Shown: positions 1 through 47,016 of the stretch, in pieces
How positions within the stretch are numbered: the stretch's first letter is position 1
Layout: the number at the start of each line of letters is the position of its first letter
Assembly (NCBI GenBank): GCA_964536985.1
Contig: CAZIBG010000001.1
Coordinates: 1 to 47,016, forward strand
Origin: an uncultured Candidatus Saccharibacteria bacterium
GTDB taxonomy: Bacteria; Patescibacteriota; Saccharimonadia; Saccharimonadales; AWTP1-31
Length of the DNA stretch: 47,016 nt
Direction of reading: 5' to 3'
Made by a program: the position numbers and the translations under genes
Notes under the pieces: generated by a model
Told to the model about the DNA's origin: nothing
The model's input: the letters and a program-made list of their open reading frames with translations, nothing else
Database searches by the model: none

Positions 1-25
1 TATACATGTTTTTAGCGTTACCGGT

Positions 26-54
26 ATTCTACCCCCCCCTGAGATACAATGCAA
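26..54 (-). promoter_or_regulatory. Sigma70-like promoter with a G8 spacer tract; the gene it drives lies left of the window
   Basis: Coding strand reads TTGCAT (54..49), then tgtatctca + G8 (48..32, a 17-nt spacer), then TAGAAT (31..26). The flanks are near-identical to the sites at 9004..9034 and 15734..15763. Confidence 0.6.
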
Positions 55-64
55 GAAAGTAGCC

Positions 65-298
65 TTATAGTTCACCACTGAGTATTCGCGAGACATCGAT
101 GTAGCGTTGGCAGTCATCAATACTACGATCAGCTAGGGGAATGGCGAGGATACGCTCAAAGTCAATCTTTGCTACAGCCAAGTCTTCGTCATAAGTTACA
201 GCTAATTCCGAGGCCAATACTTTAGACCCAAGTGAAGAAGGAAAATATAATCCATGTTCGGCGGCTATCAGTTCATAGTCTGGTATTCTGTCTGTCAT
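65..298 (-). CDS. Small acidic protein of unknown function (77 aa), member of a 3-copy family
   Basis: ORF track. It is near-identical to 15774..16007 and clearly homologous to 13158..13409, sharing YFP..LG...TY.EDL...SRILSG[DE]L. Conservation between diverged copies supports a real gene. Confidence 0.7.
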   Translation of the reverse strand: MTDRIPDYELIAAEHGLYFPSSLGSKVLASELAVTYDEDLAVAKIDFERILAIPLADRSIDDCQRYIDVSRILSGEL

Positions 299-415
299 CT
301 GTTAACCATACCATGTAGAGCGATATTCTCTAGTTTCCTACTGCCGTGACATCCACCCGAAAGTCATAAGTTTTACTGGCTTTATGCATTGGTTTTCCTA
401 GAACGAGCCATGAAC

Positions 416-1924
416 CTACTTTAGTGCAGACCTCTTACGTAGTGCGTAGACAATAAAACAAAGACCCAAAGAAGTGGCAATAATCGTGATAGCTGGAGAT
501 ACAGCGCCAATACCAGTGTTCGGAGCTCCGGCATTACCGCTACCAGGCGTAGAAGGAGTAGAGGCGCCACAGACAGCTCCCTCAAATTGGAAGGCACCGA
601 CTGAAGGGCAAGAGTTAGGCCGAGCGATACCACGAGCGTCAGTTGTTACCCCAAGTACTGAAGCACCAGCAGCAATTGCAGGGCTTCCAGGAAGCAAGGC
701 ACGGGTCGGCACACTTCCACTGTTGTTCTGAAGTGGACCGAGAGTAGGAATGATATTGCTGATATTTTGTTGGTCACCTTCTTCGATAAACATGTCACAC
801 GTATCATCGTCTGACATGTTGAATCCGTTCGAAGTGATACCAAAACTAACATCCGTACCTGAGCCACCTACAGCGTTTGTAAGGTCAACAGCAGTACAGT
901 TGGAAGAAACTCCATTATTCAGGTTATCGGCCATGAGGCTATTGCTGACCGAAACATTTACATCTGCATGCCCGCTTGGCTGATCAACAGCTGCGGCCGC
1001 GTAGAAGGCTGCCGACCTGATATCTGCTGCGAAGCCAGTTCCTGTTACTCCTCTCATGCCGGTGACGGTGATGTTATTTACCGAGGTATTCACCGAAGTA
1101 CTTGCACCATCAACTCCAACGGAAAAACTTCCAAATGGTGCAACAAAGTCTTCGCCAGTTATGTCATCCACTGTTACGTTGGAAATTGTTGCAGTAACCT
1201 CGCTATCTCCGATGGCCAAGATTTGAACTCCATATGTAAAGTTTTGGGCACCAGTATTATGGATGTCTGCAATAGTTATATTATTAAGATTGGCCTCTAC
1301 AGCAATATCTCCACCCTCGGCATTTACTGCAATAACTCGAACGAATCCCGCAGCAGTCATGTTGTGAACGTAGATATTCTCCATCAATACTGATGTTGCA
1401 ACTTGTGTACTGGGATCAGCCACGATACCGTCCAGAGCATTACTGTCTTGGCCATCGACTTCAATATTGCGTAACGTAGCGTTGACGTTCTTCATACGAA
1501 GAGCTTTGCTATTGAAGGCAGTAATTTTGAGATCCTGGACACTTACATTGACGATAGGATCATCGTAAGGAACTACCGCCCAAATAGTCGTGTAACTTCC
1601 GTTGTCGCCACTAATTGTCGTCTGATCCATACCAGCACCAGATATTGAAACGGATTTTGTAATCTCTGGCAGGTCAGCTGAAAGTGTTATAGTGCCAGCC
1701 GGAAGAGTGATGGTATCGTTCGTGCCATAGCTGCCACTTGCAGTACAATCCGATTGATTTGCACCGGCATTAACCGAGTCAATAGCAATAGGTAGCGTAC
1801 AGCCACCGGTCACGTTGAGAGTTGCCGCGTGAGCCCGTCCACCACCCAAAGTCAGGGCAGCCAGGAAGGCGAATGCTGCCAGGATCAGTTTGTTTGTTTT
1901 CGTGAGGTTCAGGATATTGAGCAT
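416..1924 (-). CDS. Sortase-anchored surface protein with a parallel beta-helix core and a choice-of-anchor-Q-like C-terminal module (family member, 502 aa)
   Basis: N-terminal signal peptide MLNILNLTKTNKLILAAFAFLAALTLGGGRAHA/ATLNV. The core has N.T/NxT-rich PbH1-like repeats. The C-terminal module reads LGPLQNNSGSVPTRALLPGSPAIAAG...TTDARGIARP. The sorting signal is GAPNTG followed by a hydrophobic stretch and RKRSALK. Confidence 0.85.
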   Translation of the reverse strand: MLNILNLTKTNKLILAAFAFLAALTLGGGRAHAATLNVTGGCTLPIAIDSVNAGANQSDCTASGSYGTNDTITLPAGTITLSADLPEITKSVSISGAGMDQTTISGDNGSYTTIWAVVPYDDPIVNVSVQDLKITAFNSKALRMKNVNATLRNIEVDGQDSNALDGIVADPSTQVATSVLMENIYVHNMTAAGFVRVIAVNAEGGDIAVEANLNNITIADIHNTGAQNFTYGVQILAIGDSEVTATISNVTVDDITGEDFVAPFGSFSVGVDGASTSVNTSVNNITVTGMRGVTGTGFAADIRSAAFYAAAAVDQPSGHADVNVSVSNSLMADNLNNGVSSNCTAVDLTNAVGGSGTDVSFGITSNGFNMSDDDTCDMFIEEGDQQNISNIIPTLGPLQNNSGSVPTRALLPGSPAIAAGASVLGVTTDARGIARPNSCPSVGAFQFEGAVCGASTPSTPGSGNAGAPNTGIGAVSPAITIIATSLGLCFIVYALRKRSALK

Positions 1925-1960
1925 TAGTTAGTTCCTATTATACGTTTGTGCTTATCCTTT

Positions 1961-1991
1961 AGTCTACCCCCCCCCCGAGGATATTGGGCAA
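1961..1991 (-). promoter_or_regulatory. Sigma70-like promoter with a G10 spacer tract, upstream of 416..1924
   Basis: Coding strand reads TTGCCC (1991..1986), then aatatcctc + G10 (a 19-nt spacer), then TAGACT (1966..1961). An AGGAAC Shine-Dalgarno-like motif lies just upstream of the ATG at 1924. Confidence 0.6.
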
Positions 1992-2096
1992 GTCTAGGCT
2001 CAACTAAACACCCGACTGCAAATGACTACACATAGAAACATATAACCTCATCAACTACGCCCCGACAGGGGTGATTATGATATAATAGTGTCTGTA

Positions 2097-2486
2097 ATGG
2101 TGAAGAGATCTAAGTACAATATTGTCATTCCTGTCGGCATGAAGCCTCGACCCAAGCTTCATGAAGAAACGGCTGCCGAGATATTAGCCGCTCACTTAAA
2201 GAGCGATGTCTACTTTATTGAAACTGGCAGCCAGGGAACGCCTGACGTATCTATTAAAGGCACGAAATGGGAGATCAAGAGTCCTATTGGTAGTGGCGCT
2301 AACAATATACAGAAAAATATGCGTGAAGCATCCGCGCAGTCGGAAAGTATAGTTATAGATTTAAGGCGGTCAAAACTGCATCAAACACGAGCACTAGGCT
2401 ATATTAGATTATTCAGTAACAGATACAAGAAACTAAAGCGAGTTTTGGTCATAACTAAATCCAAGCAAATATTGACAATCAAGTAG
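2097..2486 (+). CDS. Hypothetical protein with a PD-(D/E)xK nuclease-like motif; probably translated from a leaderless mRNA
   Basis: The ORF track starts at GTG 2088, but a perfect extended -10 (TGATATAAT, 2078..2086) sits 1 nt before that GTG. ATG 2097 is therefore the more likely start, about 4 nt from the predicted TSS. The motif is TPDVSIKGTKWEIKSP (PD...ExK). This is one of only three + strand ORFs called inside the minus-strand array (with the IS30 transposase and, less certainly, the candidate sRNA). Confidence 0.6.
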   Translation: MVKRSKYNIVIPVGMKPRPKLHEETAAEILAAHLKSDVYFIETGSQGTPDVSIKGTKWEIKSPIGSGANNIQKNMREASAQSESIVIDLRRSKLHQTRALGYIRLFSNRYKKLKRVLVITKSKQILTIK

Positions 2487-2509
2487 TCGACAGCTATAAT
2501 TACAGATGC

Positions 2510-2557
2510 AAAAGACGCATACGGGACTGAATTGACCCAGAGGCGTCTTTTCTTTTT
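2510..2557. terminator. Possible bidirectional terminator between convergent genes
   Basis: aaaagacgc (2510..2518) pairs with gcgtctttt (2543..2551) and is followed by a T-rich tail. The 24-nt loop is long, which weakens the call. Confidence 0.35.
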
Positions 2558-4040
2558 AGTTGCGCTTAGTGGCAAAACTATAGCTAAGGGCGATAAGCCC
2601 AAAGAGGCTAGTAACGGTAGTGACGATAATTGAAGCTGAGCCAATACCAGTGCTTGGTGCAGTAGCTGTAGCTGGGCTCGTTGTAGTTTCGGCTAGAACA
2701 TACTGGTATGCACCAATGGATGGACTTGAGCTTGGCCGGGCGATACCTCGAGCATCTGTAGTTACGCCAAGTACTGAACCACCGGCTGAGATGGCTGGCG
2801 AACCAGGGAGAAGCGCTCGGGTCGGCACAGAGCCACCATTGTTTTGTAGGGGTCCAAGCGTAGAAACGATGTTACCTATGTTCTGTTGGTCGTGTGGCTG
2901 ATTGAAGTTTGTGCAAGAAGCGTCGTCGGACATGTTGTAGTCCAAAGATGTGACCGTGGCATTTCCCGTACCCGTTCCACTGAAGCCTGCGGTTAGATCA
3001 GCAACTTCACAATTAGATGACACGCCGTTACTAAGGTTGTCGGCCAGTAAACTGTTACCGACACTAATGTCCACATTAGCCGTGTCGCCACTAGTCAATC
3101 CTGCGGTAATTGCGTAAAATGCTGCCGACTTCACACCCACAAGTGGAAATGCATTACCAGTAATTCCTCGCATCCCTGTGATAGTAACGTTATATATGGT
3201 CATGTTTGTATTTGCGTCACCTCCAGCGGCAAGCGCACCTCCAGCGAATGGCGCCACTATATTAGCACCTGTTATGTTGTGAATGGTTGTATTAGTAATC
3301 GTAGCGTTTACCGCACCTATATTGCCTGGTGTATTGCCTTGCATACCCACGCCCATGGCGAATCCGTTGATAGTGCCCGTTCCGTTATTTATATTGGCGA
3401 GAGTCGTATTATTAATGTTGGCATTTAATGTACCACCACCGTTTTGGTTAACAAGCACACCATACACAATGGTTTCGTCATAATCTATATCGTGAATATA
3501 TACATTGTTTGTGGACAATGTAAAAGTGTTAGGCGAGTCGTTCATAATCATTAAGTTTGACCATTGGTTTGTTGAATTCTGGCCGTTAATTTCTAGATTC
3601 TCTAAGGTAACATTACAGTTCTCTGCAAGTAGTGCGTACTGATCATAAGCCTGAACCGTCATGTCTGAGATAGTAACATCTACCCCTTGCGCTCTGAATG
3701 GTCGATATTGGCCGGCATCGCCGTCTATAGCAGTACTACTGATACCTGCGCCCTTGATTACCACATCTTCTGTGATATTGGCTGGAGTTGCTGTCAGAGT
3801 AATAGTTCCTGCAGGGATGGCAATAATGTCGCTTGTGCCGTAGCCAGCTTCTGTGGCCGTACAACCAGATTGGTCAGCTCCTGCGTTTACTGAATCGATT
3901 GCGATATTTAACGTACAGCCACCACCTACATTAAGTGTCGCCGCATGCACCCTGCCACCGCCAAAGGCTAGCACTGCTAAAAAGGCGAATGTCGCAAGGA
4001 TGAGTTTGTTTGTTTTTGTCAGATTCAGAATGCTTTCCAT
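2556..4040 (-). CDS. Sortase-anchored surface protein with a beta-helix core and a choice-of-anchor-Q-like module (family member, 494 aa)
   Basis: Signal peptide MESILNLTKTNKLILATFAFLAVLAFGGGRVHA/ATLNV. The C-terminal module reads LGPLQNNGGSVPTRALLPGSPAISAG...TTDARGIARP. The sorting signal is APSTG followed by a hydrophobic stretch and KRN. Confidence 0.85.
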   Translation of the reverse strand: MESILNLTKTNKLILATFAFLAVLAFGGGRVHAATLNVGGGCTLNIAIDSVNAGADQSGCTATEAGYGTSDIIAIPAGTITLTATPANITEDVVIKGAGISSTAIDGDAGQYRPFRAQGVDVTISDMTVQAYDQYALLAENCNVTLENLEINGQNSTNQWSNLMIMNDSPNTFTLSTNNVYIHDIDYDETIVYGVLVNQNGGGTLNANINNTTLANINNGTGTINGFAMGVGMQGNTPGNIGAVNATITNTTIHNITGANIVAPFAGGALAAGGDANTNMTIYNVTITGMRGITGNAFPLVGVKSAAFYAITAGLTSGDTANVDISVGNSLLADNLSNGVSSNCEVADLTAGFSGTGTGNATVTSLDYNMSDDASCTNFNQPHDQQNIGNIVSTLGPLQNNGGSVPTRALLPGSPAISAGGSVLGVTTDARGIARPSSSPSIGAYQYVLAETTTSPATATAPSTGIGSASIIVTTVTSLFGLIALSYSFATKRN

Positions 4041-4075
4041 TTATAATTCCTACTTTACGCTAGTGTTTAACCGGT

Positions 4076-4104
4076 AGTCTACCTCCCCCGTAAGTTATTT
4101 GCAA
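4076..4104 (-). promoter_or_regulatory. Sigma70-like promoter with an interrupted G tract (GGGGGAGG), 17-nt spacer
   Basis: Coding strand reads TTGCAA (4104..4099), then ataacttac + GGGGGAGG (17 nt), then TAGACT (4081..4076). The + strand reads cctccccc. Confidence 0.6.
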
Positions 4105-4144
4105 GAACACCTGCTTGAACCACTCGTATGTATTACCCTTACGG

Positions 4145-4257
4145 TTGACGATAGTGGCACATTTGAGGTAAAATGTAACTACAATTGATTCGCTTTCCGA
4201 ACTGTCACCGTATGGTGCGCGTGCCTGGGACAACCAGGATAGGAAGCGAATTTTTTA
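4145..4257 (+). ncRNA. Candidate small RNA unit: promoter, about 64-nt branched hairpin, then a T tract
   Basis: The promoter is TTGACG (4145..4150), an 18-nt spacer, then TAAAAT (4169..4174). The outer stem pairs attcgctttcc (4188..4198) with ggaagcgaat (4242..4251). Inner hairpins are cacc-gtat-ggtg (4206..4217) and cctgg-gacaa-ccagg (4224..4238). TTTTTTATTT (4251..4260) follows. No ORF is present. Confidence 0.3.
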
Positions 4258-4878
4258 TTTGAAGTACCAAATATCTTCAGTGCGCTTGTTGATAACTTTT
4301 AGGTAGATATCGCTGTCAGTTTTACGCTTTTGAGTTGTTCGTAAAAGGCTACCCGCAACCATATCTGCCAGCTGAATCAAGTTATCATTCTTGGAGTTAA
4401 CAAACTTCATATCTTTTATTATGCTACCGTCTGGATTAGCCTGCTGGCGAAAGTACGTTATTGCCGCTTTCTTGTAAGACCGGTCTTCGTGGCCATCAAG
4501 ACGAATCCGTCCATCGGTAATCTTGCCAGCACTTTTGGAAAGCACCTCTTTGATCATGTAGTTATAGAATTTATTCTTGTTTCTCCTAAGTTCAACGCTT
4601 CTGATGATAGACTTATCGGCGACTATTGCCCGAACCCGGAACTTACAACTTTTTATCTCGTTTAAAAAAGCGAGACGTATATCTTTACTGGCTTTGTTGA
4701 ACTTAAACTCATGATCGTCTCGCCACCCAAGTGAACGACGCAATCGCTTAATCCTAAGCGCAGTTTCTTCGGCATCAAGGTTGTCATCAAAGACAATGCA
4801 GGCAATAACAAAGTGTGTGCTCGAGCCCTTATCAAACTTAAAGCCCGGATCTCCTGAATCATCTATGAATACCAGCAT
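4255..4878 (-). CDS. DUF3800 family protein
   Basis: The N-terminus MLVFIDDSGDPGFKF and the overall length (207 aa) are typical of DUF3800. This is recognised from memory and was not searched. Confidence 0.75.
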   Translation of the reverse strand: MLVFIDDSGDPGFKFDKGSSTHFVIACIVFDDNLDAEETALRIKRLRRSLGWRDDHEFKFNKASKDIRLAFLNEIKSCKFRVRAIVADKSIIRSVELRRNKNKFYNYMIKEVLSKSAGKITDGRIRLDGHEDRSYKKAAITYFRQQANPDGSIIKDMKFVNSKNDNLIQLADMVAGSLLRTTQKRKTDSDIYLKVINKRTEDIWYFK

Positions 4879-4928
4879 ACGTGTATTATATGGTCATATT
4901 TAGATCAAAGCCACCGGGTAGGACTATA

Positions 4929-6686
4929 CTAGGCTCGCTTGTGAGTACAGACATAACCGAGAGTTAATAGCCCGGCAAAAGAAGCGAACAACGAACCAAC
5001 GAGAGAGACAGGGTTAGCGCCGGTGTTTGGTGCCCCTGCATTACCGCTACCAGACGTAGAAGGAGTAGAGGCGCCACAGACAGCTCCCTCAAACTGGAAG
5101 GCTCCAACAGATGGGCAATCCCCAGGCCGAGCAACTCCACGAGCGTCAGTAGTAACACCTAGGACAGAGCCACCAGAGGCAATAGCAGGAGATCCATTAA
5201 GCAATGCGATAGTCTCTACTGGACCGCCGTTGTTCTGGAGTGGACCAAGGGTGGAAAGTATGTTCGAAACAACAGTATAGCCGGTACAGTGTGGGTCATC
5301 GGTTATGTTATTACCAAGATTTACTGGCGCGAGATCAATGGCACCCGACAGTCCAAAAGCCGCCTTATCTCCTTGAATACAGCTACCAGTTACGCCATTA
5401 CGTGTGTTTCCGGCAATGAGGCTGTTTTGAGCACTTGCTCCGTTGGTGATGTCAGGTACAAAAGGCGCGACTTTATCAACAAAGAATGTTGCGTTAACTC
5501 CGGCCGAAACGAATGCCTGGTAAAACGCACCGGGGTCACTTTGGGTCACTTCGTTCCCAACAATTGTTGCATTGGTAAAAGTTAAATCAGCACTATCTGC
5601 AGTTAAGCTAGCTACAAATCCCGCACCCGTCAGCTGATCGTCTAACTCATTCACAATTATGTTGTTTGCCGACGTAAGGTTAGTGATATTCTGGTTGTTT
5701 GCAAGAGCTCCATTAAAAATCATCCCCGAAACATATGGATGAGATTGGAATGGATCTGCCAGTGGCACTGCTGTTGCGACCTCAACGGCATTTCCTGATA
5801 CGGTCACAGCGTCCATTGTAAATACAGTTCCAACTTCAGAAACAGTACCGCCTTCTTCGTAAATCATAACGCCACCCCACTTTTCGGCTATGTTATCGGC
5901 TATTGTCGTGCGTTCAACATTTACTTCGATACTATCTACATTATCACCACTCACTTGGTAATAGGTACTTATATACAAGCCTGCTGACTCAGATGAGTTG
6001 CCGCTTATTACGCTATCCTGAATGTCTGCAGATGGGATATCAGATAACTGCACTGGCGTAGGTATAATTGAAAGGCCAGCAAAATCGGTACCGAAGTCTC
6101 CAGTGATAAGCCCGCCGAAGATATTATTATTAATGTTATCTGTAATTTTCGAGTCTTTAACAATTGTATGAATAGCGCGCACGTACACACCCATTACCGA
6201 ATTGGACACCTCTACGCCATCGATTGTTACAGTGCCAGAAAACTGAGCACCGATGGCCATTGGAATTGCGTCAAAAATAGTAAAGTCCTTGAACACATGG
6301 TCACGCGCTCCCGATGGTCCTGGGTCAGGGTCTGTATTAAAGCCACCATGACCGTTGGCATCTATATTCGTAACACCCTTGCCAGCGCCAATAATGCTAA
6401 CCGATTTGTTGGTTATAGCCGGTAAATCTGCAGACAGGGTAATGGTTCCTGCGGGAATAGTGATCGTGTCATTTGTGCCATATGAATCAGGAGATATCAC
6501 TGCCGTACACCCAGACTGGTTAGCACCCGCATTAACCGAATTAATAGCGATAGGTAGGGTACAGCCTCCGGTCACGTTAAGGGTGGCCGCATGAGCACGA
6601 CCAGAACCAAATGCAAAAACAGCCAGAAAGGCAAAGGTTGCAAGAATTAATTTTGTTGTATTTGTTAGATTCAGAATGCTTTGCAT
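4929..6686 (-). CDS. Sortase-anchored surface protein with a beta-helix core and a choice-of-anchor-Q-like module (family member, 585 aa, longest core)
   Basis: Signal peptide MQSILNLTNTTKLILATFAFLAVFAFGSGRAHA/ATLNV. The C-terminal module reads LGPLQNNGGPVETIALLNGSPAIASG...TTDARGVARP. The sorting signal is GAPNTG followed by a hydrophobic stretch and HKRA. Confidence 0.85.
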   Translation of the reverse strand: MQSILNLTNTTKLILATFAFLAVFAFGSGRAHAATLNVTGGCTLPIAINSVNAGANQSGCTAVISPDSYGTNDTITIPAGTITLSADLPAITNKSVSIIGAGKGVTNIDANGHGGFNTDPDPGPSGARDHVFKDFTIFDAIPMAIGAQFSGTVTIDGVEVSNSVMGVYVRAIHTIVKDSKITDNINNNIFGGLITGDFGTDFAGLSIIPTPVQLSDIPSADIQDSVISGNSSESAGLYISTYYQVSGDNVDSIEVNVERTTIADNIAEKWGGVMIYEEGGTVSEVGTVFTMDAVTVSGNAVEVATAVPLADPFQSHPYVSGMIFNGALANNQNITNLTSANNIIVNELDDQLTGAGFVASLTADSADLTFTNATIVGNEVTQSDPGAFYQAFVSAGVNATFFVDKVAPFVPDITNGASAQNSLIAGNTRNGVTGSCIQGDKAAFGLSGAIDLAPVNLGNNITDDPHCTGYTVVSNILSTLGPLQNNGGPVETIALLNGSPAIASGGSVLGVTTDARGVARPGDCPSVGAFQFEGAVCGASTPSTSGSGNAGAPNTGANPVSLVGSLFASFAGLLTLGYVCTHKRA

Positions 6687-6723
6687 GTGTTAGTTCCTAT
6701 GTTAACGCTTGTGTTTAATAGGT

Positions 6724-6752
6724 AGTCTACCCCCCCCCGATATTTTGAGCAA
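6724..6752 (-). promoter_or_regulatory. Sigma70-like promoter with a G9 spacer tract, upstream of 4929..6686
   Basis: Coding strand reads TTGCTC (6752..6747), then aaaatatc + G9 (17 nt), then TAGACT (6729..6724). The -35 lies only 12 nt after the sortase stop codon. Confidence 0.6.
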
Positions 6753-6763
6753 GTCTAAGCTAC

Positions 6764-7447
6764 CTAGAAGGCTTCTGCGACAACGATCACCCGAGAGTCA
6801 TAGGTTTTGCTATCTTTATCAAATCGACCAGTGCACGTTATGAGGTTAAGTTGCTTAGGTATGGTTTTGTCGCGCACAAACAGCGCGGTGTCGGCCTCTT
6901 TAGTGGAAACTGTTTGGACTTGTTTGACTTTGAACTTTCTAACGCTTTTATCGCCGTAAGTTACCGTGAATGTATCACTAGTCTTGAGCTTACCCAGGTT
7001 GTAGAAGATTCCTTTAGCATATAGCCCATGCACATGCCCGTCGATAATACTGAGGCCAGCATCACCAGGCAAGGAGCCCTTGGTGTACCAGCCAGCCATA
7101 TTAACATTACTCGGGACTACCATCTGGTTTTCTTTGTCTACGCTTACTTGTTGGATAAAACCTTCTGCCTTAATCGTTGGCAGCTGAATGGAGAGTGGTT
7201 TGTCTGCGGGGACGCTATAGTTATCTGGCACTGGTTGTTCGCTGGGGGTGTCAGTAGATACCGTCGCCACCGTATGTCCAGCCGGTACACCGGCATGTTG
7301 AATGTTATACCAGTTACGTACCGCATTCAGGCCAATGCCAACCAGTAATATGCCTACAATTAATATTACGAGGCGAATACTTCGTTGAGTCTTCGAGGTT
7401 GATCTACGCTTTAATGATCTATTGCTACGCTTCTTTAGTCGAACCAT
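6764..7447 (-). CDS. Sortase (class F-like transpeptidase), copy 1
   Basis: N-terminal TM anchor, catalytic His in IIDGHVHG, Cys in LNLITCTG and Arg in YDSRVIVVA. It is about 90% identical to 13508..14194. Confidence 0.85.
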   Translation of the reverse strand: MVRLKKRSNRSLKRRSTSKTQRSIRLVILIVGILLVGIGLNAVRNWYNIQHAGVPAGHTVATVSTDTPSEQPVPDNYSVPADKPLSIQLPTIKAEGFIQQVSVDKENQMVVPSNVNMAGWYTKGSLPGDAGLSIIDGHVHGLYAKGIFYNLGKLKTSDTFTVTYGDKSVRKFKVKQVQTVSTKEADTALFVRDKTIPKQLNLITCTGRFDKDSKTYDSRVIVVAEAF

Positions 7448-7500
7448 AGTTACTAATATAGACTAGCTCGAGCGTTGTTGCTTGCGGAATACGTATGTTA
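6764..7500. repeat. Duplicated module: sortase gene plus the 3' end of the upstream surface gene (partner about 13508..14250)
   Basis: A perfectly identical run of about 125 nt (roughly 6843..6967 versus 13588..13712) is flanked by further near-identical stretches. Boundaries are approximate. Confidence 0.7.
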
Positions 7501-8965
7501 GTAGTCCAATGCCAAGCATGCTGGCAAGTACATTGAGTATTTGTGCTACAGATCCAACACCCGTGTTTGGAGCTCCTGCGTTACTACCGCCAGATGCAGA
7601 TGGAGTAGAAGCACCGCAGACAGCACCTTCAAATTGGAAGGCACCGACGGATGGGCAAGAGTTAGGACGAGCTACGCCACGAGCGTCAGTAGCTATACCC
7701 AAAACCGAGCTACCAGCAGAGATAGCTGGAGAGCCAGCTAGGAGTGCACGGGTTGGTACGTCACCACCGTTGTTCTGTAAAGGTCCAAGCGTGGAGATGA
7801 TATTGCCAACGTTTTGCTGGTCTCCTGTAGCTGTAAAGTCTGTACAACTATTATCATCGGACAAGTTATGTCCGTTAGATATAATCGAAGCATTAACAGT
7901 ACTGCCGCTGCCTCCAAAATTCGCACTGAGGTCACCTGAATAACAGTTAGTTGGAACAGTATCGGTTGCGTTGTTTGCGATTAAGCTATTTTGGACTTCC
8001 TCGACAACGGTAACCGTTCCTCCTGCATTAGCTGCACCTGCAGAAAAGAATGCTGGTGACTGTGCAATATATACACTAGAACTTCCGCTAATCCCCGTTA
8101 CGGTAGCGTTTCGGACGGTGGTATGCAAACCAATAGTTTGGCCATTATTTGCCCATCCAAAGGTGCCAAACCCAGATGCAGTGTCTGCAGCACTTATATC
8201 GTTGAGTGTTGTGTTATCTACAGTAGAAGTTATAGTCCCGCCTGCTGTGCCTCCATACAGACCAGCACTAATCATGAGGGTATTGACCCCTAACCCGCTA
8301 CTATGCAAGTCTGCTATGGTTGTGTTAGTAAGAGTGACTGTCATATCCCCGGGTGAACTGCCACCAAGAGCGATAATAAACCCGTGAATTTGATTGGCTG
8401 CCGAAATGTTATGTACATAGACATTGTCAGCCACAATTGAGCTCGCTCCACCAGCACTGGGGCCTTGGAGCTGAATTCCGTATATGTTACCACCACTGGT
8501 AAAAGCGTCCTGTCCGTCTACTTCTACATGATCAAGAATTACATTACTAGTTTTTGCTGATATTGCGCTGTTTCTGAACGCTGTAACTTTTAGATCTCGT
8601 ATGGTTAGGTTGTTGTCAGTATCAAAACCGATGTATGAACCACTGTCACCGTCAATGATGGTCTGCCCCATGCCAGCACCTTGAATAATGACTGGCACTT
8701 GTAGCCAGGCATCAGCGGTGAGCACAAATGTCCCTGCGGGAATATTGATGGTATCTGCTGTGCCATACGCTGCTCCTGTTTTCACACATCCGCTGCCATC
8801 CCCCGGAGTGTTCATGGCCGTGATTGCTTCATTAAGTGTACAGTTACTATCTACAGCTAAGGTGGCAGCATGAGCTCGGCCATTTCCGAGTGCCAGCACC
8901 GCCAAGAAAGCAAAGGTTGCGAGAATGAGTTTGTTTGTTTTAGTTAGATTTAAAATACTGAGCAT
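7463..8965 (-). CDS. Sortase-anchored surface protein with a beta-helix core and a choice-of-anchor-Q-like module (family member, 500 aa)
   Basis: Signal peptide MLSILNLTKTNKLILATFAFLAVLALGNGRAHA/ATLAV. The C-terminal module reads LGPLQNNGGDVPTRALLAGSPAISAG...TDARGVARP. The sorting signal is GAPNTG followed by a hydrophobic stretch and RKQQRSS. Confidence 0.85.
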   Translation of the reverse strand: MLSILNLTKTNKLILATFAFLAVLALGNGRAHAATLAVDSNCTLNEAITAMNTPGDGSGCVKTGAAYGTADTINIPAGTFVLTADAWLQVPVIIQGAGMGQTIIDGDSGSYIGFDTDNNLTIRDLKVTAFRNSAISAKTSNVILDHVEVDGQDAFTSGGNIYGIQLQGPSAGGASSIVADNVYVHNISAANQIHGFIIALGGSSPGDMTVTLTNTTIADLHSSGLGVNTLMISAGLYGGTAGGTITSTVDNTTLNDISAADTASGFGTFGWANNGQTIGLHTTVRNATVTGISGSSSVYIAQSPAFFSAGAANAGGTVTVVEEVQNSLIANNATDTVPTNCYSGDLSANFGGSGSTVNASIISNGHNLSDDNSCTDFTATGDQQNVGNIISTLGPLQNNGGDVPTRALLAGSPAISAGSSVLGIATDARGVARPNSCPSVGAFQFEGAVCGASTPSASGGSNAGAPNTGVGSVAQILNVLASMLGIGLLTYVFRKQQRSS

Positions 8966-9003
8966 GGAGTAATCCCTTTATACATGTTTTTAGCGTTACC
9001 GGT

Positions 9004-9034
9004 ATTCTACCCCCCCCCCTGAGTTACAATGCAA
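9004..9034 (-). promoter_or_regulatory. Sigma70-like promoter with a G10 spacer tract, upstream of 7463..8965; IS30 abuts the -35
   Basis: Coding strand reads TTGCAT (9034..9029), then tgtaactca + G10 (19 nt), then TAGAAT (9009..9004). Confidence 0.6.
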
Positions 9035-10393
9035 GCCTTGAGTTCAACCCAACGATGCAACACAAGCGGAATAAGCGAGGTGTAATGTGGAAGATTTGGG
9101 TACTGCTCATAGAGGGCGCAGCCGGCAGGCTGCGCGTAAACGGAGAGACCGGTATTTCCAGCTAGTAGTTGGGGGTATGTCCTCCACTGAGGCTTGCCGG
9201 GTGGTTGGCGTCAGTAAACGAACCGGTAAGGTATGGAGAAATGGCAGGAGTCGCCTGTCTGGCAGGAATGAGCTGCCATGTCTACCATATCTACATATGG
9301 AACAAGGGAACAGAAAAACAGGACGACATAATTACGTACGCAAACTCAATGGCTTCTTTCTGTCACTGGAAGAACGAATACGAATAGCTGACCTGCTGGT
9401 ACAGGGCAGCTCCGTGCGGGGCATTGCGAGGGAGATTGGGTATGACCCGGCTACCGTGAGCCGCGAGATACGGAGACACCAAGACAAGTCGGGCGCGTAC
9501 AACCCCTTTCTGGCGCACCAAAAGTCAGTACAGAAACTAGCTCGACCAAAACTACGAAAAATACAAGGTAATACCCTGCTCGGGCAGTATGTACAAGCAC
9601 GCCTGGATCTTCACTGGTCTCCAGAGCAGATTAGTCGTAGCCTGGTGAAAGATTTTCCGTATACTAAAACAATGCGACTCAGTCACGAAAGTATCTACCA
9701 GGCGATCTATGTACAGGGGCGAGGTACCCTACGAAGGGAACTTAAGCAGGTGCTCAGGACCGGACGTGCCCAACGGAAGCCCCACAAAGATCCGAACAAA
9801 CGTCGGCAACGCTACCGAGACCCCATGGTCAATATTAGCGAACGTCCTGCAGAGGTAGCCGACAGAGCCATACCGGGACACTGGGAGGGAGACCTCATTG
9901 TGGGTAGTCACAATGCCTCGGCAATCGGTACATTAGTAGAAAGAACCTCACGGTTCTGTCTACTGCTCTACCTACCAGGCAACCACACCGCCGAGACCGT
10001 ACGAGATGCTATTGTGGCCCAGATGCAGTCGCTACCGCGTACATTACGTAAGTCTTTGACATGGGACCAGGGAGTAGAGCTCGCACTCCACAAAAAGATA
10101 TCTCAAAAACTAGACATGGCAGTATTCTTTTGTGATCCACACTCACCATGGCAGCGTGGAACAAACGAAAATACCAATGGATTACTACGCCAGTACTTTC
10201 CCAAAGGAACAGATCTGTCGGTACACCCGCCAGAGAAACTAAAACGAGTGGCACAAGAATTGAACGAACGTCCACGGAAGACTCTCGACTGGCTAACACC
10301 AGCCGAGAAACTCAATGAGATATTACAAGCTCAGTGATATTATATGGATACTATTTGATTAATGTTTATGTTGCTTTGATTGGTTGAATCCGC
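9035..10393 (+). mobile_element. IS30-family insertion sequence (about 1.36 kb)
   Basis: It carries a single IS30-type transposase ORF. Imperfect terminal inverted repeats occur at about 9040..9061 (gagttcaacccaacgatgcaac) and 10370..10391 (reverse complement ggattcaaccaatcaaagcaac, 16/22). A candidate 3-bp target duplication CAA lies at 9032..9034 and 10394..10396. The paralogous site 13098..13116 (gtgcaatagggtaatggtt) looks like an empty-site version. Confidence 0.75.
9087..10337 (+). CDS. IS30 family transposase
   Basis: Two N-terminal HTH regions are followed by DDE hallmarks: GHWEGDLI, TWDQGVELA and PWQRGTNENTNGLLRQYFPKG. The start codon is GTG. Confidence 0.9.
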   Translation: MEDLGTAHRGRSRQAARKRRDRYFQLVVGGMSSTEACRVVGVSKRTGKVWRNGRSRLSGRNELPCLPYLHMEQGNRKTGRHNYVRKLNGFFLSLEERIRIADLLVQGSSVRGIAREIGYDPATVSREIRRHQDKSGAYNPFLAHQKSVQKLARPKLRKIQGNTLLGQYVQARLDLHWSPEQISRSLVKDFPYTKTMRLSHESIYQAIYVQGRGTLRRELKQVLRTGRAQRKPHKDPNKRRQRYRDPMVNISERPAEVADRAIPGHWEGDLIVGSHNASAIGTLVERTSRFCLLLYLPGNHTAETVRDAIVAQMQSLPRTLRKSLTWDQGVELALHKKISQKLDMAVFFCDPHSPWQRGTNENTNGLLRQYFPKGTDLSVHPPEKLKRVAQELNERPRKTLDWLTPAEKLNEILQAQ

Positions 10394-10407
10394 CAATAGG
10401 GTAATGG

Positions 10408-13029
10408 TTAAGACTTTACACGAATGCGCTTCAATAAGCTCAGACTTAATATGACCAGCATTGAACTGCCGACGATAATATACCGAGTGTTCTGACCGGT
10501 GTCTGCCAATGAACCACCACTATGAGATTGTGGATTGCTGCCATTATCAATATTCGGATTTGAAGTATCTGTAGTTGCACCAAGAACTAAGCCCTTGAGC
10601 AATCTATCACCAAATATATCGTTAACCCACATATTACCTTCTGTATCAACTACTAGACTACCGCTATAGTAACCTAAGAAATTTTTATTAATTTCATCAG
10701 TTTGTGCGTCATCTCCGAATAATCCATAAGGAATAGGGGTAATTAATCGGTATGTGTTCATTTGATCGGAAGTATTGATTGTGACAATATCACCATTAAA
10801 TAGAAGAGCATGGAAAGTACCATCCCCTGCTAAGTGGATAGAGACAACATTACTACTTTGTCCTTCGGGCAAGGCGAACAAGGTTGCCTGACCACTAGCA
10901 TTGACCTTAACTATATTAAAATTATCATCATTAATACCGCCACTTACAAGCCAGGTATTGCCTAATACATCCATACTGATTGTTCTGCCTTCTGCGATTG
11001 CTGATATCGATGAATTGTCTTCTGGAATAAAATACTCTTCAATGGCCCCAGCTTGGTTCACTATCGCTAGGCTAGAAGTATTTTCGATAGGCTTTGCAAT
11101 CGATAATATTATTTGACCATTTGGATCTGTTGCCATTGACCCGACTAAATGATCCCCTTCTAAATCTATCGTACTAGAATCCCCGAGTGCTGAAATAATA
11201 TGTATACTTGATACTCCGAAACCAACAATATAGACAGAACCGCTAGAGGATAGGGCTAGATTAACAAGACCGTCAGTACAGATATTTTCTATTGGGTATA
11301 GATTTGTAACTTCAGTTTCGTAGAAATAATTTACAACTGTGTCATTTTCGCAATCCACATACCAAATACTATTATTGGACGCAATCGCCAAATTGCTATT
11401 ATTAGTGAGGATACTCGGAGGATTATCTTCTGGAACAGGGTAATATGTTGCCTGATCGGAAGAAGGGTTAAATTTCACAAACCGAGCTGGGGACCCGCTG
11501 CCATCAAAGAAGCCGCTTAGATCCAATCCCCAGAGATTTCCGGTAGAGTCCATGGTACGTAAACTGCCTGGGCTTGTTTGAGAGCTTAAGATAATATTAG
11601 GCTCAACAATCTCAACAGTTATGGGATCACTAGTACTTACATTGCCCTCGAAGTCAAAAGCTTTAGCCGTAAGGGTATGCTGACCTGCTGAGGTAGTCCA
11701 GCCATCCACTCCATAACGATTGATCCAGTTTATATCAAATGGACTTCTATTACTCGTATCTATTAGGGTTTCGTCAATATAGTAATCAACCTTAGTGACT
11801 TCTGTATTATCAGTGGCAGCTACGGATATGCTAAGGCTATTAGCTGTACTGTTGTTAGACGGGCTAGTAATACTGATACTCGGGCTGATAGTATCAGTAG
11901 CGACGTAGTCGGACGCATACAGCTTTGAATCTGCTGTTCCAACATAAAGTTTATTGGTAGCTTGGTCTACGGTTATCGAAGAAGTTGTGGATGGGAGGCC
12001 GGATATAGTCTGCCAACTAGTTAGATTTTTGGTCCGAAGAATTATTTTCTCGCTGGACGAGTTATTACAAAGCACATTAAGAAATTCACCAGATGACTCC
12101 ATGTCTAAGATGTAGTCACAGCCATAATTGTCATAGAGGTCTGTCACTTCTTCGTCGTTATAGTTATCTCCATCATAAGATTGCAATCTGTTGCCATCAC
12201 TACAGATTATTTTACCATCAAAAACCATAGGGTTGGGACCTCTAGCACTAGTGCCATTAGTACAGATATTCTCAGATGTACCGGTTGACCACGAAGCACC
12301 ATCATAAATCTGAGTATCAGCACCTTGGCCGTATACGTCTGCCTGCATATACATTTTACCGTCTAAGGCTTTACCCCAATAATATCGTTCAGAGTCATCT
12401 CCACTACCCGGGTTACGATTATTAGTTTGGGCTACTGACCAATTATCTCCCCCGTCTGTGCTGCGCCAGGCATAGGCTGTTTCGGTACTACCTCCAAACA
12501 TCCATAAATCAGTGCCATTGAGTGATTCAATATCAAATACATGCTCAGCATTGAAGGGTGTATGAATGCTCCAATTACTGGCATTATCACCGACAGCATA
12601 ACCACTTGGACAGCTTCCAGAACAGGTAGCATCGATTGTGGTCGTATAAAGCTTATTGTTAATAACCTTCCAATTACCAAGCGATTCGGATGGAACCGAT
12701 AAAACTGAACCATCGAAAGTACCACTGCTTAGATCAAAAGGGTTAATATCTATAGGCCCAGTGTTGGCTTGATAGTCTCCATACGCAGCAAATAGTTTGC
12801 TGTTAAATACTTGCAGATTATTAATAGTCTTACCAGTATCGGTAGTTTGAGCTGCCGCCTGAGGATGAGTTCCTAGAAGCGTAAAGCTCAAAGACACAGC
12901 CGCTTGGACTTTTAAAGTATTAATTAACTGAGATGAGACTAAGCTGGTCAGCAGTACCAATGAGATAAGTAAAAGCTGACAACGTTTTAAATTTTTTTTA
13001 ACATAGTTGTCTTTTTTAATTAAAAACAT
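10408..13029 (-). CDS. Large sortase-anchored surface protein (873 aa) with beta-propeller/BNR-like regions and an Ig-like domain; architecture differs from the beta-helix family
   Basis: It has a signal peptide, an Asp-box-like motif STDGGDNW and an Ig-like stretch (ISITSPSNN...VDYYIDE...HTLTAKAFDFEGN). The C-terminal half is repeat-rich. The sorting signal is LADTG followed by a hydrophobic stretch and KRIRVKS. Confidence 0.8.
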   Translation of the reverse strand: MFLIKKDNYVKKNLKRCQLLLISLVLLTSLVSSQLINTLKVQAAVSLSFTLLGTHPQAAAQTTDTGKTINNLQVFNSKLFAAYGDYQANTGPIDINPFDLSSGTFDGSVLSVPSESLGNWKVINNKLYTTTIDATCSGSCPSGYAVGDNASNWSIHTPFNAEHVFDIESLNGTDLWMFGGSTETAYAWRSTDGGDNWSVAQTNNRNPGSGDDSERYYWGKALDGKMYMQADVYGQGADTQIYDGASWSTGTSENICTNGTSARGPNPMVFDGKIICSDGNRLQSYDGDNYNDEEVTDLYDNYGCDYILDMESSGEFLNVLCNNSSSEKIILRTKNLTSWQTISGLPSTTSSITVDQATNKLYVGTADSKLYASDYVATDTISPSISITSPSNNSTANSLSISVAATDNTEVTKVDYYIDETLIDTSNRSPFDINWINRYGVDGWTTSAGQHTLTAKAFDFEGNVSTSDPITVEIVEPNIILSSQTSPGSLRTMDSTGNLWGLDLSGFFDGSGSPARFVKFNPSSDQATYYPVPEDNPPSILTNNSNLAIASNNSIWYVDCENDTVVNYFYETEVTNLYPIENICTDGLVNLALSSSGSVYIVGFGVSSIHIISALGDSSTIDLEGDHLVGSMATDPNGQIILSIAKPIENTSSLAIVNQAGAIEEYFIPEDNSSISAIAEGRTISMDVLGNTWLVSGGINDDNFNIVKVNASGQATLFALPEGQSSNVVSIHLAGDGTFHALLFNGDIVTINTSDQMNTYRLITPIPYGLFGDDAQTDEINKNFLGYYSGSLVVDTEGNMWVNDIFGDRLLKGLVLGATTDTSNPNIDNGSNPQSHSGGSLADTGQNTRYIIVGSSMLVILSLSLLKRIRVKS

Positions 13030-13073
13030 AGATTGATTACAACTCCCTAAGTTTAAGCAATAGCGTTACTGTT

Positions 13074-13103
13074 ATTCTACCCCCCCCCGGAGGGTTAGTG
13101 CAA
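13074..13103 (-). promoter_or_regulatory. Sigma70-like promoter with a G9 spacer tract, upstream of the 873-aa gene
   Basis: Coding strand reads TTGCAC (13103..13098), then taaccctcc + G9 (18 nt), then TAGAAT (13079..13074). Confidence 0.6.
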
Positions 13104-13157
13104 TAGGGTAATGGTTGCTAGCCTTTAGTAGTTAGTCTCAGTAGTATCTAAGTATTG

Positions 13158-13409
13158 TTACAGATCACCACTCAATATTCGGGATGCCTCAATATAGTGT
13201 TCTAGGTCTTCGGGAGTTCTTTGATCTACTGGCATTGAGAGGAAATCATGGAAGACATCAGATGCTTTCATAAGGTCTTCCTCGTAAGTTGACTCCAGGC
13301 TTGATTCAATCGCTGTACGACCTAGACCTGTTGGAAAATAAGAATCGCATTCTATTGCAGCAATCTCGTTACTAGTTATTGGTTTATCGCCGGCCTTAAC
13401 TTCACTCAC
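13158..13409 (-). CDS. Small acidic protein of unknown function (83 aa), diverged member of the 3-copy family
   Basis: It shares YFPTGLG...TYEEDL...YIEASRILSGDL with the 77-aa copies. Confidence 0.7.
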   Translation of the reverse strand: MSEVKAGDKPITSNEIAAIECDSYFPTGLGRTAIESSLESTYEEDLMKASDVFHDFLSMPVDQRTPEDLEHYIEASRILSGDL

Positions 13410-13507
13410 GAGTTAACTATCTTTTCTTAAATTATTTGGGTATAGATGAATAGTATCTAAAAAGCCTTGGTTGGTTATTGTTTTATACATAATATAACTA
13501 AAGTCTA

Positions 13508-14194
13508 TTACAATACTGCCTCAGCTACAATAATCACCCGAGAGTCATAGGTTTTGCTATCTTTATCAAATCGACCAGTGCACGTTATGAGGTTAAGTTG
13601 CTTAGGTATGGTTTTGTCGCGCACAAACAGCGCGGTGTCGGCCTCTTTAGTGGAAACTGTTTGGACTTGTTTGACTTTGAACTTTCTAACGCTTTTATCG
13701 CCGTAGGTTACCGTAAACGTATCGTCAGACTTAAGCTTACCCAAGTTGAAGAATATTCCTTTAGCATAGAGCCCATGGACATGTCCGTCGATGATACTGA
13801 GACCCGCGTCACCAGGTAAAGAGCCCGTGGTGTACCAGCCAGCCATATGGACGTTGCTTGGTACTACCATCTGGTTATCTTTATCAATGCCTACCTGTTG
13901 GATGAAGCCTTCTGTCTTAATCGTTGGTAGCTGAATAGAGAGTGGTTTGTCTGCGGGGACATTGTAGTTATCTGGTACTGGCTGCTCGCTGGGGGTGTCG
14001 GTAGATGCCGTCGACACCGTATGTCCAGCCGGTACACCGGCATGTTGAATGTTGTACCAGTTTCGTATTGCGTTCAGTCCGACACTAACAAGTACAAGGC
14101 CTACAACAAATAGTACGAGACGAACCTTTCGTTGAGTCTTCGAGGCTGGCCTTCGCTTTGATGAATTACTTCTACGCTTCTTTAATAGAGCCAT
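13508..14194 (-). CDS. Sortase (class F-like transpeptidase), copy 2
   Basis: It has the same His/Cys/Arg motifs as copy 1 (IIDGHVHG, LITCTG, YDSRVIIVA) and an N-terminal TM anchor. Confidence 0.85.
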   Translation of the reverse strand: MALLKKRRSNSSKRRPASKTQRKVRLVLFVVGLVLVSVGLNAIRNWYNIQHAGVPAGHTVSTASTDTPSEQPVPDNYNVPADKPLSIQLPTIKTEGFIQQVGIDKDNQMVVPSNVHMAGWYTTGSLPGDAGLSIIDGHVHGLYAKGIFFNLGKLKSDDTFTVTYGDKSVRKFKVKQVQTVSTKEADTALFVRDKTIPKQLNLITCTGRFDKDSKTYDSRVIIVAEAVL

Positions 14195-14209
14195 AGGTAC
14201 TAATATAGA

Positions 14210-15697
14210 CTAGCTCGTGCGTTGTTGCTTGCGGAATACGTATGTCAGCAATCCAAGTCCAAGTAAACCGACTAATACGTTTAGTATTTGTGTTGTAGAA
14301 CCTATACCGGTATTTGGAGCACCAGCGTTACCACCAGATGTAGACGGAGTGGACGCACCACAGACGGCACCTTCAAATTGGTAGGCACCGACAGATGGAC
14401 AGCTGTCAGGTCGAGCAATACCGCGGGCGTCGGTAGTTACACCAAGCACCGCGCTACCAGCAGCGATGGCTGGCGAACCGGCAAGCAACGCGCGAGTTGG
14501 GACATTGCCACCGTTATTCTGAAGAGGCCCAAGGGTGGAGATAATATTAGATACATTTTGCTGGTCACCGGTTTGGGTAAATGAAGTACAAGAGGCATCA
14601 TCAGAGATGTTGTTGCCAAGTGACGTAATCGTTGGCGTGCCCGTCCCGGAACCACCGGCATTGGGTGTTATATCAATAGTCGAACAGTTGGAAGAATCTG
14701 AACCCGATAGGTTGTCGGCAAATAAGCTGTTACTGACATTGATCGTGACAGATGCAGTATCACCACTAGTTTGCCCAAATGCAGCTGAGTAAAAGGCTGC
14801 TGATTTAGCCCCCGCAACCGGAAACAGGGTGCTCGTAATGCCACGAGTTCCAGTAATTGTCGCATTACTCACCGTCATATTAACCGCCGCATCACTTCCA
14901 GAAGCTATACTTAAGCCGACAAAAGCAGCTGCTACGCTCGTAGCTTTTATGTTATGGATTGTAGTATTAGAGATTGTCGTATTTATAATGCCCATGCCTT
15001 GAACTTGTGTTGCAAAACCAAAAGCGTCCCCACCTGATACAGAAGTATTTTGAATATTTGTTAGGGTGGTATTGTTTACGTTTACCGTAAGTGTCGCCCC
15101 ACCAGTTTCCTGAATATTAAATGCTGTAAGAGCAGTACTACTGTGGGTTATGTCGTGCATATATAGGTTATTTGTTGTTACGCTTTTGTCATCACCCGAA
15201 GTACTGATAATCACTATTGCCGTATCACCACCTGCGTTGGAGCCATCTACTTCGATATTCTGCAAAGTCACATCACAATCTTGTAGACCGATTGCTACAT
15301 TTGCGTATGAAGCAATTTTCATGTCCTGAATCGTAATAGCTACTCCAACAGCTTGTATCCCATCGTAGGCTCCGCTACTGCCATCTATGGCTGTAGTGTT
15401 CATGCCAGCGCCATGTATAGTTACGTCTTCCGTTATTTGAGGTAGATTAGTGTTAAGCGTAATAGTTCCAGCTGGGATGCTAATGGTGTCGCTCGAACCG
15501 TAACTACCACTTGCTGTACAACCGCTCTGGTTAGCTCCTGCGTTAACCGAGTCGATAGCAATAGGCAGCGTACAACCACCACTTACATTCAGTGTTGCCG
15601 CATGCGCCCGACCAGAACCAAAAGCCAAGACTGCCACGAAGGCAAAAGCTGCCAGGATGAGTTTATTTGTTTTAGTTAAATTCAGAATACTGAGCAT
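14210..15697 (-). CDS. Sortase-anchored surface protein with a beta-helix core and a choice-of-anchor-Q-like module (family member, 495 aa)
   Basis: The ORF track extends to 15829, but the family-conserved start MLSILNLTKTNKLILAAFAF is ATG 15697, preceded by an AGGAAA Shine-Dalgarno-like motif. The extra 44 codons read through the promoter, where the C tract is translated as GGG. The sorting signal is GAPNTG followed by a hydrophobic stretch and RKQQRTS. Confidence 0.85.
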   Translation of the reverse strand: MLSILNLTKTNKLILAAFAFVAVLAFGSGRAHAATLNVSGGCTLPIAIDSVNAGANQSGCTASGSYGSSDTISIPAGTITLNTNLPQITEDVTIHGAGMNTTAIDGSSGAYDGIQAVGVAITIQDMKIASYANVAIGLQDCDVTLQNIEVDGSNAGGDTAIVIISTSGDDKSVTTNNLYMHDITHSSTALTAFNIQETGGATLTVNVNNTTLTNIQNTSVSGGDAFGFATQVQGMGIINTTISNTTIHNIKATSVAAAFVGLSIASGSDAAVNMTVSNATITGTRGITSTLFPVAGAKSAAFYSAAFGQTSGDTASVTINVSNSLFADNLSGSDSSNCSTIDITPNAGGSGTGTPTITSLGNNISDDASCTSFTQTGDQQNVSNIISTLGPLQNNGGNVPTRALLAGSPAIAAGSAVLGVTTDARGIARPDSCPSVGAYQFEGAVCGASTPSTSGGNAGAPNTGIGSTTQILNVLVGLLGLGLLTYVFRKQQRTS

Positions 15698-15733
15698 GGT
15701 GAATTTCCTTATATAAGTTATAGCGTTACCGGT

Positions 15734-15763
15734 ATTGTACCCCCCCCCTGAGATACAATGCAA
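15734..15763 (-). promoter_or_regulatory. Sigma70-like promoter with a G9 spacer tract, upstream of 14210..15697
   Basis: Coding strand reads TTGCAT (15763..15758), then tgtatctca + G9 (18 nt), then TACAAT (15739..15734). Confidence 0.6.
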
Positions 15764-15773
15764 GGAACTAGAC

Positions 15774-16007
15774 TTATAGATCACCACTGAGTATTCGCGA
15801 GACATCGATGTAGCGTTGGCAGTCATCAATACTACGATCAGCTAGGGGAATGGCGAGGATACGCTCAAAGTCAATCTTTGCTACAGCCAAGTCTTCGTCA
15901 TAAGTTACAGCTAATTCTGAGGCCAATACTTTAGACCCGAGTGAAGACGGAAAATATAATCCACGCTCGGCGGCTATCAGTTCATAGTCTTGTATTCTGT
16001 CTGTCAT
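15774..16007 (-). CDS. Small acidic protein of unknown function (77 aa), near-identical copy of 65..298
   Basis: ORF track. Only a few substitutions separate it from the copy at 65..298. Confidence 0.7.
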   Translation of the reverse strand: MTDRIQDYELIAAERGLYFPSSLGSKVLASELAVTYDEDLAVAKIDFERILAIPLADRSIDDCQRYIDVSRILSGDL

Positions 16008-16124
16008 CTGTTAACCATACCATGTAGAGCGATATTCTCTAGTGTCCTTCTGCCGTGACATCCACCCGAAAGTCATAAGTTTTACTGGCTTTGTGCATCG
16101 GCTTCCTTCGAACGAACCACGAAC

Positions 16125-17639
16125 CTACTTTACTGCATTCCTCTTGCGTAGTGCGTAGGCAGTAATGCCAAGGCCCAGAGAAGTGGCAATAATCGTCATA
16201 GCTGGAGATACAGCGCCAATACCAGTGTTCGGAGCTCCGGCATTAGTTCCTGCGTTAGTCGTAGAGGCGCCACAGACAGCTCCTTCAAATTGGAAAGCGC
16301 CGACGGATGGGCAAGTACTTGGGCGAGCTACACCACGGGCATCAGTAGTTACACCTAGGACTGCGCCACCGGCTGAGATAGCTGGGCTGCCGGCCAGGAG
16401 TGCACGAGTCGGGACGACACCACCATTGTTTTGAAGGGGACCAAGTGTAGAGATAATATTGCTGACATTCTGCTGGTCACCTGGTTGATTAAAGCCCACA
16501 CAGCTGTCGTCATCTGAGATGTTATAACCGTTAGAAGTAATGACTTGCGTACCATCAGTACCACTACCCCCTATGGCGCTGGTTAGATCTGCGACCGTGC
16601 AGTTAGATGATACACCGTCGTTAAGGTTATCGGCCATCAGGCTATTGGTGACCGTTACAGTTGCATTTGCGCTATCACTCGGCTGATCAACAGCAGAAGC
16701 TGCATAAAAAGCCGCGGACTTAATCCCTGCAGCAGCAGCTGTTCCTAAAGCGCCTCTAAGTCCCGTGATAGTGATGCTTTTCACTGCAGTACTGACAGTG
16801 GCATCACCACCTACACCTGCTGCGAAACTACCGAAAGGTGCAGTAAAATCATCCCCCGTAAAGTCATGGATAGTCGTATTGGTTATGGTGGAATTTATTA
16901 CTCCTCCACCTAGTACCAAGACCTTGATGCCGTAAGTAAAATTGCCAGCGCCGGTATTATGAATATCTGCTATAGTAACATTTTTCAGGTTTACGTTCAT
17001 TGTCCCACCCGCACCGCCTTCGACCTCAATGGAAAGAACATCTAAGAATGATGTGGTATCAAATCCATGGATGTACAGGTTCTCCACATCCATACTTATT
17101 GTGTCTGTCGATCCACCGTTTAACGCCACACCTCTCTGGTCTGCGCCACCACCCGTACCATCAACTTCTATATTTTTTAATACGGTATTTACGTTTTTAG
17201 CTCGTATTGGACGGCCGTCAAACGCAGTGACCTTCAAATCTTGAATATTTACATCAATTAGTGGATCGGAGTCCCCGATTATTGCTTGTATACCCGTGTA
17301 GTTTCCGCTTCCACCGTTGATAATAGTCTGATCCATCCCCGCCCCCTTGATTGCGACAGATTCGGTGATGATTGGTAAATCCGCCGTCAAAGTCTGCGTC
17401 CCCGCCGGAATAGTAATAGTGTCATTGGTGCCGTATCCATTGGGAGATACTACTGCCGTACACCCAGACTGGTTAGCACCCGCATTAACCGAATTAATAG
17501 CGATTGGGAGGGTACAGCCTCCGGTCACGTTTAATGTAGCTGCATGTGCTCTTCCCGAACCAAAGGCCAGTACCGCCAAGAAAGCAAAAGTGGCCAGGAT
17601 GAGTTTGTGTGTTTTAGTTAGATCCAAAATACTGAGCAT
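16125..17639 (-). CDS. Sortase-anchored surface protein with a beta-helix core and a choice-of-anchor-Q-like module (family member, 504 aa)
   Basis: The ORF track extends to 17768. The conserved start MLSILDLTKTHKLILATFAF is ATG 17639, with an AGGAAA Shine-Dalgarno-like motif upstream. The sorting signal is GAPNTG followed by a hydrophobic stretch and RKRNAVK. Confidence 0.85.
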   Translation of the reverse strand: MLSILDLTKTHKLILATFAFLAVLAFGSGRAHAATLNVTGGCTLPIAINSVNAGANQSGCTAVVSPNGYGTNDTITIPAGTQTLTADLPIITESVAIKGAGMDQTIINGGSGNYTGIQAIIGDSDPLIDVNIQDLKVTAFDGRPIRAKNVNTVLKNIEVDGTGGGADQRGVALNGGSTDTISMDVENLYIHGFDTTSFLDVLSIEVEGGAGGTMNVNLKNVTIADIHNTGAGNFTYGIKVLVLGGGVINSTITNTTIHDFTGDDFTAPFGSFAAGVGGDATVSTAVKSITITGLRGALGTAAAAGIKSAAFYAASAVDQPSDSANATVTVTNSLMADNLNDGVSSNCTVADLTSAIGGSGTDGTQVITSNGYNISDDDSCVGFNQPGDQQNVSNIISTLGPLQNNGGVVPTRALLAGSPAISAGGAVLGVTTDARGVARPSTCPSVGAFQFEGAVCGASTTNAGTNAGAPNTGIGAVSPAMTIIATSLGLGITAYALRKRNAVK

Positions 17640-17675
17640 GGTGAGTTTCCTTATATAAGTTATAGCGTTACCGGT

Positions 17676-17706
17676 ATTGTACCCCCCCCCCGAACATAGT
17701 GTGCAA
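17676..17706 (-). promoter_or_regulatory. Sigma70-like promoter with a G10 spacer tract, upstream of 16125..17639
   Basis: Coding strand reads TTGCAC (17706..17701), then actatgttc + G10 (19 nt), then TACAAT (17681..17676). Confidence 0.6.
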
Positions 17707-17748
17707 ATTATTCTGTAAGACAATGTCTCTTTCCCCTGGAAACAGAAC

Positions 17749-17777
17749 AACCAATATTTGCTACGCAAATATTGGTT
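17749..17777 (-). terminator. Hairpin terminator candidate downstream of the replication-relaxation-like gene
   Basis: A perfect 13-bp stem pairs aaccaatatttgc with gcaaatattggtt around a 3-nt loop. On the minus strand it is followed by GTTCTGTTTCC. It lies between the stop at 17798 and the first array promoter. Confidence 0.5.
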
Positions 17778-17797
17778 ACTGCTTTAATCCACAGAGA

Positions 17798-18571
17798 CTA
17801 GTGGTCTATAGCTAGAAACTCAAATTTAACACTAACCCAGTTATTGTCTAGCTCTCGTTTAGTCAAATTCTGCAATCTTCGCTCAAGCGCTTTTGTTTCA
17901 CAAGCTATTAGTATGACTGGGAAGTCACGTTCAGTGGCTTTCTGCCACTTTTCTGACTCGGCATACGTAATATAGCGTCTTATACAATTTTTGATCCTCC
18001 AGTAGGGTGCACTGGCCTCATAGAAGCTCAGGAAATAGTCTGAATTGGTTAGTTTGGGCTCGTTCGAGCCACCGTTATCCTTAAACTCTTCGCTCTTTTC
18101 TAGATAAGCATCGGTCAGATCTCTTGGGAGCTTATATTTCAAGCTAGGTAGTTCGGTCTTGCTGAAGAATTGAAACTGCTTAGGGTAATTTTGTTTGATA
18201 AACACATAGGCCTTAAAGACGTTCAGCCTGTGTTGGATATGACCATCGTCTTTGTTTTTGTCGTAGTAGGCTTGCTTGAGTACGTTTGGATCTGCAAATG
18301 GCTGCTTTCTGAGTATTTGTATTCCTTTTGGTAGTAAGTGATATGTAGCTGGCTTACCGATGATCTTATAGCTACTGTCGTAGTTCTGACCTATGTAGCC
18401 TTGACCTACTAATATCTTTAGTCTTGTTAGTATTACTCTGGTATGTTTAGCTCCTTGACTTGAGGCAATGATTTGAGCTGTTGCATAGCGAAATTTATAG
18501 AGTGTAGTGAGTAGTTGAAGTTGATGTGAGTTTATAGGTCGGTGTTTGGTGTTGGTAGGTTGTGGTGTCAT
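17798..18571 (-). CDS. Replication-relaxation (Replic_Relax)-like protein
   Basis: The N-terminal winged-helix-like pattern LQLLTTLYKFRYATAQIIAS...RLKILVGQGYI...YHLLPKG resembles PF13814 family members. The context (next to a serine recombinase) fits. No search was run. Confidence 0.5.
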   Translation of the reverse strand: MTPQPTNTKHRPINSHQLQLLTTLYKFRYATAQIIASSQGAKHTRVILTRLKILVGQGYIGQNYDSSYKIIGKPATYHLLPKGIQILRKQPFADPNVLKQAYYDKNKDDGHIQHRLNVFKAYVFIKQNYPKQFQFFSKTELPSLKYKLPRDLTDAYLEKSEEFKDNGGSNEPKLTNSDYFLSFYEASAPYWRIKNCIRRYITYAESEKWQKATERDFPVILIACETKALERRLQNLTKRELDNNWVSVKFEFLAIDH

Positions 18572-18757
18572 AGTGGTTTATATACGCCTATCTATGTTAA
18601 TAGATAAGTAAGTAAAGATGCAAGCCCTTAACACCTTGAAAATTGACTGTTATGTATCCTGCCGTTGAGATATCCACAGTTGTATTTAATACCTTGATAA
18701 TACACTTGTAGGTATACTTATTAGTGGTATATACTAAGCTTATAAGTGGGGGTAGCC

Positions 18758-18925
18758 ATGAAACAGAAAGAACCAATCCAGCCGAGCCCAGAAGACACTT
18801 CCGAAGCGCCGTTGTCAGATAATGAGCGTATCGATCTCATCGCTAATTTACTTTTGGATTACTTAGATGAAGAGCAATCGGGAGAAGAAGGGTCATGCAA
18901 GACGACGCAAACAAAAATGCTGTAG
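18758..18925 (+). CDS. Small acidic ORF (55 aa) overlapping the recombinase start; possible accessory or directionality factor
   Basis: ATG 18758 is preceded by TGGGGGT. The frame runs to TAG at 18923..18925 and overlaps the recombinase ATG by 31 nt. It is below the ORF-track length cut-off and no homology was recognised. Confidence 0.3.
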   Translation: MKQKEPIQPSPEDTSEAPLSDNERIDLIANLLLDYLDEEQSGEEGSCKTTQTKML

Positions 18926-20610
18926 CAGCTATTCGTGTCTCGACCACAAAGCAGGGTACGGAGGGTGACTCACCGGAAGCACAGAAAGAGCAAATTGAAC
19001 GTTTTGCCCTAACTCGTGGTATCACCATTAAAAAGTTTTTCGTATTTTTGGAATCCGCCAGTAAAGAGCAGCAGCCAATGCAGGAAGCTATTGATTACTG
19101 CAAGAATCCTAAGAACGGGATTGAGCTGTTTATCATAAAATCGATTGATCGTTTTACCAGGGGCGGATCACTTTCTTATGACCTGCTCAAAAACCAGCTG
19201 GAAGCAAATAATGTGTCATTGGTAGATATTTACGGTGTGATTAGTTCTCGGCAGGTGAATACCCTAGAACACCTCGGCTTTGAATATAAGTGGAGTAAAT
19301 ACTCTCCAAGTAAGAAATCCGAGATATTAGAGGCTGAGCGATCCAAGGATGAGTTACGAGACATTATGAGTCGCATGATTGGGGCTGAAATTCGCTATAC
19401 CCAACTTGGTTTTTGGATGAGACAACCGCCGTTCGGTTTTGTCAGTGAGAAAGTCGAGACGAACAATGGTAAACGCTGCATCTTGCGGCCTCACCCGACT
19501 GAAGCCCAATACATTACTAAGATTTTTGATCTACGTGCGCGTGGCACCATGCGCGACATGGAAATTGTCGAGGAAGTTAATAAGCTAGGCTATCGAGGAC
19601 GTGTCCATTATGTTCGTGATAGGAGCGATCGATCTAAAGTTTTAAAGAAGCGCGGAGGCGATCCCTTGACTCTCAAAGCCTTGGATCGTATCGTCACTAA
19701 CCCAATCTACGCAGGGATTAATGCCGAGAAGTGGACAGACGGCAAGCCAGTACAATGCGCTTTTAAAGGGTTAATATCCATTGAACAGTTCAACCGAGCC
19801 AACAAAGGCAAAAAGATCATTACCAAAGATGACCAAGGCGACATTGTCATAGTAAAAAGAGAGCCAGAGCCACGGTATGCGGTCATTAAAGGCTCACGAA
19901 ACCCTGATTTCCCGTACCGCAAGTTTGTACTATGCCCAGAGTGCCATAGACCGCTCATTGGCAGCGCATCGCGAGGTAAGTCCGGTAAACACTATCCAGC
20001 CTATCACTGTGACAAACGAGGCCATTATTTCCGTGTACCTAAAAAGGAGCTGGAGGACAGAGTGAATGAATTTATCAACGGTATTCGTGTGTCGCCGGAG
20101 CAGGTCGATAAAGTTCTGAATGTTATTGAGGCCGAGTGGAAGAAACGAGAACAGGCGCTCAAACAAGAGCTTGAGACGCTTGATAGCCACATCCAGGGCT
20201 TACGTACCGAAATCGACATGACCGGAAGCAAGATTAAGCTCGTGAGCAACGAGACAGCAATTAAATACATAGAGGAGGACATTGTGCGTATAGAACAACA
20301 AATTAAAGAGCTGGAGGCTACTAAGATGAAGAAGATCAACCGTAAACCGATTAACTGGCAGCGCTTGAAGGCTAGGGTTCGTTACCTGGCGGAACACTTT
20401 GATGAGCTACTGTTACAACAGATTGATCCGGTCAAAAAAGCACAGTTTTTTGCCGCATTATTCAATAATTTTCCAACATTTGAAGATTTAGCCAGCGGAA
20501 CACCCGGCAAGTCAAACTTTACTGGGGTGAATCCAATATTTTCTCTCGCTAAATTACCTACTACCCATTTGGTGACCTCACCGGGAATCGAACCCGGATT
20601 GCCGGGATGA
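18895..20610 (+). CDS. Large serine recombinase
   Basis: The catalytic motif is AAIRVSTTKQG. It has a recombinase domain, a zinc ribbon (CPECHRPL...YHCDKRGH) and a C-terminal coiled coil. The last 41 nt overlap the tRNA-Glu gene on the opposite strand. Confidence 0.9.
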   Translation: MQDDANKNAVAAIRVSTTKQGTEGDSPEAQKEQIERFALTRGITIKKFFVFLESASKEQQPMQEAIDYCKNPKNGIELFIIKSIDRFTRGGSLSYDLLKNQLEANNVSLVDIYGVISSRQVNTLEHLGFEYKWSKYSPSKKSEILEAERSKDELRDIMSRMIGAEIRYTQLGFWMRQPPFGFVSEKVETNNGKRCILRPHPTEAQYITKIFDLRARGTMRDMEIVEEVNKLGYRGRVHYVRDRSDRSKVLKKRGGDPLTLKALDRIVTNPIYAGINAEKWTDGKPVQCAFKGLISIEQFNRANKGKKIITKDDQGDIVIVKREPEPRYAVIKGSRNPDFPYRKFVLCPECHRPLIGSASRGKSGKHYPAYHCDKRGHYFRVPKKELEDRVNEFINGIRVSPEQVDKVLNVIEAEWKKREQALKQELETLDSHIQGLRTEIDMTGSKIKLVSNETAIKYIEEDIVRIEQQIKELEATKMKKINRKPINWQRLKARVRYLAEHFDELLLQQIDPVKKAQFFAALFNNFPTFEDLASGTPGKSNFTGVNPIFSLAKLPTTHLVTSPGIEPGLPG

Positions 20611-20644
20611 GAACCCGAATTCCTAACCGTTAGAAGATGAGGCC
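20570..20644 (-). tRNA. tRNA-Glu (anticodon CUC), 75 nt with encoded CCA
   Basis: Folded by hand from GGCCTCATCTTCTAACGGTTAGGAATTCGGGTTCTCATCCCGGCAATCCGGGTTCGATTCCCGGTGAGGTCACCA. The 7-bp acceptor stem has one G-U pair. The D arm is TTCT/GGAA. The anticodon stem is TCGGG/CCCGG with loop TTCTCAT. The T arm is CCGGG-TTCGATT-CCCGG. Confidence 0.85.
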
Positions 20645-20868
20645 AGAGCTGGCAGTGAACGGGGGTAATAGTACCACAATAACAGAGGACAGTCCAGATA
20701 TGATTGGCGCACGTTCTGTGTCATAATTGCTTATGGTATTATGCCACGTCTGATACATCCACTTACCGTATCAGCAGCTCCCGGCACGCTAGGGTGGGAC
20801 CTGCTTTTGTATAGCTTTGGTTTTGCAACCAGTAGCATATTCGTGGCGCTGCAAAAAGGGGTCAACTC

Positions 20869-22164
20869 ATGGTCCCTATAATTATCGGAGTAGTCGTTGT
20901 GCTTATCGCGGCATGCTTTTTTGTATGGAATATGGGTAATGATAAACCTGTTGACCAAAAGACCGTTCACGCCAACCCCGTAGGAGCAATTCTAGGAGAT
21001 CAACGCTCCGACAATATTCTCGAGTCTGTGTCTGATGGCATTGTAGTCATTGATCTTAAGGGTAGAGTCACCATGATCAACAGCGCAGCCGGTCTTTTAG
21101 CGGGCTGGTCAACCAAGGATGCTCTGGGCATCGATCACCGCTCAGTCTTCCAGTTCTGCGATGTAAAAGGCAAACCGTATGACGATGCCGCCAACCCACT
21201 CTCTAAATTGCTTCGCACCGGCAAACCATACCGCGACAGCGACGCCATGCTCATAACCAAAGGCAGTGAAAAGCGGATATCAGTGAGCGTCAGTGTTTCT
21301 CCTCTGGTCAGCCAAGGTCAGTTAAGTGGAGCGGTGGGCGTACTGCGTGATGTCAGTGAAGAAAAGAACGCCGAACGTCAGCGGGCCGAATTTATCAGTA
21401 CTGCCAGTCACGAGATGCGCACCCCAGTAGCAGCAATCGAAGGCTATTTGGCCCTCGCCATGAACGCCAAGGTCACTAATATCGACGAAAAGGCGCGTGA
21501 CTATCTTGCCAAGGCACACGAATCAACACAGCACCTTGGTAGTCTTTTCCAGGACCTACTTACTAGTGCCAAGGCAGAGGATGGGCGACTCATCAGCCAT
21601 CCAGAAATGATAGAGATGGGCAGCTTCCTCAGAAAGCTCACAGAAGACCTGAAATTCGTAGCAGAAAAGAAGAACCTCGATGTCGAATACGTTGTCGGCA
21701 CAAGTGGTGCAAGTGTAAACGGCAACACCGAGACCGGTAGCGTTCGGGTGGTGCAACCACTCTACAATGTGTACGCCGATCCTGAGCGGATTAGGGAAGT
21801 TATCACCAACCTATTTGATAACGCCGTTAAATATACCGAGAGCGGCAAGATATCTATTGGCCTAACAGGGGACGACGACATTGTCCAAGTATATGTCCGC
21901 GATACCGGGAACGGCATCCCCTCAGAAGACCTGCCTCATCTATTCCAGAAATTCTATCGTGTAGATAACTCATCCACCCGCACCATCGGTGGTACGGGTC
22001 TGGGGCTCTTTATCTGCCGCAAGATTATCGAAATGTACAATGGCCGTATTTGGGTGGAAAGTGAGCAGCAAAAAGGCAGTACCTTCTACATTAATCTACC
22101 TCGCCTCAGCAGGCAGCAAGCCAACGAGATGGCATTAAAGTCTGCCAACAAAGTCTCCTCCTAG
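20869..22164 (+). CDS. Sensor histidine kinase (TM, PAS, HisKA and HATPase domains)
   Basis: H-box SHEMRTP, N-box NLFDNAVKYT, G1 DTGNGI and G2 GGTGLGL, with an N-terminal TM helix. Confidence 0.9.
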   Translation: MVPIIIGVVVVLIAACFFVWNMGNDKPVDQKTVHANPVGAILGDQRSDNILESVSDGIVVIDLKGRVTMINSAAGLLAGWSTKDALGIDHRSVFQFCDVKGKPYDDAANPLSKLLRTGKPYRDSDAMLITKGSEKRISVSVSVSPLVSQGQLSGAVGVLRDVSEEKNAERQRAEFISTASHEMRTPVAAIEGYLALAMNAKVTNIDEKARDYLAKAHESTQHLGSLFQDLLTSAKAEDGRLISHPEMIEMGSFLRKLTEDLKFVAEKKNLDVEYVVGTSGASVNGNTETGSVRVVQPLYNVYADPERIREVITNLFDNAVKYTESGKISIGLTGDDDIVQVYVRDTGNGIPSEDLPHLFQKFYRVDNSSTRTIGGTGLGLFICRKIIEMYNGRIWVESEQQKGSTFYINLPRLSRQQANEMALKSANKVSS

Positions 22165-22238
22165 AAATCTATAGACCAGGGCAAGACTTGAGTGGTACAA
22201 TTGAGTCAACATAAGCATTAGAGGAATACGAACAGACC

Positions 22239-23462
22239 ATGGCAAAAATAATGCTCGTCGAAGACGACAACAACCTACGCGAAATCTACGGTGCTCGATT
22301 ATTAGCCGAAGGATATGAAATTGTCTCAGCCAAAGATGGTGAAGAAGCGCTTGCAATTGCTGTTAAAGAAAAGCCCGACCTAATTATTAGCGATATCATG
22401 ATGCCAAAAATCAGTGGTTTCGATATGCTCGATATTCTCCGCAGCACGCCTGAAACCAAAGAAACCAAAGTCATTATGATGACCGCCCTCAGCCAGGCCG
22501 AAGATAAAGAAAGAGCTGGTAAGCTTGGTGCTGATCGTTATCTTGTTAAATCTCAGGTCACTCTGGAAGATGTCGCCAAAGCCGCAGCCGAAGTGCTGGC
22601 CGAAGCAGGTATAACCGATGCAGCCGCAGAGGCAACACTTGCTGCCGCTGCCACTACAGCTACACCAGCCGAACCAGCCGCAGTCGTAGCAGAACCGGCC
22701 GCAACTCCAGCACCAGTAGCTGCCGAACCAGCTGTGGCCGCGCCAGTTGCCACGCCAGAACCCGTTGCTGCTACGCCGACACCAGTTGCAGTCGCAGAAC
22801 CGGCAGCCGCAGTACCAACACCCGTGACAGTAACTGAACCTGCTGCTCCAGCAGATCCTGTGGCAGCCACACCAGTTGCAGCGGATCCAGCAGTTGTCGC
22901 AGTACCCGTAGCGACACCAGAGGTTACTGCCGTACCCGAACCAGTAACTCCTACTCCGACGCCAGAACCTGTTGCTGCTACGCCGACACCAGTTGCAGTC
23001 GCAGAACCGGCAGCCGCAGTACCAACACCCGTGACAGTAACTGAACCTGCTGCTCCAGCAGATCCTGCTGTAACAGTACCAGCCGAGCCCGCCGCAGCAA
23101 TCAAGCCAGCCTCAATCGCAACACCACCCGCATCCGATCCAGCAACGGCACCAACCGACAACCAACAAGTACTAGCCGACACTGTAGCGGCGGTCGGGAC
23201 GGCATCGTCTACAAGCACTGTCGATAATTCTCCTAAAACATCTGTCCATACCAGAGTCATAACTCCTATCAACGACATTAATCAGACCCCTCCGGATCTT
23301 GAAAAACTCATGGCTGAAGAAGAGGCAAAAACCGCAGCTCCCACTGGACTTCCACCAATTCTCCCAGCAACTCCCGCACAGGCAGAAGCCGCCGCCCCAG
23401 CTGCACCCGGCGCTGTAGACGATAGCATTACCATCTCTCCAGACGGTACTATTCAGCAATAG
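22239..23462 (+). CDS. Response-regulator receiver domain protein with a roughly 280-aa Pro/Ala/Thr/Val-rich C-terminal tail and no recognisable output domain
   Basis: The REC motifs are EDD, the phospho-acceptor D in LIISDIMMP, and K in YLVKS. The rest is low complexity and contains an exact 34-aa duplication. Confidence 0.85.
   Translation: MAKIMLVEDDNNLREIYGARLLAEGYEIVSAKDGEEALAIAVKEKPDLIISDIMMPKISGFDMLDILRSTPETKETKVIMMTALSQAEDKERAGKLGADRYLVKSQVTLEDVAKAAAEVLAEAGITDAAAEATLAAAATTATPAEPAAVVAEPAATPAPVAAEPAVAAPVATPEPVAATPTPVAVAEPAAAVPTPVTVTEPAAPADPVAATPVAADPAVVAVPVATPEVTAVPEPVTPTPTPEPVAATPTPVAVAEPAAAVPTPVTVTEPAAPADPAVTVPAEPAAAIKPASIATPPASDPATAPTDNQQVLADTVAAVGTASSTSTVDNSPKTSVHTRVITPINDINQTPPDLEKLMAEEEAKTAAPTGLPPILPATPAQAEAAAPAAPGAVDDSITISPDGTIQQ
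22758..23067 (+). repeat. 103-bp direct repeat (22758..22860 and 22965..23067, period 207 bp) inside the Pro/Ala-rich tail
   Basis: The two copies differ at one position by eye (gaacccgtt versus gaacctgtt). Both encode EPVAATPTPVAVAEPAAAVPTPVTVTEPAAPADP. Confidence 0.85.
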
Positions 23463-23479
23463 CTGTATAATAACCCCAT

Positions 23480-24127
23480 ATGCGTGTAAATAAATTCGTG
23501 GCACAAGCCACCGGTATGTCGCGGCGAAAGGCCGATGAGGCTATTGAATGGGGAAGGCTACAAGTAAACGGCGTCGTCGTTACGGCCGGCTTTGATGTCC
23601 AAGAAAACGATAAAGTCGTCCTCGATGGCAAGCCGATAGCCAAACCAACTACCTATCAAACAATCATTCTCAATAAGCCAAGCGGCTACGTAGTCAGCAG
23701 GGACGGTCAGGGCAGCAAGACGATCTATGAGCTACTACCAGAGTCTTTTGAGCACCTAAAGCCCATTGGACGGCTCGATAAAGCCTCATCCGGCCTATTA
23801 TTAGTTACTAACGACGGCGATCTTGCACAACGGCTCACACATCCAAGTTATAAAAAAGAGAAGGTCTACGAAATCGAGCTATATATTCCATTAAAGGAAG
23901 AGGATCGTCGAGCCATAGAGAAGGGCGTCAAGCTAGAAGATGGCATTAGTCGTTTACAGCTCGACGGCAAAGATAAAAAATGGACGGTCACCATGCACGA
24001 AGGCCGTAACCGCCAGATCCGACGCACCTTCGAAAAGCAAGGCTACACCATCGCCAAGCTACACCGCACCCAATTTGGCGACTACTTCTTGCAAGGCACT
24101 GCGCCAGGCACCCACCGACTGGTCTAA
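23480..24127 (+). CDS. rRNA pseudouridine synthase (RsuA/RluB family) with an S4 domain
   Basis: An N-terminal S4-like region (RVNKFVAQATGMSRRKADEAI) and the catalytic motif GRLDKASSGLLLVTNDG. Confidence 0.85.
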   Translation: MRVNKFVAQATGMSRRKADEAIEWGRLQVNGVVVTAGFDVQENDKVVLDGKPIAKPTTYQTIILNKPSGYVVSRDGQGSKTIYELLPESFEHLKPIGRLDKASSGLLLVTNDGDLAQRLTHPSYKKEKVYEIELYIPLKEEDRRAIEKGVKLEDGISRLQLDGKDKKWTVTMHEGRNRQIRRTFEKQGYTIAKLHRTQFGDYFLQGTAPGTHRLV

Positions 24128-24128
24128 C

Positions 24129-24782
24129 TTACTGCTGCTCCAGGTATTGATTATGAACCCTCTTGGCCCTGAATAAGCAACGAATATTGTCAGCTACGAT
24201 TCTGCCCACAAGGGTCAACCCTAACCCCTGCGACAATCCAACGTAATAGAATAAGCCACTTGATTCTGGTGCGTGTTCACCCCTAAATACGCCGAACCTG
24301 TGAGCGCCGTAAGCTCCTGCAACAGTCAAAACAGACGAGCCCAGCTTGTAGGCCCTGGAGACCCCTGCTACATGAGGTAATACATCAAGATGCTCGGTCC
24401 CGTATTTATTGATCAGGTTCTTACCGCTATAACTAAGGCCGTAGTCTCGGGTCCCATCGTCATTATCTACAGCATTTAGTAGCTTTGCTTCTGCTGCTGC
24501 ACGTAATGCTATGTCTTGGTCCAGAGACTGAAAAGAATCAGGCTCTTCTCCATCTACTTTTGCTCGTAGGTATTCAGCGACATGGATAGCCGCCTCAGTA
24601 ACTTGTCCTTCTTTACGAGTGTAGTTAGGGTTAATCTCACCGATTCGAGTAGGTGAATTCGCGGAAAACATTTCGCCACTTAGGGCAGCCTCCACCATGG
24701 GCACAATGTTTTCTGCTGTTGGTCTATGTACAACGAGTGATCCTCTTATTGGCATGGGCTTCATTAAAACATAGTCATTCAA
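24129..24782 (-). CDS. Hypothetical protein
   Basis: ORF track only. The start at 24782 is TTG, and an in-frame ATG lies at 24764. No family was recognised. Confidence 0.5.
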   Translation of the reverse strand: MNDYVLMKPMPIRGSLVVHRPTAENIVPMVEAALSGEMFSANSPTRIGEINPNYTRKEGQVTEAAIHVAEYLRAKVDGEEPDSFQSLDQDIALRAAAEAKLLNAVDNDDGTRDYGLSYSGKNLINKYGTEHLDVLPHVAGVSRAYKLGSSVLTVAGAYGAHRFGVFRGEHAPESSGLFYYVGLSQGLGLTLVGRIVADNIRCLFRAKRVHNQYLEQQ

Positions 24783-24827
24783 ATGGTACTAGCTAACAGA
24801 GAGAATTTGTGGTAAAATAAGCATCAA

Positions 24828-26183
24828 ATGGCGAAAAAATTACCGATTGTAGCAATTGTCGGACGTGCAAACGTTGGCAAGTCCACCTTATTCAACAAAA
24901 TCCTCCACAGACGAGAGGCTATAGTTGCTAATGAGGCCGGTACAACACGTGACAGCATTATGGCTAAAGCCGAATATGGCGATAACCAGTTCTGGCTTGT
25001 AGATACCGCTGGTATCAAAGACCCTGAAGATGACTTTGAATTTACCATCCAGGAACAAATTGTTCAAGCTGCCGACAGTGCTGACGTTATCTGGGTAGTC
25101 ATCGAGGGAACGACCATTATTACCGAAGAGGATCGCCGTGTTGCGAAGATGGCTCTCAAGAGCAAAAAGCCTGTCTTTTTAGTTGTAAACAAAATGGATA
25201 AAGCACCTAAAAAGAGCTTTGAAGACTTTGAAAGACTTGGTATTAAGCCCATCCTTCTAGTCAGTGCTACTCAGAATGCAGGCATCGAGGAGCTTCTTGA
25301 TCGTCTCGTAGCCCAGATTCCTAAGGCCAGCATAACTGAGGCCGACGACCGCTTTAGAATCGCTATTATCGGACGGCCCAATGTTGGAAAGTCCCAACTA
25401 TTCAACACACTAGCCAAGAAACAACAGGCGATTGTTGCCGACCGCGCTGGCACAACTAGAGACATTAACCGTACGGTGGTCAAATATCAGGGACGAGAGA
25501 TAGAAATTCTGGACACCGCTGGTATCCGTAAAAATGGAAAAATCGAAGTTGGAATCGAGAAGTTCAGCGTCATTCGTACCTTAGCCGCCATTGAGCAGGC
25601 CGATGTTTGCGTCATGCTGATGGACGTTAATGAACTTAACACCCAGCTTGATCAAAAAATTGCCGGTATGGTCAAAGACTCCGGCAAGGGGATGATCCTG
25701 GTCATCAGCAAGTGGGACAGTATTGACGAAGAAAAAACAGAATTCACCCGCGATCAAATTGCCGCCGAACTACGCTTTAACTTCCCATTTGTGCCATGGG
25801 CACCACTTATTATCACTAGCTCTGTAACAGGGCAGAATGTTACTAAGATTTTTGAAATTGCCCTCGAAATCGAGGAACGACGTAAGCGTACATTCGTCAC
25901 TAGCGAACTAAATCGCTGGCTCCGTGATGTAGTTGCTAAGCATCCACCAGCTGGACTCAAGAATCGCAACCCAAAGCTAAACTATATTGTCCATGAAGAC
26001 GACAACCCTATTCCAAGCTTTAAGGTATTTGGTGCTCATACTAAGTTCCTCCACTGGAGCTACAAACGTTACATGGAACGAGCGTTCCGAGAGACATACG
26101 ACTATACAGGATCTCCTGTGCAATTTTGGTTTATCGAAAAGCATGTTACGCACAAGCACGGCACCCGACCAACAGAAGACTAG
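24828..26183 (+). CDS. der: Ribosome-associated GTPase Der (EngA)
   Basis: Two tandem GTPase domains (GRANVGKSTLFN/DTAG/NKMD and GRPNVGKSQLFN/DTAG/SKWD) plus a KH-like C-terminus. Confidence 0.95.
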   Translation: MAKKLPIVAIVGRANVGKSTLFNKILHRREAIVANEAGTTRDSIMAKAEYGDNQFWLVDTAGIKDPEDDFEFTIQEQIVQAADSADVIWVVIEGTTIITEEDRRVAKMALKSKKPVFLVVNKMDKAPKKSFEDFERLGIKPILLVSATQNAGIEELLDRLVAQIPKASITEADDRFRIAIIGRPNVGKSQLFNTLAKKQQAIVADRAGTTRDINRTVVKYQGREIEILDTAGIRKNGKIEVGIEKFSVIRTLAAIEQADVCVMLMDVNELNTQLDQKIAGMVKDSGKGMILVISKWDSIDEEKTEFTRDQIAAELRFNFPFVPWAPLIITSSVTGQNVTKIFEIALEIEERRKRTFVTSELNRWLRDVVAKHPPAGLKNRNPKLNYIVHEDDNPIPSFKVFGAHTKFLHWSYKRYMERAFRETYDYTGSPVQFWFIEKHVTHKHGTRPTED

Positions 26184-26194
26184 TAGACAACACC

Positions 26195-26617
26195 GTGCCA
26201 GCTCAAACATTTGAACAAAATCTAGACAACGCCCTGGCGATCATGGGCGCCTCTCAATACGGAAGAATTGACGAGGCATTAACCTTTGATGCCGATATGC
26301 GTTATACCGCAGAACTACTGGAGATATTCACCGAACATCGTTCGGTACGTGTCGGCGAATATGCATTACTCTTTGTCCTAGAAGAGGAGCCAGACAAGAC
26401 TTCGGATCCGAGCCGCTGTTCATGGCTCGCCTCAATTATCAATTTTGCTTATGTAGACGACACTAATGTAGGGCGTAGTGCTGGTGGCGTAATCGTCCCT
26501 CATCAGAATCGACCCTTTAGAAGTTATCCTCAATTTGCCGAGATCGACGCTATAGAACTTAGATGGACAGATATCCGACCAGATTTCGATCCTACTCCAT
26601 ACTTATTTGGTAATTAA
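26195..26617 (+). CDS. Hypothetical protein (start uncertain)
   Basis: The ORF-track start at 26126 overlaps der by 58 nt. In-frame GTG 26195 or ATG 26243 is more plausible. No family was recognised. Confidence 0.5.
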   Translation: MPAQTFEQNLDNALAIMGASQYGRIDEALTFDADMRYTAELLEIFTEHRSVRVGEYALLFVLEEEPDKTSDPSRCSWLASIINFAYVDDTNVGRSAGGVIVPHQNRPFRSYPQFAEIDAIELRWTDIRPDFDPTPYLFGN

Positions 26618-26634
26618 GCTATACTTTTAGTTAT

Positions 26635-27279
26635 ATGGGATTATTCAGTAAGAAACCGATTCAGAACTCGTCGCATGCTCCGCTCTATACGCTTAGCAGC
26701 CAAACTACGGTTCTTCTGGTAGGGCTTGGCAATCCTGGCAGCGAGTACGATGGCACCCGACATAACATTGGTTATAGTGTCCTAGACGAATTCGTAGCCA
26801 ATAACAGCGAGTTTGGCTCTTGGGTTAAGAAAAAGGACCTAAAGTGTCTCATAACGACTGGAACACTCGGAAACGCCCGTGTTATTGCCATTAAGCCAAC
26901 AACCTTCATGAACGAAAGCGGGCAAGCGGTTCGCGCCGTCCAAGATTTTTATAAAATACCCAGCGAAAAAGTAGTCGTTATTCATGACGAATTAGACATT
27001 CCATTCGGACAGATCAAAATCAAAAATGGCGGCGGTACAGCAGGGCATAACGGGTTAAAATCTATCACCAGCCACATCGGCGAGCACTTCGGCCGCATCA
27101 GAATTGGAATCAACAGCGAACACCGCATCAAAACAGACGAAAAAGACTTTGTACTAAAACCATTCAGCAAGGAAGAGCAAAGCCATCTTCCTAATCTCAC
27201 TCGTGAAACCGGTGCTATTCTCACCGAATATATCTACGGCGGTAAGCTCAACCCCGATACTCGTAGTTTTCTTATCTAA
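26635..27279 (+). CDS. pth: Peptidyl-tRNA hydrolase
   Basis: LVGLGNPGSEYDGTRHNIGY and ...HDELD... motifs. It carries a roughly 25-aa N-terminal extension. Confidence 0.9.
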   Translation: MGLFSKKPIQNSSHAPLYTLSSQTTVLLVGLGNPGSEYDGTRHNIGYSVLDEFVANNSEFGSWVKKKDLKCLITTGTLGNARVIAIKPTTFMNESGQAVRAVQDFYKIPSEKVVVIHDELDIPFGQIKIKNGGGTAGHNGLKSITSHIGEHFGRIRIGINSEHRIKTDEKDFVLKPFSKEEQSHLPNLTRETGAILTEYIYGGKLNPDTRSFLI

Positions 27280-27851
27280 TCAACAAAACGAAGATTTGGC
27301 TGTTCGTAGTCAACCGTCACGACCTTGCGAATCGCTGGGGATAGGCCCATGTGCCAACTGGCAGACAAATTAACAGTTTCACCGTCTACGGTCTCTATTG
27401 GTTGCCTCAGTAGCATTACATCGCCCAATCCGTATGTTTCTACATATCCGGGATACACATCACCCGCGAAATATTCGTCATCTGCCGAAAAACAGGCATC
27501 TTCACCGTCTATCGGTATGAGTATGCTCAAGCCCGATCTAACACCTCGGTCAATATGGGGAACGGCTTTTCCATTATATTTGGGTATTTCTATCACGTCA
27601 CCGATACGGACCAATCCAGGTGTATCAATATCCACATCATCAAAAAGATCAAAAAATCCTTTAAGCTCTGGGGCCTTGTTATCGTGAACAAGAAGCGAAG
27701 GCACCTTTGGTACGCCTTGCCTCAATGCCCATACACTCTCTGGGCTGAGGACGTTACCGATTTTTACTGCGTTATTACGTAGGCAGCTAATAGCTGCTTC
27801 TCGCTCAAAGCTCGTAAAACCATCTCTGTTTGGTCGCATAACTCTACTCAT
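27276..27851 (-). CDS. Hypothetical protein with an HxD...H motif (possible Fe(II)/2OG-oxygenase or cupin-like fold)
   Basis: ORF track. PHIDRG followed by a later SWHMG could form a facial triad. This is weak, motif-level evidence only. Confidence 0.5.
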   Translation of the reverse strand: MSRVMRPNRDGFTSFEREAAISCLRNNAVKIGNVLSPESVWALRQGVPKVPSLLVHDNKAPELKGFFDLFDDVDIDTPGLVRIGDVIEIPKYNGKAVPHIDRGVRSGLSILIPIDGEDACFSADDEYFAGDVYPGYVETYGLGDVMLLRQPIETVDGETVNLSASWHMGLSPAIRKVVTVDYEQPNLRFVD

Positions 27852-27863
27852 AAATACAGTATT

Positions 27864-27892
27864 ATTGTAACATGTTTATGCGTAATTTGCAA
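27864..27892 (-). promoter_or_regulatory. Sigma70-like promoter for 27276..27851, implying a near-leaderless mRNA
   Basis: Coding strand reads TTGCAA (27892..27887), a 17-nt spacer, then TACAAT (27869..27864). Only 12 nt separate the -10 from the ATG at 27851. Confidence 0.45.
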
Positions 27893-27911
27893 TAGAATAA
27901 ATACCCCGGAA

Positions 27912-28195
27912 ACATAAAGAGCCTACAGAGGGGGTGGGCACCGCTGTAGGCTCATTACACCCTTCAACCCACCCGAGCGAAGCATCAGCGCCTATTAAAT
28001 ATACGGGCCTGTGCCGCCCCTAGACGGGCTAGGGGACATCGATGTGACTCACTTTGAATTCGGGGTTCCAATGCTATCGAAATAGCAGAGGGACAGTTAA
28101 AGGGGTTAGTCTGTTTTAGAGCGCTGTACTTCGGTAAACCGAGGACAGCGAAGAAAGTGGAGGGTAACAACTTTGGATCGCACGCTCTAAAACAA
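27912..28195 (-). ncRNA. Unclassified structured RNA candidate (about 285 nt) ending in an intrinsic terminator
   Basis: This 450-bp gap contains no credible ORF but many perfect helices. gttttagagcg (28113..28123) pairs with cgctctaaaac (28184..28194). There is a UUCG-capped hairpin gctat-ttcg-atagc (28073..28086) and cccctag-acggg-ctagggg (28017..28035). A 10-bp stem gagcctacag/ctgtaggctc (27919..27953) is followed on the minus strand by CTTTATGTTT. Confidence 0.35.
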
Positions 28196-28300
28196 TCTAA
28201 CAATTGTTAGAATTTGGGGTAGAAGGTACGTAAAACCTAAAAATTAGGAATTACAAGTTGCCATAGTAACAAGAAAGTTACATAATGTCAATACTATTTA

Positions 28301-29185
28301 TTGTTTTTGAGGGAAAAGCAATTTTATATTCTTATGGTAATAAACAAGGTAATGGTAACAGATCACAAAGAGTTGTCTCAGCTGCAAATGCTAACACAGC
28401 CAGTTACTCAATTGTTTTCTGTTGGAAACTTTGTGGAACTACTTGGTAAGCCCATGGTGGCTATTGTTGGCAGTAGAAAAGTTAGCACCTATGGCCGTGC
28501 AGTAACATCTAAGCTAGCTCACGCCTTAGCGCGTGCCGGAGTGGTGATTGTCAGCGGATTGGCGCTTGGCGTCGATTCTATCGCCCACAAAGCAGCATTG
28601 GATGCAGGAGGAAGAACAATAGCCATATTACCCAGTGGTCTAGATAAAGTATACCCAGCCAGCCATTACCCACTTGCAAAGCGAATCACTCAGCAGGGTG
28701 GTGCAGTGATAAGTGAATATCCGGAAGGGACTGGATCGCCGAGGAAGTATCAGTTTATCGCGCGAAACCGGATTATAGCTGCGCTCAGTCGTGGAGTAAT
28801 CATTACCGAGGCTGCCGCCAAGAGTGGCAGCTTACATACCGCAAGTTTTGCGCTCGAACAGGGTATAGAAGTTTTTGCGGTGCCAGGAAATATAACATCA
28901 GAGCTTTCGGTTGGTACAAACGACCTCATCAAAGCGGGGGCTCATCCTATTACCACAGCTCAAGATGTGTTAGAGGTACTGCAAATTCGGCCTTCAACAA
29001 ATCCCGTAGCCAGCGATATTCCTGGAACACTCATTACAAGTGCGCTTGGGTCTTCGATTATGACTACATCTCAGCTACTGGAACGCACTCGGTTACAGCC
29101 TAGTCAACTCCTTCAATCACTCACTAATCTAGAGATTGCCGGTGTGATTCAGCAACCAGGACCTAATAGCTGGAGTTTGATGTAG
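28301..29185 (+). CDS. dprA: DNA processing protein DprA
   Basis: GSRKVSTYGR and GLALGVDSIAHKAAL motifs plus a C-terminal winged-helix-like tail. The start is ambiguous (TTG 28301, ATG 28334 or ATG 28352). A candidate promoter reads TTGCCA (28258..28263), 17 nt, then CATAAT (28281..28286). Confidence 0.85.
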   Translation: MFLREKQFYILMVINKVMVTDHKELSQLQMLTQPVTQLFSVGNFVELLGKPMVAIVGSRKVSTYGRAVTSKLAHALARAGVVIVSGLALGVDSIAHKAALDAGGRTIAILPSGLDKVYPASHYPLAKRITQQGGAVISEYPEGTGSPRKYQFIARNRIIAALSRGVIITEAAAKSGSLHTASFALEQGIEVFAVPGNITSELSVGTNDLIKAGAHPITTAQDVLEVLQIRPSTNPVASDIPGTLITSALGSSIMTTSQLLERTRLQPSQLLQSLTNLEIAGVIQQPGPNSWSLM

Positions 29186-29294
29186 CTATTTGCAATTGTT
29201 TCAAAAGTACCGTACTCTAACGCTCTGTGACCCAGAAATAGCTTGCAGCAAAAGCAATGCTATACTTAAACCTTAAGCAGATCTATACATATAT

Positions 29295-31616
29295 ATGGCA
29301 AAAAACTTAGTTATCGTCGAGTCCCCAGCAAAAGCAAAAACTATCGAGAAATACCTCGGTAAAGATTTTCACGTCCTTTCTTCTATCGGTCATATCCGTG
29401 GGATTGCCAAGAAAACCAAAGACGGAACAGAGGCTATTGATGTTAAGGCCGGCTTTAAGACTACTTACGAAATTGACCCCGAAAAAAAGAAAACCGTCGC
29501 CGAGCTCAAAAAAGCCGTCAAAGCCGCTGAATCTGTTTGGCTGGCAACTGATGAAGACCGCGAAGGAGAGGCTATTGCCTGGCACCTCTGTGAAGTGCTT
29601 AATCTCGATACTAAGACCACTAAGCGTATTGTCTTCCACGAAATTACCAAGAATGCTATCGAAGAAGCCGTCAAGAACCCACGCACAATAGATATGCAAC
29701 TAGTCGAGGCACAGCAGGCCCGACAGATCTTGGACCGCATCGTAGGTTTCGAGCTTTCACCAGTGGTCTGGCAAAAAGTTCCTGGTGGAAAGTCCGCTGG
29801 ACGCGTCCAATCTCCTGCAGTCCGACTACTCGTAGAACGAGAACGAGAAATTCGTGCTTTCGAAGGGTCGGCTTCCTATAAAGTTACTGTCGAGCTATCT
29901 GTTAAAGGTGCCACTATGAAAGCGGAGCTGCCCAAGAAGTTCGACAGCGAAGATAAAGCTCACAAATTCCTAGAGAGTCTTATCGGAGCAAAGTTCACCA
30001 TCAGCAATGTCGTCACAAGTCCCGGCACCCGCAATCCAGCCCCACCGTTTACTACTAGTACCTTACAACAAGAGGCTAACAGCCGCCTCGGCTTTGGAGC
30101 CAAAGCCACCATGGGTTCTGCTCAAAAGCTTTACCAAGAAGGTAAGATCACCTATATGCGTACTGACTCGGTTAATCTTAGCGGCCAAGCCCTATCTCAG
30201 ATCACCGATTATGTAACAACCACTTACGGTAAGGAATACCATCAGTTTCGGACATTTAAAACAAAATCCAGTGGTGCCCAAGAAGCCCACGAAGCAATAC
30301 GCCCAACTGATGTATCTGTCGAAAAGGCTAGCGGTGACGCCTACAATCAAAAGCTCTACACACTTATCCGGAACCGCGCCCTAGCTAGTCAGATGGCCCC
30401 AGCTAAACTAGAAAAGACTACTATTACCATCGCCATTTCTACCTCTACGGAAGTACTGGAGGCTAAAGGCGAAGTAATCCTGTTTGATGGTTTCCTTAAA
30501 GTTTATGGAACCAATAAAAAAGAAGATGACATCTTGCCTCCAGTAGCCGCTGGGGATGAACTTGGCTGTCAAAGCGCCACTGCCAAGCAAGTTTTTGCCC
30601 GTCCGCCCGCCCGCTACTCAGAAGGTGCATTAGTTAAAAAACTAGAAGACCTGGGAATTGGTCGTCCAAGTACCTACGCCACTATTATTAACACCGTCCA
30701 GGTCCGTGGCTACGCTCTTAAGGGCGAATCCGAGGGCGAGCCCCGAGATGTCGTTGTCTTATCGCTCAAAAAAGATACAGTCGAGCGAGAAGTCGTTCAA
30801 GAAAAGACCGGTTCAGACAAGGGTAAACTCGTGCCGACTCCAGGCGGCGAAGTACTGACTGACTTCCTAAACGATCATTTCGATCAAGTTGTAGATTATG
30901 ATTTTACCAAGGAAGTTGAGCAGGAGTTCGACGATATTGCCGAGGGCAAACTTGAGCGCAACAAGATGCTACAAGAGTTCTACGATCCATTCCATAAACT
31001 TATCGAAAATTCAGGGGTCATCAAGCGCAGCGACGTTGCCCAGGCCAAAGAAATTGGTAAAGATCCTAAGACTGGTAAAACCATTATCGCTCGATTTGGC
31101 CGCTTTGGGCCAATGCTCCAGATGGGCGAGGCAGATGATAAGACGGCAGATGGCAAGGACGACAAGCCGCGCTTCGCACCAATGCCTACTGGTACTCGCA
31201 TCGAAACAGTCACCCTAGAAGAAGCACTGGTAATGTTCAAACTTCCTCGCACCGTCGGCAAAACCGATGAGGGCGAAGACATCAAAGCCAACATCGGCCG
31301 CTTTGGCCCCTATATACAGGTCGGTAAGCTGTTTGTGAGCATCAAACCACTTGATCCTCATGATATTACCCATGCGCAGGCTCTAGAGCTTTACAAAGCC
31401 AAACTTAAATCTGAAGCAGAGAAGAACATTGCCGAATTCGAGGATGGCGTCAAAGTGTTAAACGGACGTTATGGCCCCTACATCACTGACGGTAAGAAAA
31501 ACGCTAAGATTCCTAAAGATACCGACCCTAAGAAGATCACCCATAAAGAAGCACTCAAGATCCTGAAGGATGCACCTACTGCAAAGGGTCGCTTCGCTCG
31601 CAAAGCCAAAAAATAG
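29295..31616 (+). CDS. topA: DNA topoisomerase I
   Basis: The TOPRIM N-terminus is LVIVESPAKAKTIEKYLG and the active-site Tyr lies in KITYMRTDS. The C-terminal region has GRFGPM/GRFGPY/GRYGPY repeats rather than Cys4 zinc fingers. Confidence 0.95.
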   Translation: MAKNLVIVESPAKAKTIEKYLGKDFHVLSSIGHIRGIAKKTKDGTEAIDVKAGFKTTYEIDPEKKKTVAELKKAVKAAESVWLATDEDREGEAIAWHLCEVLNLDTKTTKRIVFHEITKNAIEEAVKNPRTIDMQLVEAQQARQILDRIVGFELSPVVWQKVPGGKSAGRVQSPAVRLLVEREREIRAFEGSASYKVTVELSVKGATMKAELPKKFDSEDKAHKFLESLIGAKFTISNVVTSPGTRNPAPPFTTSTLQQEANSRLGFGAKATMGSAQKLYQEGKITYMRTDSVNLSGQALSQITDYVTTTYGKEYHQFRTFKTKSSGAQEAHEAIRPTDVSVEKASGDAYNQKLYTLIRNRALASQMAPAKLEKTTITIAISTSTEVLEAKGEVILFDGFLKVYGTNKKEDDILPPVAAGDELGCQSATAKQVFARPPARYSEGALVKKLEDLGIGRPSTYATIINTVQVRGYALKGESEGEPRDVVVLSLKKDTVEREVVQEKTGSDKGKLVPTPGGEVLTDFLNDHFDQVVDYDFTKEVEQEFDDIAEGKLERNKMLQEFYDPFHKLIENSGVIKRSDVAQAKEIGKDPKTGKTIIARFGRFGPMLQMGEADDKTADGKDDKPRFAPMPTGTRIETVTLEEALVMFKLPRTVGKTDEGEDIKANIGRFGPYIQVGKLFVSIKPLDPHDITHAQALELYKAKLKSEAEKNIAEFEDGVKVLNGRYGPYITDGKKNAKIPKDTDPKKITHKEALKILKDAPTAKGRFARKAKK

Positions 31617-31622
31617 CGGCAT

Positions 31623-32303
31623 ATGAAATACTGGCATTCGCAAACATTTCTTGCTCCGACAAAGAAGGGGGTAGTGTTTTTCCTCTGTGCTCATGACACT
31701 AAACTCAAGTCATACAGATCCTCTGTCAAACAACTAACCAAGCTTGGCTACGATGTTGTAGGCTACGAATTTGACCCAGATATAATCCATTCGGGCAACC
31801 CAGCACTCCTACCTAACCTAGTGGTCAAGATCAGGGAAGATATCCAGAAAATCATCTCTTCAGACTATCCTCGCGCCAAAGACATTGGCCTTTTTGGCAG
31901 CAGCCTCGGTTCTTTTATCTCCTATAACATTCTCGATATTCCAGAAGTTTCGTGGGTTGTTATGAATACCGGAGGCAACATGGCAAAGGGTGTTTGGGCA
32001 TTGCCACGCTCTCATAAGGCGTTTACCAGACAAGGCGTGACACTGGACCAACTAGAAAAAGCCTGGGATGCTATCCAAAACCCTGTATGGAATAAGCCTC
32101 AAGGTACACGCGTGCTCCTCTTAGCAAGCACCGGCGACAAACTAGCCACCGTAGCCGACGCCCAAACTGCCCACGAGTATATGCTAGCCCACGGTGTTAA
32201 CTCAAAGTTTGTAGTCATGCGACAACTCAGCCACAAATACACCATAGTCCGCAACCTAGCCAGAGTAAACTGGCTCATTAGGCACTTACCTCAGGAAAAA
32301 TAA
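31623..32303 (+). CDS. Alpha/beta hydrolase fold protein
   Basis: A GxSxG nucleophile elbow (GSSLGS), with size and pattern typical of small serine hydrolases. Confidence 0.6.
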   Translation: MKYWHSQTFLAPTKKGVVFFLCAHDTKLKSYRSSVKQLTKLGYDVVGYEFDPDIIHSGNPALLPNLVVKIREDIQKIISSDYPRAKDIGLFGSSLGSFISYNILDIPEVSWVVMNTGGNMAKGVWALPRSHKAFTRQGVTLDQLEKAWDAIQNPVWNKPQGTRVLLLASTGDKLATVADAQTAHEYMLAHGVNSKFVVMRQLSHKYTIVRNLARVNWLIRHLPQEK

Positions 32304-32419
32304 GTAAGGTTTTCCACATATTTGTATCTTAAGCAGAAACATACTGCAGTAATATTGACATACAATCTTTGTGCTTATGCTGCGAGTTGATGCTACAATA
32401 AGTACATAAAACTATATGT

Positions 32420-32448
32420 TTGACTTAATTCATCATTAGTTATATAAT
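32420..32448 (+). promoter_or_regulatory. Sigma70-like promoter upstream of 32495..33535
   Basis: TTGACT (32420..32425), a 17-nt spacer, then TATAAT (32443..32448). Confidence 0.5.
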
Positions 32449-32494
32449 TATACCTAACTGAGTTATAAATCAACAGTAATCAGGAAACCTAAAC

Positions 32495-33535
32495 ATGGCA
32501 GATACCGCTAACACCACCCCAGTCAATCTCGAAAAAATGGTACAGGATGTACTTGCTACTATCGAGCGTGAAAGGGAACGAGAAATCGTATCTCGCCGTT
32601 TTGGCCTCTTCGATCGCAAAGAAACTCTCGAACAGATTGGCGAACTCCTCGGTATTACCCGTGAACGCGTTCGACAACTAGAAAAAGCTGTCGTCCAACG
32701 TCTCAAAGCAGCTGCCGAAAAGGACCTCCCGCATATCAAAGATGTCGAGGTACAAATCAGCGAAATACTCGCAGAACAGGGAAGTGTTGCTCGTATAAGT
32801 ACACTTGCAGACAAGTTTGAAGGCGTCAACGAACGTCTTACTCAATCTCGTATTTCTTTCCTTGCTAGCCTCTGTCCAAAGCTGATCGTTATTGATGATA
32901 ATGACAACTTTCACCACGCCGTTGCACTTAAAAGCACTCATGACGACAAGCAACTACGCGCTGCTGTTGCCAAAATTATTGATGCCATCAAGAAAGCAGG
33001 GGAGCCTGTTAAGATCGATGCCATCTCAGAGACAGTCAACGACAAAGATACCGCTCACGTGGCAGCACTTGCCAGCACAAGTAAGCAACTTGCAACCCTT
33101 AATGGCCTCTGGGGCTTAATCAAATGGCCAATGGTCAACCCAAAGAACATCCGTGACAAAATCTACGTTATTCTCAATGTTAATGGTAAGCCACTTCACT
33201 TTAACGAAATCGCTAGCGCCATCAAAGACTCTGAGTTCAAGCGTAAAGATGTTACTACTCAGGCTATTCACAACGAACTTATCAAAGACGGTCGCTTTGT
33301 ACTAATCGGACGGGGAATCTATGCGCTTAAAGAGTGGGGTTACGCAAAGGGAACTGTCGCCGATATCATCAGCGATGTCCTCAAGAAAGCTAACGAACCT
33401 CTTCACCGCGACGAAATCGTCAAACGCGTCCTCAAGAGCCGCCAGGTTAAAGAAACTACCATCCTGCTAAACCTACAGGGCAAAGCACAGTTCAAGCGCG
33501 TAGCTAAAGCTACCTACGCCCTCGCCGAAAAATAG
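32495..33535 (+). CDS. Sigma-70 region-4-like HTH protein with two C-terminal HARE-HTH-like domains
   Basis: The N-terminus EREIVSRRFGL...TLEQIGELLGITRERVRQLEKAVVQRLK matches the region 4 pattern. Two later segments (PLHFNEIASAI...GRFVLIGRGIYALKEW and PLHRDEIVKRVL...FKRVAKATYALAE) resemble HARE-HTH. Confidence 0.65.
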   Translation: MADTANTTPVNLEKMVQDVLATIEREREREIVSRRFGLFDRKETLEQIGELLGITRERVRQLEKAVVQRLKAAAEKDLPHIKDVEVQISEILAEQGSVARISTLADKFEGVNERLTQSRISFLASLCPKLIVIDDNDNFHHAVALKSTHDDKQLRAAVAKIIDAIKKAGEPVKIDAISETVNDKDTAHVAALASTSKQLATLNGLWGLIKWPMVNPKNIRDKIYVILNVNGKPLHFNEIASAIKDSEFKRKDVTTQAIHNELIKDGRFVLIGRGIYALKEWGYAKGTVADIISDVLKKANEPLHRDEIVKRVLKSRQVKETTILLNLQGKAQFKRVAKATYALAEK

Positions 33536-33567
33536 GCCTAAACCTACTAACGACCCCTGTTGATTTT

Positions 33568-34176
33568 ATGGTCCGTGCTATACCTCTTGCCGAAATAAAC
33601 ACCCCTTGGCCATCCCAGCCAATTGTTTGGCGCGCACACGACGATGTCGAGCGCACAGAGAACCTCAGGGCAGATATCAGCGAAGGACGCGACTTTGTAG
33701 TACGCGAAGTCCTTGTTAATCACCCAAGGCACAGAATGGTACACAGTCCCTATTTATCAACTTTGTCTAAGCGCCGTACCAAAGCAGCACTTAGAATGGC
33801 TAACAGGGAATTTAAAGCATTTACCGATGCAGGTTTTGTATGCCCGCCAACAGAATGGCATGTATTTGCCGACCGAGAAGATAGGGTTCGAACCCTAGCA
33901 CGTGTAGCAGTTATCGAAGGTACATGCCTCTACGTTGCCAAATATTACTCACAGATGGACGAAGCGGAACAAGCGGTCAGAAATGATTTTGAAGATCAAT
34001 ATGAAAAATACCTCTCATCTCCAGTTGGAGGAAAATACTACATGGATGACACCCATAGCACACGTCAGTTCATGAAAGGGCAGCTTCGCAATCAGGCCCT
34101 GAGTGCTATTCTGACGCCTGAAGTATCCACATGCCTAGCGGATATCGAACCAGCAAGCTGGTGCAAACGGCCTTAA
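33568..34176 (+). CDS. Hypothetical protein
   Basis: ORF track only; no family was recognised. Confidence 0.5.
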   Translation: MVRAIPLAEINTPWPSQPIVWRAHDDVERTENLRADISEGRDFVVREVLVNHPRHRMVHSPYLSTLSKRRTKAALRMANREFKAFTDAGFVCPPTEWHVFADREDRVRTLARVAVIEGTCLYVAKYYSQMDEAEQAVRNDFEDQYEKYLSSPVGGKYYMDDTHSTRQFMKGQLRNQALSAILTPEVSTCLADIEPASWCKRP

Positions 34177-34195
34177 ACTTCAAATAAGAAATACC

Positions 34196-34760
34196 GAACA
34201 TTTTACGAACAGGCAATATATCCAAGGATTGGATTGGCAAAAGTCATGTACGGCTGTTATTGCCAAGAATAGACATACGAATGCAGGGTACAACAATAAA
34301 ACTAACAAACATTATTGAAAGCAGCAGTACTTGGAGAAGAATCTGGACGGACAGTGTACTTAAAACACATAGCAATGCGACGTCGCACAATGTATATTTT
34401 ACGACTCGCATATAGGGATAATAGTTACATTGGCATACCTCTTCTATAGGGAATAGCCTAGCGACTTTGTCGTATAAGGCGCCATCTATCGTTCTCTGTG
34501 TGTAGATAATAAACAAAACACAGATCTGTATCTTACCTATGATATAAACGTCGCTTTTTACACAGCTACTTTATCTTTCCACCACATGTTATCCACAGCC
34601 ACATTTGCAATATTTGACTTTTGTTACCTTTTATATCTTTTTATATGTTTCCCCTCCACTCTCCAAATTTTGTGATATTTGACTTTTACCTTACTTTGCA
34701 TTGTTATATATTTTTTTCTAGCATTAAGTAGTTAACGACAAACTGAACATTTTACGAACA
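34196..34760 (+). repeat. 16-bp perfect direct repeat GAACATTTTACGAACA (34196..34211 and 34745..34760) bracketing a gene-poor 550-bp segment
   Basis: Read directly from the sequence. The segment also contains a 13-bp direct repeat atatttgactttt (34610..34622 and 34675..34687) and a perfect DnaA-box 9-mer TTATCCACA (34589..34597). Confidence 0.6.
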
Positions 34761-34798
34761 TAGAGTAGGGTGATGGGGGACAATGGAATGCTAGTGAT

Positions 34799-35710
34799 CT
34801 ATTTAAAATAGACTTTCTCTTCCACGCGAGCGTCGATATATTCCTTGGGTACTATGTTCTGCTTCTGCAAATAGTTACGCATCGCCAAGTACTGCCCTGC
34901 TGAAAGGCGAGGGTCAGCCAGTAAACTAAACTTTACATAGAATGGCTCACCTTCCACCTGGAGGCGTAGTTCGGATGCTAGGGGCGGAAGAGTAAGCGTA
35001 GATATGGTGAGTTGCTTTGATTTCAACTGTCCAGCAAGTGTTGTAATAAATGTAACATCACTCCCTGCTAGTATGGCCTTGCCTGGTTTAACATTTAGCT
35101 GAGCTTCCTCTGAAACCAATACTGTATCAATAACGGTACCTGCTGGGATATCCTTAGCCTCTATCAACGCCTTCCCGCTAGAGCCGACTAAGTAGATGCC
35201 ATTTTGACTGGCAACGCGGAGGACGGGCCTAGAAACAACAGCTTCGACTATTGGACGATGGCCCATTAATGGTAAAACAACTTCTACACGATCAAGCTCC
35301 GGGAAGTTTGACATTAATTCTGATCGTATCTTTGCCGTATCAATAGTTATCTTATTTTTATTGAGCATGGAGGAGCTTAATATTGCATCGGCTGTTTGCT
35401 GGTACTCGCTCGCTTTTCGCAGCTCAGGCACGCCACTAGGACGAGTCACTACAAACTTTGCTGAGTCTGTAAGTGTTGTAGTGTAAAGCAAGCATCCCGC
35501 CAGTAATACAAACATCAGAATAATCGGTAGCCGCTTTGGGTCATTAACGTTAGCCATGACTGCTGCTTTTGCGACTGACTTTCGCTCCGTTGGAGCATTT
35601 ACTTCACGCGCCTGTCGACTCGCATGATAGGAGACGAATTGCCGGCTGTCTGATGACTGCCGCTGTGGTCGCTGACGACGAGAAGTATCTATTTTCTTCC
35701 GGGGTCTCAT
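34799..35710 (-). CDS. ftsQ: Cell division protein FtsQ/DivIB-like
   Basis: A basic N-terminus, a single TM helix and a POTRA/FtsQ-like extracellular domain. It is last in the dcw-like cluster and its start overlaps the murG stop (TAATG). Confidence 0.7.
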   Translation of the reverse strand: MRPRKKIDTSRRQRPQRQSSDSRQFVSYHASRQAREVNAPTERKSVAKAAVMANVNDPKRLPIILMFVLLAGCLLYTTTLTDSAKFVVTRPSGVPELRKASEYQQTADAILSSSMLNKNKITIDTAKIRSELMSNFPELDRVEVVLPLMGHRPIVEAVVSRPVLRVASQNGIYLVGSSGKALIEAKDIPAGTVIDTVLVSEEAQLNVKPGKAILAGSDVTFITTLAGQLKSKQLTISTLTLPPLASELRLQVEGEPFYVKFSLLADPRLSAGQYLAMRNYLQKQNIVPKEYIDARVEEKVYFK

Positions 35711-36894
35711 TATGAAGGATCTCCGACCTGAGACTTGGCATTTTTAGAGACCAGCAGTGCTAGTTTATGTGCCGCGTTGGTATCGCTGGTACTATGGAGG
35801 TTGCGTGCCAACTCGAGACGTCTGTGAGGGTTACCAAGCAGTAACTCAATCTGTTGCAGTAGCAATTCAGGATTTTTCTGAACAGACTCATCTGACAAAT
35901 TAACGATTGCTTTCTTGTCGGCCAAAATTTCTGCATTTTTGGTTTGGTGTCCTCCCGTAAGCTGATTATTCGGAACAATAATACAAGCCTTGGCCTGTAC
36001 CGCAAACTCTGCCATTGTCGATGCCCCTGCCCTTGAGATAATCACATCCGCCGCACCGCTATAGCGGTATAGATCGGTCACAAATGGCTCCACAATAATT
36101 CTATCAAGATCATGATCATTAACTTGTTTTCGGTACACCTCAGAAAGCTCCTCTTCTTTGCCCTTCCCGGCTATATGAAGAATTGCGAGTTTAGGATGAC
36201 GAGCCATGAGTTTCTTGGATATTTTTGCAACCGCCATGTTGAGTCTTTGGGCGCCCAAGCCGCCACCCGTTACCAGCAAGACTTCGGATCCAGCTGGAAT
36301 ACCGAACGAAGTCTTGTACTCCTTCTGAAGTGCAGCTGTAATGGTGGTATATACCTTGGAGATGGGTATACCGACCTCAAATGTCTTATTTGAGGGATAA
36401 GCATAAAGCTCTTTTGGCATTGCCACTGCATGAGCTGCTGCCCACCGTGCTATCAATCTATTAGCAAGTCCGGGAATGGCATCTGAGTCGTGTGTGACAT
36501 ACGGGATACGTAACAGTGCCGCCGCCAAGCCAATTGGTACGCCAACCTTACCTCCTTTGATGAAGATCACATCTGGCTGTAACTTTCTAACCAAAAAGAG
36601 TGCCTGTACGATGCCAATAATTACATAGAACAGATCCCTGATATTTTTGAGCAGTGTCGGTATGTCAAGGAACTGCTTCAGACCCTCTCCATGATAGCGT
36701 CTAAATTTACCCGAATAGACTCGGTGTATATCTTTTATTGCATGATGATCCCGTACAATGTCCGCCAACAGATCATCATTGCCAATCACATAGTCGATTT
36801 GATTTGATGGATTGAGCTTATGGAGCTCAGCGGCGACCGCTAACGCCGGGACGATATGCCCCCCGGAACCGCCGCCTACTATCAATACTTTCAT
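35710..36894 (-). CDS. murG: UDP-GlcNAc:lipid I GlcNAc transferase MurG
   Basis: MKVLIVGGGSGGHIVPALAVA is a typical MurG N-terminus. The ORF track offers an upstream ATG at 36918; either start overlaps the ftsW 3' end. Confidence 0.9.
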   Translation of the reverse strand: MKVLIVGGGSGGHIVPALAVAAELHKLNPSNQIDYVIGNDDLLADIVRDHHAIKDIHRVYSGKFRRYHGEGLKQFLDIPTLLKNIRDLFYVIIGIVQALFLVRKLQPDVIFIKGGKVGVPIGLAAALLRIPYVTHDSDAIPGLANRLIARWAAAHAVAMPKELYAYPSNKTFEVGIPISKVYTTITAALQKEYKTSFGIPAGSEVLLVTGGGLGAQRLNMAVAKISKKLMARHPKLAILHIAGKGKEEELSEVYRKQVNDHDLDRIIVEPFVTDLYRYSGAADVIISRAGASTMAEFAVQAKACIIVPNNQLTGGHQTKNAEILADKKAIVNLSDESVQKNPELLLQQIELLLGNPHRRLELARNLHSTSDTNAAHKLALLVSKNAKSQVGDPS

Positions 36895-38077
36895 TACTTC
36901 CCCGCTCCACTGTTTCATCTGTCATTACGCTATAGCTAGTATACCGCGAAATCTGAAATACTACCCCAACTGCCGCCGTAATAAATATTAAGCTTGTACC
37001 GCCGTAACTTATGAAAGGAAGAGTAATTCCTTTTAGAGGTAATAGCCCGATCATGGCTCCGATATTAATCATGGCTTGAGTGCTCAGCCATGCCAGCACG
37101 CCAACGGCTAGCAACCTACTATATGTGTCTGGTGCCCTCTCGATAATATTCTTTATGCGGGTAAAGAACGCCACAAACAAACCCAACAAAACACTAACCC
37201 CTAGGAATCCAAATTTTTCGGCAAGGATTGCAAAGATGGAATCGTTTGCAGCTTCTGGTAGATACCCATACGCTTGCACGCCCCTACCCAGTCCTAGCCC
37301 AGCTACACCTCCTGATCCTACGGCGATTAGTGCCTGACACGCCTGATAACCAGTGCTCTGGCAGTCTCTGGTTGGATTTAAGAATGTAGCAAAACGATCA
37401 CGTCGATAGCTACTAGAGGCTATCAACAATGTCGTTCCAGCCACGATCACGCAGCCAATTATTGCTATGCGTTTAAGCGGGAGCCCTACTACGAACACCA
37501 TGGCAGCCATAATCGCAACCATGACGCCCGTTGATCCAAGATCACTCTGTATGCGCGCTACAACAACAGCAATGATGGCTAGGGTTATCAGCAGAGGTTT
37601 AAAGGTGGCTTCCTTGTCGCCCAGCTGACCATTTCTGAGTCGGTCGCTCAAGAAGCCTGCCAGCCATATAAGTAAAGTGAACTTTATCAACTCTGCCGCC
37701 TGGAAGGATAATCCACCAAATTGTATCCATCGGTAGGCTCCGTTGATTTCTTCGCCCAATAGACGCACTGCAACTGCTGCAACAACAGATGCGATTAACA
37801 GTGGTCGTTCAAATTTTCGCCACATTGCTGTCGGAATGAATGACGTAACAATAAAAGCACCGATACCTAACATGACAGCTATCAACTGTTTTACGGCATA
37901 GTAGTTCTCGCCGACATTCTTCTGCGCACTTAAGCCGGGGCTGATAGCATAAACAACCACAAGCCCTACAGCCATCAGGACTAGGCTTAATGTTAGCAAA
38001 ATATAGTCTGGCTTGTGCCGACGTTGCACTTTGCCTAATACCGCCTTACGACGGACTGTATTGGATGATTGTCTCAT
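36827..38077 (-). CDS. ftsW: SEDS family peptidoglycan polymerase FtsW/RodA
   Basis: A polytopic membrane protein with SEDS-type conserved stretches (e.g. LPEAANDSIFAILAEKFG, LPFISYGGTSL), positioned between ftsI and murG. Confidence 0.9.
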   Translation of the reverse strand: MRQSSNTVRRKAVLGKVQRRHKPDYILLTLSLVLMAVGLVVVYAISPGLSAQKNVGENYYAVKQLIAVMLGIGAFIVTSFIPTAMWRKFERPLLIASVVAAVAVRLLGEEINGAYRWIQFGGLSFQAAELIKFTLLIWLAGFLSDRLRNGQLGDKEATFKPLLITLAIIAVVVARIQSDLGSTGVMVAIMAAMVFVVGLPLKRIAIIGCVIVAGTTLLIASSSYRRDRFATFLNPTRDCQSTGYQACQALIAVGSGGVAGLGLGRGVQAYGYLPEAANDSIFAILAEKFGFLGVSVLLGLFVAFFTRIKNIIERAPDTYSRLLAVGVLAWLSTQAMINIGAMIGLLPLKGITLPFISYGGTSLIFITAAVGVVFQISRYTSYSVMTDETVERGSNESIDSRRRFRGAYRPGVSGRR

Positions 38078-38107
38078 AGTGATTGACTCATTATACAGTG
38101 CTTATCC

Positions 38108-39874
38108 TTAGCTTCGTGGAGATACATTAAAATTATCTAGCAACATATTGGTTAAGCTAGTGAATATCGGTGCTGCTGCTCTAGATCCAGCATACCCCTT
38201 AACTCCTGGCTCGTTAACCCTTACGACAATGACATATTCAGGAGTGTCGCCTCCGACAAATCCCATGAATGTTCCGTTGAATCGATCTTCGTAATAACCT
38301 CCGCCCGGTTTAGCAATTTCCGCCGTACCGGTCTTACCACCAATACTATATTTACCATCTGGTTTCTTGAGTCCGTAAAGTGTGTAGTTGCGACCCACCA
38401 CCCCCTCCATCAAGGTTACTAACTCGCCGCTGACTTTAGAGCTGACGACATCCGTTTTGACCACTTTGGGTTTTGTAACAGTAGTCTTGTTAAGCCCGTC
38501 CGTTACCTGCGAAACGAGGTACGGTCGATAGTATGTGCCACCATTAATTGCCGCACTTAACGCCGCGCCCATTTGTAATGGCGTAGCTGTCATACCTTGT
38601 CCAAAAGAAGTATTGGCATATTGGATGTTAAGACCAAATCCGTCGCTAGGATCAGGCACCGTACCCTCTGCTTCGTACCCCTGCTCTACCCCTGTCGGCT
38701 TGCCGAATTGATAATGATCGACCATATATTCATGCCATGTGCTGCGAGCCTTCTGATTCACCTCGCCACCACCCATTTGCATTAATAACCACGTAGCGCC
38801 AGTGTTAAGAGAAAGTTCCAAGATGTCGGCTACGCTCCGAGTCCCGGCTCCGCCATCTTCTTCGATGTTCGAAACAGTGGCATCACCAATCTTATATTTT
38901 CCTGGATCAAAATAGGTCTGATTGGCCGAAACGACTCCTAAGTCTAATGCTGCCGCAGTTGTTAAGGGTTTCATTATGGAACCTACCTCAAGAGGAGCAC
39001 TAACGGCGGCATTATTAAATGTGTCACCGTCTTCAACTTTATAAAATTCTGCTGGATTATAGGTTGGATAATTTGCTATTGCCTTTATAGCTCCGGTACG
39101 GGGGTCCATAATAAGTGCACTTCCAGATTTGGACTGTGCCTTATCTAATCCTGCCTTCAGGATATCCTCTAGTTGTCGCTGCATAGAAACGTTGACCGTT
39201 AAACGTACCCGATCACCCATTTTCGGCTTAATTACGATGTTATCGGTGTTGGCGACCAGTGGTACGCCTTGAGCATCGGTTATCGCTTTTAGTTGCCCAG
39301 CTGTTCCTTTTAGCTGAGTATTCAGGGCTTGCTCCAGCCCATACTTACCCGTGCCTTCATCGTCAACAAATCCAAGTAACTGAGCCGCAAGATCACCCTG
39401 CGGGTAGATTCTAATAGTCCCCTCGCGCGTTCCAATTCCCTTTAATTCCAGCGCATCGAGCTGCTTTTTTTGGTCTTTGGTAAGCTTTTTTGCAAGGATA
39501 GCATAGCGGGTATCGAGCTTCATCTTTGACTCTATCTCGGATTGATTTCCGCCGATTATTTTCTGTATCTTAGCGGCCGCCGAGCTTGCATCCTTCACAT
39601 ACTGCGGATCGGCAAATAAGGTATACCGTTTTTCATTGAGCACTATAGCTACCGGACCCGAACTATCTTCGGCCTCAATTATTCCACGGTCTGCCGGTAT
39701 CTCGTATTGCTTGAGTTGCCCTTGTAGGGCTGACTTTTTATAGAAGTCATGTCGAATTACTTGAAGATAAAAAAGCCGAATGCCAAATACACCCATAACT
39801 AACAGCAGTGCTACGTACCATAACTGGATACGTCGAATAGGGTTTAGTATCTGGCCTGCGGCTTTATTGTTCAT
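38108..39874 (-). CDS. ftsI: Class B penicillin-binding protein (FtsI/PBP2-type transpeptidase)
   Basis: An N-terminal TM anchor, an SxxK motif (GSIMKP) and a KTG motif (GGKTGTAE). Its dcw position follows ftsL. Confidence 0.9.
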   Translation of the reverse strand: MNNKAAGQILNPIRRIQLWYVALLLVMGVFGIRLFYLQVIRHDFYKKSALQGQLKQYEIPADRGIIEAEDSSGPVAIVLNEKRYTLFADPQYVKDASSAAAKIQKIIGGNQSEIESKMKLDTRYAILAKKLTKDQKKQLDALELKGIGTREGTIRIYPQGDLAAQLLGFVDDEGTGKYGLEQALNTQLKGTAGQLKAITDAQGVPLVANTDNIVIKPKMGDRVRLTVNVSMQRQLEDILKAGLDKAQSKSGSALIMDPRTGAIKAIANYPTYNPAEFYKVEDGDTFNNAAVSAPLEVGSIMKPLTTAAALDLGVVSANQTYFDPGKYKIGDATVSNIEEDGGAGTRSVADILELSLNTGATWLLMQMGGGEVNQKARSTWHEYMVDHYQFGKPTGVEQGYEAEGTVPDPSDGFGLNIQYANTSFGQGMTATPLQMGAALSAAINGGTYYRPYLVSQVTDGLNKTTVTKPKVVKTDVVSSKVSGELVTLMEGVVGRNYTLYGLKKPDGKYSIGGKTGTAEIAKPGGGYYEDRFNGTFMGFVGGDTPEYVIVVRVNEPGVKGYAGSRAAAPIFTSLTNMLLDNFNVSPRS

Positions 39875-39880
39875 GTATTA

Positions 39881-40228
39881 CTAGTTACTAACGGTACCAC
39901 TTGGAGCGACACTAACCAAGCCTTTAGCGGCTTCGCTGTTCTTAACGCGGTCAAGAGCCTGCAAACGTGCAGATGCAATCTCGAGTTCGTCATGTTCTTG
40001 CTGAAGTTCAGTAGTTTGCGTTGTCAAAGAGTTAATCTTGTAACCGTAAGCATTTGTCTTGGTGACTTGCGTAAGGTATAGAAGGCCCAAAACGCACGCC
40101 AAGACAATAAGAATAATAGTGTTGCTGATTGGACCGAGAGCCCTATCGTCTTTTTTAAAAGTTGTAGTGTTTTGATTCTTAGAAGCAAACCGCTGGCGGT
40201 TCACTGCTAGTGAGGATGAATATGTCAT
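39881..40228 (-). CDS. ftsL: FtsL / septum-formation-initiator-like small membrane protein
   Basis: 115 aa with one TM helix followed by a coiled coil (LTTQTTELQQEHDELEIASARLQ), positioned between rsmH and ftsI. Confidence 0.7.
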   Translation of the reverse strand: MTYSSSLAVNRQRFASKNQNTTTFKKDDRALGPISNTIILIVLACVLGLLYLTQVTKTNAYGYKINSLTTQTTELQQEHDELEIASARLQALDRVKNSEAAKGLVSVAPSGTVSN

Positions 40229-40371
40229 AATGATTTCTTTGTTTTTGTTTTTTTGGTGTCCATCTCGCTGTTGAGCGAGATGGACGGAGAACTAATTAAA
40301 GTACTTTGACTCTAACTTTGTACGCACGGGATTGGCTTTTGACCTGGATAGGCATGCTAATTCCCTTTCTT

Positions 40372-41262
40372 TTATATTTTTATTTTCGCTGCGGCTCGCA
40401 GTTTTGCACTACGGGCACGCGGATTGGAAGCAATTTCAAGTTTGTCGCCGGTGACGGGTTTTTTTGTAAGGATAGTCAATTCTGCATCATAACCTCCACT
40501 TGCCCGTTCTGCGAACGCTTGTTTTACTAAGCGGTCTTCTAGGCTATGGAAGCTGATAACAGCAAGTCTTCCGCCTGGTTTTAAAAGAGTTACCCATAAA
40601 GGCAGTGCTTCTTTAACCTGACGAAGTTCGTCATTTACTGCGATACGTAAACCTTGGAAGGTCCGCGTTGCAGGATGAGTTTTACTCCTACCAAACTGTG
40701 TCTTGGCGACGATTTCTGCAAGGTGCGTAGTAGAAGTGATCGGTCGAGCTGCGATGATCGCTGTTGCAATCTTCTGGGCCCGGGGCTCTTCTCCGTATTC
40801 GCGCAGTACATACACAAGATCATCTTTAGAATAATCGTTGACGATGACGCCAGCGGTAAGTTCCTGAGATTGATCCATACGCATATCCAAGGGGCCATCC
40901 TGTTGAATAGCGAATCCTCGGCTTGCAATATTAAGGTGCGGCGATGACACGCCCAAGTCAGCCAGTATCATATCGAACTGTCTGCCCTGCAATACTAAGC
41001 TTTGGCTTGCGCTCAAAAAATCTGAGTGCAATATCTCGGCGCCATGATCAGAAAATCTTTCGGTCAGAAAGTTTATAGCATTCTGATCGCGATCGACTAA
41101 CGTTACTGGCCAACCATTCGTTTGCGCTCGTACTGCACCTGCGTGACCACCATACCCTGCCGTTAGATCCAAGTATGTTTCCTTGGGTTGGGGCTTAAGG
41201 TACTGTAGTACTTGCGTAAGCAGTACTGGCAAGTGAACGTGTTGTTGTATTTCTTCTGCCAT
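40372..41262 (-). CDS. rsmH: 16S rRNA (cytosine1402-N4)-methyltransferase RsmH (MraW)
   Basis: HLPVLL...YLDLTAGYGGHAGAV and ISFHSLEDRLVKQ motifs. Confidence 0.95.
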   Translation of the reverse strand: MAEEIQQHVHLPVLLTQVLQYLKPQPKETYLDLTAGYGGHAGAVRAQTNGWPVTLVDRDQNAINFLTERFSDHGAEILHSDFLSASQSLVLQGRQFDMILADLGVSSPHLNIASRGFAIQQDGPLDMRMDQSQELTAGVIVNDYSKDDLVYVLREYGEEPRAQKIATAIIAARPITSTTHLAEIVAKTQFGRSKTHPATRTFQGLRIAVNDELRQVKEALPLWVTLLKPGGRLAVISFHSLEDRLVKQAFAERASGGYDAELTILTKKPVTGDKLEIASNPRARSAKLRAAAKIKI

Positions 41263-41272
41263 CTTATCGAAC

Positions 41273-41376
41273 TTTTGGTGTTTTTGTTTTTATCACCGTA
41301 GTATTTATTCTACGCTGATTTTTCAAGATCACCTAATCAGCAGTTAACTTTTTGTTTTTTTGGTGTTTTTGTTTTT
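41273..41376. repeat. 19-bp exact direct repeat TTTTGGTGTTTTTGTTTTT (41273..41291 and 41358..41376) in the mraZ-rsmH spacer; a related copy lies at 40241..40258
   Basis: Read directly from the sequence. On the coding strand these are A/C-rich (AAAAACAAAAACACCAAAA) and lie just upstream of the rsmH and ftsL start codons. Confidence 0.7.
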
Positions 41377-41623
41377 GTGTAGCTGGAAACAATTGAGGGA
41401 GTTGCTATGTGCAGGTTGCCCTGTATAACGCTCCTTCTGTTTCTAGCAAAGTTTGAGAGACTTATGTGTGAGGTGGAGTTTTGGGAGGTGTTTTTTTTGA
41501 GTAAAGTACTAAGGTTTTTTGAGTGGTTGCCTTCAATCCACTTGTTAACTGCCGAATAGGTAACCTGGAACGGTTCTATTCGGTACCGACTAAATTGTTA
41601 AAGATCGTGTTGTATGCGGACTT

Positions 41624-41998
41624 CTATGCTGCAATCAATCGCCAATACCTACCAGCTCGAACGGCTATAACCGCCTTATCGATACCTGCAAACTCCAGCA
41701 ATGCTGGCTCTATAGTAATTCGCCCCTGTTTTTGATCCAGTGGACTCTCACTTTTGCCGGTACGGAACTGCACGTTGAGGTCTGCGACTTTTTCGTCAAG
41801 GATATTTCCCTGTAGTTGCGGTTCAACTTGTTCGTCCCAAACTGATTTTGGGTATATGTGAAGATATGATGAAAAGCCTTTTGTTACAACTACTCCGCTT
41901 TCAAACTCACTTCGAAGCTCAACAGGTATAGTTAACCTGCGCTTGTCATCAAGTTTGCGCTCAAAATAGTCGACGGAAGCCATCTCACCTTTCCACAT
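41624..41998 (-). CDS. mraZ: Transcriptional regulator MraZ
   Basis: DDKRRLTIPVELR and DQKQGRITIEPALLEF match the two SpoVT/AbrB-like halves. ATG 41998 (MWKGEM...) is preferred over the ORF-track TTG at 42028. Confidence 0.85.
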   Translation of the reverse strand: MWKGEMASVDYFERKLDDKRRLTIPVELRSEFESGVVVTKGFSSYLHIYPKSVWDEQVEPQLQGNILDEKVADLNVQFRTGKSESPLDQKQGRITIEPALLEFAGIDKAVIAVRAGRYWRLIAA

Positions 41999-42108
41999 TT
42001 TTTCGCCTTGTGAATCAAAGATTCTCAAGGAGTTTTGGTTGATTGATTGTTTTTATTTTTGAAGTGCCGCGGTTTATTGGAGTTTCGCCCTTTTGTTTTG
42101 TTTAGGCT

Positions 42109-42156
42109 TACCCACAATTACCCACTAACATGAGCATACTACCCACAGCTACCCAC
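42109..42156 (-). promoter_or_regulatory. Four phased GTGGGTA direct repeats; candidate MraZ operator
   Basis: TACCCAC occurs on the + strand at 42109, 42119, 42140 and 42150, with spacings of 10, 21 and 10 bp. The repeats lie 110-160 bp upstream of mraZ. Confidence 0.5.
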
Positions 42157-42198
42157 GACAAGTACTTTATTGGTAAAACGGCACAGTTTATGTCCGAG

Positions 42199-42235
42199 TT
42201 ATCCACAGTTCTGACTCTAATGAATTTTATCCACA
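42199..42235 (+). promoter_or_regulatory. Two perfect DnaA-box 9-mers TTATCCACA, 28 bp apart
   Basis: The 9-mers lie at 42199..42207 and 42227..42235 in the same orientation. On the mraZ coding strand they read TGTGGATAA, so they could alternatively be additional GTGG-type MraZ sites. Confidence 0.4.
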
Positions 42236-42252
42236 ACATGTAGTGTATGCAC

Positions 42253-42286
42253 AAAAAAATAGACACTACGCATTCGTAGTGTCTAT
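42253..42286 (-). terminator. Rho-independent terminator of 42311..42718
   Basis: A 12-bp perfect stem pairs atagacactacg with cgtagtgtctat (42259..42286) around a 4-nt loop. On the minus strand it is followed by TTTTTTT (the A run at 42253..42259). Confidence 0.75.
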
Positions 42287-42310
42287 TATTACTTTATATA
42301 AATATAGAGT

Positions 42311-42718
42311 TTATTTGTCGGGGGTAAAATCGCCCTTGACCTGGCCGCATGCTATTTCTCCAATATGTGGAACAATAACTATTTCGTCTCTTTCAATCTT
42401 CGGTACAGAGACATCTTCTCCCCAGAGGTCGCTCAGATCTCTCTCCATTTCACTGTTTGATCCGTCTTGTACTGTTCCGTTTTGGTCTTTTACTACCATG
42501 TCTTCGGTATCAGCACCTAAATCACTAGCTAAATTACCTAGCCCGCCCTTAGCAATATCGGCTGTTACTGGAACTATACAAGTTCCTTCAGGTCCTTTTT
42601 CGGATTTTAACAATAAACCACCGCCAAGTAGTACTGCTGTTGTTGTAAGGGCAGCCAATGGAGCTAAATGTCTACGCCTGTTTTGTACTGCTGTTGGTTT
42701 TTTGCTTAAATTACTCAT
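42311..42718 (-). CDS. Small secreted or membrane-anchored hypothetical protein (135 aa)
   Basis: The ORF-track start at 42922 would overlap the GH1 gene by 148 nt. ATG 42718 (MSNLSKKPTAVQNRRRHLAPLAALTTTAVLLGGG) gives a signal-anchor N-terminus. Confidence 0.55.
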   Translation of the reverse strand: MSNLSKKPTAVQNRRRHLAPLAALTTTAVLLGGGLLLKSEKGPEGTCIVPVTADIAKGGLGNLASDLGADTEDMVVKDQNGTVQDGSNSEMERDLSDLWGEDVSVPKIERDEIVIVPHIGEIACGQVKGDFTPDK

Positions 42719-42774
42719 GCCAGTATCATAACAAACATTAGCACTATTGTCAATATTATTAGACGAAGTATAGA

Positions 42775-44055
42775 TTACTTTCCGTTGGTCGGGAGTTCTC
42801 CCTTTTGGAACGACTTTATGCGGTGAGCATACCAAATTCCACTCGGTCGTATTGTTCGTTTCATACCGTGCTCCCGGTCGACATGCACCAGACCAAACTT
42901 TGGCCACCAACCATACTTCCATTCAAAGTTATCGAACAGGCTCCAGTGGAAATAGCCACGGAGATCGACACCTTCGCTCATTGCCCGCTCCATAGCCACC
43001 ATTGTTTCTTCTAGCCACCATTTTCGATACTGATCACCTGAATCAGCAACCCCATTCTCTGTAATATATATGGGCTTCTTATAATGCGCCCAGGTTCGAA
43101 TAAGCAATGGGTGCAGCCCCTCTGGCTCCATATACCAACCGAGGTCATTTTTGGGTGCGTCAGGATTATTTAGTTTGCCCGCCTTGTAGTAGTCGGAGAA
43201 ATAGTAGTTAAAGCCAACAAAATCAAGCTTTCTGGAAACTCTGTTCACGAACCACCAGTTCCAGAAGTATCGCATCCAGGCTGTCGATACAATATCAATA
43301 AGATTACCTGGCCGTTTAGCCTGAATATTGGCCATAGCAGGAGCTAAGCCAATCTGTAGTGTTGGGCTTGCCCTACGTAGTATGGCGTAGGCCTGCCGGT
43401 GAGCACGGGCGAGATTATAATAGACGGTAGCGAATCCAAAAACATTCTTCTCCTCGGGGACCCATTCTCCGATTAAGAAGCTAAACGTACTGTAAACGTT
43501 TGGTTCGTTGAGGGTGATGATGAATTTTAAGTCATCGGCATATTCATCAGCTATTTTCTGCACAAATCGCCGCCAATGCTTAAGGTTACGTGAACGTTTA
43601 AAGCCGCCCTCCGCAACAAACCAGTTAGGCATTGTCCAATGCCAAATATTTAAGAATGGTTCTAATCCGCGTTTGCGAAGTTGTCTTATGTAGTCACGGT
43701 AATGCTCTATGGCGGTCTCGTCCCAAACACCTTTTTCGGGTTCTATTCGAGACCATTCAATGCTAAAACGAAAGGCATTCAAGTTGAGTTTTTTGGCAAT
43801 ATCAAAATCCTCTTCGTAACGACGGTAATGGTCGATGCCTCGACCCGATACGTAGTTGGCAGGGTCAGTAGCCTGTTTGGCAATAGATTCCCAGTCTCCT
43901 ACAACATGTTGTAGCCGCTTCTTTGCTGTTCGAGCAAGCTCACTTGCATTTGCCAGCTCCCACTCACTCCATTGGTTTACGGTTTTGCCTTCTACCTGGT
44001 GACTGGCCGTACTCGCACCCCAGTAAAAATCTTTCGGAAATATGTTTTTTGTCAT
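42775..44055 (-). CDS. Glycoside hydrolase family 1 (beta-glucosidase-like)
   Basis: FRFSIEWSRIEP, the acid/base motif TLNEPN and the nucleophile motif ITENG. Confidence 0.9.
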   Translation of the reverse strand: MTKNIFPKDFYWGASTASHQVEGKTVNQWSEWELANASELARTAKKRLQHVVGDWESIAKQATDPANYVSGRGIDHYRRYEEDFDIAKKLNLNAFRFSIEWSRIEPEKGVWDETAIEHYRDYIRQLRKRGLEPFLNIWHWTMPNWFVAEGGFKRSRNLKHWRRFVQKIADEYADDLKFIITLNEPNVYSTFSFLIGEWVPEEKNVFGFATVYYNLARAHRQAYAILRRASPTLQIGLAPAMANIQAKRPGNLIDIVSTAWMRYFWNWWFVNRVSRKLDFVGFNYYFSDYYKAGKLNNPDAPKNDLGWYMEPEGLHPLLIRTWAHYKKPIYITENGVADSGDQYRKWWLEETMVAMERAMSEGVDLRGYFHWSLFDNFEWKYGWWPKFGLVHVDREHGMKRTIRPSGIWYAHRIKSFQKGELPTNGK

Positions 44056-44079
44056 TAGGGTAATTATACCCTACCCAGC

Positions 44080-44811
44080 TTATCGGTACTCAGGGTTTTC
44101 GAAGTCAAAACGGCTTCCGGCGTCCCATTCTTTACGCTGGTTGCCATAGGCCGGAAACCCGCCTGCATCTTTAAGCATTCGTGCCTGATGAAGCAAATTC
44201 CATGTCATGAATGTTGTGTTTCTGTTAGTGAAGTCATTATCCAGCCCCACTCTTGTCTTGCCATCTTTGCTTTTATCACCATAACTCGGGCCAGGGCCAG
44301 CTTCGCCTATCCAACCGGCGTCAGCTTGGGGAGGAATGCTATAACCAACATGCTGCAGGCTGTAAAGAATATTCATGGCACAGTGCTTAATTCCGTCTTC
44401 GTTTCCAGTTATTAGACAGCCGCCTGTTTTGCCATAGAAGATCCATTGTCCCTTATCGTTCAGCTCACCACTCATGGCATACAGGCGTTCGATCACCTTC
44501 TTCATTTCGCTACTATTATCGCCAAGCCAAATTGGGCCAGCCAAAACAAGTATATCTGCAGCGATTATCTCTTTAAAAAGCCCTGGCCACTCGTCTGTAT
44601 CCCAACCTTTTTTGGTCATATCGGGGTAAACACCGGAGGCAATATCATGGTCAACGGCACGAATTACCTTAGTCTTAACACCTTGTTTCTTCATGATGTT
44701 TTCACTTACATCAACAAGTAGACCTGTATGGCTTTCGGCCGGTGATTTTGTGAGCGTACAGTTTATAAACACTGCTGACAGATCATTATATTTAACTTTA
44801 GTATCAGACAT
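44080..44811 (-). CDS. Flavodoxin-like fold NAD(P)H-dependent FMN reductase family protein
   Basis: The VFINCTLTKSP...ADILVLAGPIWLGDNSS pattern. ATG 44811, preceded by GGGGAG, is preferred over the ORF-track TTG at 44847. Confidence 0.7.
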   Translation of the reverse strand: MSDTKVKYNDLSAVFINCTLTKSPAESHTGLLVDVSENIMKKQGVKTKVIRAVDHDIASGVYPDMTKKGWDTDEWPGLFKEIIAADILVLAGPIWLGDNSSEMKKVIERLYAMSGELNDKGQWIFYGKTGGCLITGNEDGIKHCAMNILYSLQHVGYSIPPQADAGWIGEAGPGPSYGDKSKDGKTRVGLDNDFTNRNTTFMTWNLLHQARMLKDAGGFPAYGNQRKEWDAGSRFDFENPEYR

Positions 44812-44876
44812 AGTACTCCCCAGGTTATGGAGTAATTGTACACTCAAATAGAACTGACTCTGTGAATATTCCTACA

Positions 44877-45452
44877 CTAGCTGGTAGATTTTGGCTTTGA
44901 TGGTTTTTTGTCGAAGCGATACGATAATGCACCACGCTGCTTGTCTAGCCTATCAATAAAATCTACATACTTGTTGTACAGATTAGAATAATGACCATTA
45001 GGTGCAAGAAGTTTTAGGAGTTTTTGCTGACCCTCCAGATATTCTACGAGGCTGTAAAAGTCACCATCACCGCTGACAATCACTGCCTTGTCATAATTCT
45101 TCATTTCTTTGACCGCCCATAGCACTAATTCGGCATCGACATTGCCCTTTACTGGCTTCTTGTCTTCGGGCTTCTCGTTAGGGTCTTCTGGCTTTTGCGG
45201 GCGACTCATATCGAATGTCGGCTTGAGGACAATTAAATATCCCGCATCATGCAACTGTAAATACATTTCTTCATGCTCAGGCATATGGCCAATAAACATG
45301 AATGCCTCGGTCACGTTATACTTATCGGTCAGGAATTTGCGGAACTTCCGCCAATCCATCTTCCAGCCTAGTTTCTGGATGCCTAAATTAAGATTTTGAT
45401 TGTCTATAAAAGCATAGTTGCCTGTTTTGGGGCCAGCTTTTTTGAATTTCAT
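44877..45452 (-). CDS. NYN (LabA-like) domain protein
   Basis: YAFIDNQNLNLG, GNVDAELV and VIVSGDGDF motifs typical of PF01936. Confidence 0.75.
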   Translation of the reverse strand: MKFKKAGPKTGNYAFIDNQNLNLGIQKLGWKMDWRKFRKFLTDKYNVTEAFMFIGHMPEHEEMYLQLHDAGYLIVLKPTFDMSRPQKPEDPNEKPEDKKPVKGNVDAELVLWAVKEMKNYDKAVIVSGDGDFYSLVEYLEGQQKLLKLLAPNGHYSNLYNKYVDFIDRLDKQRGALSYRFDKKPSKPKSTS

Positions 45453-45473
45453 ATTACCTTAATGATACCACTT

Positions 45474-46472
45474 CTATTCGGTATCAGACTTTATACGTAG
45501 CGGCTTTTTGCTCTTTATCTCATAACGACGGCCTGTAATCGGCGATTCGATGTAATCCTCGTTGAGCAGATTAATGAACTTTGTTAGATCTTTCAGATTC
45601 ATTATGATAACAGCGCCGTCGGTATCGGTCATCAGGTCGACACCCATCTGCTCAGCATGGTCCATTAGGTCGGCTTGAGTTATCCCTTCGGCTTCTAGCT
45701 TCTGGAGCTTATTAATAAGCCCCTTCTGGCCTTCTACTAAGTTTTCCCAGGACAAACCAGTATCAAAGTTGAAGCTAAAGTTAGCCTGAATTTCTTGCAT
45801 CTTCTTTAGCGCCACTCCGTACTTTTTGGCGTTGTAGCCAAACAGTTGCTCAAGACGCGGTTGGCTAAATGCATAGATATCCTGGCCAAGAATCAGAAGC
45901 TGATTATCTCCTGGTAGACGTAAGCTTCCCTCTGCATCAAACGGAACGAACTTTCCATCGCGGAGCATCCACGATGATGCACCCTTCATAACCATACTGC
46001 TCGGTAGCAATTTAACAATGTAAAAAGGTTCTGGTAAATCCTTGTGTCGGCAGCGTGCTAGTATACCTTTTACGCGCTTAAGGTCATGTTCTTCCTCGAC
46101 GAAAACCTCTATTTCATGTTCCTGCGTTTTGACCCAGTTTAGTAGTTCCTGCGCCTTATGGACGTTGCTGAGCTTTGTGCGCTGGAGCACATGCTCCTCT
46201 GCTTCGCCCTCTTCGAAATCACGTACCACTAAGCCTTCTGCGGCACCTTGCAACACATGCTCCAGTAGGCCGTCGATCAAAAGCGGTTGGAAAGATCGAG
46301 TCAATTCCTTACTCACTTTTGTTCGGTACATTACGTAATTTTTGTTGAATAAGAACAGGTCAATTTCGAGCTCTTCCTTGATGGGGACTAAATTGTTAGC
46401 CCATAAAAACACATCGCTTCGCTCGGTATCTTTTGGTTCATCTGCAATTGCAGCAATGGCATCTTCGTTCAT
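45474..46472 (-). CDS. Hypothetical protein (332 aa); tentatively DUF4868/KwaB-like, unverified
   Basis: ORF track. The size and general pattern (acidic N-terminus; central ...FYIVKLLPSSMV...DGKFVPF...LLILGQDIYAFSQPRLEQLFGY...) recall DUF4868. This rests on recollection only. Confidence 0.5.
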   Translation of the reverse strand: MNEDAIAAIADEPKDTERSDVFLWANNLVPIKEELEIDLFLFNKNYVMYRTKVSKELTRSFQPLLIDGLLEHVLQGAAEGLVVRDFEEGEAEEHVLQRTKLSNVHKAQELLNWVKTQEHEIEVFVEEEHDLKRVKGILARCRHKDLPEPFYIVKLLPSSMVMKGASSWMLRDGKFVPFDAEGSLRLPGDNQLLILGQDIYAFSQPRLEQLFGYNAKKYGVALKKMQEIQANFSFNFDTGLSWENLVEGQKGLINKLQKLEAEGITQADLMDHAEQMGVDLMTDTDGAVIIMNLKDLTKFINLLNEDYIESPITGRRYEIKSKKPLRIKSDTE

Positions 46473-46560
46473 ATTCCCTCTTGTTTATCGATTTAAGTAC
46501 GGCATATTACTGATCTATTCTACCGTAAGTACAATGCAAATAATGCTGTAAAATTGGAGG

Positions 46561-46980
46561 CTAGATTGTGTGACCAGCACGAGCTTTGTTCGCCCACTCG
46601 TCTGCCATCTCGTTGAACTCATCGTTATTGTGAGCACGCACCCAGATTAGCTTGGCCTGTGATTTTCTATAGAGTTCACATACTTCTTTAACAAGATCTA
46701 TGTTCTTTATCTCGCCACCCTTTTTCTTCCAGCCGTTTTTTTCCCAAGCCAGCGACCACTCGGTAATTACCTTAATCCAGAATTCACTATCGGAATGGAT
46801 CTCGCACGGCTGTCCATCAGCATCTTTAAGTGCCGCTATAAATGCGCCACCTTCCATTCGAATATTTGTAGAGTCCGCCTCCTGCCCTAAGATATGTGGT
46901 TTTCCATTTTTTATAACAGAGAATCCGCCAGGACCTGGATTAGGACTGCAACTTCCGTCGGTATAGTAAATAATCATCAT
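46561..46980 (-). CDS. rnhA: Ribonuclease HI
   Basis: IYYTDGSCSPNPGPGG, MEGGAF, HSDSEF and WVRAHNNDEFNEMADEWA cover the DEDD catalytic pattern. Confidence 0.9.
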   Translation of the reverse strand: MMIIYYTDGSCSPNPGPGGFSVIKNGKPHILGQEADSTNIRMEGGAFIAALKDADGQPCEIHSDSEFWIKVITEWSLAWEKNGWKKKGGEIKNIDLVKEVCELYRKSQAKLIWVRAHNNDEFNEMADEWANKARAGHTI

Positions 46981-47016
46981 AAACCTCGTTTTTTTCTTTC
47001 AAGTACATCATACCCT

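Follow-up and report, generated by a model that had tools for sequence, protein, structure and literature searches.

Spacer poly-G tracts in the promoters of a Saccharibacteria surface-protein gene array: a candidate phase-variation switch

In a 47,016-nt stretch of DNA from an uncultured Candidatus Saccharibacteria bacterium (hereafter the window), the promoters of a tandem array of eight genes share one element in which a G homopolymer lies between a -35-like and a -10-like hexamer, and the length of this tract is polymorphic between otherwise identical sequences. The anatomy of the element and its conservation throughout the gene family and the lineage are established here. Judging from sequence, these promoters probably act as a slippage-based phase-variation switch (either on/off or a dimmer), a reading that the comparison of assemblies supports rather than proves. 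Such a switch would be of a kind established in pathogens (the Neisseria porA/Treponema tp0126 type) and is apparently the first in Patescibacteria; our literature searches found no prior report of one in Saccharibacteria/Patescibacteria (CPR), consistent with the novelty for CPR/Saccharibacteria suggested in the initial annotation of this region.

The shared promoter element

All eight sites have the layout TTGCnn-N(8-9)-G(n)-TA[G/C]A[A/C]T on the minus strand, with the homopolymer between recognisable -35-like and -10-like hexamers (predicted boxes) 5' of a gene. When the window was searched with the pattern TTGC-N(18-21)-TASAMT, all eight elements were recovered, all of them on the minus strand, and the positions, tract lengths and spacer lengths in the initial annotation proved exact throughout. 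The end of the -10 hexamer is 36-44 nt from the ATG. A ribosome-binding site (AGGA or AAGGAA) is located 6-10 nt 5' of the ATG, and in an alignment of the eight upstream regions the conserved stretch begins at TTGC and extends to the ATG.

From the left end of the window, the elements are TTGCAT-N9-G8-TAGAAT (26..54), whose served gene lies beyond that end and whose 5'UTR start is identical in sequence to the one at site 9004..9034; TTGCCC-N9-G10-TAGACT (1961..1991), serving gene 416-1924; TTGCAA-N9-GGGGGAGG-TAGACT (4076..4104), serving gene 2556-4040, with an interrupted and probably stabilised tract; TTGCTC-N8-G9-TAGACT (6724..6752), serving gene 4929-6686; TTGCAT-N9-G10-TAGAAT (9004..9034), serving gene 7463-8965; TTGCAC-N9-G9-TAGAAT (13074..13103), serving gene 10408-13029; TTGCAT-N9-G9-TACAAT (15734..15763), serving gene 14210-15697; and TTGCAC-N9-G10-TACAAT (17676..17706), serving gene 16125-17639. 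Their spacers, in the same order, are 17, 19, 17 (interrupted tract), 17, 19, 18, 18 and 19 nt.

This arrangement departs clearly from chance. G/C runs of at least 8 nt are observed 7 times, compared with 0.58 expected per window and a maximum of 3 in 300 first-order Markov simulations, while GGGGGTASAMT is found 7 times (0.06 expected) and the complete promoter pattern 10 times (2.07 expected), a count reached in 0 of 100 shuffles. On the plus strand of the window, all 7 C-runs of at least 8 nt coincide with promoter sites, and no G-run of at least 7 nt was found on that strand.

Surface proteins and sortases of the array

The genes served had been annotated as eight paralogues, which holds for six of them, whereas the 873-aa gene behind site 13074..13103 is unrelated and the gene of site 26..54 is off the window. 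The first of the six (416..1924, minus strand, as are all genes of the array described here) encodes a 502-aa surface protein with a signal peptide, a choice-of-anchor Q domain, an APNTG sorting signal, a TM segment and a basic tail. Its paralogues are found at 2556..4040 (494 aa), 4929..6686 (585 aa, also with a choice-of-anchor Q domain), 7463..8965 (500 aa), 14210..15697 and 16125..17639, the last two starting at ATG (MLSILNL... and MLSILDL..., respectively). ORF starts at TTG 15829 and TTG 17768 were rejected as read-through artefacts, the real ATGs being at ~15697 and ~17639. Products of 416-1924 and 4929-6686 score 61.7 and 63.0 bits against the choice-of-anchor Q model NF041518 (cut-off 25), whereas the secreted 873-aa protein (10408..13029), which carries a Big_7 domain and a LADTG sorting signal, has no match to this model and is non-paralogous in spite of the same promoter module.

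The surface-protein sequences show ...GRAHA/ATLNV in the N-terminal region and ...APNTG-hydrophobic-RKR in the C-terminal region. Considering the sorting architecture of the served proteins (signal peptide, C-terminal xPNTG or LADTG, hydrophobic segment and basic tail) together with the adjoining sortase genes, these products fit sortase-anchored (LPXTG-type) cell-wall proteins, with anchoring being predicted. Nucleotide identity between the window and contig L002 is 35-55% in the central domain, against 93% for the promoter and some 88% for the neighboring gene, and surface-protein genes with such hypervariable middles are typical of contingency loci.

One sortase gene (6764..7447) starts 15 nt past the stop of 7463-8965, without a tract promoter of its own. 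Its product matches Pfam Sortase at 5.9e-19 and is nearest to the class F model of NCBIfam, with 114 bits, under the 166-bit cut-off. The profile scan covered this gene only; a second sortase paralogue (13508..14194), assigned to the family by its similarity to the first, starts 15 nt past the stop of 14210-15697. Both genes are probably carried on the tract-controlled transcripts of their upstream genes, that is, from sites 9004..9034 and 15734..15763.

At its edge, the array is bordered by a Replic_Relax-like gene (17798-18571, minus strand), a large serine recombinase (18895-20610, plus strand) and tRNA-Glu (20570-20644, minus strand), and this gene order (17798..20644) is common to related genomes. 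The serine recombinase ORF runs into the tRNA gene, as do those of island integrases. A two-component system consisting of a PAS histidine kinase and a response regulator (20869-23462) flanks the array both here and in syntenic genomes.

Tract length among assemblies and its possible explanations

Tract lengths at orthologous loci, a comparison proposed beforehand, were examined in consensus contigs of metagenomes (Logan assemblies and Saccharibacteria MAGs), in which coverage may be low, and they were found to vary. Between L165 (SRR13287416) and L166 (SRR13287411), the sole difference in 5,660 aligned nt is a promoter G8 versus G10; between L186 (SRR25018320) and L187 (ERR14057123), it is G9 versus G10 in 2,974 nt. 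The view that copies differ in tract length while their flanks are conserved was also borne out, since promoters with the same 67-nt flanks range from G7 to G10 across Saccharibacteria MAGs: with identical 22+45-nt flanks, L010 has G7 and L013 G10, and window site 6724..6752 has G9 and L167/L168/L185 have G8. Apart from the two long alignments above, three pairs in all share such flanks but differ in tract length. At a locus ~96% identical, L002 has G7 versus G9 in L087/L088. Orthologues of the interrupted site 4076..4104 have an uninterrupted G7 (L002, L011) or G9 (L087, L088 and L014, in the last of which the upstream flank differs and the -10 box is TATACT), and those of site 17676..17706 have G7, G9 or G10. 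The longest tract, G11 in L018, has flanks near-identical to those of the 13074..13103 promoter module, of which L018 also has an interrupted copy, GGGCCGGG. As the tract length shifts between samples with no change in thousands of neighboring bases, a slippage-based switch is very probable.

It is conceivable, although unlikely, that the G run is instead a constant, functional component of these promoters (e.g., a G/C-rich spacer giving a -14 G, or a regulator contact) whose length drifts neutrally, so that changes of 1-3 nt have little effect and no phase variation occurs. The clustering of lengths at 8-10 and of most spacers at 17-19 nt would agree with such drift, as would six assemblies of one strain, all from one project, that are without variation, which implies that the majority allele does not flip that fast between those samples. 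However, in stretches of 5.7 kb and 3.0 kb that are otherwise identical nothing but the tract varies, relatives function without any tract, and interrupted tracts are mostly (three of four) found at the 17-nt spacer. Moreover, among 34 distinct pure-tract alleles the spacer is 15 nt in one, 16 in five, 17 in seven, 18 in thirteen, 19 in seven and 20 in one, a range in which sigma-70 activity changes strongly (PMC7864442). The spread looks wider than expected for ordinary promoters, as judged without a control set. The modal spacer of 18 rather than 17 nt counts against the switch reading.

With regard to the assignment of the boxes, TTGC is the sole invariant block 5' of the tract across at least six otherwise different promoter subtypes, and what stays constant is its distance from the upstream flank and not that from the -10 box. 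In family members that lack a tract, the spacing between TACAAT and the ATG is unchanged and a TGn extended -10 motif stands before the hexamer; the -10 assignment is supported because these homologues keep the same box with this extension. A tract-less TTGCAA-17-TACAAT element is also present elsewhere in the window. TTGCnn and TAnAnT would then be the -35 and -10 boxes in actual use. Alternatively, TTGC might not be a true -35 box but belong to an activator site, as in Bordetella fim promoters (PMC1891110), with the tract setting the distance from activator to -10 and both a signal and a permissive length being required. TTGCnn agrees with TTGACA at only 4 of 6 positions, and the adjoining two-component system, flanking the array in syntenic genomes too, is a candidate source of the activator. 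This possibility appears quite improbable, considering that no conservation between promoter subtypes extends beyond TTGC 5' of the tract, that spacers of 16-19 nt suit direct sigma-70 recognition, and that no output domain was identified for the response regulator.

Homopolymer error in sequencing or assembly, by which really uniform tracts would only seem to differ, had been named in the initial annotation as a source to be excluded, and it is now very doubtful. G runs of 8-10 are prone to error, metagenome coverage is possibly low, and some contigs (L168-L170, L176 and L177) break at or near a tract, but these breaks are equally explained by the repeat sequence common to paralogous promoters. 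Within a strain, the lengths agree across different assemblers and samples: six assemblies concur at one G9 tract and five at a second, the two that reach the G7 and G8 tracts of that strain concur on both (G8 is also found in L087/L088), and L176 and L177, Logan assemblies of the window's own strain, likewise have G10 at site 17676..17706. Since same-strain assemblies concur (six in one case, three in another) and one difference, G8 versus G10, spans two bases, random miscalling is unlikely; for one-base differences, miscalling is unlikely as well, but less so. In addition, paralogues inside one assembly differ systematically, whereas A7 and T8 homopolymers in the compared loci and coding G7 runs (one in 7 assemblies, another in 3) never change in length. 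It is similarly far-fetched that the serine recombinase at the array edge uses the conserved block for recombination or inversion (an invertible promoter or cassette switch, with the G run in the crossover site), because, although promoter halves look shuffled (site 26..54 combines the upstream flank of 15734..15763 with the downstream flank of 9004..9034) and in L092 an inverted copy of a promoter comes directly after the promoter itself, inverted repeat pairs of at least 40 nt are absent from window positions 1-20700, all eight elements are co-oriented with their genes, the orientation is the same in every assembly with no inversion seen, and the recombinase resembles island integrases in running into a tRNA gene.

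The proposed switch and known systems

According to the slippage model, each element would be a sigma-70-type promoter with TTGCnn as -35, TA[G/C]A[A/C]T as -10 and a ~30-nt 5'UTR bearing an AGGA ribosome-binding site, in which the part of the spacer abutting the -10 box is an uninterrupted run of 7-11 G. Slipped-strand mispairing in replication may gain or lose G residues and thereby alter how far apart the -35 and -10 boxes lie, giving spacers such as the 15-20 nt observed. RNA polymerase needs a spacer of about 17 nt, with 16-18 nt tolerated; therefore, each gene would switch independently among high, low and off. A population could thus hold mixed repertoires of sortase-anchored surface proteins, with the two co-transcribed sortases tracking their upstream genes. 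The position of the transcription start site, an influence of tract length on transcript output, and fast, reversible switching within a population are inferred.

Mycoplasma hyorhinis, a small-genome, host-dependent bacterium, has a tandem vlp lipoprotein gene family with promoter-spacer poly-A tracts of about 17-20 nt and combinatorial expression. In both cases, tandem surface-protein genes carry individual homopolymers in their promoter spacers, but the tracts here are poly-G of 7-11 nt and the products are sortase substrates, whereas vlp has poly-A and lipoproteins. In Bordetella pertussis, the promoter C-stretches of fim2, fim3 and fimX affect the amount of transcript when they change by one base, and related species have interrupted tracts (PMC1891110). 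The resemblance lies in paralogous surface-structure genes with a promoter C/G homopolymer and in the occurrence of interrupted tracts; however, the fim tract spaces a BvgA site from the -10 box, over up to about 20 nt, whereas here the tract follows a -35-like TTGC with no known activator. Treponema pallidum tprE, tprG, tprJ and tprL each have their own promoter poly-G of 7-11, varying within and between strains (PMC7864442), and are likewise a paralogous surface-protein family, but the tprL tract overlaps the -10 region, leaving the -35/-10 spacing unaltered, while here it lies wholly within the spacer. The closest parallels are Neisseria meningitidis porA and T. pallidum tp0126, which have poly-G between -35 and -10 with a 17-nt optimum and share with the present promoters a G homopolymer within the sigma-70 spacer of a surface-protein gene and similar tract lengths of about 7-11 (PMC7864442). 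In contrast to them, the promoters described here come from environmental MAGs of Saccharibacteria/Patescibacteria, their products are sortase-anchored rather than outer-membrane proteins, an effect of length on expression would follow from the spacer dependence of sigma-70, and a single module is shared by all eight genes of a tandem array, one of them an unrelated passenger.

The poly-G promoter element

Seven C-runs of at least 8 nt were found on the forward strand of the whole window (starting at 32, 1967, 6730, 9010, 13080, 15740, and 17682), and no G-runs of at least 7 nt were detected on this strand. Read on the minus strand, all seven are G(8-10) tracts directly abutting TAGAAT, TAGACT, or TACAAT, with TTGCnn located 8-9 nt 5' of the tract; an eighth element (4076-4104) contains GGGGGAGG in place of a pure G run. 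A pattern search recovered exactly the eight coordinate pairs proposed in the initial annotation (26-54, 1961-1991, 4076-4104, 6724-6752, 9004-9034, 13074-13103, 15734-15763, and 17676-17706), with total lengths of 29-31 nt and spacers of 17, 19, 17, 17, 19, 18, 18, and 19 nt, respectively. This arrangement is far from chance: G/C runs of at least 8 nt are expected approximately 0.58 times per window (maximum 3 in 300 simulations, versus 7 observed), GGGGGTASAMT was found 7 times versus 0.06 expected, and the whole promoter pattern 10 times versus 2.07 expected.

Alignment of the eight upstream regions reveals similarity from TTGC through the -10 box and a leader of approximately 30 nt to an AGGA/AAGGAA ribosome-binding site (RBS) and the ATG, while the copies are unrelated 5' of TTGC, with the exception of one recent duplication. 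Two promoters are preceded by a 300-nt direct duplication (32-331 and 15741-16040, 97% identity), within which a 77-aa ORF (65-298, minus strand) has no Pfam match. In promoter 26-54, the upstream flank is that of site 15734 and the downstream leader that of site 9004, and such mixed flanks suggest recombination between paralogous promoters. An Rfam scan returned no family over the elements, the only matches being a tRNA and a DUF3800-IX RNA motif (4187-4256, forward strand; 71 bits, E 8e-14), which lies between promoter 4076-4104 and a DUF3800 gene (4255-4878, minus strand) and abuts the stop of this gene on the opposite strand.

Upstream of the tract, TTGC is the sole invariant block across otherwise differing subtypes (such as TTGCATTGTATCTCA, TTGCGCACTATATTC, TTGCTCAAAATATC, TTGCAAATAACTTAC, TTGCACTAACCCTCC, and TTGCCAAAAATTCC), and T-12, A-11, and T-7 of the -10 box are kept. 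Family members from other lineages have no G run and keep TACAAT equally far from the ATG, preceded by TGn (an extended -10 motif), and a TTGCAA-17-TACAAT element without a tract is present elsewhere in the window. Taken together, these features support the assignment of the -35 and -10 boxes and the location of the tract upstream of the predicted transcription start. A 5'UTR or anti-SD role of the G run was rejected because conservation starts at TTGC and the -10 box is retained in tract-less homologues; as an anti-SD element, moreover, a purine run could not pair with the purine-rich RBS. A G-quadruplex was discounted on sequence grounds, considering that a single run of 8-10 G cannot give four G-tracts.

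Tract length among related loci

The initial annotation had proposed phase variation through promoter spacing, with tract lengths at related loci as a test. Examined in assembled sequences, this test was positive: lengths differ amid identical or near-identical flanks. Two loci encoding the same 525-aa protein (L165 from SRR13287416 and L166 from SRR13287411) are identical over 5,660 aligned nt except for the tract (G8 versus G10), and L186 (SRR25018320) and L187 (ERR14057123) are identical over 2,974 nt except for G9 versus G10; L185, from a third sample and with the same protein as L186, matches L186 over 2,308 aligned nt including its G9. The 22+45-nt flanks are also identical between L010 (G7) and L013 (G10) and between the window tract at 6730 (G9) and L167, L168, and L185 (G8). 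At an orthologous locus with approximately 96% identity, L002 has G7 and L087/L088 have G9, and, across different species-level MAGs with near-identical flanks, the promoter tract beside the Replic_Relax gene is G7, G9, or G10.

The 34 distinct pure-tract alleles have spacers of 15 (1), 16 (5), 17 (7), 18 (13), 19 (7), and 20 nt (1), a spread that looks broader than expected for ordinary sigma-70 promoters (by our judgement) and is what wandering tracts would give. The interrupted G-rich spacers are 17 nt in the window element at 4076-4104, in L018 (GGGCCGGG), and in L033 (GGGGAGGGGGA), and 16 nt in L022 (GGGAGGGG), which hints that substitutions freeze the tract near the optimum, although this sample of four is small and we do not lean on it.

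The best-supported model is that slipped-strand mispairing in the G run would change the -35/-10 spacing and thereby alter transcription of each gene independently, in an on/off or graded manner. What the analysis shows is the anatomy of the element, its conservation, and tract-length polymorphism between otherwise identical sequences; the usage of the boxes, the consequences for expression, and how fast and how reversibly the tracts switch are inferred. Less probably, the tract may be a neutral or static element, a reading to be weighed against its length polymorphism between otherwise identical sequences, or an activator-spacing variant, to be weighed against TTGC being the sole block conserved between subtypes upstream of the tract. 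Sequencing error would also produce length differences in homopolymers. However, random error appears to be a poor explanation because control runs are invariant and length calls are reproducible: neither the A7 and T8 runs of these aligned loci nor coding G7 runs (seven assemblies for one and three for another) ever differ. In one strain, a first G9 tract is the same in six assemblies and a second in five, and its G7 and G8 tracts agree in the two assemblies covering them; two Logan assemblies of the window's strain, identified by look-up of the Replic_Relax protein, both reproduce G10 at 17682. The P0092, P0085, and P0031 loci have no promoter tract and were used as controls only. With low probability, the element might finally be a recombinase site, a serine recombinase being encoded at the array edge; an invertible promoter was rejected, as no inverted repeats of at least 40 nt were found in window positions 1-20700.

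A number of public contigs begin or terminate at the tract or shortly past it (L168 at 1-19, L169 and L170 at position 1, and L176 and L177 at their 3' ends), one of them with G/C-rich junk before it. We did not take these breaks as evidence of within-sample heterogeneity because paralogues share the sequence following the tract, and repeats of this kind likewise break de Bruijn graphs. The surface-protein family evidently fragments short-read assemblies, and such fragmentation may hide it from MAG-based surveys.

Surface-protein genes and their genomic surroundings

Six paralogues in the window (416-1924, 2556-4040, 4929-6686, 7463-8965, 14210-15697, and 16125-17639) share a signal peptide that is conserved (MLSILNLTKTNKLILATFAFLAVLAFGSGRAHA|ATLNV), a choice-of-anchor Q domain (NF041518; 62-63 bits for the 416-1924 and 4929-6686 products versus a cut-off of 25), and, at the C-terminus, APNTG with a hydrophobic segment and a basic tail after it. 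A seventh gene (10408-13029), which encodes an 873-aa protein with a Big_7 domain and an LADTG signal and is unrelated to the other six, has the same promoter module, and the eighth promoter (26-54) is directed out of the window. Nucleotide comparison of 16125-17639 and its neighbours with the syntenic MAG locus L002 (10001-11500) gave approximately 88% identity for the Replic_Relax gene, 93% for the promoter, approximately 80% for the signal-peptide region, only 35-55% for the central passenger domain, and approximately 70-78% for the C-terminus. Such an arrangement, in which the putative switch, export signal, and anchor are conserved and the middle is hypervariable, typifies variable surface antigens or adhesins.

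Two sortase genes (6764-7447 and 13508-14194, minus strand), with 92% identity between them over 300 nt, each start 15 nt past the stop of a tract-controlled gene. Neither has its own tract, and co-transcription with these upstream genes is therefore probable. Sortase supply itself may thus hinge on how promoters 9004-9034 (G10) and 15734-15763 (G9) are set.

Two further arrangements were observed elsewhere. In L188 (2622-2730; also L189 and L190), the promoter of a family member is of the ordinary TATAAT type and has no tract, and the signal-peptide codons (LGG|RAHA) contain a G7 run that shifts the gene out of frame; with G6 or G9, it would again encode a full-length protein of approximately 480 aa. 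All three assemblies have G7, and the gene is a possible translational phase switch or a pseudogene. In L092 (5860-5950 and 3925-3990), an inverted copy of the promoter element comes after the element itself (TTGCCAAAAATTCC-G10-TAC...GTA-C7-GGAATTTTTGGCAA; arms of approximately 24 nt around approximately 39 nt) with no gene downstream, which could be a hairpin, an inversion relic, or an assembly chimera; the third copy precedes a family gene and contains G6.

The array edge (17798-20644) contains a Replic_Relax-like gene, a 571-aa large serine recombinase whose ORF extends 40 nt into the adjacent tRNA gene, and this tRNA-Glu(CTC). The same order beside a surface-protein array in L002, L167, and L176 suggests a conserved integrated island. 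Past the edge are ordinary chromosomal genes (a PAS histidine kinase and response regulator, der, topA, murG, and a PBP). An IS30-like transposase gene (9087-10337, forward strand; HTH_38 and rve domains) lies between two surface-protein genes, inserted approximately 50 nt upstream of promoter 9004-9034, and a protein with a KwaB-like domain, linked to Kiwa anti-phage defence, is encoded at 45474-46472 (minus strand; Pfam E 1.4e-07, 32.1 bits versus a cut-off of 26.3).

All homologues and syntenic loci come from Candidatus Saccharibacteria/Saccharimonadota MAGs, several of them from water-treatment datasets as judged by their names. Exact-protein look-ups of the 7463-8965 product and the 6764-7447 sortase found nothing on record. 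A metagenome protein scan yielded only approximately 10 close relatives among 80 loci, the rest being distant choice-of-anchor Q proteins from other phyla without the element. Two promoter patterns had no match in IMG/VR, and the array is therefore not catalogued as viral.

Implications and known phase-variable systems

Patescibacteria/CPR bacteria are mostly obligate epibionts whose host attachment and host range depend on surface structures. We tentatively propose, as a reading with rather less than even chances, that in an environmental Saccharibacteria clade the poly-G promoter, 5'UTR, and signal peptide together form a portable contingency cassette that has been fused to varied sortase-anchored passenger domains and amplified into tandem arrays. 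If so, any one cell would show a random selection of the hypervariable adhesins and of their anchoring sortases. In an obligate epibiont, this would serve as bet-hedging over attachment to hosts, the range of hosts, or evasion of phage or host defence, and no contingency-locus system would have been reported from Patescibacteria before it. Independent switching would give a combinatorial surface repertoire from a small genome (up to 2^8 states for the window), and family-wide switching would explain why these genes fragment metagenome assemblies.

Full-text literature searches on Saccharibacteria, Patescibacteria, or CPR together with phase variation, homopolymeric tracts, or slipped-strand mispairing recovered no such system, the nearest published item being a hypervariable coding repeat in a Gracilibacterium (PMC6851277). 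The mechanism is classical, and the advance would therefore lie in phylogenetic and ecological reach, not in principle. In Neisseria meningitidis porA and Treponema pallidum tp0126, a poly-G tract likewise lies between -35 and -10 with an optimum of 17 nt (PMC7864442), and the mechanism modelled here is the same; family-wide tracts resembling the window array are found in the T. pallidum tpr genes (PMC7864442) and the Bordetella fim genes (PMC1891110). What is new here is the phylum, the gene family of choice-of-anchor Q sortase substrates, and the modular use of one promoter/leader/signal-peptide cassette on unrelated passengers.

Follow-up and report, generated by a model that had tools for sequence, protein, structure and literature searches.

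The window, by which we mean the whole stretch of 47,016 nucleotides analysed, harbors an array of six paralogous genes. We consider it rather probable that this is a phase-variable array of sortase-anchored beta-helix proteins, switched by poly-G tracts, with modules reassorted across strains and species, and that it travels as cargo of an island; plausibly, the array is a toolkit for changing what an epibiotic cell sticks to. The ORF list of the window contains six ORFs, all co-oriented on the minus strand, at exactly the coordinates given by the original prediction, and self-BLAST among them (E from 1e-20 to 1e-60) excludes similarity by chance. They are not closely packed, as had been thought, but interleaved with two sortase genes, a DUF3800 gene, a CdiA_C-like ORF, an IS30 element, the gene of an 873-aa surface protein and small ORFs. 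The main features are as follows.

416..1924, minus strand: paralog A, 502 aa; signal peptide, beta-helix, choice-of-anchor-Q domain, APNTG sorting signal
2556..4040, minus strand: paralog B, 494 aa; sorting motif APSTG
4929..6686, minus strand: paralog C, 585 aa; core longer and most divergent
6764..7447, minus strand: sortase 1, closest to class F; directly downstream of D
7463..8965, minus strand: paralog D, 500 aa
9087..10337, plus strand: IS30-family transposase gene (NF033563, 293.7 bits)
10408..13029, minus strand: 873-aa surface protein within the array; Big_7 Ig domain, LADTG-type sorting signal
13508..14194, minus strand: sortase 2, directly downstream of E
14210..15697, minus strand: paralog E, 495 aa counted from the ATG at 15697
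16125..17639, minus strand: paralog F, 504 aa; chosen for the structure model
17798..18571, minus strand: Replic_Relax-like gene at the array head (PF13814, E 2.5e-5, just below the cut-off)

Sortase 1 matches PF04203 (E 5.9e-19) and scores 114 bits against NF033748, under the cut-off of 166; sortase 2 shares 92% nucleotide identity with it over the 300 nt compared. The synteny of the Replic_Relax-like gene is kept in three other loci (L004, L009 and L011), and the protein of paralog A has an exact copy on a JGI contig, L019. At paralog E, a longer ORF with a TTG start runs through the promoter. A search for homologues found 148 proteins, and all the named ones belong to Saccharibacteria or Patescibacteria, in support of the suggestion that the array belongs to a host-dependent cell, here of the Saccharibacteria.

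The AF2 model of paralog F is beta-helical (pLDDT 90.2, pTM 0.83), and its Foldseek matches include AlgE4, Rhombotarget A, PL6 lyases, tailspikes and PfbA, so the beta-helix cores proposed earlier are upheld and the proteins are, as modelled, right-handed beta-helices. Pfam Beta_helix has no match among the array proteins. The model shows disorder at residues 457-477 and a helix at 479-503. The conserved C-terminal block matches NF041518 (choice-of-anchor-Q) with 61.7-63 bits, the lower value being that of paralog A (cut-off 25). Each protein would thus consist of a signal peptide and N-terminal cap, a divergent beta-helix core and a choice-of-anchor-Q domain, followed by a putative sorting signal in which a disordered linker with APNTG leads into a transmembrane helix and then a basic tail; with two sortase genes inside the array, the surface proteins would be sortase-anchored. 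The fold and the anchoring suggest a role as adhesins or glycan binders. The best structural neighbours of the model are carbohydrate-active enzymes. It is conceivable, though unlikely, that the proteins, whether secreted or anchored, are instead carbohydrate-active enzymes that act on the cell envelope of the host, for example as lyases or epimerases, with core diversity reflecting substrate range. The best Foldseek matches (AlgE4/AlgE6 epimerase modules, PL6 lyases, GH87 enzymes and phage tailspikes) speak for this, but their TM-scores are low (0.2-0.48) at 9-16% sequence identity, no Pfam enzyme family matches, and inspection by eye of 95 homologues recognised no catalytic motif, the invariant core residues resembling Asn/Thr-ladder and cap positions. 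This alternative bears on function alone and does not conflict with the switching or the mosaic mechanism.

Identity profiles along the six-paralog alignment are not flat, and the expected pattern of conserved ends around a variable core is evident: pairwise protein identity is 60-87% in the N block (about residues 1-95), 23-55% in the core, which varies in length (585 aa in all for C, 494-504 aa for the other paralogs), and 67-85% in the C block that precedes the sorting signal. The ends had been described as near-identical cassettes; they are conserved as protein, but at the DNA level the N and C blocks share only 56-77% identity, identity at four-fold sites is 0.17-0.48 (near saturation), and the longest exact runs between the coding sequences are mostly 13-20 nt. 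Since dS exceeds 1 or is saturated for most pairs in the window and dN/dS in the ends is 0.03-0.10, the ends are kept by purifying selection rather than by recent homogenisation. The cores have dN/dS of 0.16-0.21 where measurable, and are anciently diverged alleles under purifying selection, not hypermutating. Likewise, the supposedly near-invariant promoter and 5'UTR segment proved to have a mean identity of 65% over the upstream 130 nt, with at least four types; what all of them share is limited to the G-tract, the TAnAnT hexamer, a portion of the leader and the RBS. Protein constraint from secretion, fold capping and anchoring, and not gene conversion keeping the DNA alike, would explain the conserved ends, whose homology may still just suffice for cores to be exchanged now and then.

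These features bear on the idea that the layout is ideal for gene conversion, which does not hold: without near-identical DNA and with saturated dS, the ends are poor substrates for intragenomic homologous recombination. We therefore regard as improbable a programmed, high-frequency process in which the six paralogs undergo gene conversion or unequal crossover, with the 5' and 3' cassettes as substrates and chimeras arising within a lineage. Significant exact-identity tracts between paralogs in the window are short and number only three: 53 nt shared by C and F in the N block, 39 nt shared by A and C after Cq, and 48 nt shared by A and F in the tail (P ≤ 0.0002 for each). Such exchange would also be consistent with a segmental duplication in which the tail of A and its downstream region are 93-100% identical with those of F, the 84-92% identity between the two sortase regions, an E-type gene at the F position in L006, and an array content that varies by strain (L019 has an additional IS1595 and an 871-aa gene). 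However, concerted evolution is not seen, with 29 N-block types in 32 genes at a 90% threshold. Promoter, signal peptide and sorting signal are on all copies; being complete genes of the expressed type, none of them is a silent donor cassette. Moreover, no donor for the replaced or diverged patches was found in the same genome or elsewhere in the sequences compared. Of the proposal that gene conversion or unequal crossover varies the cores, what stands is that modules are reshuffled across genomes, and what falls is the in-genome mode.

It is between genomes that exchange becomes visible. The same arrays, with sortases and poly-G tracts, occur at 15 loci in five MAGs; all comparators are MAGs or metagenome contigs, so assembler haplotype chimeras may occur at individual junctions. 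In three pairs (WIN_E and L006_403, L001_7600 and L010_2457, L001_11933 and L011_11807), the core, Cq and tail are 99-100% identical, but the N block is only 77-83% identical; some alleles share 99-100% identity over 1.2-1.4 kb and only 72-83% in the first ~200 nt. Paralog E and L006_403, for instance, are 100% identical from CDS nt ~205 through the stop codon and on into the sortase, but only ~75% identical from nt 18 to 205. Such abrupt switches from 100% to ~75% inside single genes occur in at least six independent genome pairs (P down to 1e-43), with single-breakpoint Fisher tests on the mosaic pairs giving P from ~7e-11 to 7e-43. Paralog C is 99-100% identical with L013_245 from another MAG. 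The last ~180 nt of paralog D are 96-99% identical with the tails of three genes in three other genomes, the cores being 45-49% identical, and L009_4192 and L014_10001 share 89% identity in the core, 74% in Cq and 48% in the tail. Copies of B in the window and L019 differ at 55 sites, which cluster in three patches; a 199-nt stretch of the Cq block accounts for 40 (P = 7e-25). Furthermore, one 5'UTR type is combined with six core types, and one tail type with three. With other genomes added, the 5', core and 3' segments are thus grossly incongruent in similarity, and recombinational module reshuffling is real. The exchanges documented link different strains or species, and different positions in the array.

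As judged from this between-genome comparison, module reassortment forms one layer of variation. The modules would be the upstream region, 5'UTR, N block, core and Cq domain, plus a last one made up of the tail and the gene downstream of it. Homologous recombination among strains and species would reassort them, with crossovers probably concentrated in three places (the poly-G tract, CDS nt ~20-280 within the N block, and the junction of Cq and tail) and with short patch imports of 40-200 nt. This would fit DNA uptake by naturally competent Saccharibacteria, island transfer or both. The window carries a DprA gene, and natural competence is known in Saccharibacteria (PMC10633639).

Could the mosaics be artefacts of metagenome assembly, with assemblers switching paralogs or co-occurring strains at shared k-mers? 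The nature of the comparators, several of which are short contigs broken at repeats or IS30 (L005, L006, L010, L012 and L013), and an exact 45-nt repeat in E and F (the type-1 5'UTR) are in keeping with this, but we think it quite improbable. The same kinds of junction are present in assemblies from at least six different studies, and the N and Cq blocks of paralogs have almost no exact k-mers of ≥21 nt in common. One patch lies in the B-specific core, with third-position differences only and no paralogous source; identity decays gradually near some breakpoints; and even with mixed haplotypes, the population must contain the identical flanks that surround diverged patches. An ordinary old paralog family, shaped by duplication, divergence, purifying selection on the ends and a relaxed or diversifying core with no notable recombination, is very improbable: the ends with saturated synonymous sites and low dN/dS fit it, and so does the commonness of conserved caps and variable turns in beta-helix proteins, but it is already contradicted by the within-gene switches, by the reassortment of module types and by cassettes 99-100% identical across genomes with housekeeping genes ~70% identical, unless all cross-genome junctions are assembly artefacts.

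Alongside the reassortment of modules, the preferred reading has a second layer in the poly-G promoters, with the -35 and -10 hexamers assigned from sequence alone.

32..39, minus strand: G8, promoter of a further family gene starting off the left end of the window
1967..1976, minus strand: G10, promoter spacer of A (TTGCCC-19 nt-TAGACT)
4082..4089, minus strand: interrupted tract GGGGGAGG, promoter of B (spacer 17)
6730..6738, minus strand: G9, promoter of C (TTGCTC-17 nt-TAGACT)
9010..9019, minus strand: G10, promoter of D (TTGCAT-19 nt-TAGAAT), the IS30 element abutting the -35 hexamer
13080..13088, minus strand: G9, before the 873-aa surface protein, same architecture (TTGCAC-18 nt-TAGAAT)
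15740..15748, minus strand: G9, promoter of E (TTGCAT-18 nt-TACAAT)
17682..17691, minus strand: G10, promoter of F (TTGCAC-19 nt-TACAAT)

Surface-protein genes in the window are thus preceded by seven G8-G10 tracts and one interrupted tract, all lying 8-9 nt downstream of TTGC and abutting TAnAnT; 16 matches to G8 were observed, as against 0.58 expected by chance. In L019 the tract of B reads as G9 without interruption; promoters orthologous to that of B have G7-G9, and orthologous promoters overall have G7-G10. For the gene at the left end, the L019 continuation encodes MLSILNLTKTNKLILATFAFLAV... and the tract is G6. Where paralogs in other genomes lack poly-G, a TGn extended -10 takes its position. 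The end of the IS30 element is 1-2 nt upstream of the -35 hexamer of D. The architecture is common to the paralogs and the 873-aa surface protein, a protein unrelated to them. A generic promoter scan was not discriminating and gave an alternative promoter for gene A. We propose that in each gene's own promoter a G homopolymer (G8-G10) fills the spacer from TTGCnn to TAnAnT; slipped-strand mispairing would alter the spacer length, observed at 16-19 nt, and each gene should therefore switch on and off independently. In agreement with the ON/OFF switching originally predicted, L019, from a second sample, and the window are identical over 2,237 nt that include the promoter of A, save for G9 in L019 and G10 in the window. 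The ON/OFF layer is evident in the sequence and predicted as a functional switch.

The array lies next to a putative island integrase.

18895..20610, plus strand: large serine recombinase, 3' end overlapping the tRNA-Glu
20570..20644, minus strand: tRNA-Glu(CTC), overlapping the end of the recombinase gene

At this tRNA, identity to the genome CALCZR falls from ~88% to ~70%. Compared with L004, the stretch from the recombinase to the array is 88% identical and the flanking housekeeping genes 69-73%; the array itself shows 88-100% identity to a genome in which the flanking housekeeping genes match at ~70%. The array is probably cargo of a chromosomal, tRNA-Glu-integrated island with one boundary inside the window and the second beyond it.

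Several known systems share parts of this design. The vlp cluster of Mycoplasma hyorhinis consists of surface-protein genes in which a highly conserved block (promoter, 5'UTR and signal peptide) precedes a divergent external region, and a poly-A tract in the -35/-10 spacer switches each gene independently. The array resembles it in its clustering, conserved 5' block, divergent exterior and spacer homopolymer per gene. However, Vlps are lipoproteins with tandem-repeat ectodomains that vary in size via repeat slippage, and their 5' blocks are near-identical DNA, whereas those of the array are alike as protein only. Neisseria is naturally transformable, and its surface-protein alleles turn mosaic via imported tracts. 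The array is like porA/opc and opa in promoter-spacer homopolymers and mosaic alleles, but PorA, Opc and Opa are Gram-negative outer-membrane proteins, and opa switches by a coding-region pentamer repeat, not a promoter tract. In porA and opc, a G or C homopolymer in the promoter spacer sets the transcription level (summarised in PMC7864442). The family NF041518, which the C block matches, is as its name implies a domain just upstream of a C-terminal sorting signal; it covers 58 residues and is silent on beta-helix, array and switching. PfbA of Streptococcus pneumoniae is a cell-wall-anchored right-handed beta-helix surface protein and adhesin (PMC3718772). It is likewise sortase-anchored and is among the Foldseek matches (4mr0), although this structural match is weak (TM ~0.2) and PfbA comes from a lone gene rather than from a phase-variable multigene array. 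In Treponema pallidum, tpr genes (subfamily II tprE/G/J, and tprL) have chimeric alleles between paralogs that differ among strains (PMC3656149), and at tpr and tp0126 a promoter poly-G of 7-11 nt changes length and modulates transcription, the tract of tp0126 lying between -35 and -10 with an optimal spacing of 17 nt (PMC7864442). The array, known from its sequence, combines the same two elements, promoter poly-G tracts and chimeric surface-protein alleles. Unlike the Tpr proteins, which are unrelated outer-membrane beta-barrel/porin candidates, its products are sortase-anchored beta-helices from a different phylum with a monoderm-type envelope, and it lies on a probable mobile island, with exchange observed across species.

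All six ORFs of the original prediction (paralogs A to F) were found at their predicted positions on the minus strand, and they are co-oriented, yet not contiguous, with sortase, DUF3800, CdiA_C-like, IS30 and 873-aa protein genes and three small ORFs interleaved among them:

65-298, minus strand, small acidic ORF (77 aa)
416-1924, minus strand, ORF of paralog A
2088-2486, plus strand, 132-aa CdiA_C-like ORF
2556-4040, minus strand, ORF of paralog B
4187-4256, plus strand, DUF3800-IX RNA motif
4255-4878, minus strand, DUF3800 gene
4929-6686, minus strand, ORF of paralog C
6764-7447, minus strand, sortase gene 1
7463-8965, minus strand, ORF of paralog D
9036-10400, IS30-family element (ORF 9087-10337, plus strand)
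10408-13029, minus strand, 873-aa surface protein gene
13158-13409, minus strand, small acidic ORF (83 aa)
13508-14194, minus strand, sortase gene 2
14210-15697, minus strand, ORF of paralog E
15774-16007, minus strand, small acidic ORF (77 aa)
16125-17639, minus strand, ORF of paralog F

The 132-aa ORF between B and A, on the strand opposite to the paralogs, bears a CdiA_C toxin-type domain (PF18451, E 1e-14) with no delivery domain and may be an orphan toxin or an immunity-like remnant. Between C and B, the DUF3800 gene is adjoined by the Rfam DUF3800-IX RNA motif (71.4 bits), which is called on the opposite strand; in L019, a contig from another sample that carries exact protein A, the DUF3800 gene is broken into two short ORFs. 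The small acidic ORFs all end in ...SRILSGDL/EL, and each is immediately followed by a poly-G promoter. At the DNA level, the two 77-aa copies share ~97% identity, much more than the flanking putative adhesin genes do, and a scan of the 83-aa copy gave no NCBIfam match. The 873-aa surface protein, which is unrelated to the paralogs, has a Big_7 Ig domain, a possible beta-propeller region and an LADTG-type sorting signal.

The paralogs show 44-66% overall protein identity to A in the protein alignment, and self-BLAST among them gives E values of 1e-20 to 1e-60, which excludes chance similarity. Along each protein, an N block of ~95 residues (60-87% pairwise protein identity) is followed by a core of variable length (23-55%), a C block (67-85%) and a tail with the sorting signal. 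The 148 homologous proteins, where named, all belong to Candidatus Saccharibacteria or Patescibacteria, and the closest non-self homologue is 61% identical.

The ends of the genes had been described as near-identical cassettes. They are conserved as protein, but this does not hold for the DNA, since the N block and the C-terminal (Cq) block of the paralogs share 56-77% nucleotide identity, with 0.17-0.48 identity at four-fold degenerate sites. For these blocks, dS is above 1 or saturated in most paralog pairs and dN/dS is 0.03-0.10, and the longest exact runs between paralog coding sequences are mostly 13-20 nt. The low nucleotide identity, the saturated synonymous sites and the short exact runs together indicate that it is purifying selection on the protein that holds the ends. 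Concerted evolution of the ends is ruled out by the synonymous saturation. At a 90% threshold, 29 N-block types were found among 32 family genes from seven assemblies. In the window, only three paralog identity tracts exceed the permutation expectation (each P ≤ 0.0002), namely 53 nt between C and F in the N block, 39 nt between A and C just after Cq, and 48 nt between A and F in the tail. Two longer segments are duplicated: the tail of A and its downstream region match those of F at 93-100%, which is explained in part by the conserved 77-aa ORF sitting between genes, and the regions of sortases 1 and 2 match at 84-92%.

To compare the family across genomes, we scanned GTDB species representatives and obtained 15 loci in five Saccharibacteria MAGs, all 15 with tandem family genes, sortases and poly-G tracts; L019 was added through a look-up of protein A. 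A metagenome scan with the type-1/4 5'UTR pattern gave only three loci, two of which are probably duplicates of the CALCZR MAG. Once these other genomes are included, the sequence comparisons argue strongly that the family is mosaic. In three allele pairs from different assemblies (E of the window with L006_403, L001_7600 with L010_2457, and L001_11933 with L011_11807), the core, Cq block and tail (1.2-1.4 kb) are 99-100% identical and the N block 77-83%. For the pair of E and L006, the 5'UTR is identical, nucleotides 18-205 of the coding sequence are ~75% identical, and identity is 100% from nucleotide 205 into the sortase. Three genes that are only 45-73% identical to D in the N block, core and Cq block match the last ~180 nt of D at 96-99%, and the jump in identity falls just 3' of the Cq domain. 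Similarly, L009_4192 and L014_10001 are 92-100% identical upstream, 67-75% in an N patch, 85-97% in the core and 65-72% in Cq, and their tails are unrelated. The B genes of the window and L019 differ at 55 of 1,485 sites, which form three patches. A 199-nt stretch of the Cq block accounts for 40 of them, mostly at third codon positions (P = 7e-25, Fisher's exact test), and a second patch holds ten in the B-specific core, nine synonymous and one V to M. Single-breakpoint tests gave P values from 7e-11 to 7e-43.

When the segments were sorted into module types, one 5'UTR type was found with six core types, a single tail type in combination with three cores and four types of 5'UTR, and one core with two different tails, a table which shows that the types, as delimited by sequence, evidently reassort freely. 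Junction pieces, each made up of a tail, then a sortase or DUF3800 gene, and then the promoter and N block of the next gene, are syntenic at 86-89% between the window and L004 (the CALCZR genome), whereas the intervening cores are unrelated, which indicates that it is often the core that is exchanged. The segment-wise comparisons place crossovers in or beside conserved blocks, where the original prediction had expected them. As every comparator is a metagenome assembly, individual mosaic junctions could be haplotype chimeras, but the same junction types recur across independent studies and the paralogs have hardly any k-mers of 21 nt or longer in common in the relevant blocks, both of which argue against a wholesale origin of the mosaicism in assembly. 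A search for donors of the replaced N and Cq patches among the sequences compared, a small sampling, gave a best non-self match of 68-83%, and no donor turned up within a genome. Diversifying selection on the core is unsupported where measurable; dN/dS is 0.16-0.21 in the two unsaturated pairs, pointing to purifying selection there. The cores are old alleles that have been shuffled, not hypermutated sequence.

The array also varies in gene content. At 4371-9076 (~window 2490-2550), L019 has two additional genes between B and A, one for an IS1595-family transposase and one for an 871-aa NosD/Beta_helix protein, and the signal peptide of its C-type gene is a different one (MRVKQKQLLAG...). L019 and the window, judged by their sequences, represent strain-level structural variation of the array.

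Of eight poly-G tracts on the coding strand of the first 18 kb, seven are G8-G10 and one, that of gene B, is interrupted (GGGGGAGG); 16 G8 matches were observed against 0.58 expected by chance. Tracts are placed before each family gene, before the 873-aa surface protein gene and before another family gene, the start of which lies outside the window. All eight start 8-9 nt after a TTGCnn hexamer and abut an invariant TAnAnT hexamer, after which come an AGGA ribosome-binding site and, ~45 nt downstream of the hexamer, the ATG. We infer that TTGCnn and TAnAnT are putative -35 and -10 elements with the tract in the spacer. The implied spacer would be 17 nt for B, C and the off-window gene, 18 nt for E and the 873-aa gene (13040-13110, TTGCAC-G9-TAGAAT), and 19 nt for A, D and F. 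Because the unrelated 873-aa protein has the same promoter design, the poly-G switch seems to be a general surface-protein module here. Family members without poly-G in the upstream 40-50 nt (L001_7600, L002_10001, L003_10001, L007_10001, L009_8193, L009_9992, L010_2457 and L012_550) carry a TGn-TAnAAT extended -10 (e.g., TGTTACAAT and TGATACAAT) where the others have GGG-TAnAnT. This supports the -10 assignment and suggests that tract-bearing promoters depend on correct -35 spacing; it would also imply that the family's promoters fall into two classes, constitutive and switchable. A generic promoter and terminator scan was uninformative (51 sites against 36 expected, no terminator enrichment) and offered an alternative -35/-10 for gene A. 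We kept the TTGC...G(n)TAnAnT reading, since the hexamer after the tract is invariant and the tract-less paralogs have TGn-TAnAAT at that position. No Rfam RNA elements were found in the shared 5'UTRs.

In other genomes, the tracts of orthologous promoters range from G7 to G10. Over 2,237 nt, from the CdiA_C-like gene through the promoter and the whole of gene A to 186 nt past it, L019 and the window differ only in the tract, which is G9 in L019 and G10 in the window. The neighbouring tracts also differ, being G9 in L019 against G5AG2 in the window for B, and G6 against G8 for the next, off-window gene. Length differences of this kind are, on the sequence evidence, a signature of slipped-strand hypermutability. 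The tract-length polymorphism between samples fits the predicted ON/OFF switching; an effect of tract length on transcription would follow from the analogy to tp0126/tpr of T. pallidum and porA of Neisseria (PMC7864442). Moreover, similarity flips exactly at the poly-G tract in at least five comparisons (window 1-39 vs 32-331; L013_245; L019_128; L019 at the off-window gene; E with L006), and one may speculate that the tract is also a recombination junction. On the upstream side of D's poly-G promoter, the IS30-family element stops 1-2 nt short of the putative -35 hexamer. This IS30 end (...GGGTTGAACTCAAG) also abuts the putative -35 of two further family promoters of different types in the MAG JBPOHZ, at L008_243 (L008 1-242) and L013_245 (L013 1-244), which suggests either that the element prefers these promoters as targets or that its end was transferred together with the promoter. 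A search at seed 8 for terminal inverted repeats of the IS30 copy gave none.

The paralogs have an N-terminal Sec signal peptide read from the sequence, with a K-rich n-region, a hydrophobic LILATFAFLAVLAF stretch and an AHA|A site. Their C-terminal sorting signal consists of APNTG or APSTG, ~22 hydrophobic residues and then RKR or KQQR; the first residue of the motif is A in place of L, and APNTG occurs in 52 of 95 homologues. The two sortase genes of the array encode a PF04203 domain (E 5.9e-19), with class F as the best NCBIfam match at 114 bits, below the cut-off of 166. By their signal peptide, sorting signal and nearby sortases, the paralogs fit sortase-dependent LPXTG-type surface proteins, with predicted attachment to the wall. 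The conserved C block can be identified by profile as a choice-of-anchor Q domain (NF041518; 61.7, 63.0 and 62.2 bits for A, C and D, cut-off 25). No Pfam family was found on the paralogs at E ≤ 0.01, including Beta_helix/PbH1 (PF13229), and the C-terminal domain is recognised by NCBIfam only; PF13229 is carried only by the remote homologues P0114 and P0120.

An AF2 model of protein F, built on 95 homologues (pLDDT 90.2, pTM 0.83), shows a signal-peptide helix (residues 9-27), a capped right-handed beta-helix to ~residue 370, a small C-terminal domain, a disordered linker (457-477) and a terminal transmembrane helix (479-503). All seven Foldseek matches in PDB with E ≤ 1e-3 are beta-helix proteins, and the paralogs are accordingly modelled as right-handed parallel beta-helix proteins. 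The three conserved blocks of the original prediction have mundane structural roles, being secretion and N-cap, C-cap and Cq domain, and anchoring. The matches comprise AlgE4/6 epimerase modules, Rhombotarget A, PL6 lyases, tailspikes and the PfbA adhesin. The epimerase modules and lyases among them would speak for carbohydrate-active enzymes rather than adhesins, but the TM-scores are only 0.2-0.48, and we consider an enzymatic role unlikely. The paralogs would instead presumably serve as adhesins.

At the head of the array (17798-20644), the order is tRNA-Glu(CTC), serine recombinase, a Replic_Relax-like gene and the array, with the tRNA-Glu (20570-20644) overlapping the 3' end of the large serine recombinase gene (18895-20610). 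Identity between the window and CALCZR is 69-73% in the collinear housekeeping genes beyond the tRNA and 88% from the tRNA inward, and individual cassettes reach 100% identity in other genomes. The tRNA-Glu site is likely an island boundary. The array runs off the left end of the window, and the far boundary would lie outside it. Given the recombinase/tRNA arrangement and the identity step at the tRNA, the array looks like cargo of a horizontally moving island. From 20.8 to 47 kb, the window is ordinary chromosome (histidine kinase, response regulator, Der, Pth, DprA, TopA, MurG, FtsW, PBP and MraW). Because DprA is present and Saccharibacteria are naturally competent (PMC10633639), transformation is a plausible route for short patch imports. 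In this chromosomal part, the 407-aa response-regulator gene (22239-23462) contains a 109-nt direct repeat of 99% identity (22752-22860 and 22959-23067), and a minus-strand ORF at 45474-46472 encodes a KwaB-like domain (Kiwa anti-phage defence; PF16162, E 1.4e-7).

It is still largely open how ultrasmall epibiotic Patescibacteria recognise their host bacteria and stay attached to them, work on attachment having so far led to type IV pili and unnamed adhesins (PMC10633639, PMC11623550). The present locus offers a concrete candidate, a predicted wall-anchored beta-helix array whose genes would each be switchable through a slippery promoter and whose presumed binding cores are drawn from an old pool of alleles that strains and even genera trade with one another. 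It is conceivable, though we hold it to be improbable, that promoter halves and gene bodies recombine preferentially at the poly-G tract, and that the array, on a tRNA-Glu-integrated element, moves individually switchable host-attachment repertoires between Saccharibacteria genera; if so, epibiont host range would be a horizontally transferable, phase-variable trait. In the literature searched, neither phase-variable nor mosaic surface families are described for Saccharibacteria or Patescibacteria. If confirmed, this would be the first system of phase variation and surface mosaicism described in the candidate phyla radiation, would provide markers for strain-level host specificity, and would warn that MAG-based gene catalogues collapse or fragment such loci.

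Compared with cassette-type antigenic variation (TprK, VlsE, PilE/pilS, Msp2), the array differs in having neither silent donor cassettes, all six paralogs having a promoter, RBS, signal peptide and sorting signal, nor near-identical guide repeats, given the low nucleotide identity of the flanks. The array therefore does not fit cassette-based antigenic variation. The vlp cluster of M. hyorhinis is what we take to be a second analogue of the array. The closest analogue is the tpr family of T. pallidum, which combines conserved N termini and unique centres with alleles that are chimeric among strains and with poly-G switches in its promoters (PMC3656149, PMC7864442).

Follow-up and report, generated by a model that had tools for sequence, protein, structure and literature searches.

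Gene content of the window and overlap of the recombinase gene with tRNA-Glu

The window, i.e., the whole 47,016-nt stretch of DNA that was analyzed, is part of contig C1 of a Candidatus Saccharibacteria genome (G000) and was found by ARAGORN to carry a single tRNA gene, tRNA-Glu with a CTC anticodon (Table 1). The gene is 75 nt in length, encodes its CCA end and forms a regular cloverleaf. A pseudogene had been considered in the preliminary description; instead, the tRNA gene is intact and is also the host gene at the empty sites of relatives (see below). The ORF of a large serine recombinase (LSR) of 571 aa converges on this gene and terminates in HLVTSPGIEPGLPG followed by a stop codon. The overlap of the two genes (20570..20610) is 41 nt and takes in codons L559 to G571, 13 sense codons in all, together with the stop codon, with two of the three bases of the first overlap codon, L559, inside the tRNA. 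The antisense overlap noted at the outset was thus exact in its 41 nt, while the histidine listed with it sits just outside the tRNA. Pfam scans detected the accessory genes to the left of the LSR under the names first given to them (Replic_Relax-like, IS30-type, DUF3800 and surface array). Two tRNA-Glu(CUC) genes that differ from each other were observed in the genome, with an LSR paralog overlapping each of them, and tRNA-Glu(UUC) was absent from the assembled sequence.

Table 1. Coordinates of features in the window (contig C1 of G000) and of island bounds in relatives.
Feature	Position	Strand or location	Basis or remark
Right-hand 20.6 kb of island	1..20585		Contig starts within island; left-hand part is C18:7126-21607 of the same genome
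Variable cargo, array of paralogous secreted/surface protein genes	416..17768	-	Pfam scans
Orphan CdiA_C-domain ORF	2088-2486	+	Pfam scans
DUF3800 gene	4255-4878	-	Pfam scans
Two sortases in cargo	6764-7447, 13508-14194	-	Pfam scans
IS30-type transposase (HTH_38 and rve)	9087-10337	+	Pfam scans
Big_7/Vgb_lyase-like protein, 873 aa	10408-13029	-	Pfam scans
Replic_Relax-like gene, putative relaxase, divergent from LSR operon	17798..18571	-	PF13814, 24.9 bits, just below cut-off of 25.3
Acidic ORF, 55 aa, candidate recombination directionality factor or LSR partner	18758..18925 (ATG start)	+	Overlaps LSR start by 31 nt
LSR, 571 aa, integrated-state (short) form	18895..20610	+	Pfam
att core at tRNA-proximal junction, TGGTGACCTCACCGGG, 16 bp	20570..20585		Second copy at C18:7126-7141
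Interval that must contain the crossover	20570..20580		Base comparison of far copy and tRNA
Putative host-derived end of LSR ORF (P563 to G571 and stop), antisense of tRNA T arm	20581..20610	+	Varies with host tRNA among LSRs 96-99% identical
tRNA-Glu(CUC), host target gene, intact	20570..20644	-	Same gene beside same kinase in empty sites
Core flank: histidine kinase (20869-22164) and response regulator (22239-23462)	20869..23462	+	Synteny with tRNA-Glu(CUC) in G017, G015, G025, G002 and G024
G002 island bounds	C58 148477/177349	single contig	16-mer core
G003 island bounds	C1 241615/252293	single contig	16-mer core
G024 island bounds	C6 53048/about 65990	single contig	16-mer core

The recombinase and its family

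The LSR was matched by the Pfam models Resolvase (PF00239, 38.7 bits, cut-off 23.3) and Recombinase (PF07508, 22.4 bits, cut-off 21.1). The match to Zn_ribbon_recom (PF13408) scored 17.9 bits, below the cut-off of 25.3, yet C347, C350 and C372 were found to be invariant in the alignment. Residues R14 and S16 (RVS motif) and the DRFTRGG motif, which we take to be the catalytic ones, were invariant in two alignments, of 17 and 46 sequences, and the LSR profile matched the TP901-1 catalytic domain (E = 1.1e-7). An AlphaFold model of a 600-aa LSR paralog displayed helices at 400-446 and 451-480 and was aligned by Foldseek with full-length serine integrase structures over 567 columns (E = 9e-16), at low whole-chain TM-scores of 0.27-0.33; LSR identity to solved LSRs was 13-20%. 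The protein has the make-up of an LSR, in that an N-terminal catalytic domain with a serine is followed by a recombinase domain and then by a zinc ribbon with a coiled-coil insertion, the same domain order as in studied LSRs (cryo-EM integrase-att-RDF structures 9dxd/9dxh, Bxb1 9iu2, phiC31 4bqq and TP901-1 3bvp).

The end of the LSR ORF was found to overlap a convergent tRNA in 20 of 30 LSR loci of the same bacterial family (in the same codon phase in 19 of the 20) and in 60 of 80 wider LSR loci from other genomes across Patescibacteria (same phase in 56 of the 60); the compared genomes are kin, and these are not counts of independent events. Because the overlap recurs in this manner and mostly in one codon phase, the comparison of loci indicates that it is no chance juxtaposition. 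The target tRNAs of the wider loci were Glu, Gln, Phe, Leu, Arg or Lys and clustered by LSR clade.

In textbook and database practice, tRNA-gene targeting is tied to tyrosine integrases, and studied LSRs are known to target protein-coding or intergenic sites. The position of a serine recombinase at a tRNA, initially regarded as unusual, is not a one-off, as a large Patescibacteria clade of tRNA-targeting LSRs was detected. No report of tRNA-targeting serine integrases was found in the literature text searched, and the word 'tRNA' does not occur in the main text of Durrant et al. 2022, the largest LSR survey checked. The genome studied has one tyrosine recombinase compared to two full LSRs and a weak third serine-recombinase match.

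Extent and content of the island

The att core at the tRNA was found to have an exact second copy on contig C18 of the same genome, where the repeat of the tRNA 3' end extends to 17 nt with the preceding T (C18:7125-7141). The direct repeat of the tRNA 3' segment that had been expected upstream therefore exists on C18; none was detected upstream within the window. The exact identity over 16 bp is explained by tRNA conservation and not by a need of the enzyme; the cores of studied serine integrases are 2-12 bp, shorter than the repeat observed here. A bidirectional terminator (C18:7099-7117) precedes the far att copy, and the genes that follow it encode a PLDc_2 nuclease, a 76-aa ORF and an 886-aa TraG/TrwB-type coupling protein (Pfam TraG-D_C, 26.9 bits, cut-off 22; TrwB_AAD_bind, 24.3 bits, cut-off 20.5). 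When placed on the G002 island, C1:1-778 matched positions 5356-6134 and the end of C18 mapped to about 5015. The genome is metagenome-assembled, and the C18-C1 link rests on binning and on this collinearity; a gap still separates the two, into which short contigs (C42 or C50, for instance) might fall.

Modules repeated in the cargo had matches of 68-91% identity at numerous positions of the G002 island. The Replic_Relax-like gene has a counterpart of 259 aa at the matching position in G003, which scored 30.1 bits for PF13814, and a homolog adjoins the LSR in other elements too. With an integrase and a coupling protein and/or putative relaxase, and without a full secretion system, the island has the composition of an integrative mobilizable element (IME). 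No VirB4-type match was detected among the Pfam-scanned island ORFs, a set that leaves aside some ORFs such as the 2597-aa ORF of C18, and the one weak VirB4-type match of G000 falls outside the island, on contig C3. This gene content would not make the island a self-transmissible integrative conjugative element (ICE), which has its own VirB4 and mating pore.

Occupied and empty sites in relatives

The same 16-mer core was found to bound whole single-contig islands in three relatives, G003 (10.7 kb), G024 (12.9 kb) and G002 (28.9 kb). The island ends are conserved (far ends 87% identical over 3.6-3.75 kb, LSR ends 88-89% identical over 2.9-3.3 kb) and the middles variable. The segment of the window from 17304/17380/17797 to 20644 was 88-89% identical to the LSR-proximal island ends in G003, G002 and G024, the value for G003 being 88% at the DNA level. 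Island-free relatives, with which a comparison had been advised, were represented by G017, G015 and G025: all three keep the tRNA-Glu(CUC)/histidine-kinase/response-regulator locus without an LSR, and at these empty sites the tRNA comes immediately after the terminator, with the kinase and regulator genes alongside. The left chromosomal flank (an MFS gene on C18) showed no synteny in the relatives examined; therefore, the empty-site argument rests on the tRNA/kinase side and the terminator. Elements sharing both conserved ends were detected in other genera, and the chromosomal site was empty in others.

The LSR protein was 96-99% identical across four genera, compared to 61-76% identity among relatives for the flanking histidine kinase. 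Codon differences from the G000 copy of the LSR numbered 13 to 139 synonymous versus 5 to 20 non-synonymous; for the G002 copy, 121 codons differed synonymously and 12 non-synonymously. Judged by these comparisons, the LSR element is spread horizontally under selection.

Taken together, the att repeats, the bounded islands and the empty sites support the main reading of the preliminary description, which places here the edge of an element that entered the 3' part of a tRNA gene. Based on sequence comparison, the window very probably contains the tRNA-side end of a mobilizable element of ~35 kb that has integrated in Candidatus Saccharibacteria, with LSR-driven entry into the 3' end of tRNA-Glu and with attP inside the LSR gene.

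Alternative explanations

A quite unlikely alternative is that the element integrated by the proposed route but that this copy no longer excises or transfers, the overlap now being a fixed chromosome structure. Such a fossil would be in keeping with the IS30-type insertion in the cargo, with a 9.4-kb extra segment and rearranged cargo compared to G002, and with the placement of the transfer genes after a host terminator, with no consensus promoter in the stretch from there to the nuclease start. By contrast, strong purifying selection acts on the LSR, whose ORF is unbroken; the two att copies match exactly over all 16 nt, neither of the conserved end modules lacks a part, and elements of this type are found in four genera. 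Given the IS30 insertion and the rearranged cargo, this particular copy may no longer be mobile.

The adjacency of LSR and tRNA in most loci, together with the two LSR-overlapped tRNA-Glu(CUC) genes of G000 and its lack of an assembled tRNA-Glu(UUC), would also fit a tRNA that is itself cargo of the element, i.e., an LSR-tRNA module that travels together and has no chromosomal target. This explanation is very improbable, as tRNA-Glu(CUC) was found beside the same kinase without an LSR in G017, G015 and G025, as the T stem and even the anticodon (CTC or TTC) follow the host beside LSRs that are 96-99% identical, and as entry into a resident gene predicts a displaced 3' fragment such as the one at the far end.

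Insertion of the island by another enzyme (an IS30-type transposase or tyrosine integrase), with the LSR as resolvase or invertase on the surface array, would make sense of the repetitive paralogous cargo and the IS30-type gene but is hardly credible, since the minimal 10.7-kb G003 island is without a second recombinase among eight scanned ORFs, G000 has no tyrosine recombinase besides one on contig C5, the LSR has all the parts of an integrase, with a recombinase domain, a zinc ribbon and a coiled coil, and the island ends are exact site-specific junctions and not IS-type inverted repeats. Action of the recombinase on the repetitive array, also raised initially, found no backing: a second att-like core was not detected in the window even when mismatches were allowed.

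Probable crossover position and proposed exchange of the LSR C-terminus

Returning to LSR-driven entry into the tRNA, the far copy in G003, G016 and G024 was found to retain the element-type CACCGGG, and the tRNA to retain its own T-stem bases from core position 12 on. Among near-identical LSRs, the last 14 residues diverge only past codon S562. By this comparison, the crossover would lie within the last 11 nt of the tRNA and, by comparison with a WWE3 relative (see below), probably within the last 6 nt, which include the CCA complement. With a crossover in the last 11 nt or fewer, the last nine LSR codons and the stop codon would therefore be host DNA. Re-supply of the tRNA segment by the element, as envisaged earlier, would thus apply to the tRNA tip, which is restored over at most its last 11 nt, and not to the whole 41-nt overlap.

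At attP-type junctions, the LSR is extended by a conserved tail of 38 aa, and the end of this tail shares bases with the beginning of the nuclease gene. The LSR ORFs of tandem arrays (G014:C25, G001:C5 and G002:C60) are 600-601 aa long; they cross the core without a frame change, include the tail and lead on to the nuclease gene. The diverged tail of L028 contains none of the codons ATG, GTG and TTG, and the tail codons of G002 and G024 differ by synonymous changes. The tail was modelled at pLDDT below 50, and thus there is no structural support for a role of the tail. In a complete WWE3 genome, tail-homologous sequence was detected in frame just upstream of a PLD gene, 32 kb from the LSR, and only GTTGGCTG is common to the PLD-side junction and the tRNA-Gln end. 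WWE3 is a second phylum-level lineage.

In the mechanism we propose, the LSR would recombine attP, inside its own 3' coding region, with an attB composed of the terminal tRNA nucleotides and the terminator hairpin normally 3' of the tRNA. Because the crossover would be in the last 11 nt of the tRNA, the element would restore only the tRNA tip, and the tRNA T arm would supply the last nine LSR codons and stop. In the circular or tandem state, the LSR would read into the conserved tail of ~38 aa, the stop of which overlaps the start of the PLD-family nuclease gene, and the coupling-protein gene would come after the nuclease gene, downstream of the tail. Integration would swap the LSR C-terminus and would cut the nuclease and coupling-protein genes from the LSR operon, leaving them behind the host terminator. 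We tentatively extend this scheme to a possible, if doubtful, general model, in which a tRNA-specialised LSR clade would place its crossover in the CCA-end complement common to every tRNA gene it targets and could thereby hop among tRNA species. In this model, because attP is inside the integrase gene, two LSR forms would be made: a long form (with the 38-aa tail) only from circle or tandem copies, and a short form (with the tRNA-antisense end) from the integrated copy. The small partner gene overlapping the LSR start suggests joint production of partner and LSR, and the tail would decide between integration and excision, as a switch for directionality and transfer that is built into the att site.

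Comparison to known systems

In Tn916, the transfer genes are transcribed across the circle joint, and mycobacteriophage repressor genes contain attP. These switches resemble the present element in that an att site lies in a transcription unit and the products differ between the integrated and excised states; they use tyrosine recombinases, whereas here it is the integrase gene itself that would be cut, with a hypothetical regulatory effect.

Streptococcal ICEs/IMEs with single serine integrases target rumA (Ambroset et al. 2016, PMC4701971). As in the account given of these systems, the LSR gene is found at an end of the element, which is conjugative or mobilizable, and a direct repeat is located inside the integrase 3' end; therefore, integration exchanges the C-terminal coding parts of integrase and target. 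The element of G000 has the repeat in the integrase 3' end but is not of the rumA type, as its target is a tRNA gene with a 3' tip that would be restored, compared to a protein-coding target with an altered product in the systems of PMC4701971. The hosts also differ (Patescibacteria here, Firmicutes in PMC4701971), and the conserved upstream partner gene and nuclease-coupled tail observed here are not described in the parts of PMC4701971 consulted.

The Islander definition of tRNA-gene islands refers to tyrosine integrases (Hudson, Lau and Williams 2015, PMC4383910). Similarly to the islands described in the sections of PMC4383910 consulted, the island of G000 has an intact tRNA adjoining the island integrase gene, a displaced 3' fragment at its far end and a tRNA gene regenerated by element sequence, and tandem arrays occur at one tRNA. 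It differs in enzyme family, with the last 6-11 nt resupplied and no tyrosine integrase in the island: no PF00589 match was detected there, and the sole tyrosine recombinase of G000 (C5:51187-51714) is away from it.

A large conserved LSR clade of the candidate phyla radiation that does tRNA-gene targeting bends the tyrosine-integrase rule. It would explain the movement of surface-protein cargo between genera of ultra-small epibiotic bacteria, as well as the assembly breaks at tRNA-Glu and the overlaps of recombinase ORFs with tRNAs that are met by annotators. The integrase, attB and partner may provide a natural set for genetics in Saccharibacteria and relatives, where tools are few, and the swap of the integrase C-terminus would be a simple system for testing att-in-integrase control of directionality.

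A small acidic ORF as candidate LSR partner

A homologous small ORF (consensus MxRxKGSKNK...LSxxERxxxLAxLxxExIxEE) was found ahead of the LSR in most loci. Complex prediction for the small ORF with the LSR gave a score of 0.62 (0.62, 0.60 and 0.64 in three runs) versus 0.01 for the best of three controls; solved complexes attained this mark in 58 of 80 cases and mismatched pairs in 2 of 110, a rough guide only, since own alignments were used. At least 44% of contacts agreed among the runs, partner pLDDT was at least 52, and the predicted interface was on LSR residues 406-418 and 483-526, at the base of the coiled coil. Solved complexes of LSRs with recombination directionality factors (RDFs) exist, and part of the score could stem from likeness to them. 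The early idea of a directionality factor has gained support from the conserved synteny and from the complex prediction with its controls, and the 55-aa ORF is a candidate LSR partner that, by these models, may well set directionality. All RDFs were predicted to bind at the coiled-coil base in the account of Shin et al. 2025 (PMC12286644), and the small partner was likewise predicted here to sit where the second DNA-binding domain meets the coiled coil. The RDFs of that account were stressed to be without synteny with the integrase gene (PMC12286644); by contrast, the partner gene detected here is syntenic with the LSR and overlaps its start.

Serine recombinase gene ending within tRNA-Glu

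ARAGORN detected a single tRNA gene in the window, a tRNA-Glu of 75 nt with anticodon CTC, a CCA encoded in the gene and a regular cloverleaf fold. The convergent ORF of 571 aa has Pfam matches to Resolvase, Recombinase and, weakly, Zn_ribbon_recom, and its product is a large serine recombinase (LSR) by domains, invariant residues and fold; by PDB sequence search, solved integrases were matched by the catalytic domain only. The final 41 nt of this ORF are the reverse complement of the tRNA CCA end, acceptor strand and T arm. The coordinates and terminal peptide reported for this overlap in the preliminary description were correct, save that the histidine falls just outside the tRNA. In the integrated state the tRNA-Glu gene is without its terminator hairpin, so that transcripts of this gene would continue, antisense, into the 3' end of the LSR (window 20239-20610), where a weak terminator-like site is the sole one downstream of the tRNA.

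Coordinates of the features. C1, C2, C5, C18 and C24 are contigs of the studied genome (the window is the start of C1); G002, G003 and G024 are family relatives.
Feature	Location	Length	Identity	Content
LSR ORF	window 18895..20610 (+)	571 aa		
tRNA-Glu(CUC)	window 20570..20644 (-)	75 nt		
Small acidic ORF	window 18758..18925 (+)	55 aa		overlaps LSR start
Terminator-like site	window 20253-20239 (-)			antisense to LSR end
Surface-protein cargo	window 416-17768			
CdiA_C ORF	window 2088-2486 (+)	132 aa		
Far att copy	C18:7125-7141	17 nt	exact	
Terminator hairpin	C18:7099-7117			bidirectional
140-nt unit (L002)	C18:6968-7125			
140-nt unit	C2:100930-about 101086			
Second LSR (L004)	C24:9675-11411		66%	
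Tyrosine recombinase	C5:51187-51714			
tRNA-Arg(CCU)	C5:52730-52804			
G002 island	G002:C58 148477 and 177349	28.9 kb		two 16-mer copies
G003 island	G003:C1 241615 and 252293	10.7 kb		two 16-mer copies
G024 island	G024:C6 53048 and tRNA ~65990	12.9 kb		two 16-mer copies
Conserved far end		3.6-3.75 kb	87%	tail ORF, nuclease, 76-aa ORF, coupling protein
Conserved LSR end		2.9-3.3 kb	88-89%	Replic_Relax-like gene, small ORF, LSR

The island, its far end and its empty sites

The preliminary description had placed an integrated island to the left of the tRNA and called for a repeat of the tRNA 3' segment as its other att site. The window is the first 47 kb of contig C1 (127 kb), which belongs to a 1.07-Mb genome with 55 contigs and a completeness of 95.5%. 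As the contig begins at window position 1, the other end of such an island could not lie in the window. With up to 3 mismatches allowed, the 27-mer put forward as repeat query had a single match in the window and a single match in the genome; it missed the far copy because that copy shares just 16-17 nt. By short-word BLAST of the whole genome, the second copy was found on contig C18 in the same orientation as the tRNA region, and the same repeat bounds islands in G002, G003 and G024. The terminator hairpin lies directly to its left, with an MFS transporter gene beyond; to its right are genes for a PLDc_2 nuclease, a 76-aa ORF, an 886-aa TraG/TrwB-type coupling protein and a 2597-aa ORF. Comparison of C18:6800-7300 with Rfam gave no match that came close to a gathering score. 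On the coordinates of G002, the end of C18 falls at about 5015 and the beginning of C1 at 5356; by this collinearity and by binning, on which the link rests, the two contigs are probably neighbours with a small gap between. Given that adjacency, the island would measure about 14.5 + 20.6 kb.

All 26 family genomes were searched for the 16-mer TGGTGACCTCACCGGG with 1 mismatch allowed, and 10 of them contained it. In three genomes, an LSR-bearing island was present on a single contig between two same-strand copies (see table). At all far junctions the host terminator is followed by the 16-bp core repeat and then by a conserved [g/t][a/t]tggagcggaacaccctaag..., while at all near junctions ...cccatt precedes the core and aatcgaacc, the remainder of the tRNA, follows it. 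The islands of G002 and G024 occupy the same tRNA/kinase locus as that of the window, and G003 and G016 carry a nearly identical LSR at a tRNA-Glu(UUC) sharing the same 3' end. The comparison with relatives that lack the island, also suggested earlier, gave three loci (G017, G015 and G025) with an intact tRNA directly after the terminator, followed by the same histidine kinase (61-76% identical), response regulator and two more genes as in the window (to the contig end in G015). These loci are empty sites. Given the far att copy, the single-contig islands and the empty sites, none of three situations held to speak against an island (the same overlap in relatives without any island, absence of an att repeat, or a tRNA pseudogene with a functional copy elsewhere) was encountered. 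As judged from the conserved ends of the islands and the C18/C1 collinearity, all window sequence left of 20585 is island, in agreement with the preliminary description.

Between the conserved ends, the cargo is variable and consists of paralogous surface-protein genes and sortases. In the minimal island of G003 the LSR is the only recombinase among eight scanned ORFs. The studied genome has one tyrosine recombinase (contig C5) and one weak VirB4-type match (contig C3). Because a coupling protein and a relaxase-like gene are present and a secretion ATPase of its own is absent, we infer that the element looks mobilizable, not self-transmissible. About 1 kb separates this sole tyrosine recombinase from a tRNA-Arg(CCU) gene.

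Metagenome contigs

Among 24 listed sequencing runs, 20 hold the window stretch or part of it, from 11 wastewater and freshwater metagenome studies. Runs X1, X4, X5 and X6 were examined as assembled contigs at a likeness threshold of 88%. One X1 contig, 4618 nt long, extends over the LSR, the tRNA and the flank and has 9 differences. At 20567-20570 there are loose ends, which are terminator hairpins joined to the tRNA; given the 88% threshold, they are empty-type sites of other strains or species. A junction of the LSR end with the far end was detected in none of the contigs of the four runs, a result that is uninformative on excision as contigs drop rare forms. A metagenome scan with the 26-nt window stretch over the LSR end and core returned 2 contigs, both of the integrated form.

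Position of the crossover

In the studied genome and G002 both core copies are the identical 16-mer. In G003, G016 and G024 the T-stem bases of the host tRNA differ from core position 12 on; the tRNA-side copy retains these host bases, while CACCGGG, the element type, stands in the far copy. In seven LSR genes that share 90-99% DNA identity, differences in the last 14 residues occur only at codons 563-569, after S562. Retention of the T-stem bases on the tRNA side together with the codon differences after S562 places the crossover, as mapped by polymorphism, within 20570..20580. The far junction of the WWE3 element, 32 kb upstream of its LSR, shares only GTTGGCTG with the tRNA-Gln end and, if the position is conserved, the crossover would fall in the last six tRNA nucleotides, CCA included. 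The core contains a perfect palindrome, GGTGA-CC-TCACC, whose central CC (20576-20577) was rejected as the crossover: the WWE3 junctions already diverge at core position 7, so that only positions 1-6 are left, again provided that the position is conserved. With the crossover so placed, the element would restore just the tRNA tip, and the tRNA would supply LSR codons 563-571 and the stop.

A proposed attP-state C-terminus of the LSR

At G014:C25 and G001:C5, an LSR 52-55% identical to that of the window is followed by the core and a far-end module of the window's element type, with no tRNA; the nuclease of this module is 92-95% and the coupling protein 88-97% identical to those of the studied genome. 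Both relatives also hold a window-type LSR at a tRNA, and the two loci are tandem arrays. The LSR ORF at these junctions is 600 aa long and ends in ...PGMERNTLSLQELDEKLEELGLVE... Three elements stand in tandem at G002:C60, where one junction gives a 601-aa ORF with a diverged homologous tail that has no ATG, GTG or TTG codon of its own. Tail codons differ synonymously between G002 and G024, a homologous tail is encoded in the same phase at the WWE3 far end, and in the studied genome the tail stop overlaps the nuclease ATG, upstream of which lies GGAGG. On these grounds (the tandem-junction ORFs, the codon pattern, the WWE3 tail and the nuclease overlap) the tail is read as the putative native C-terminus of the LSR in the attP state. 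Integration would replace this tail and leave the nuclease and coupling-protein genes behind the host terminator; in a weak test, the stretch from this terminator to the nuclease start yielded no consensus promoter. In a model of the 600-aa form, pLDDT was <50 at residues 553-571 and 581-600, and thus the predicted fold is uninformative on the role of the tail. A precedent is described for rumA-targeting streptococcal ICEs (PMC4701971), where integrase C-termini are exchanged, as is likewise proposed here for the LSR.

Small ORF upstream of the LSR

The small acidic ORF had been suggested as a possible directionality factor. An ORF of at least 35 aa ends near the LSR start in 106 of 110 loci, some of these ORFs being spurious. 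Sixty-five distinct ORFs pass a motif filter that was built from the feature itself, so this count is descriptive only; 50 were aligned, and the consensus is MxRxKGSKNK...LSxxERxxxLAxLxxExIxEE. Its basic start, which may resemble an AT-hook, is absent from the window copy. No Pfam family was matched by the small ORF.

A predicted complex of the small ORF product with the LSR scored 0.62 (0.62, 0.60 and 0.64 in three runs) compared to 0.01 for the best control; likeness to solved LSR-RDF complexes, which exist, may help this score. Of 80 solved complexes, 58 attain the 0.62 mark, as do 2 of 110 mismatched pairs; the calibration is rough since our own alignments were used for the prediction. At least 44% of contacts are common to the runs, and partner pLDDT is at least 52. 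The predicted interface sets the conserved helix of the small ORF (residues 21-45) against the base of the LSR coiled coil (residues 406-418 and 483-526); according to Shin et al. 2025 (PMC12286644), all RDFs are predicted to bind at the DBD2/coiled-coil junction. The modeling supports binding of the small ORF product to the LSR.

tRNA targets of the LSR family

LSR homologs at E <= 1e-20 were found in 15 of the 26 family genomes, with at most 5 per genome. The ORF of the second LSR of the studied genome extends across the entire length of another tRNA-Glu(CUC), 77 nt long; no repeat of this tRNA 3' end was found as a far att of its element, and the contig stops 1.4 kb past the LSR. The LSR ORF ends within a convergent tRNA gene in 20 of 30 family loci (codon phase identical in 19 of 20), and the overlap is 41 nt at all 13 loci with 75-nt tRNA-Glu genes; as the compared genomes are kin, such counts describe a habit and not independent events.

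A wider scan with one genome per species gave 330 stretches encoding LSR relatives, of which the best 80 were analysed. An overlapped tRNA was present in 60 of these 80 loci: Glu-UUC (33), Glu-CUC (9), Gln-CUG (5), Phe (4), Gln-UUG (3), Leu-UAA (2), Arg-CCG (2), Arg-CCU (1) and Lys-UUU (1). The remaining 20 comprise 5 ORFs that run off the contig and 15 loci without a tRNA, several of which stop at a contig edge and have a tail read from tRNA antisense sequence. Microgenomates, Levyibacteriota and the complete WWE3 genome CP006914 are among the hosts. In a tree built from 92 distinct LSRs, the target tRNA clusters by clade, with 36 label changes compared to a shuffled mean of 50.1 and none of 200 shuffles reaching 36; the label is the last nearby tRNA, and therefore rows L050, L055 and L124 differ from the 80-locus survey.

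The island has the signature of Islander-type tRNA islands in all respects but the enzyme family, a tyrosine integrase there and an LSR here. In main texts of the literature we found no report of serine integrases targeting tRNA genes, though supplements to TIGER/Islander, ProBord and Durrant may list some, nor of such elements in Saccharibacteria or Patescibacteria. The 2014 Islander database paper (PMC4383910) states that serine integrases at tRNA genes are not known, a 2026 provirus survey (PMC13626063) gives RNA regions as the preferred target of tyrosine integrases, and LSR sites are not described by Hackl et al.

A conserved unit flanking tRNA-Glu

The 3' flank of tRNA-Glu(CUC), tRNA-Glu(UUC) and at least one other tRNA is normally a conserved unit of about 140 nt, and a BLAST-type search found this unit in 12 of the 26 family genomes. 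Besides the two copies in the table, it occurs at G025:C18 (two tandem copies), G014:C16, G017:C1:101976-102102, G015:C14, G020:C8, G021:C6, G024:C6 and C10, and G019:C8. Each unit opens with a 15-20-nt copy of the adjacent tRNA 3' end, sometimes degenerate, that co-varies with that tRNA. Compensatory changes are seen in the three hairpins of the body (e.g. GGAGU/ACUCC, GGAAU/AUUCC and GAUGC/GCAUC), and a terminator closes the unit. This terminator end is the non-tRNA arm of the LSR attB. Nothing similar was found in Rfam; a small structured RNA and a miniature non-autonomous insertion are both possible identities of the unit.

ARAGORN found 40 tRNA genes in the studied genome, of which two are tRNA-Glu(CUC) and none is tRNA-Glu(UUC). 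Contig C2 ends with a displaced UUC-type tRNA-Glu 3' end fragment, followed by one 140-nt unit and then by the first part of the far end of another element. An unassembled array of elements is the probable location of the UUC gene.

Cargo genes

A lone ORF in the surface-protein cargo encodes a CdiA_C domain (PF18451, E = 1e-14), which is the C-terminal toxin domain of contact-dependent inhibition systems. The cargo genes of the window and of the G002 island (L034/L035) have common, conserved 5' and 3' modules of 150-400 nt, and these modules recur many times within and between islands at 68-91% identity, a pattern that fits recombination-driven variation of surface proteins. The repeated modules also explain the assembly break at window position 1.
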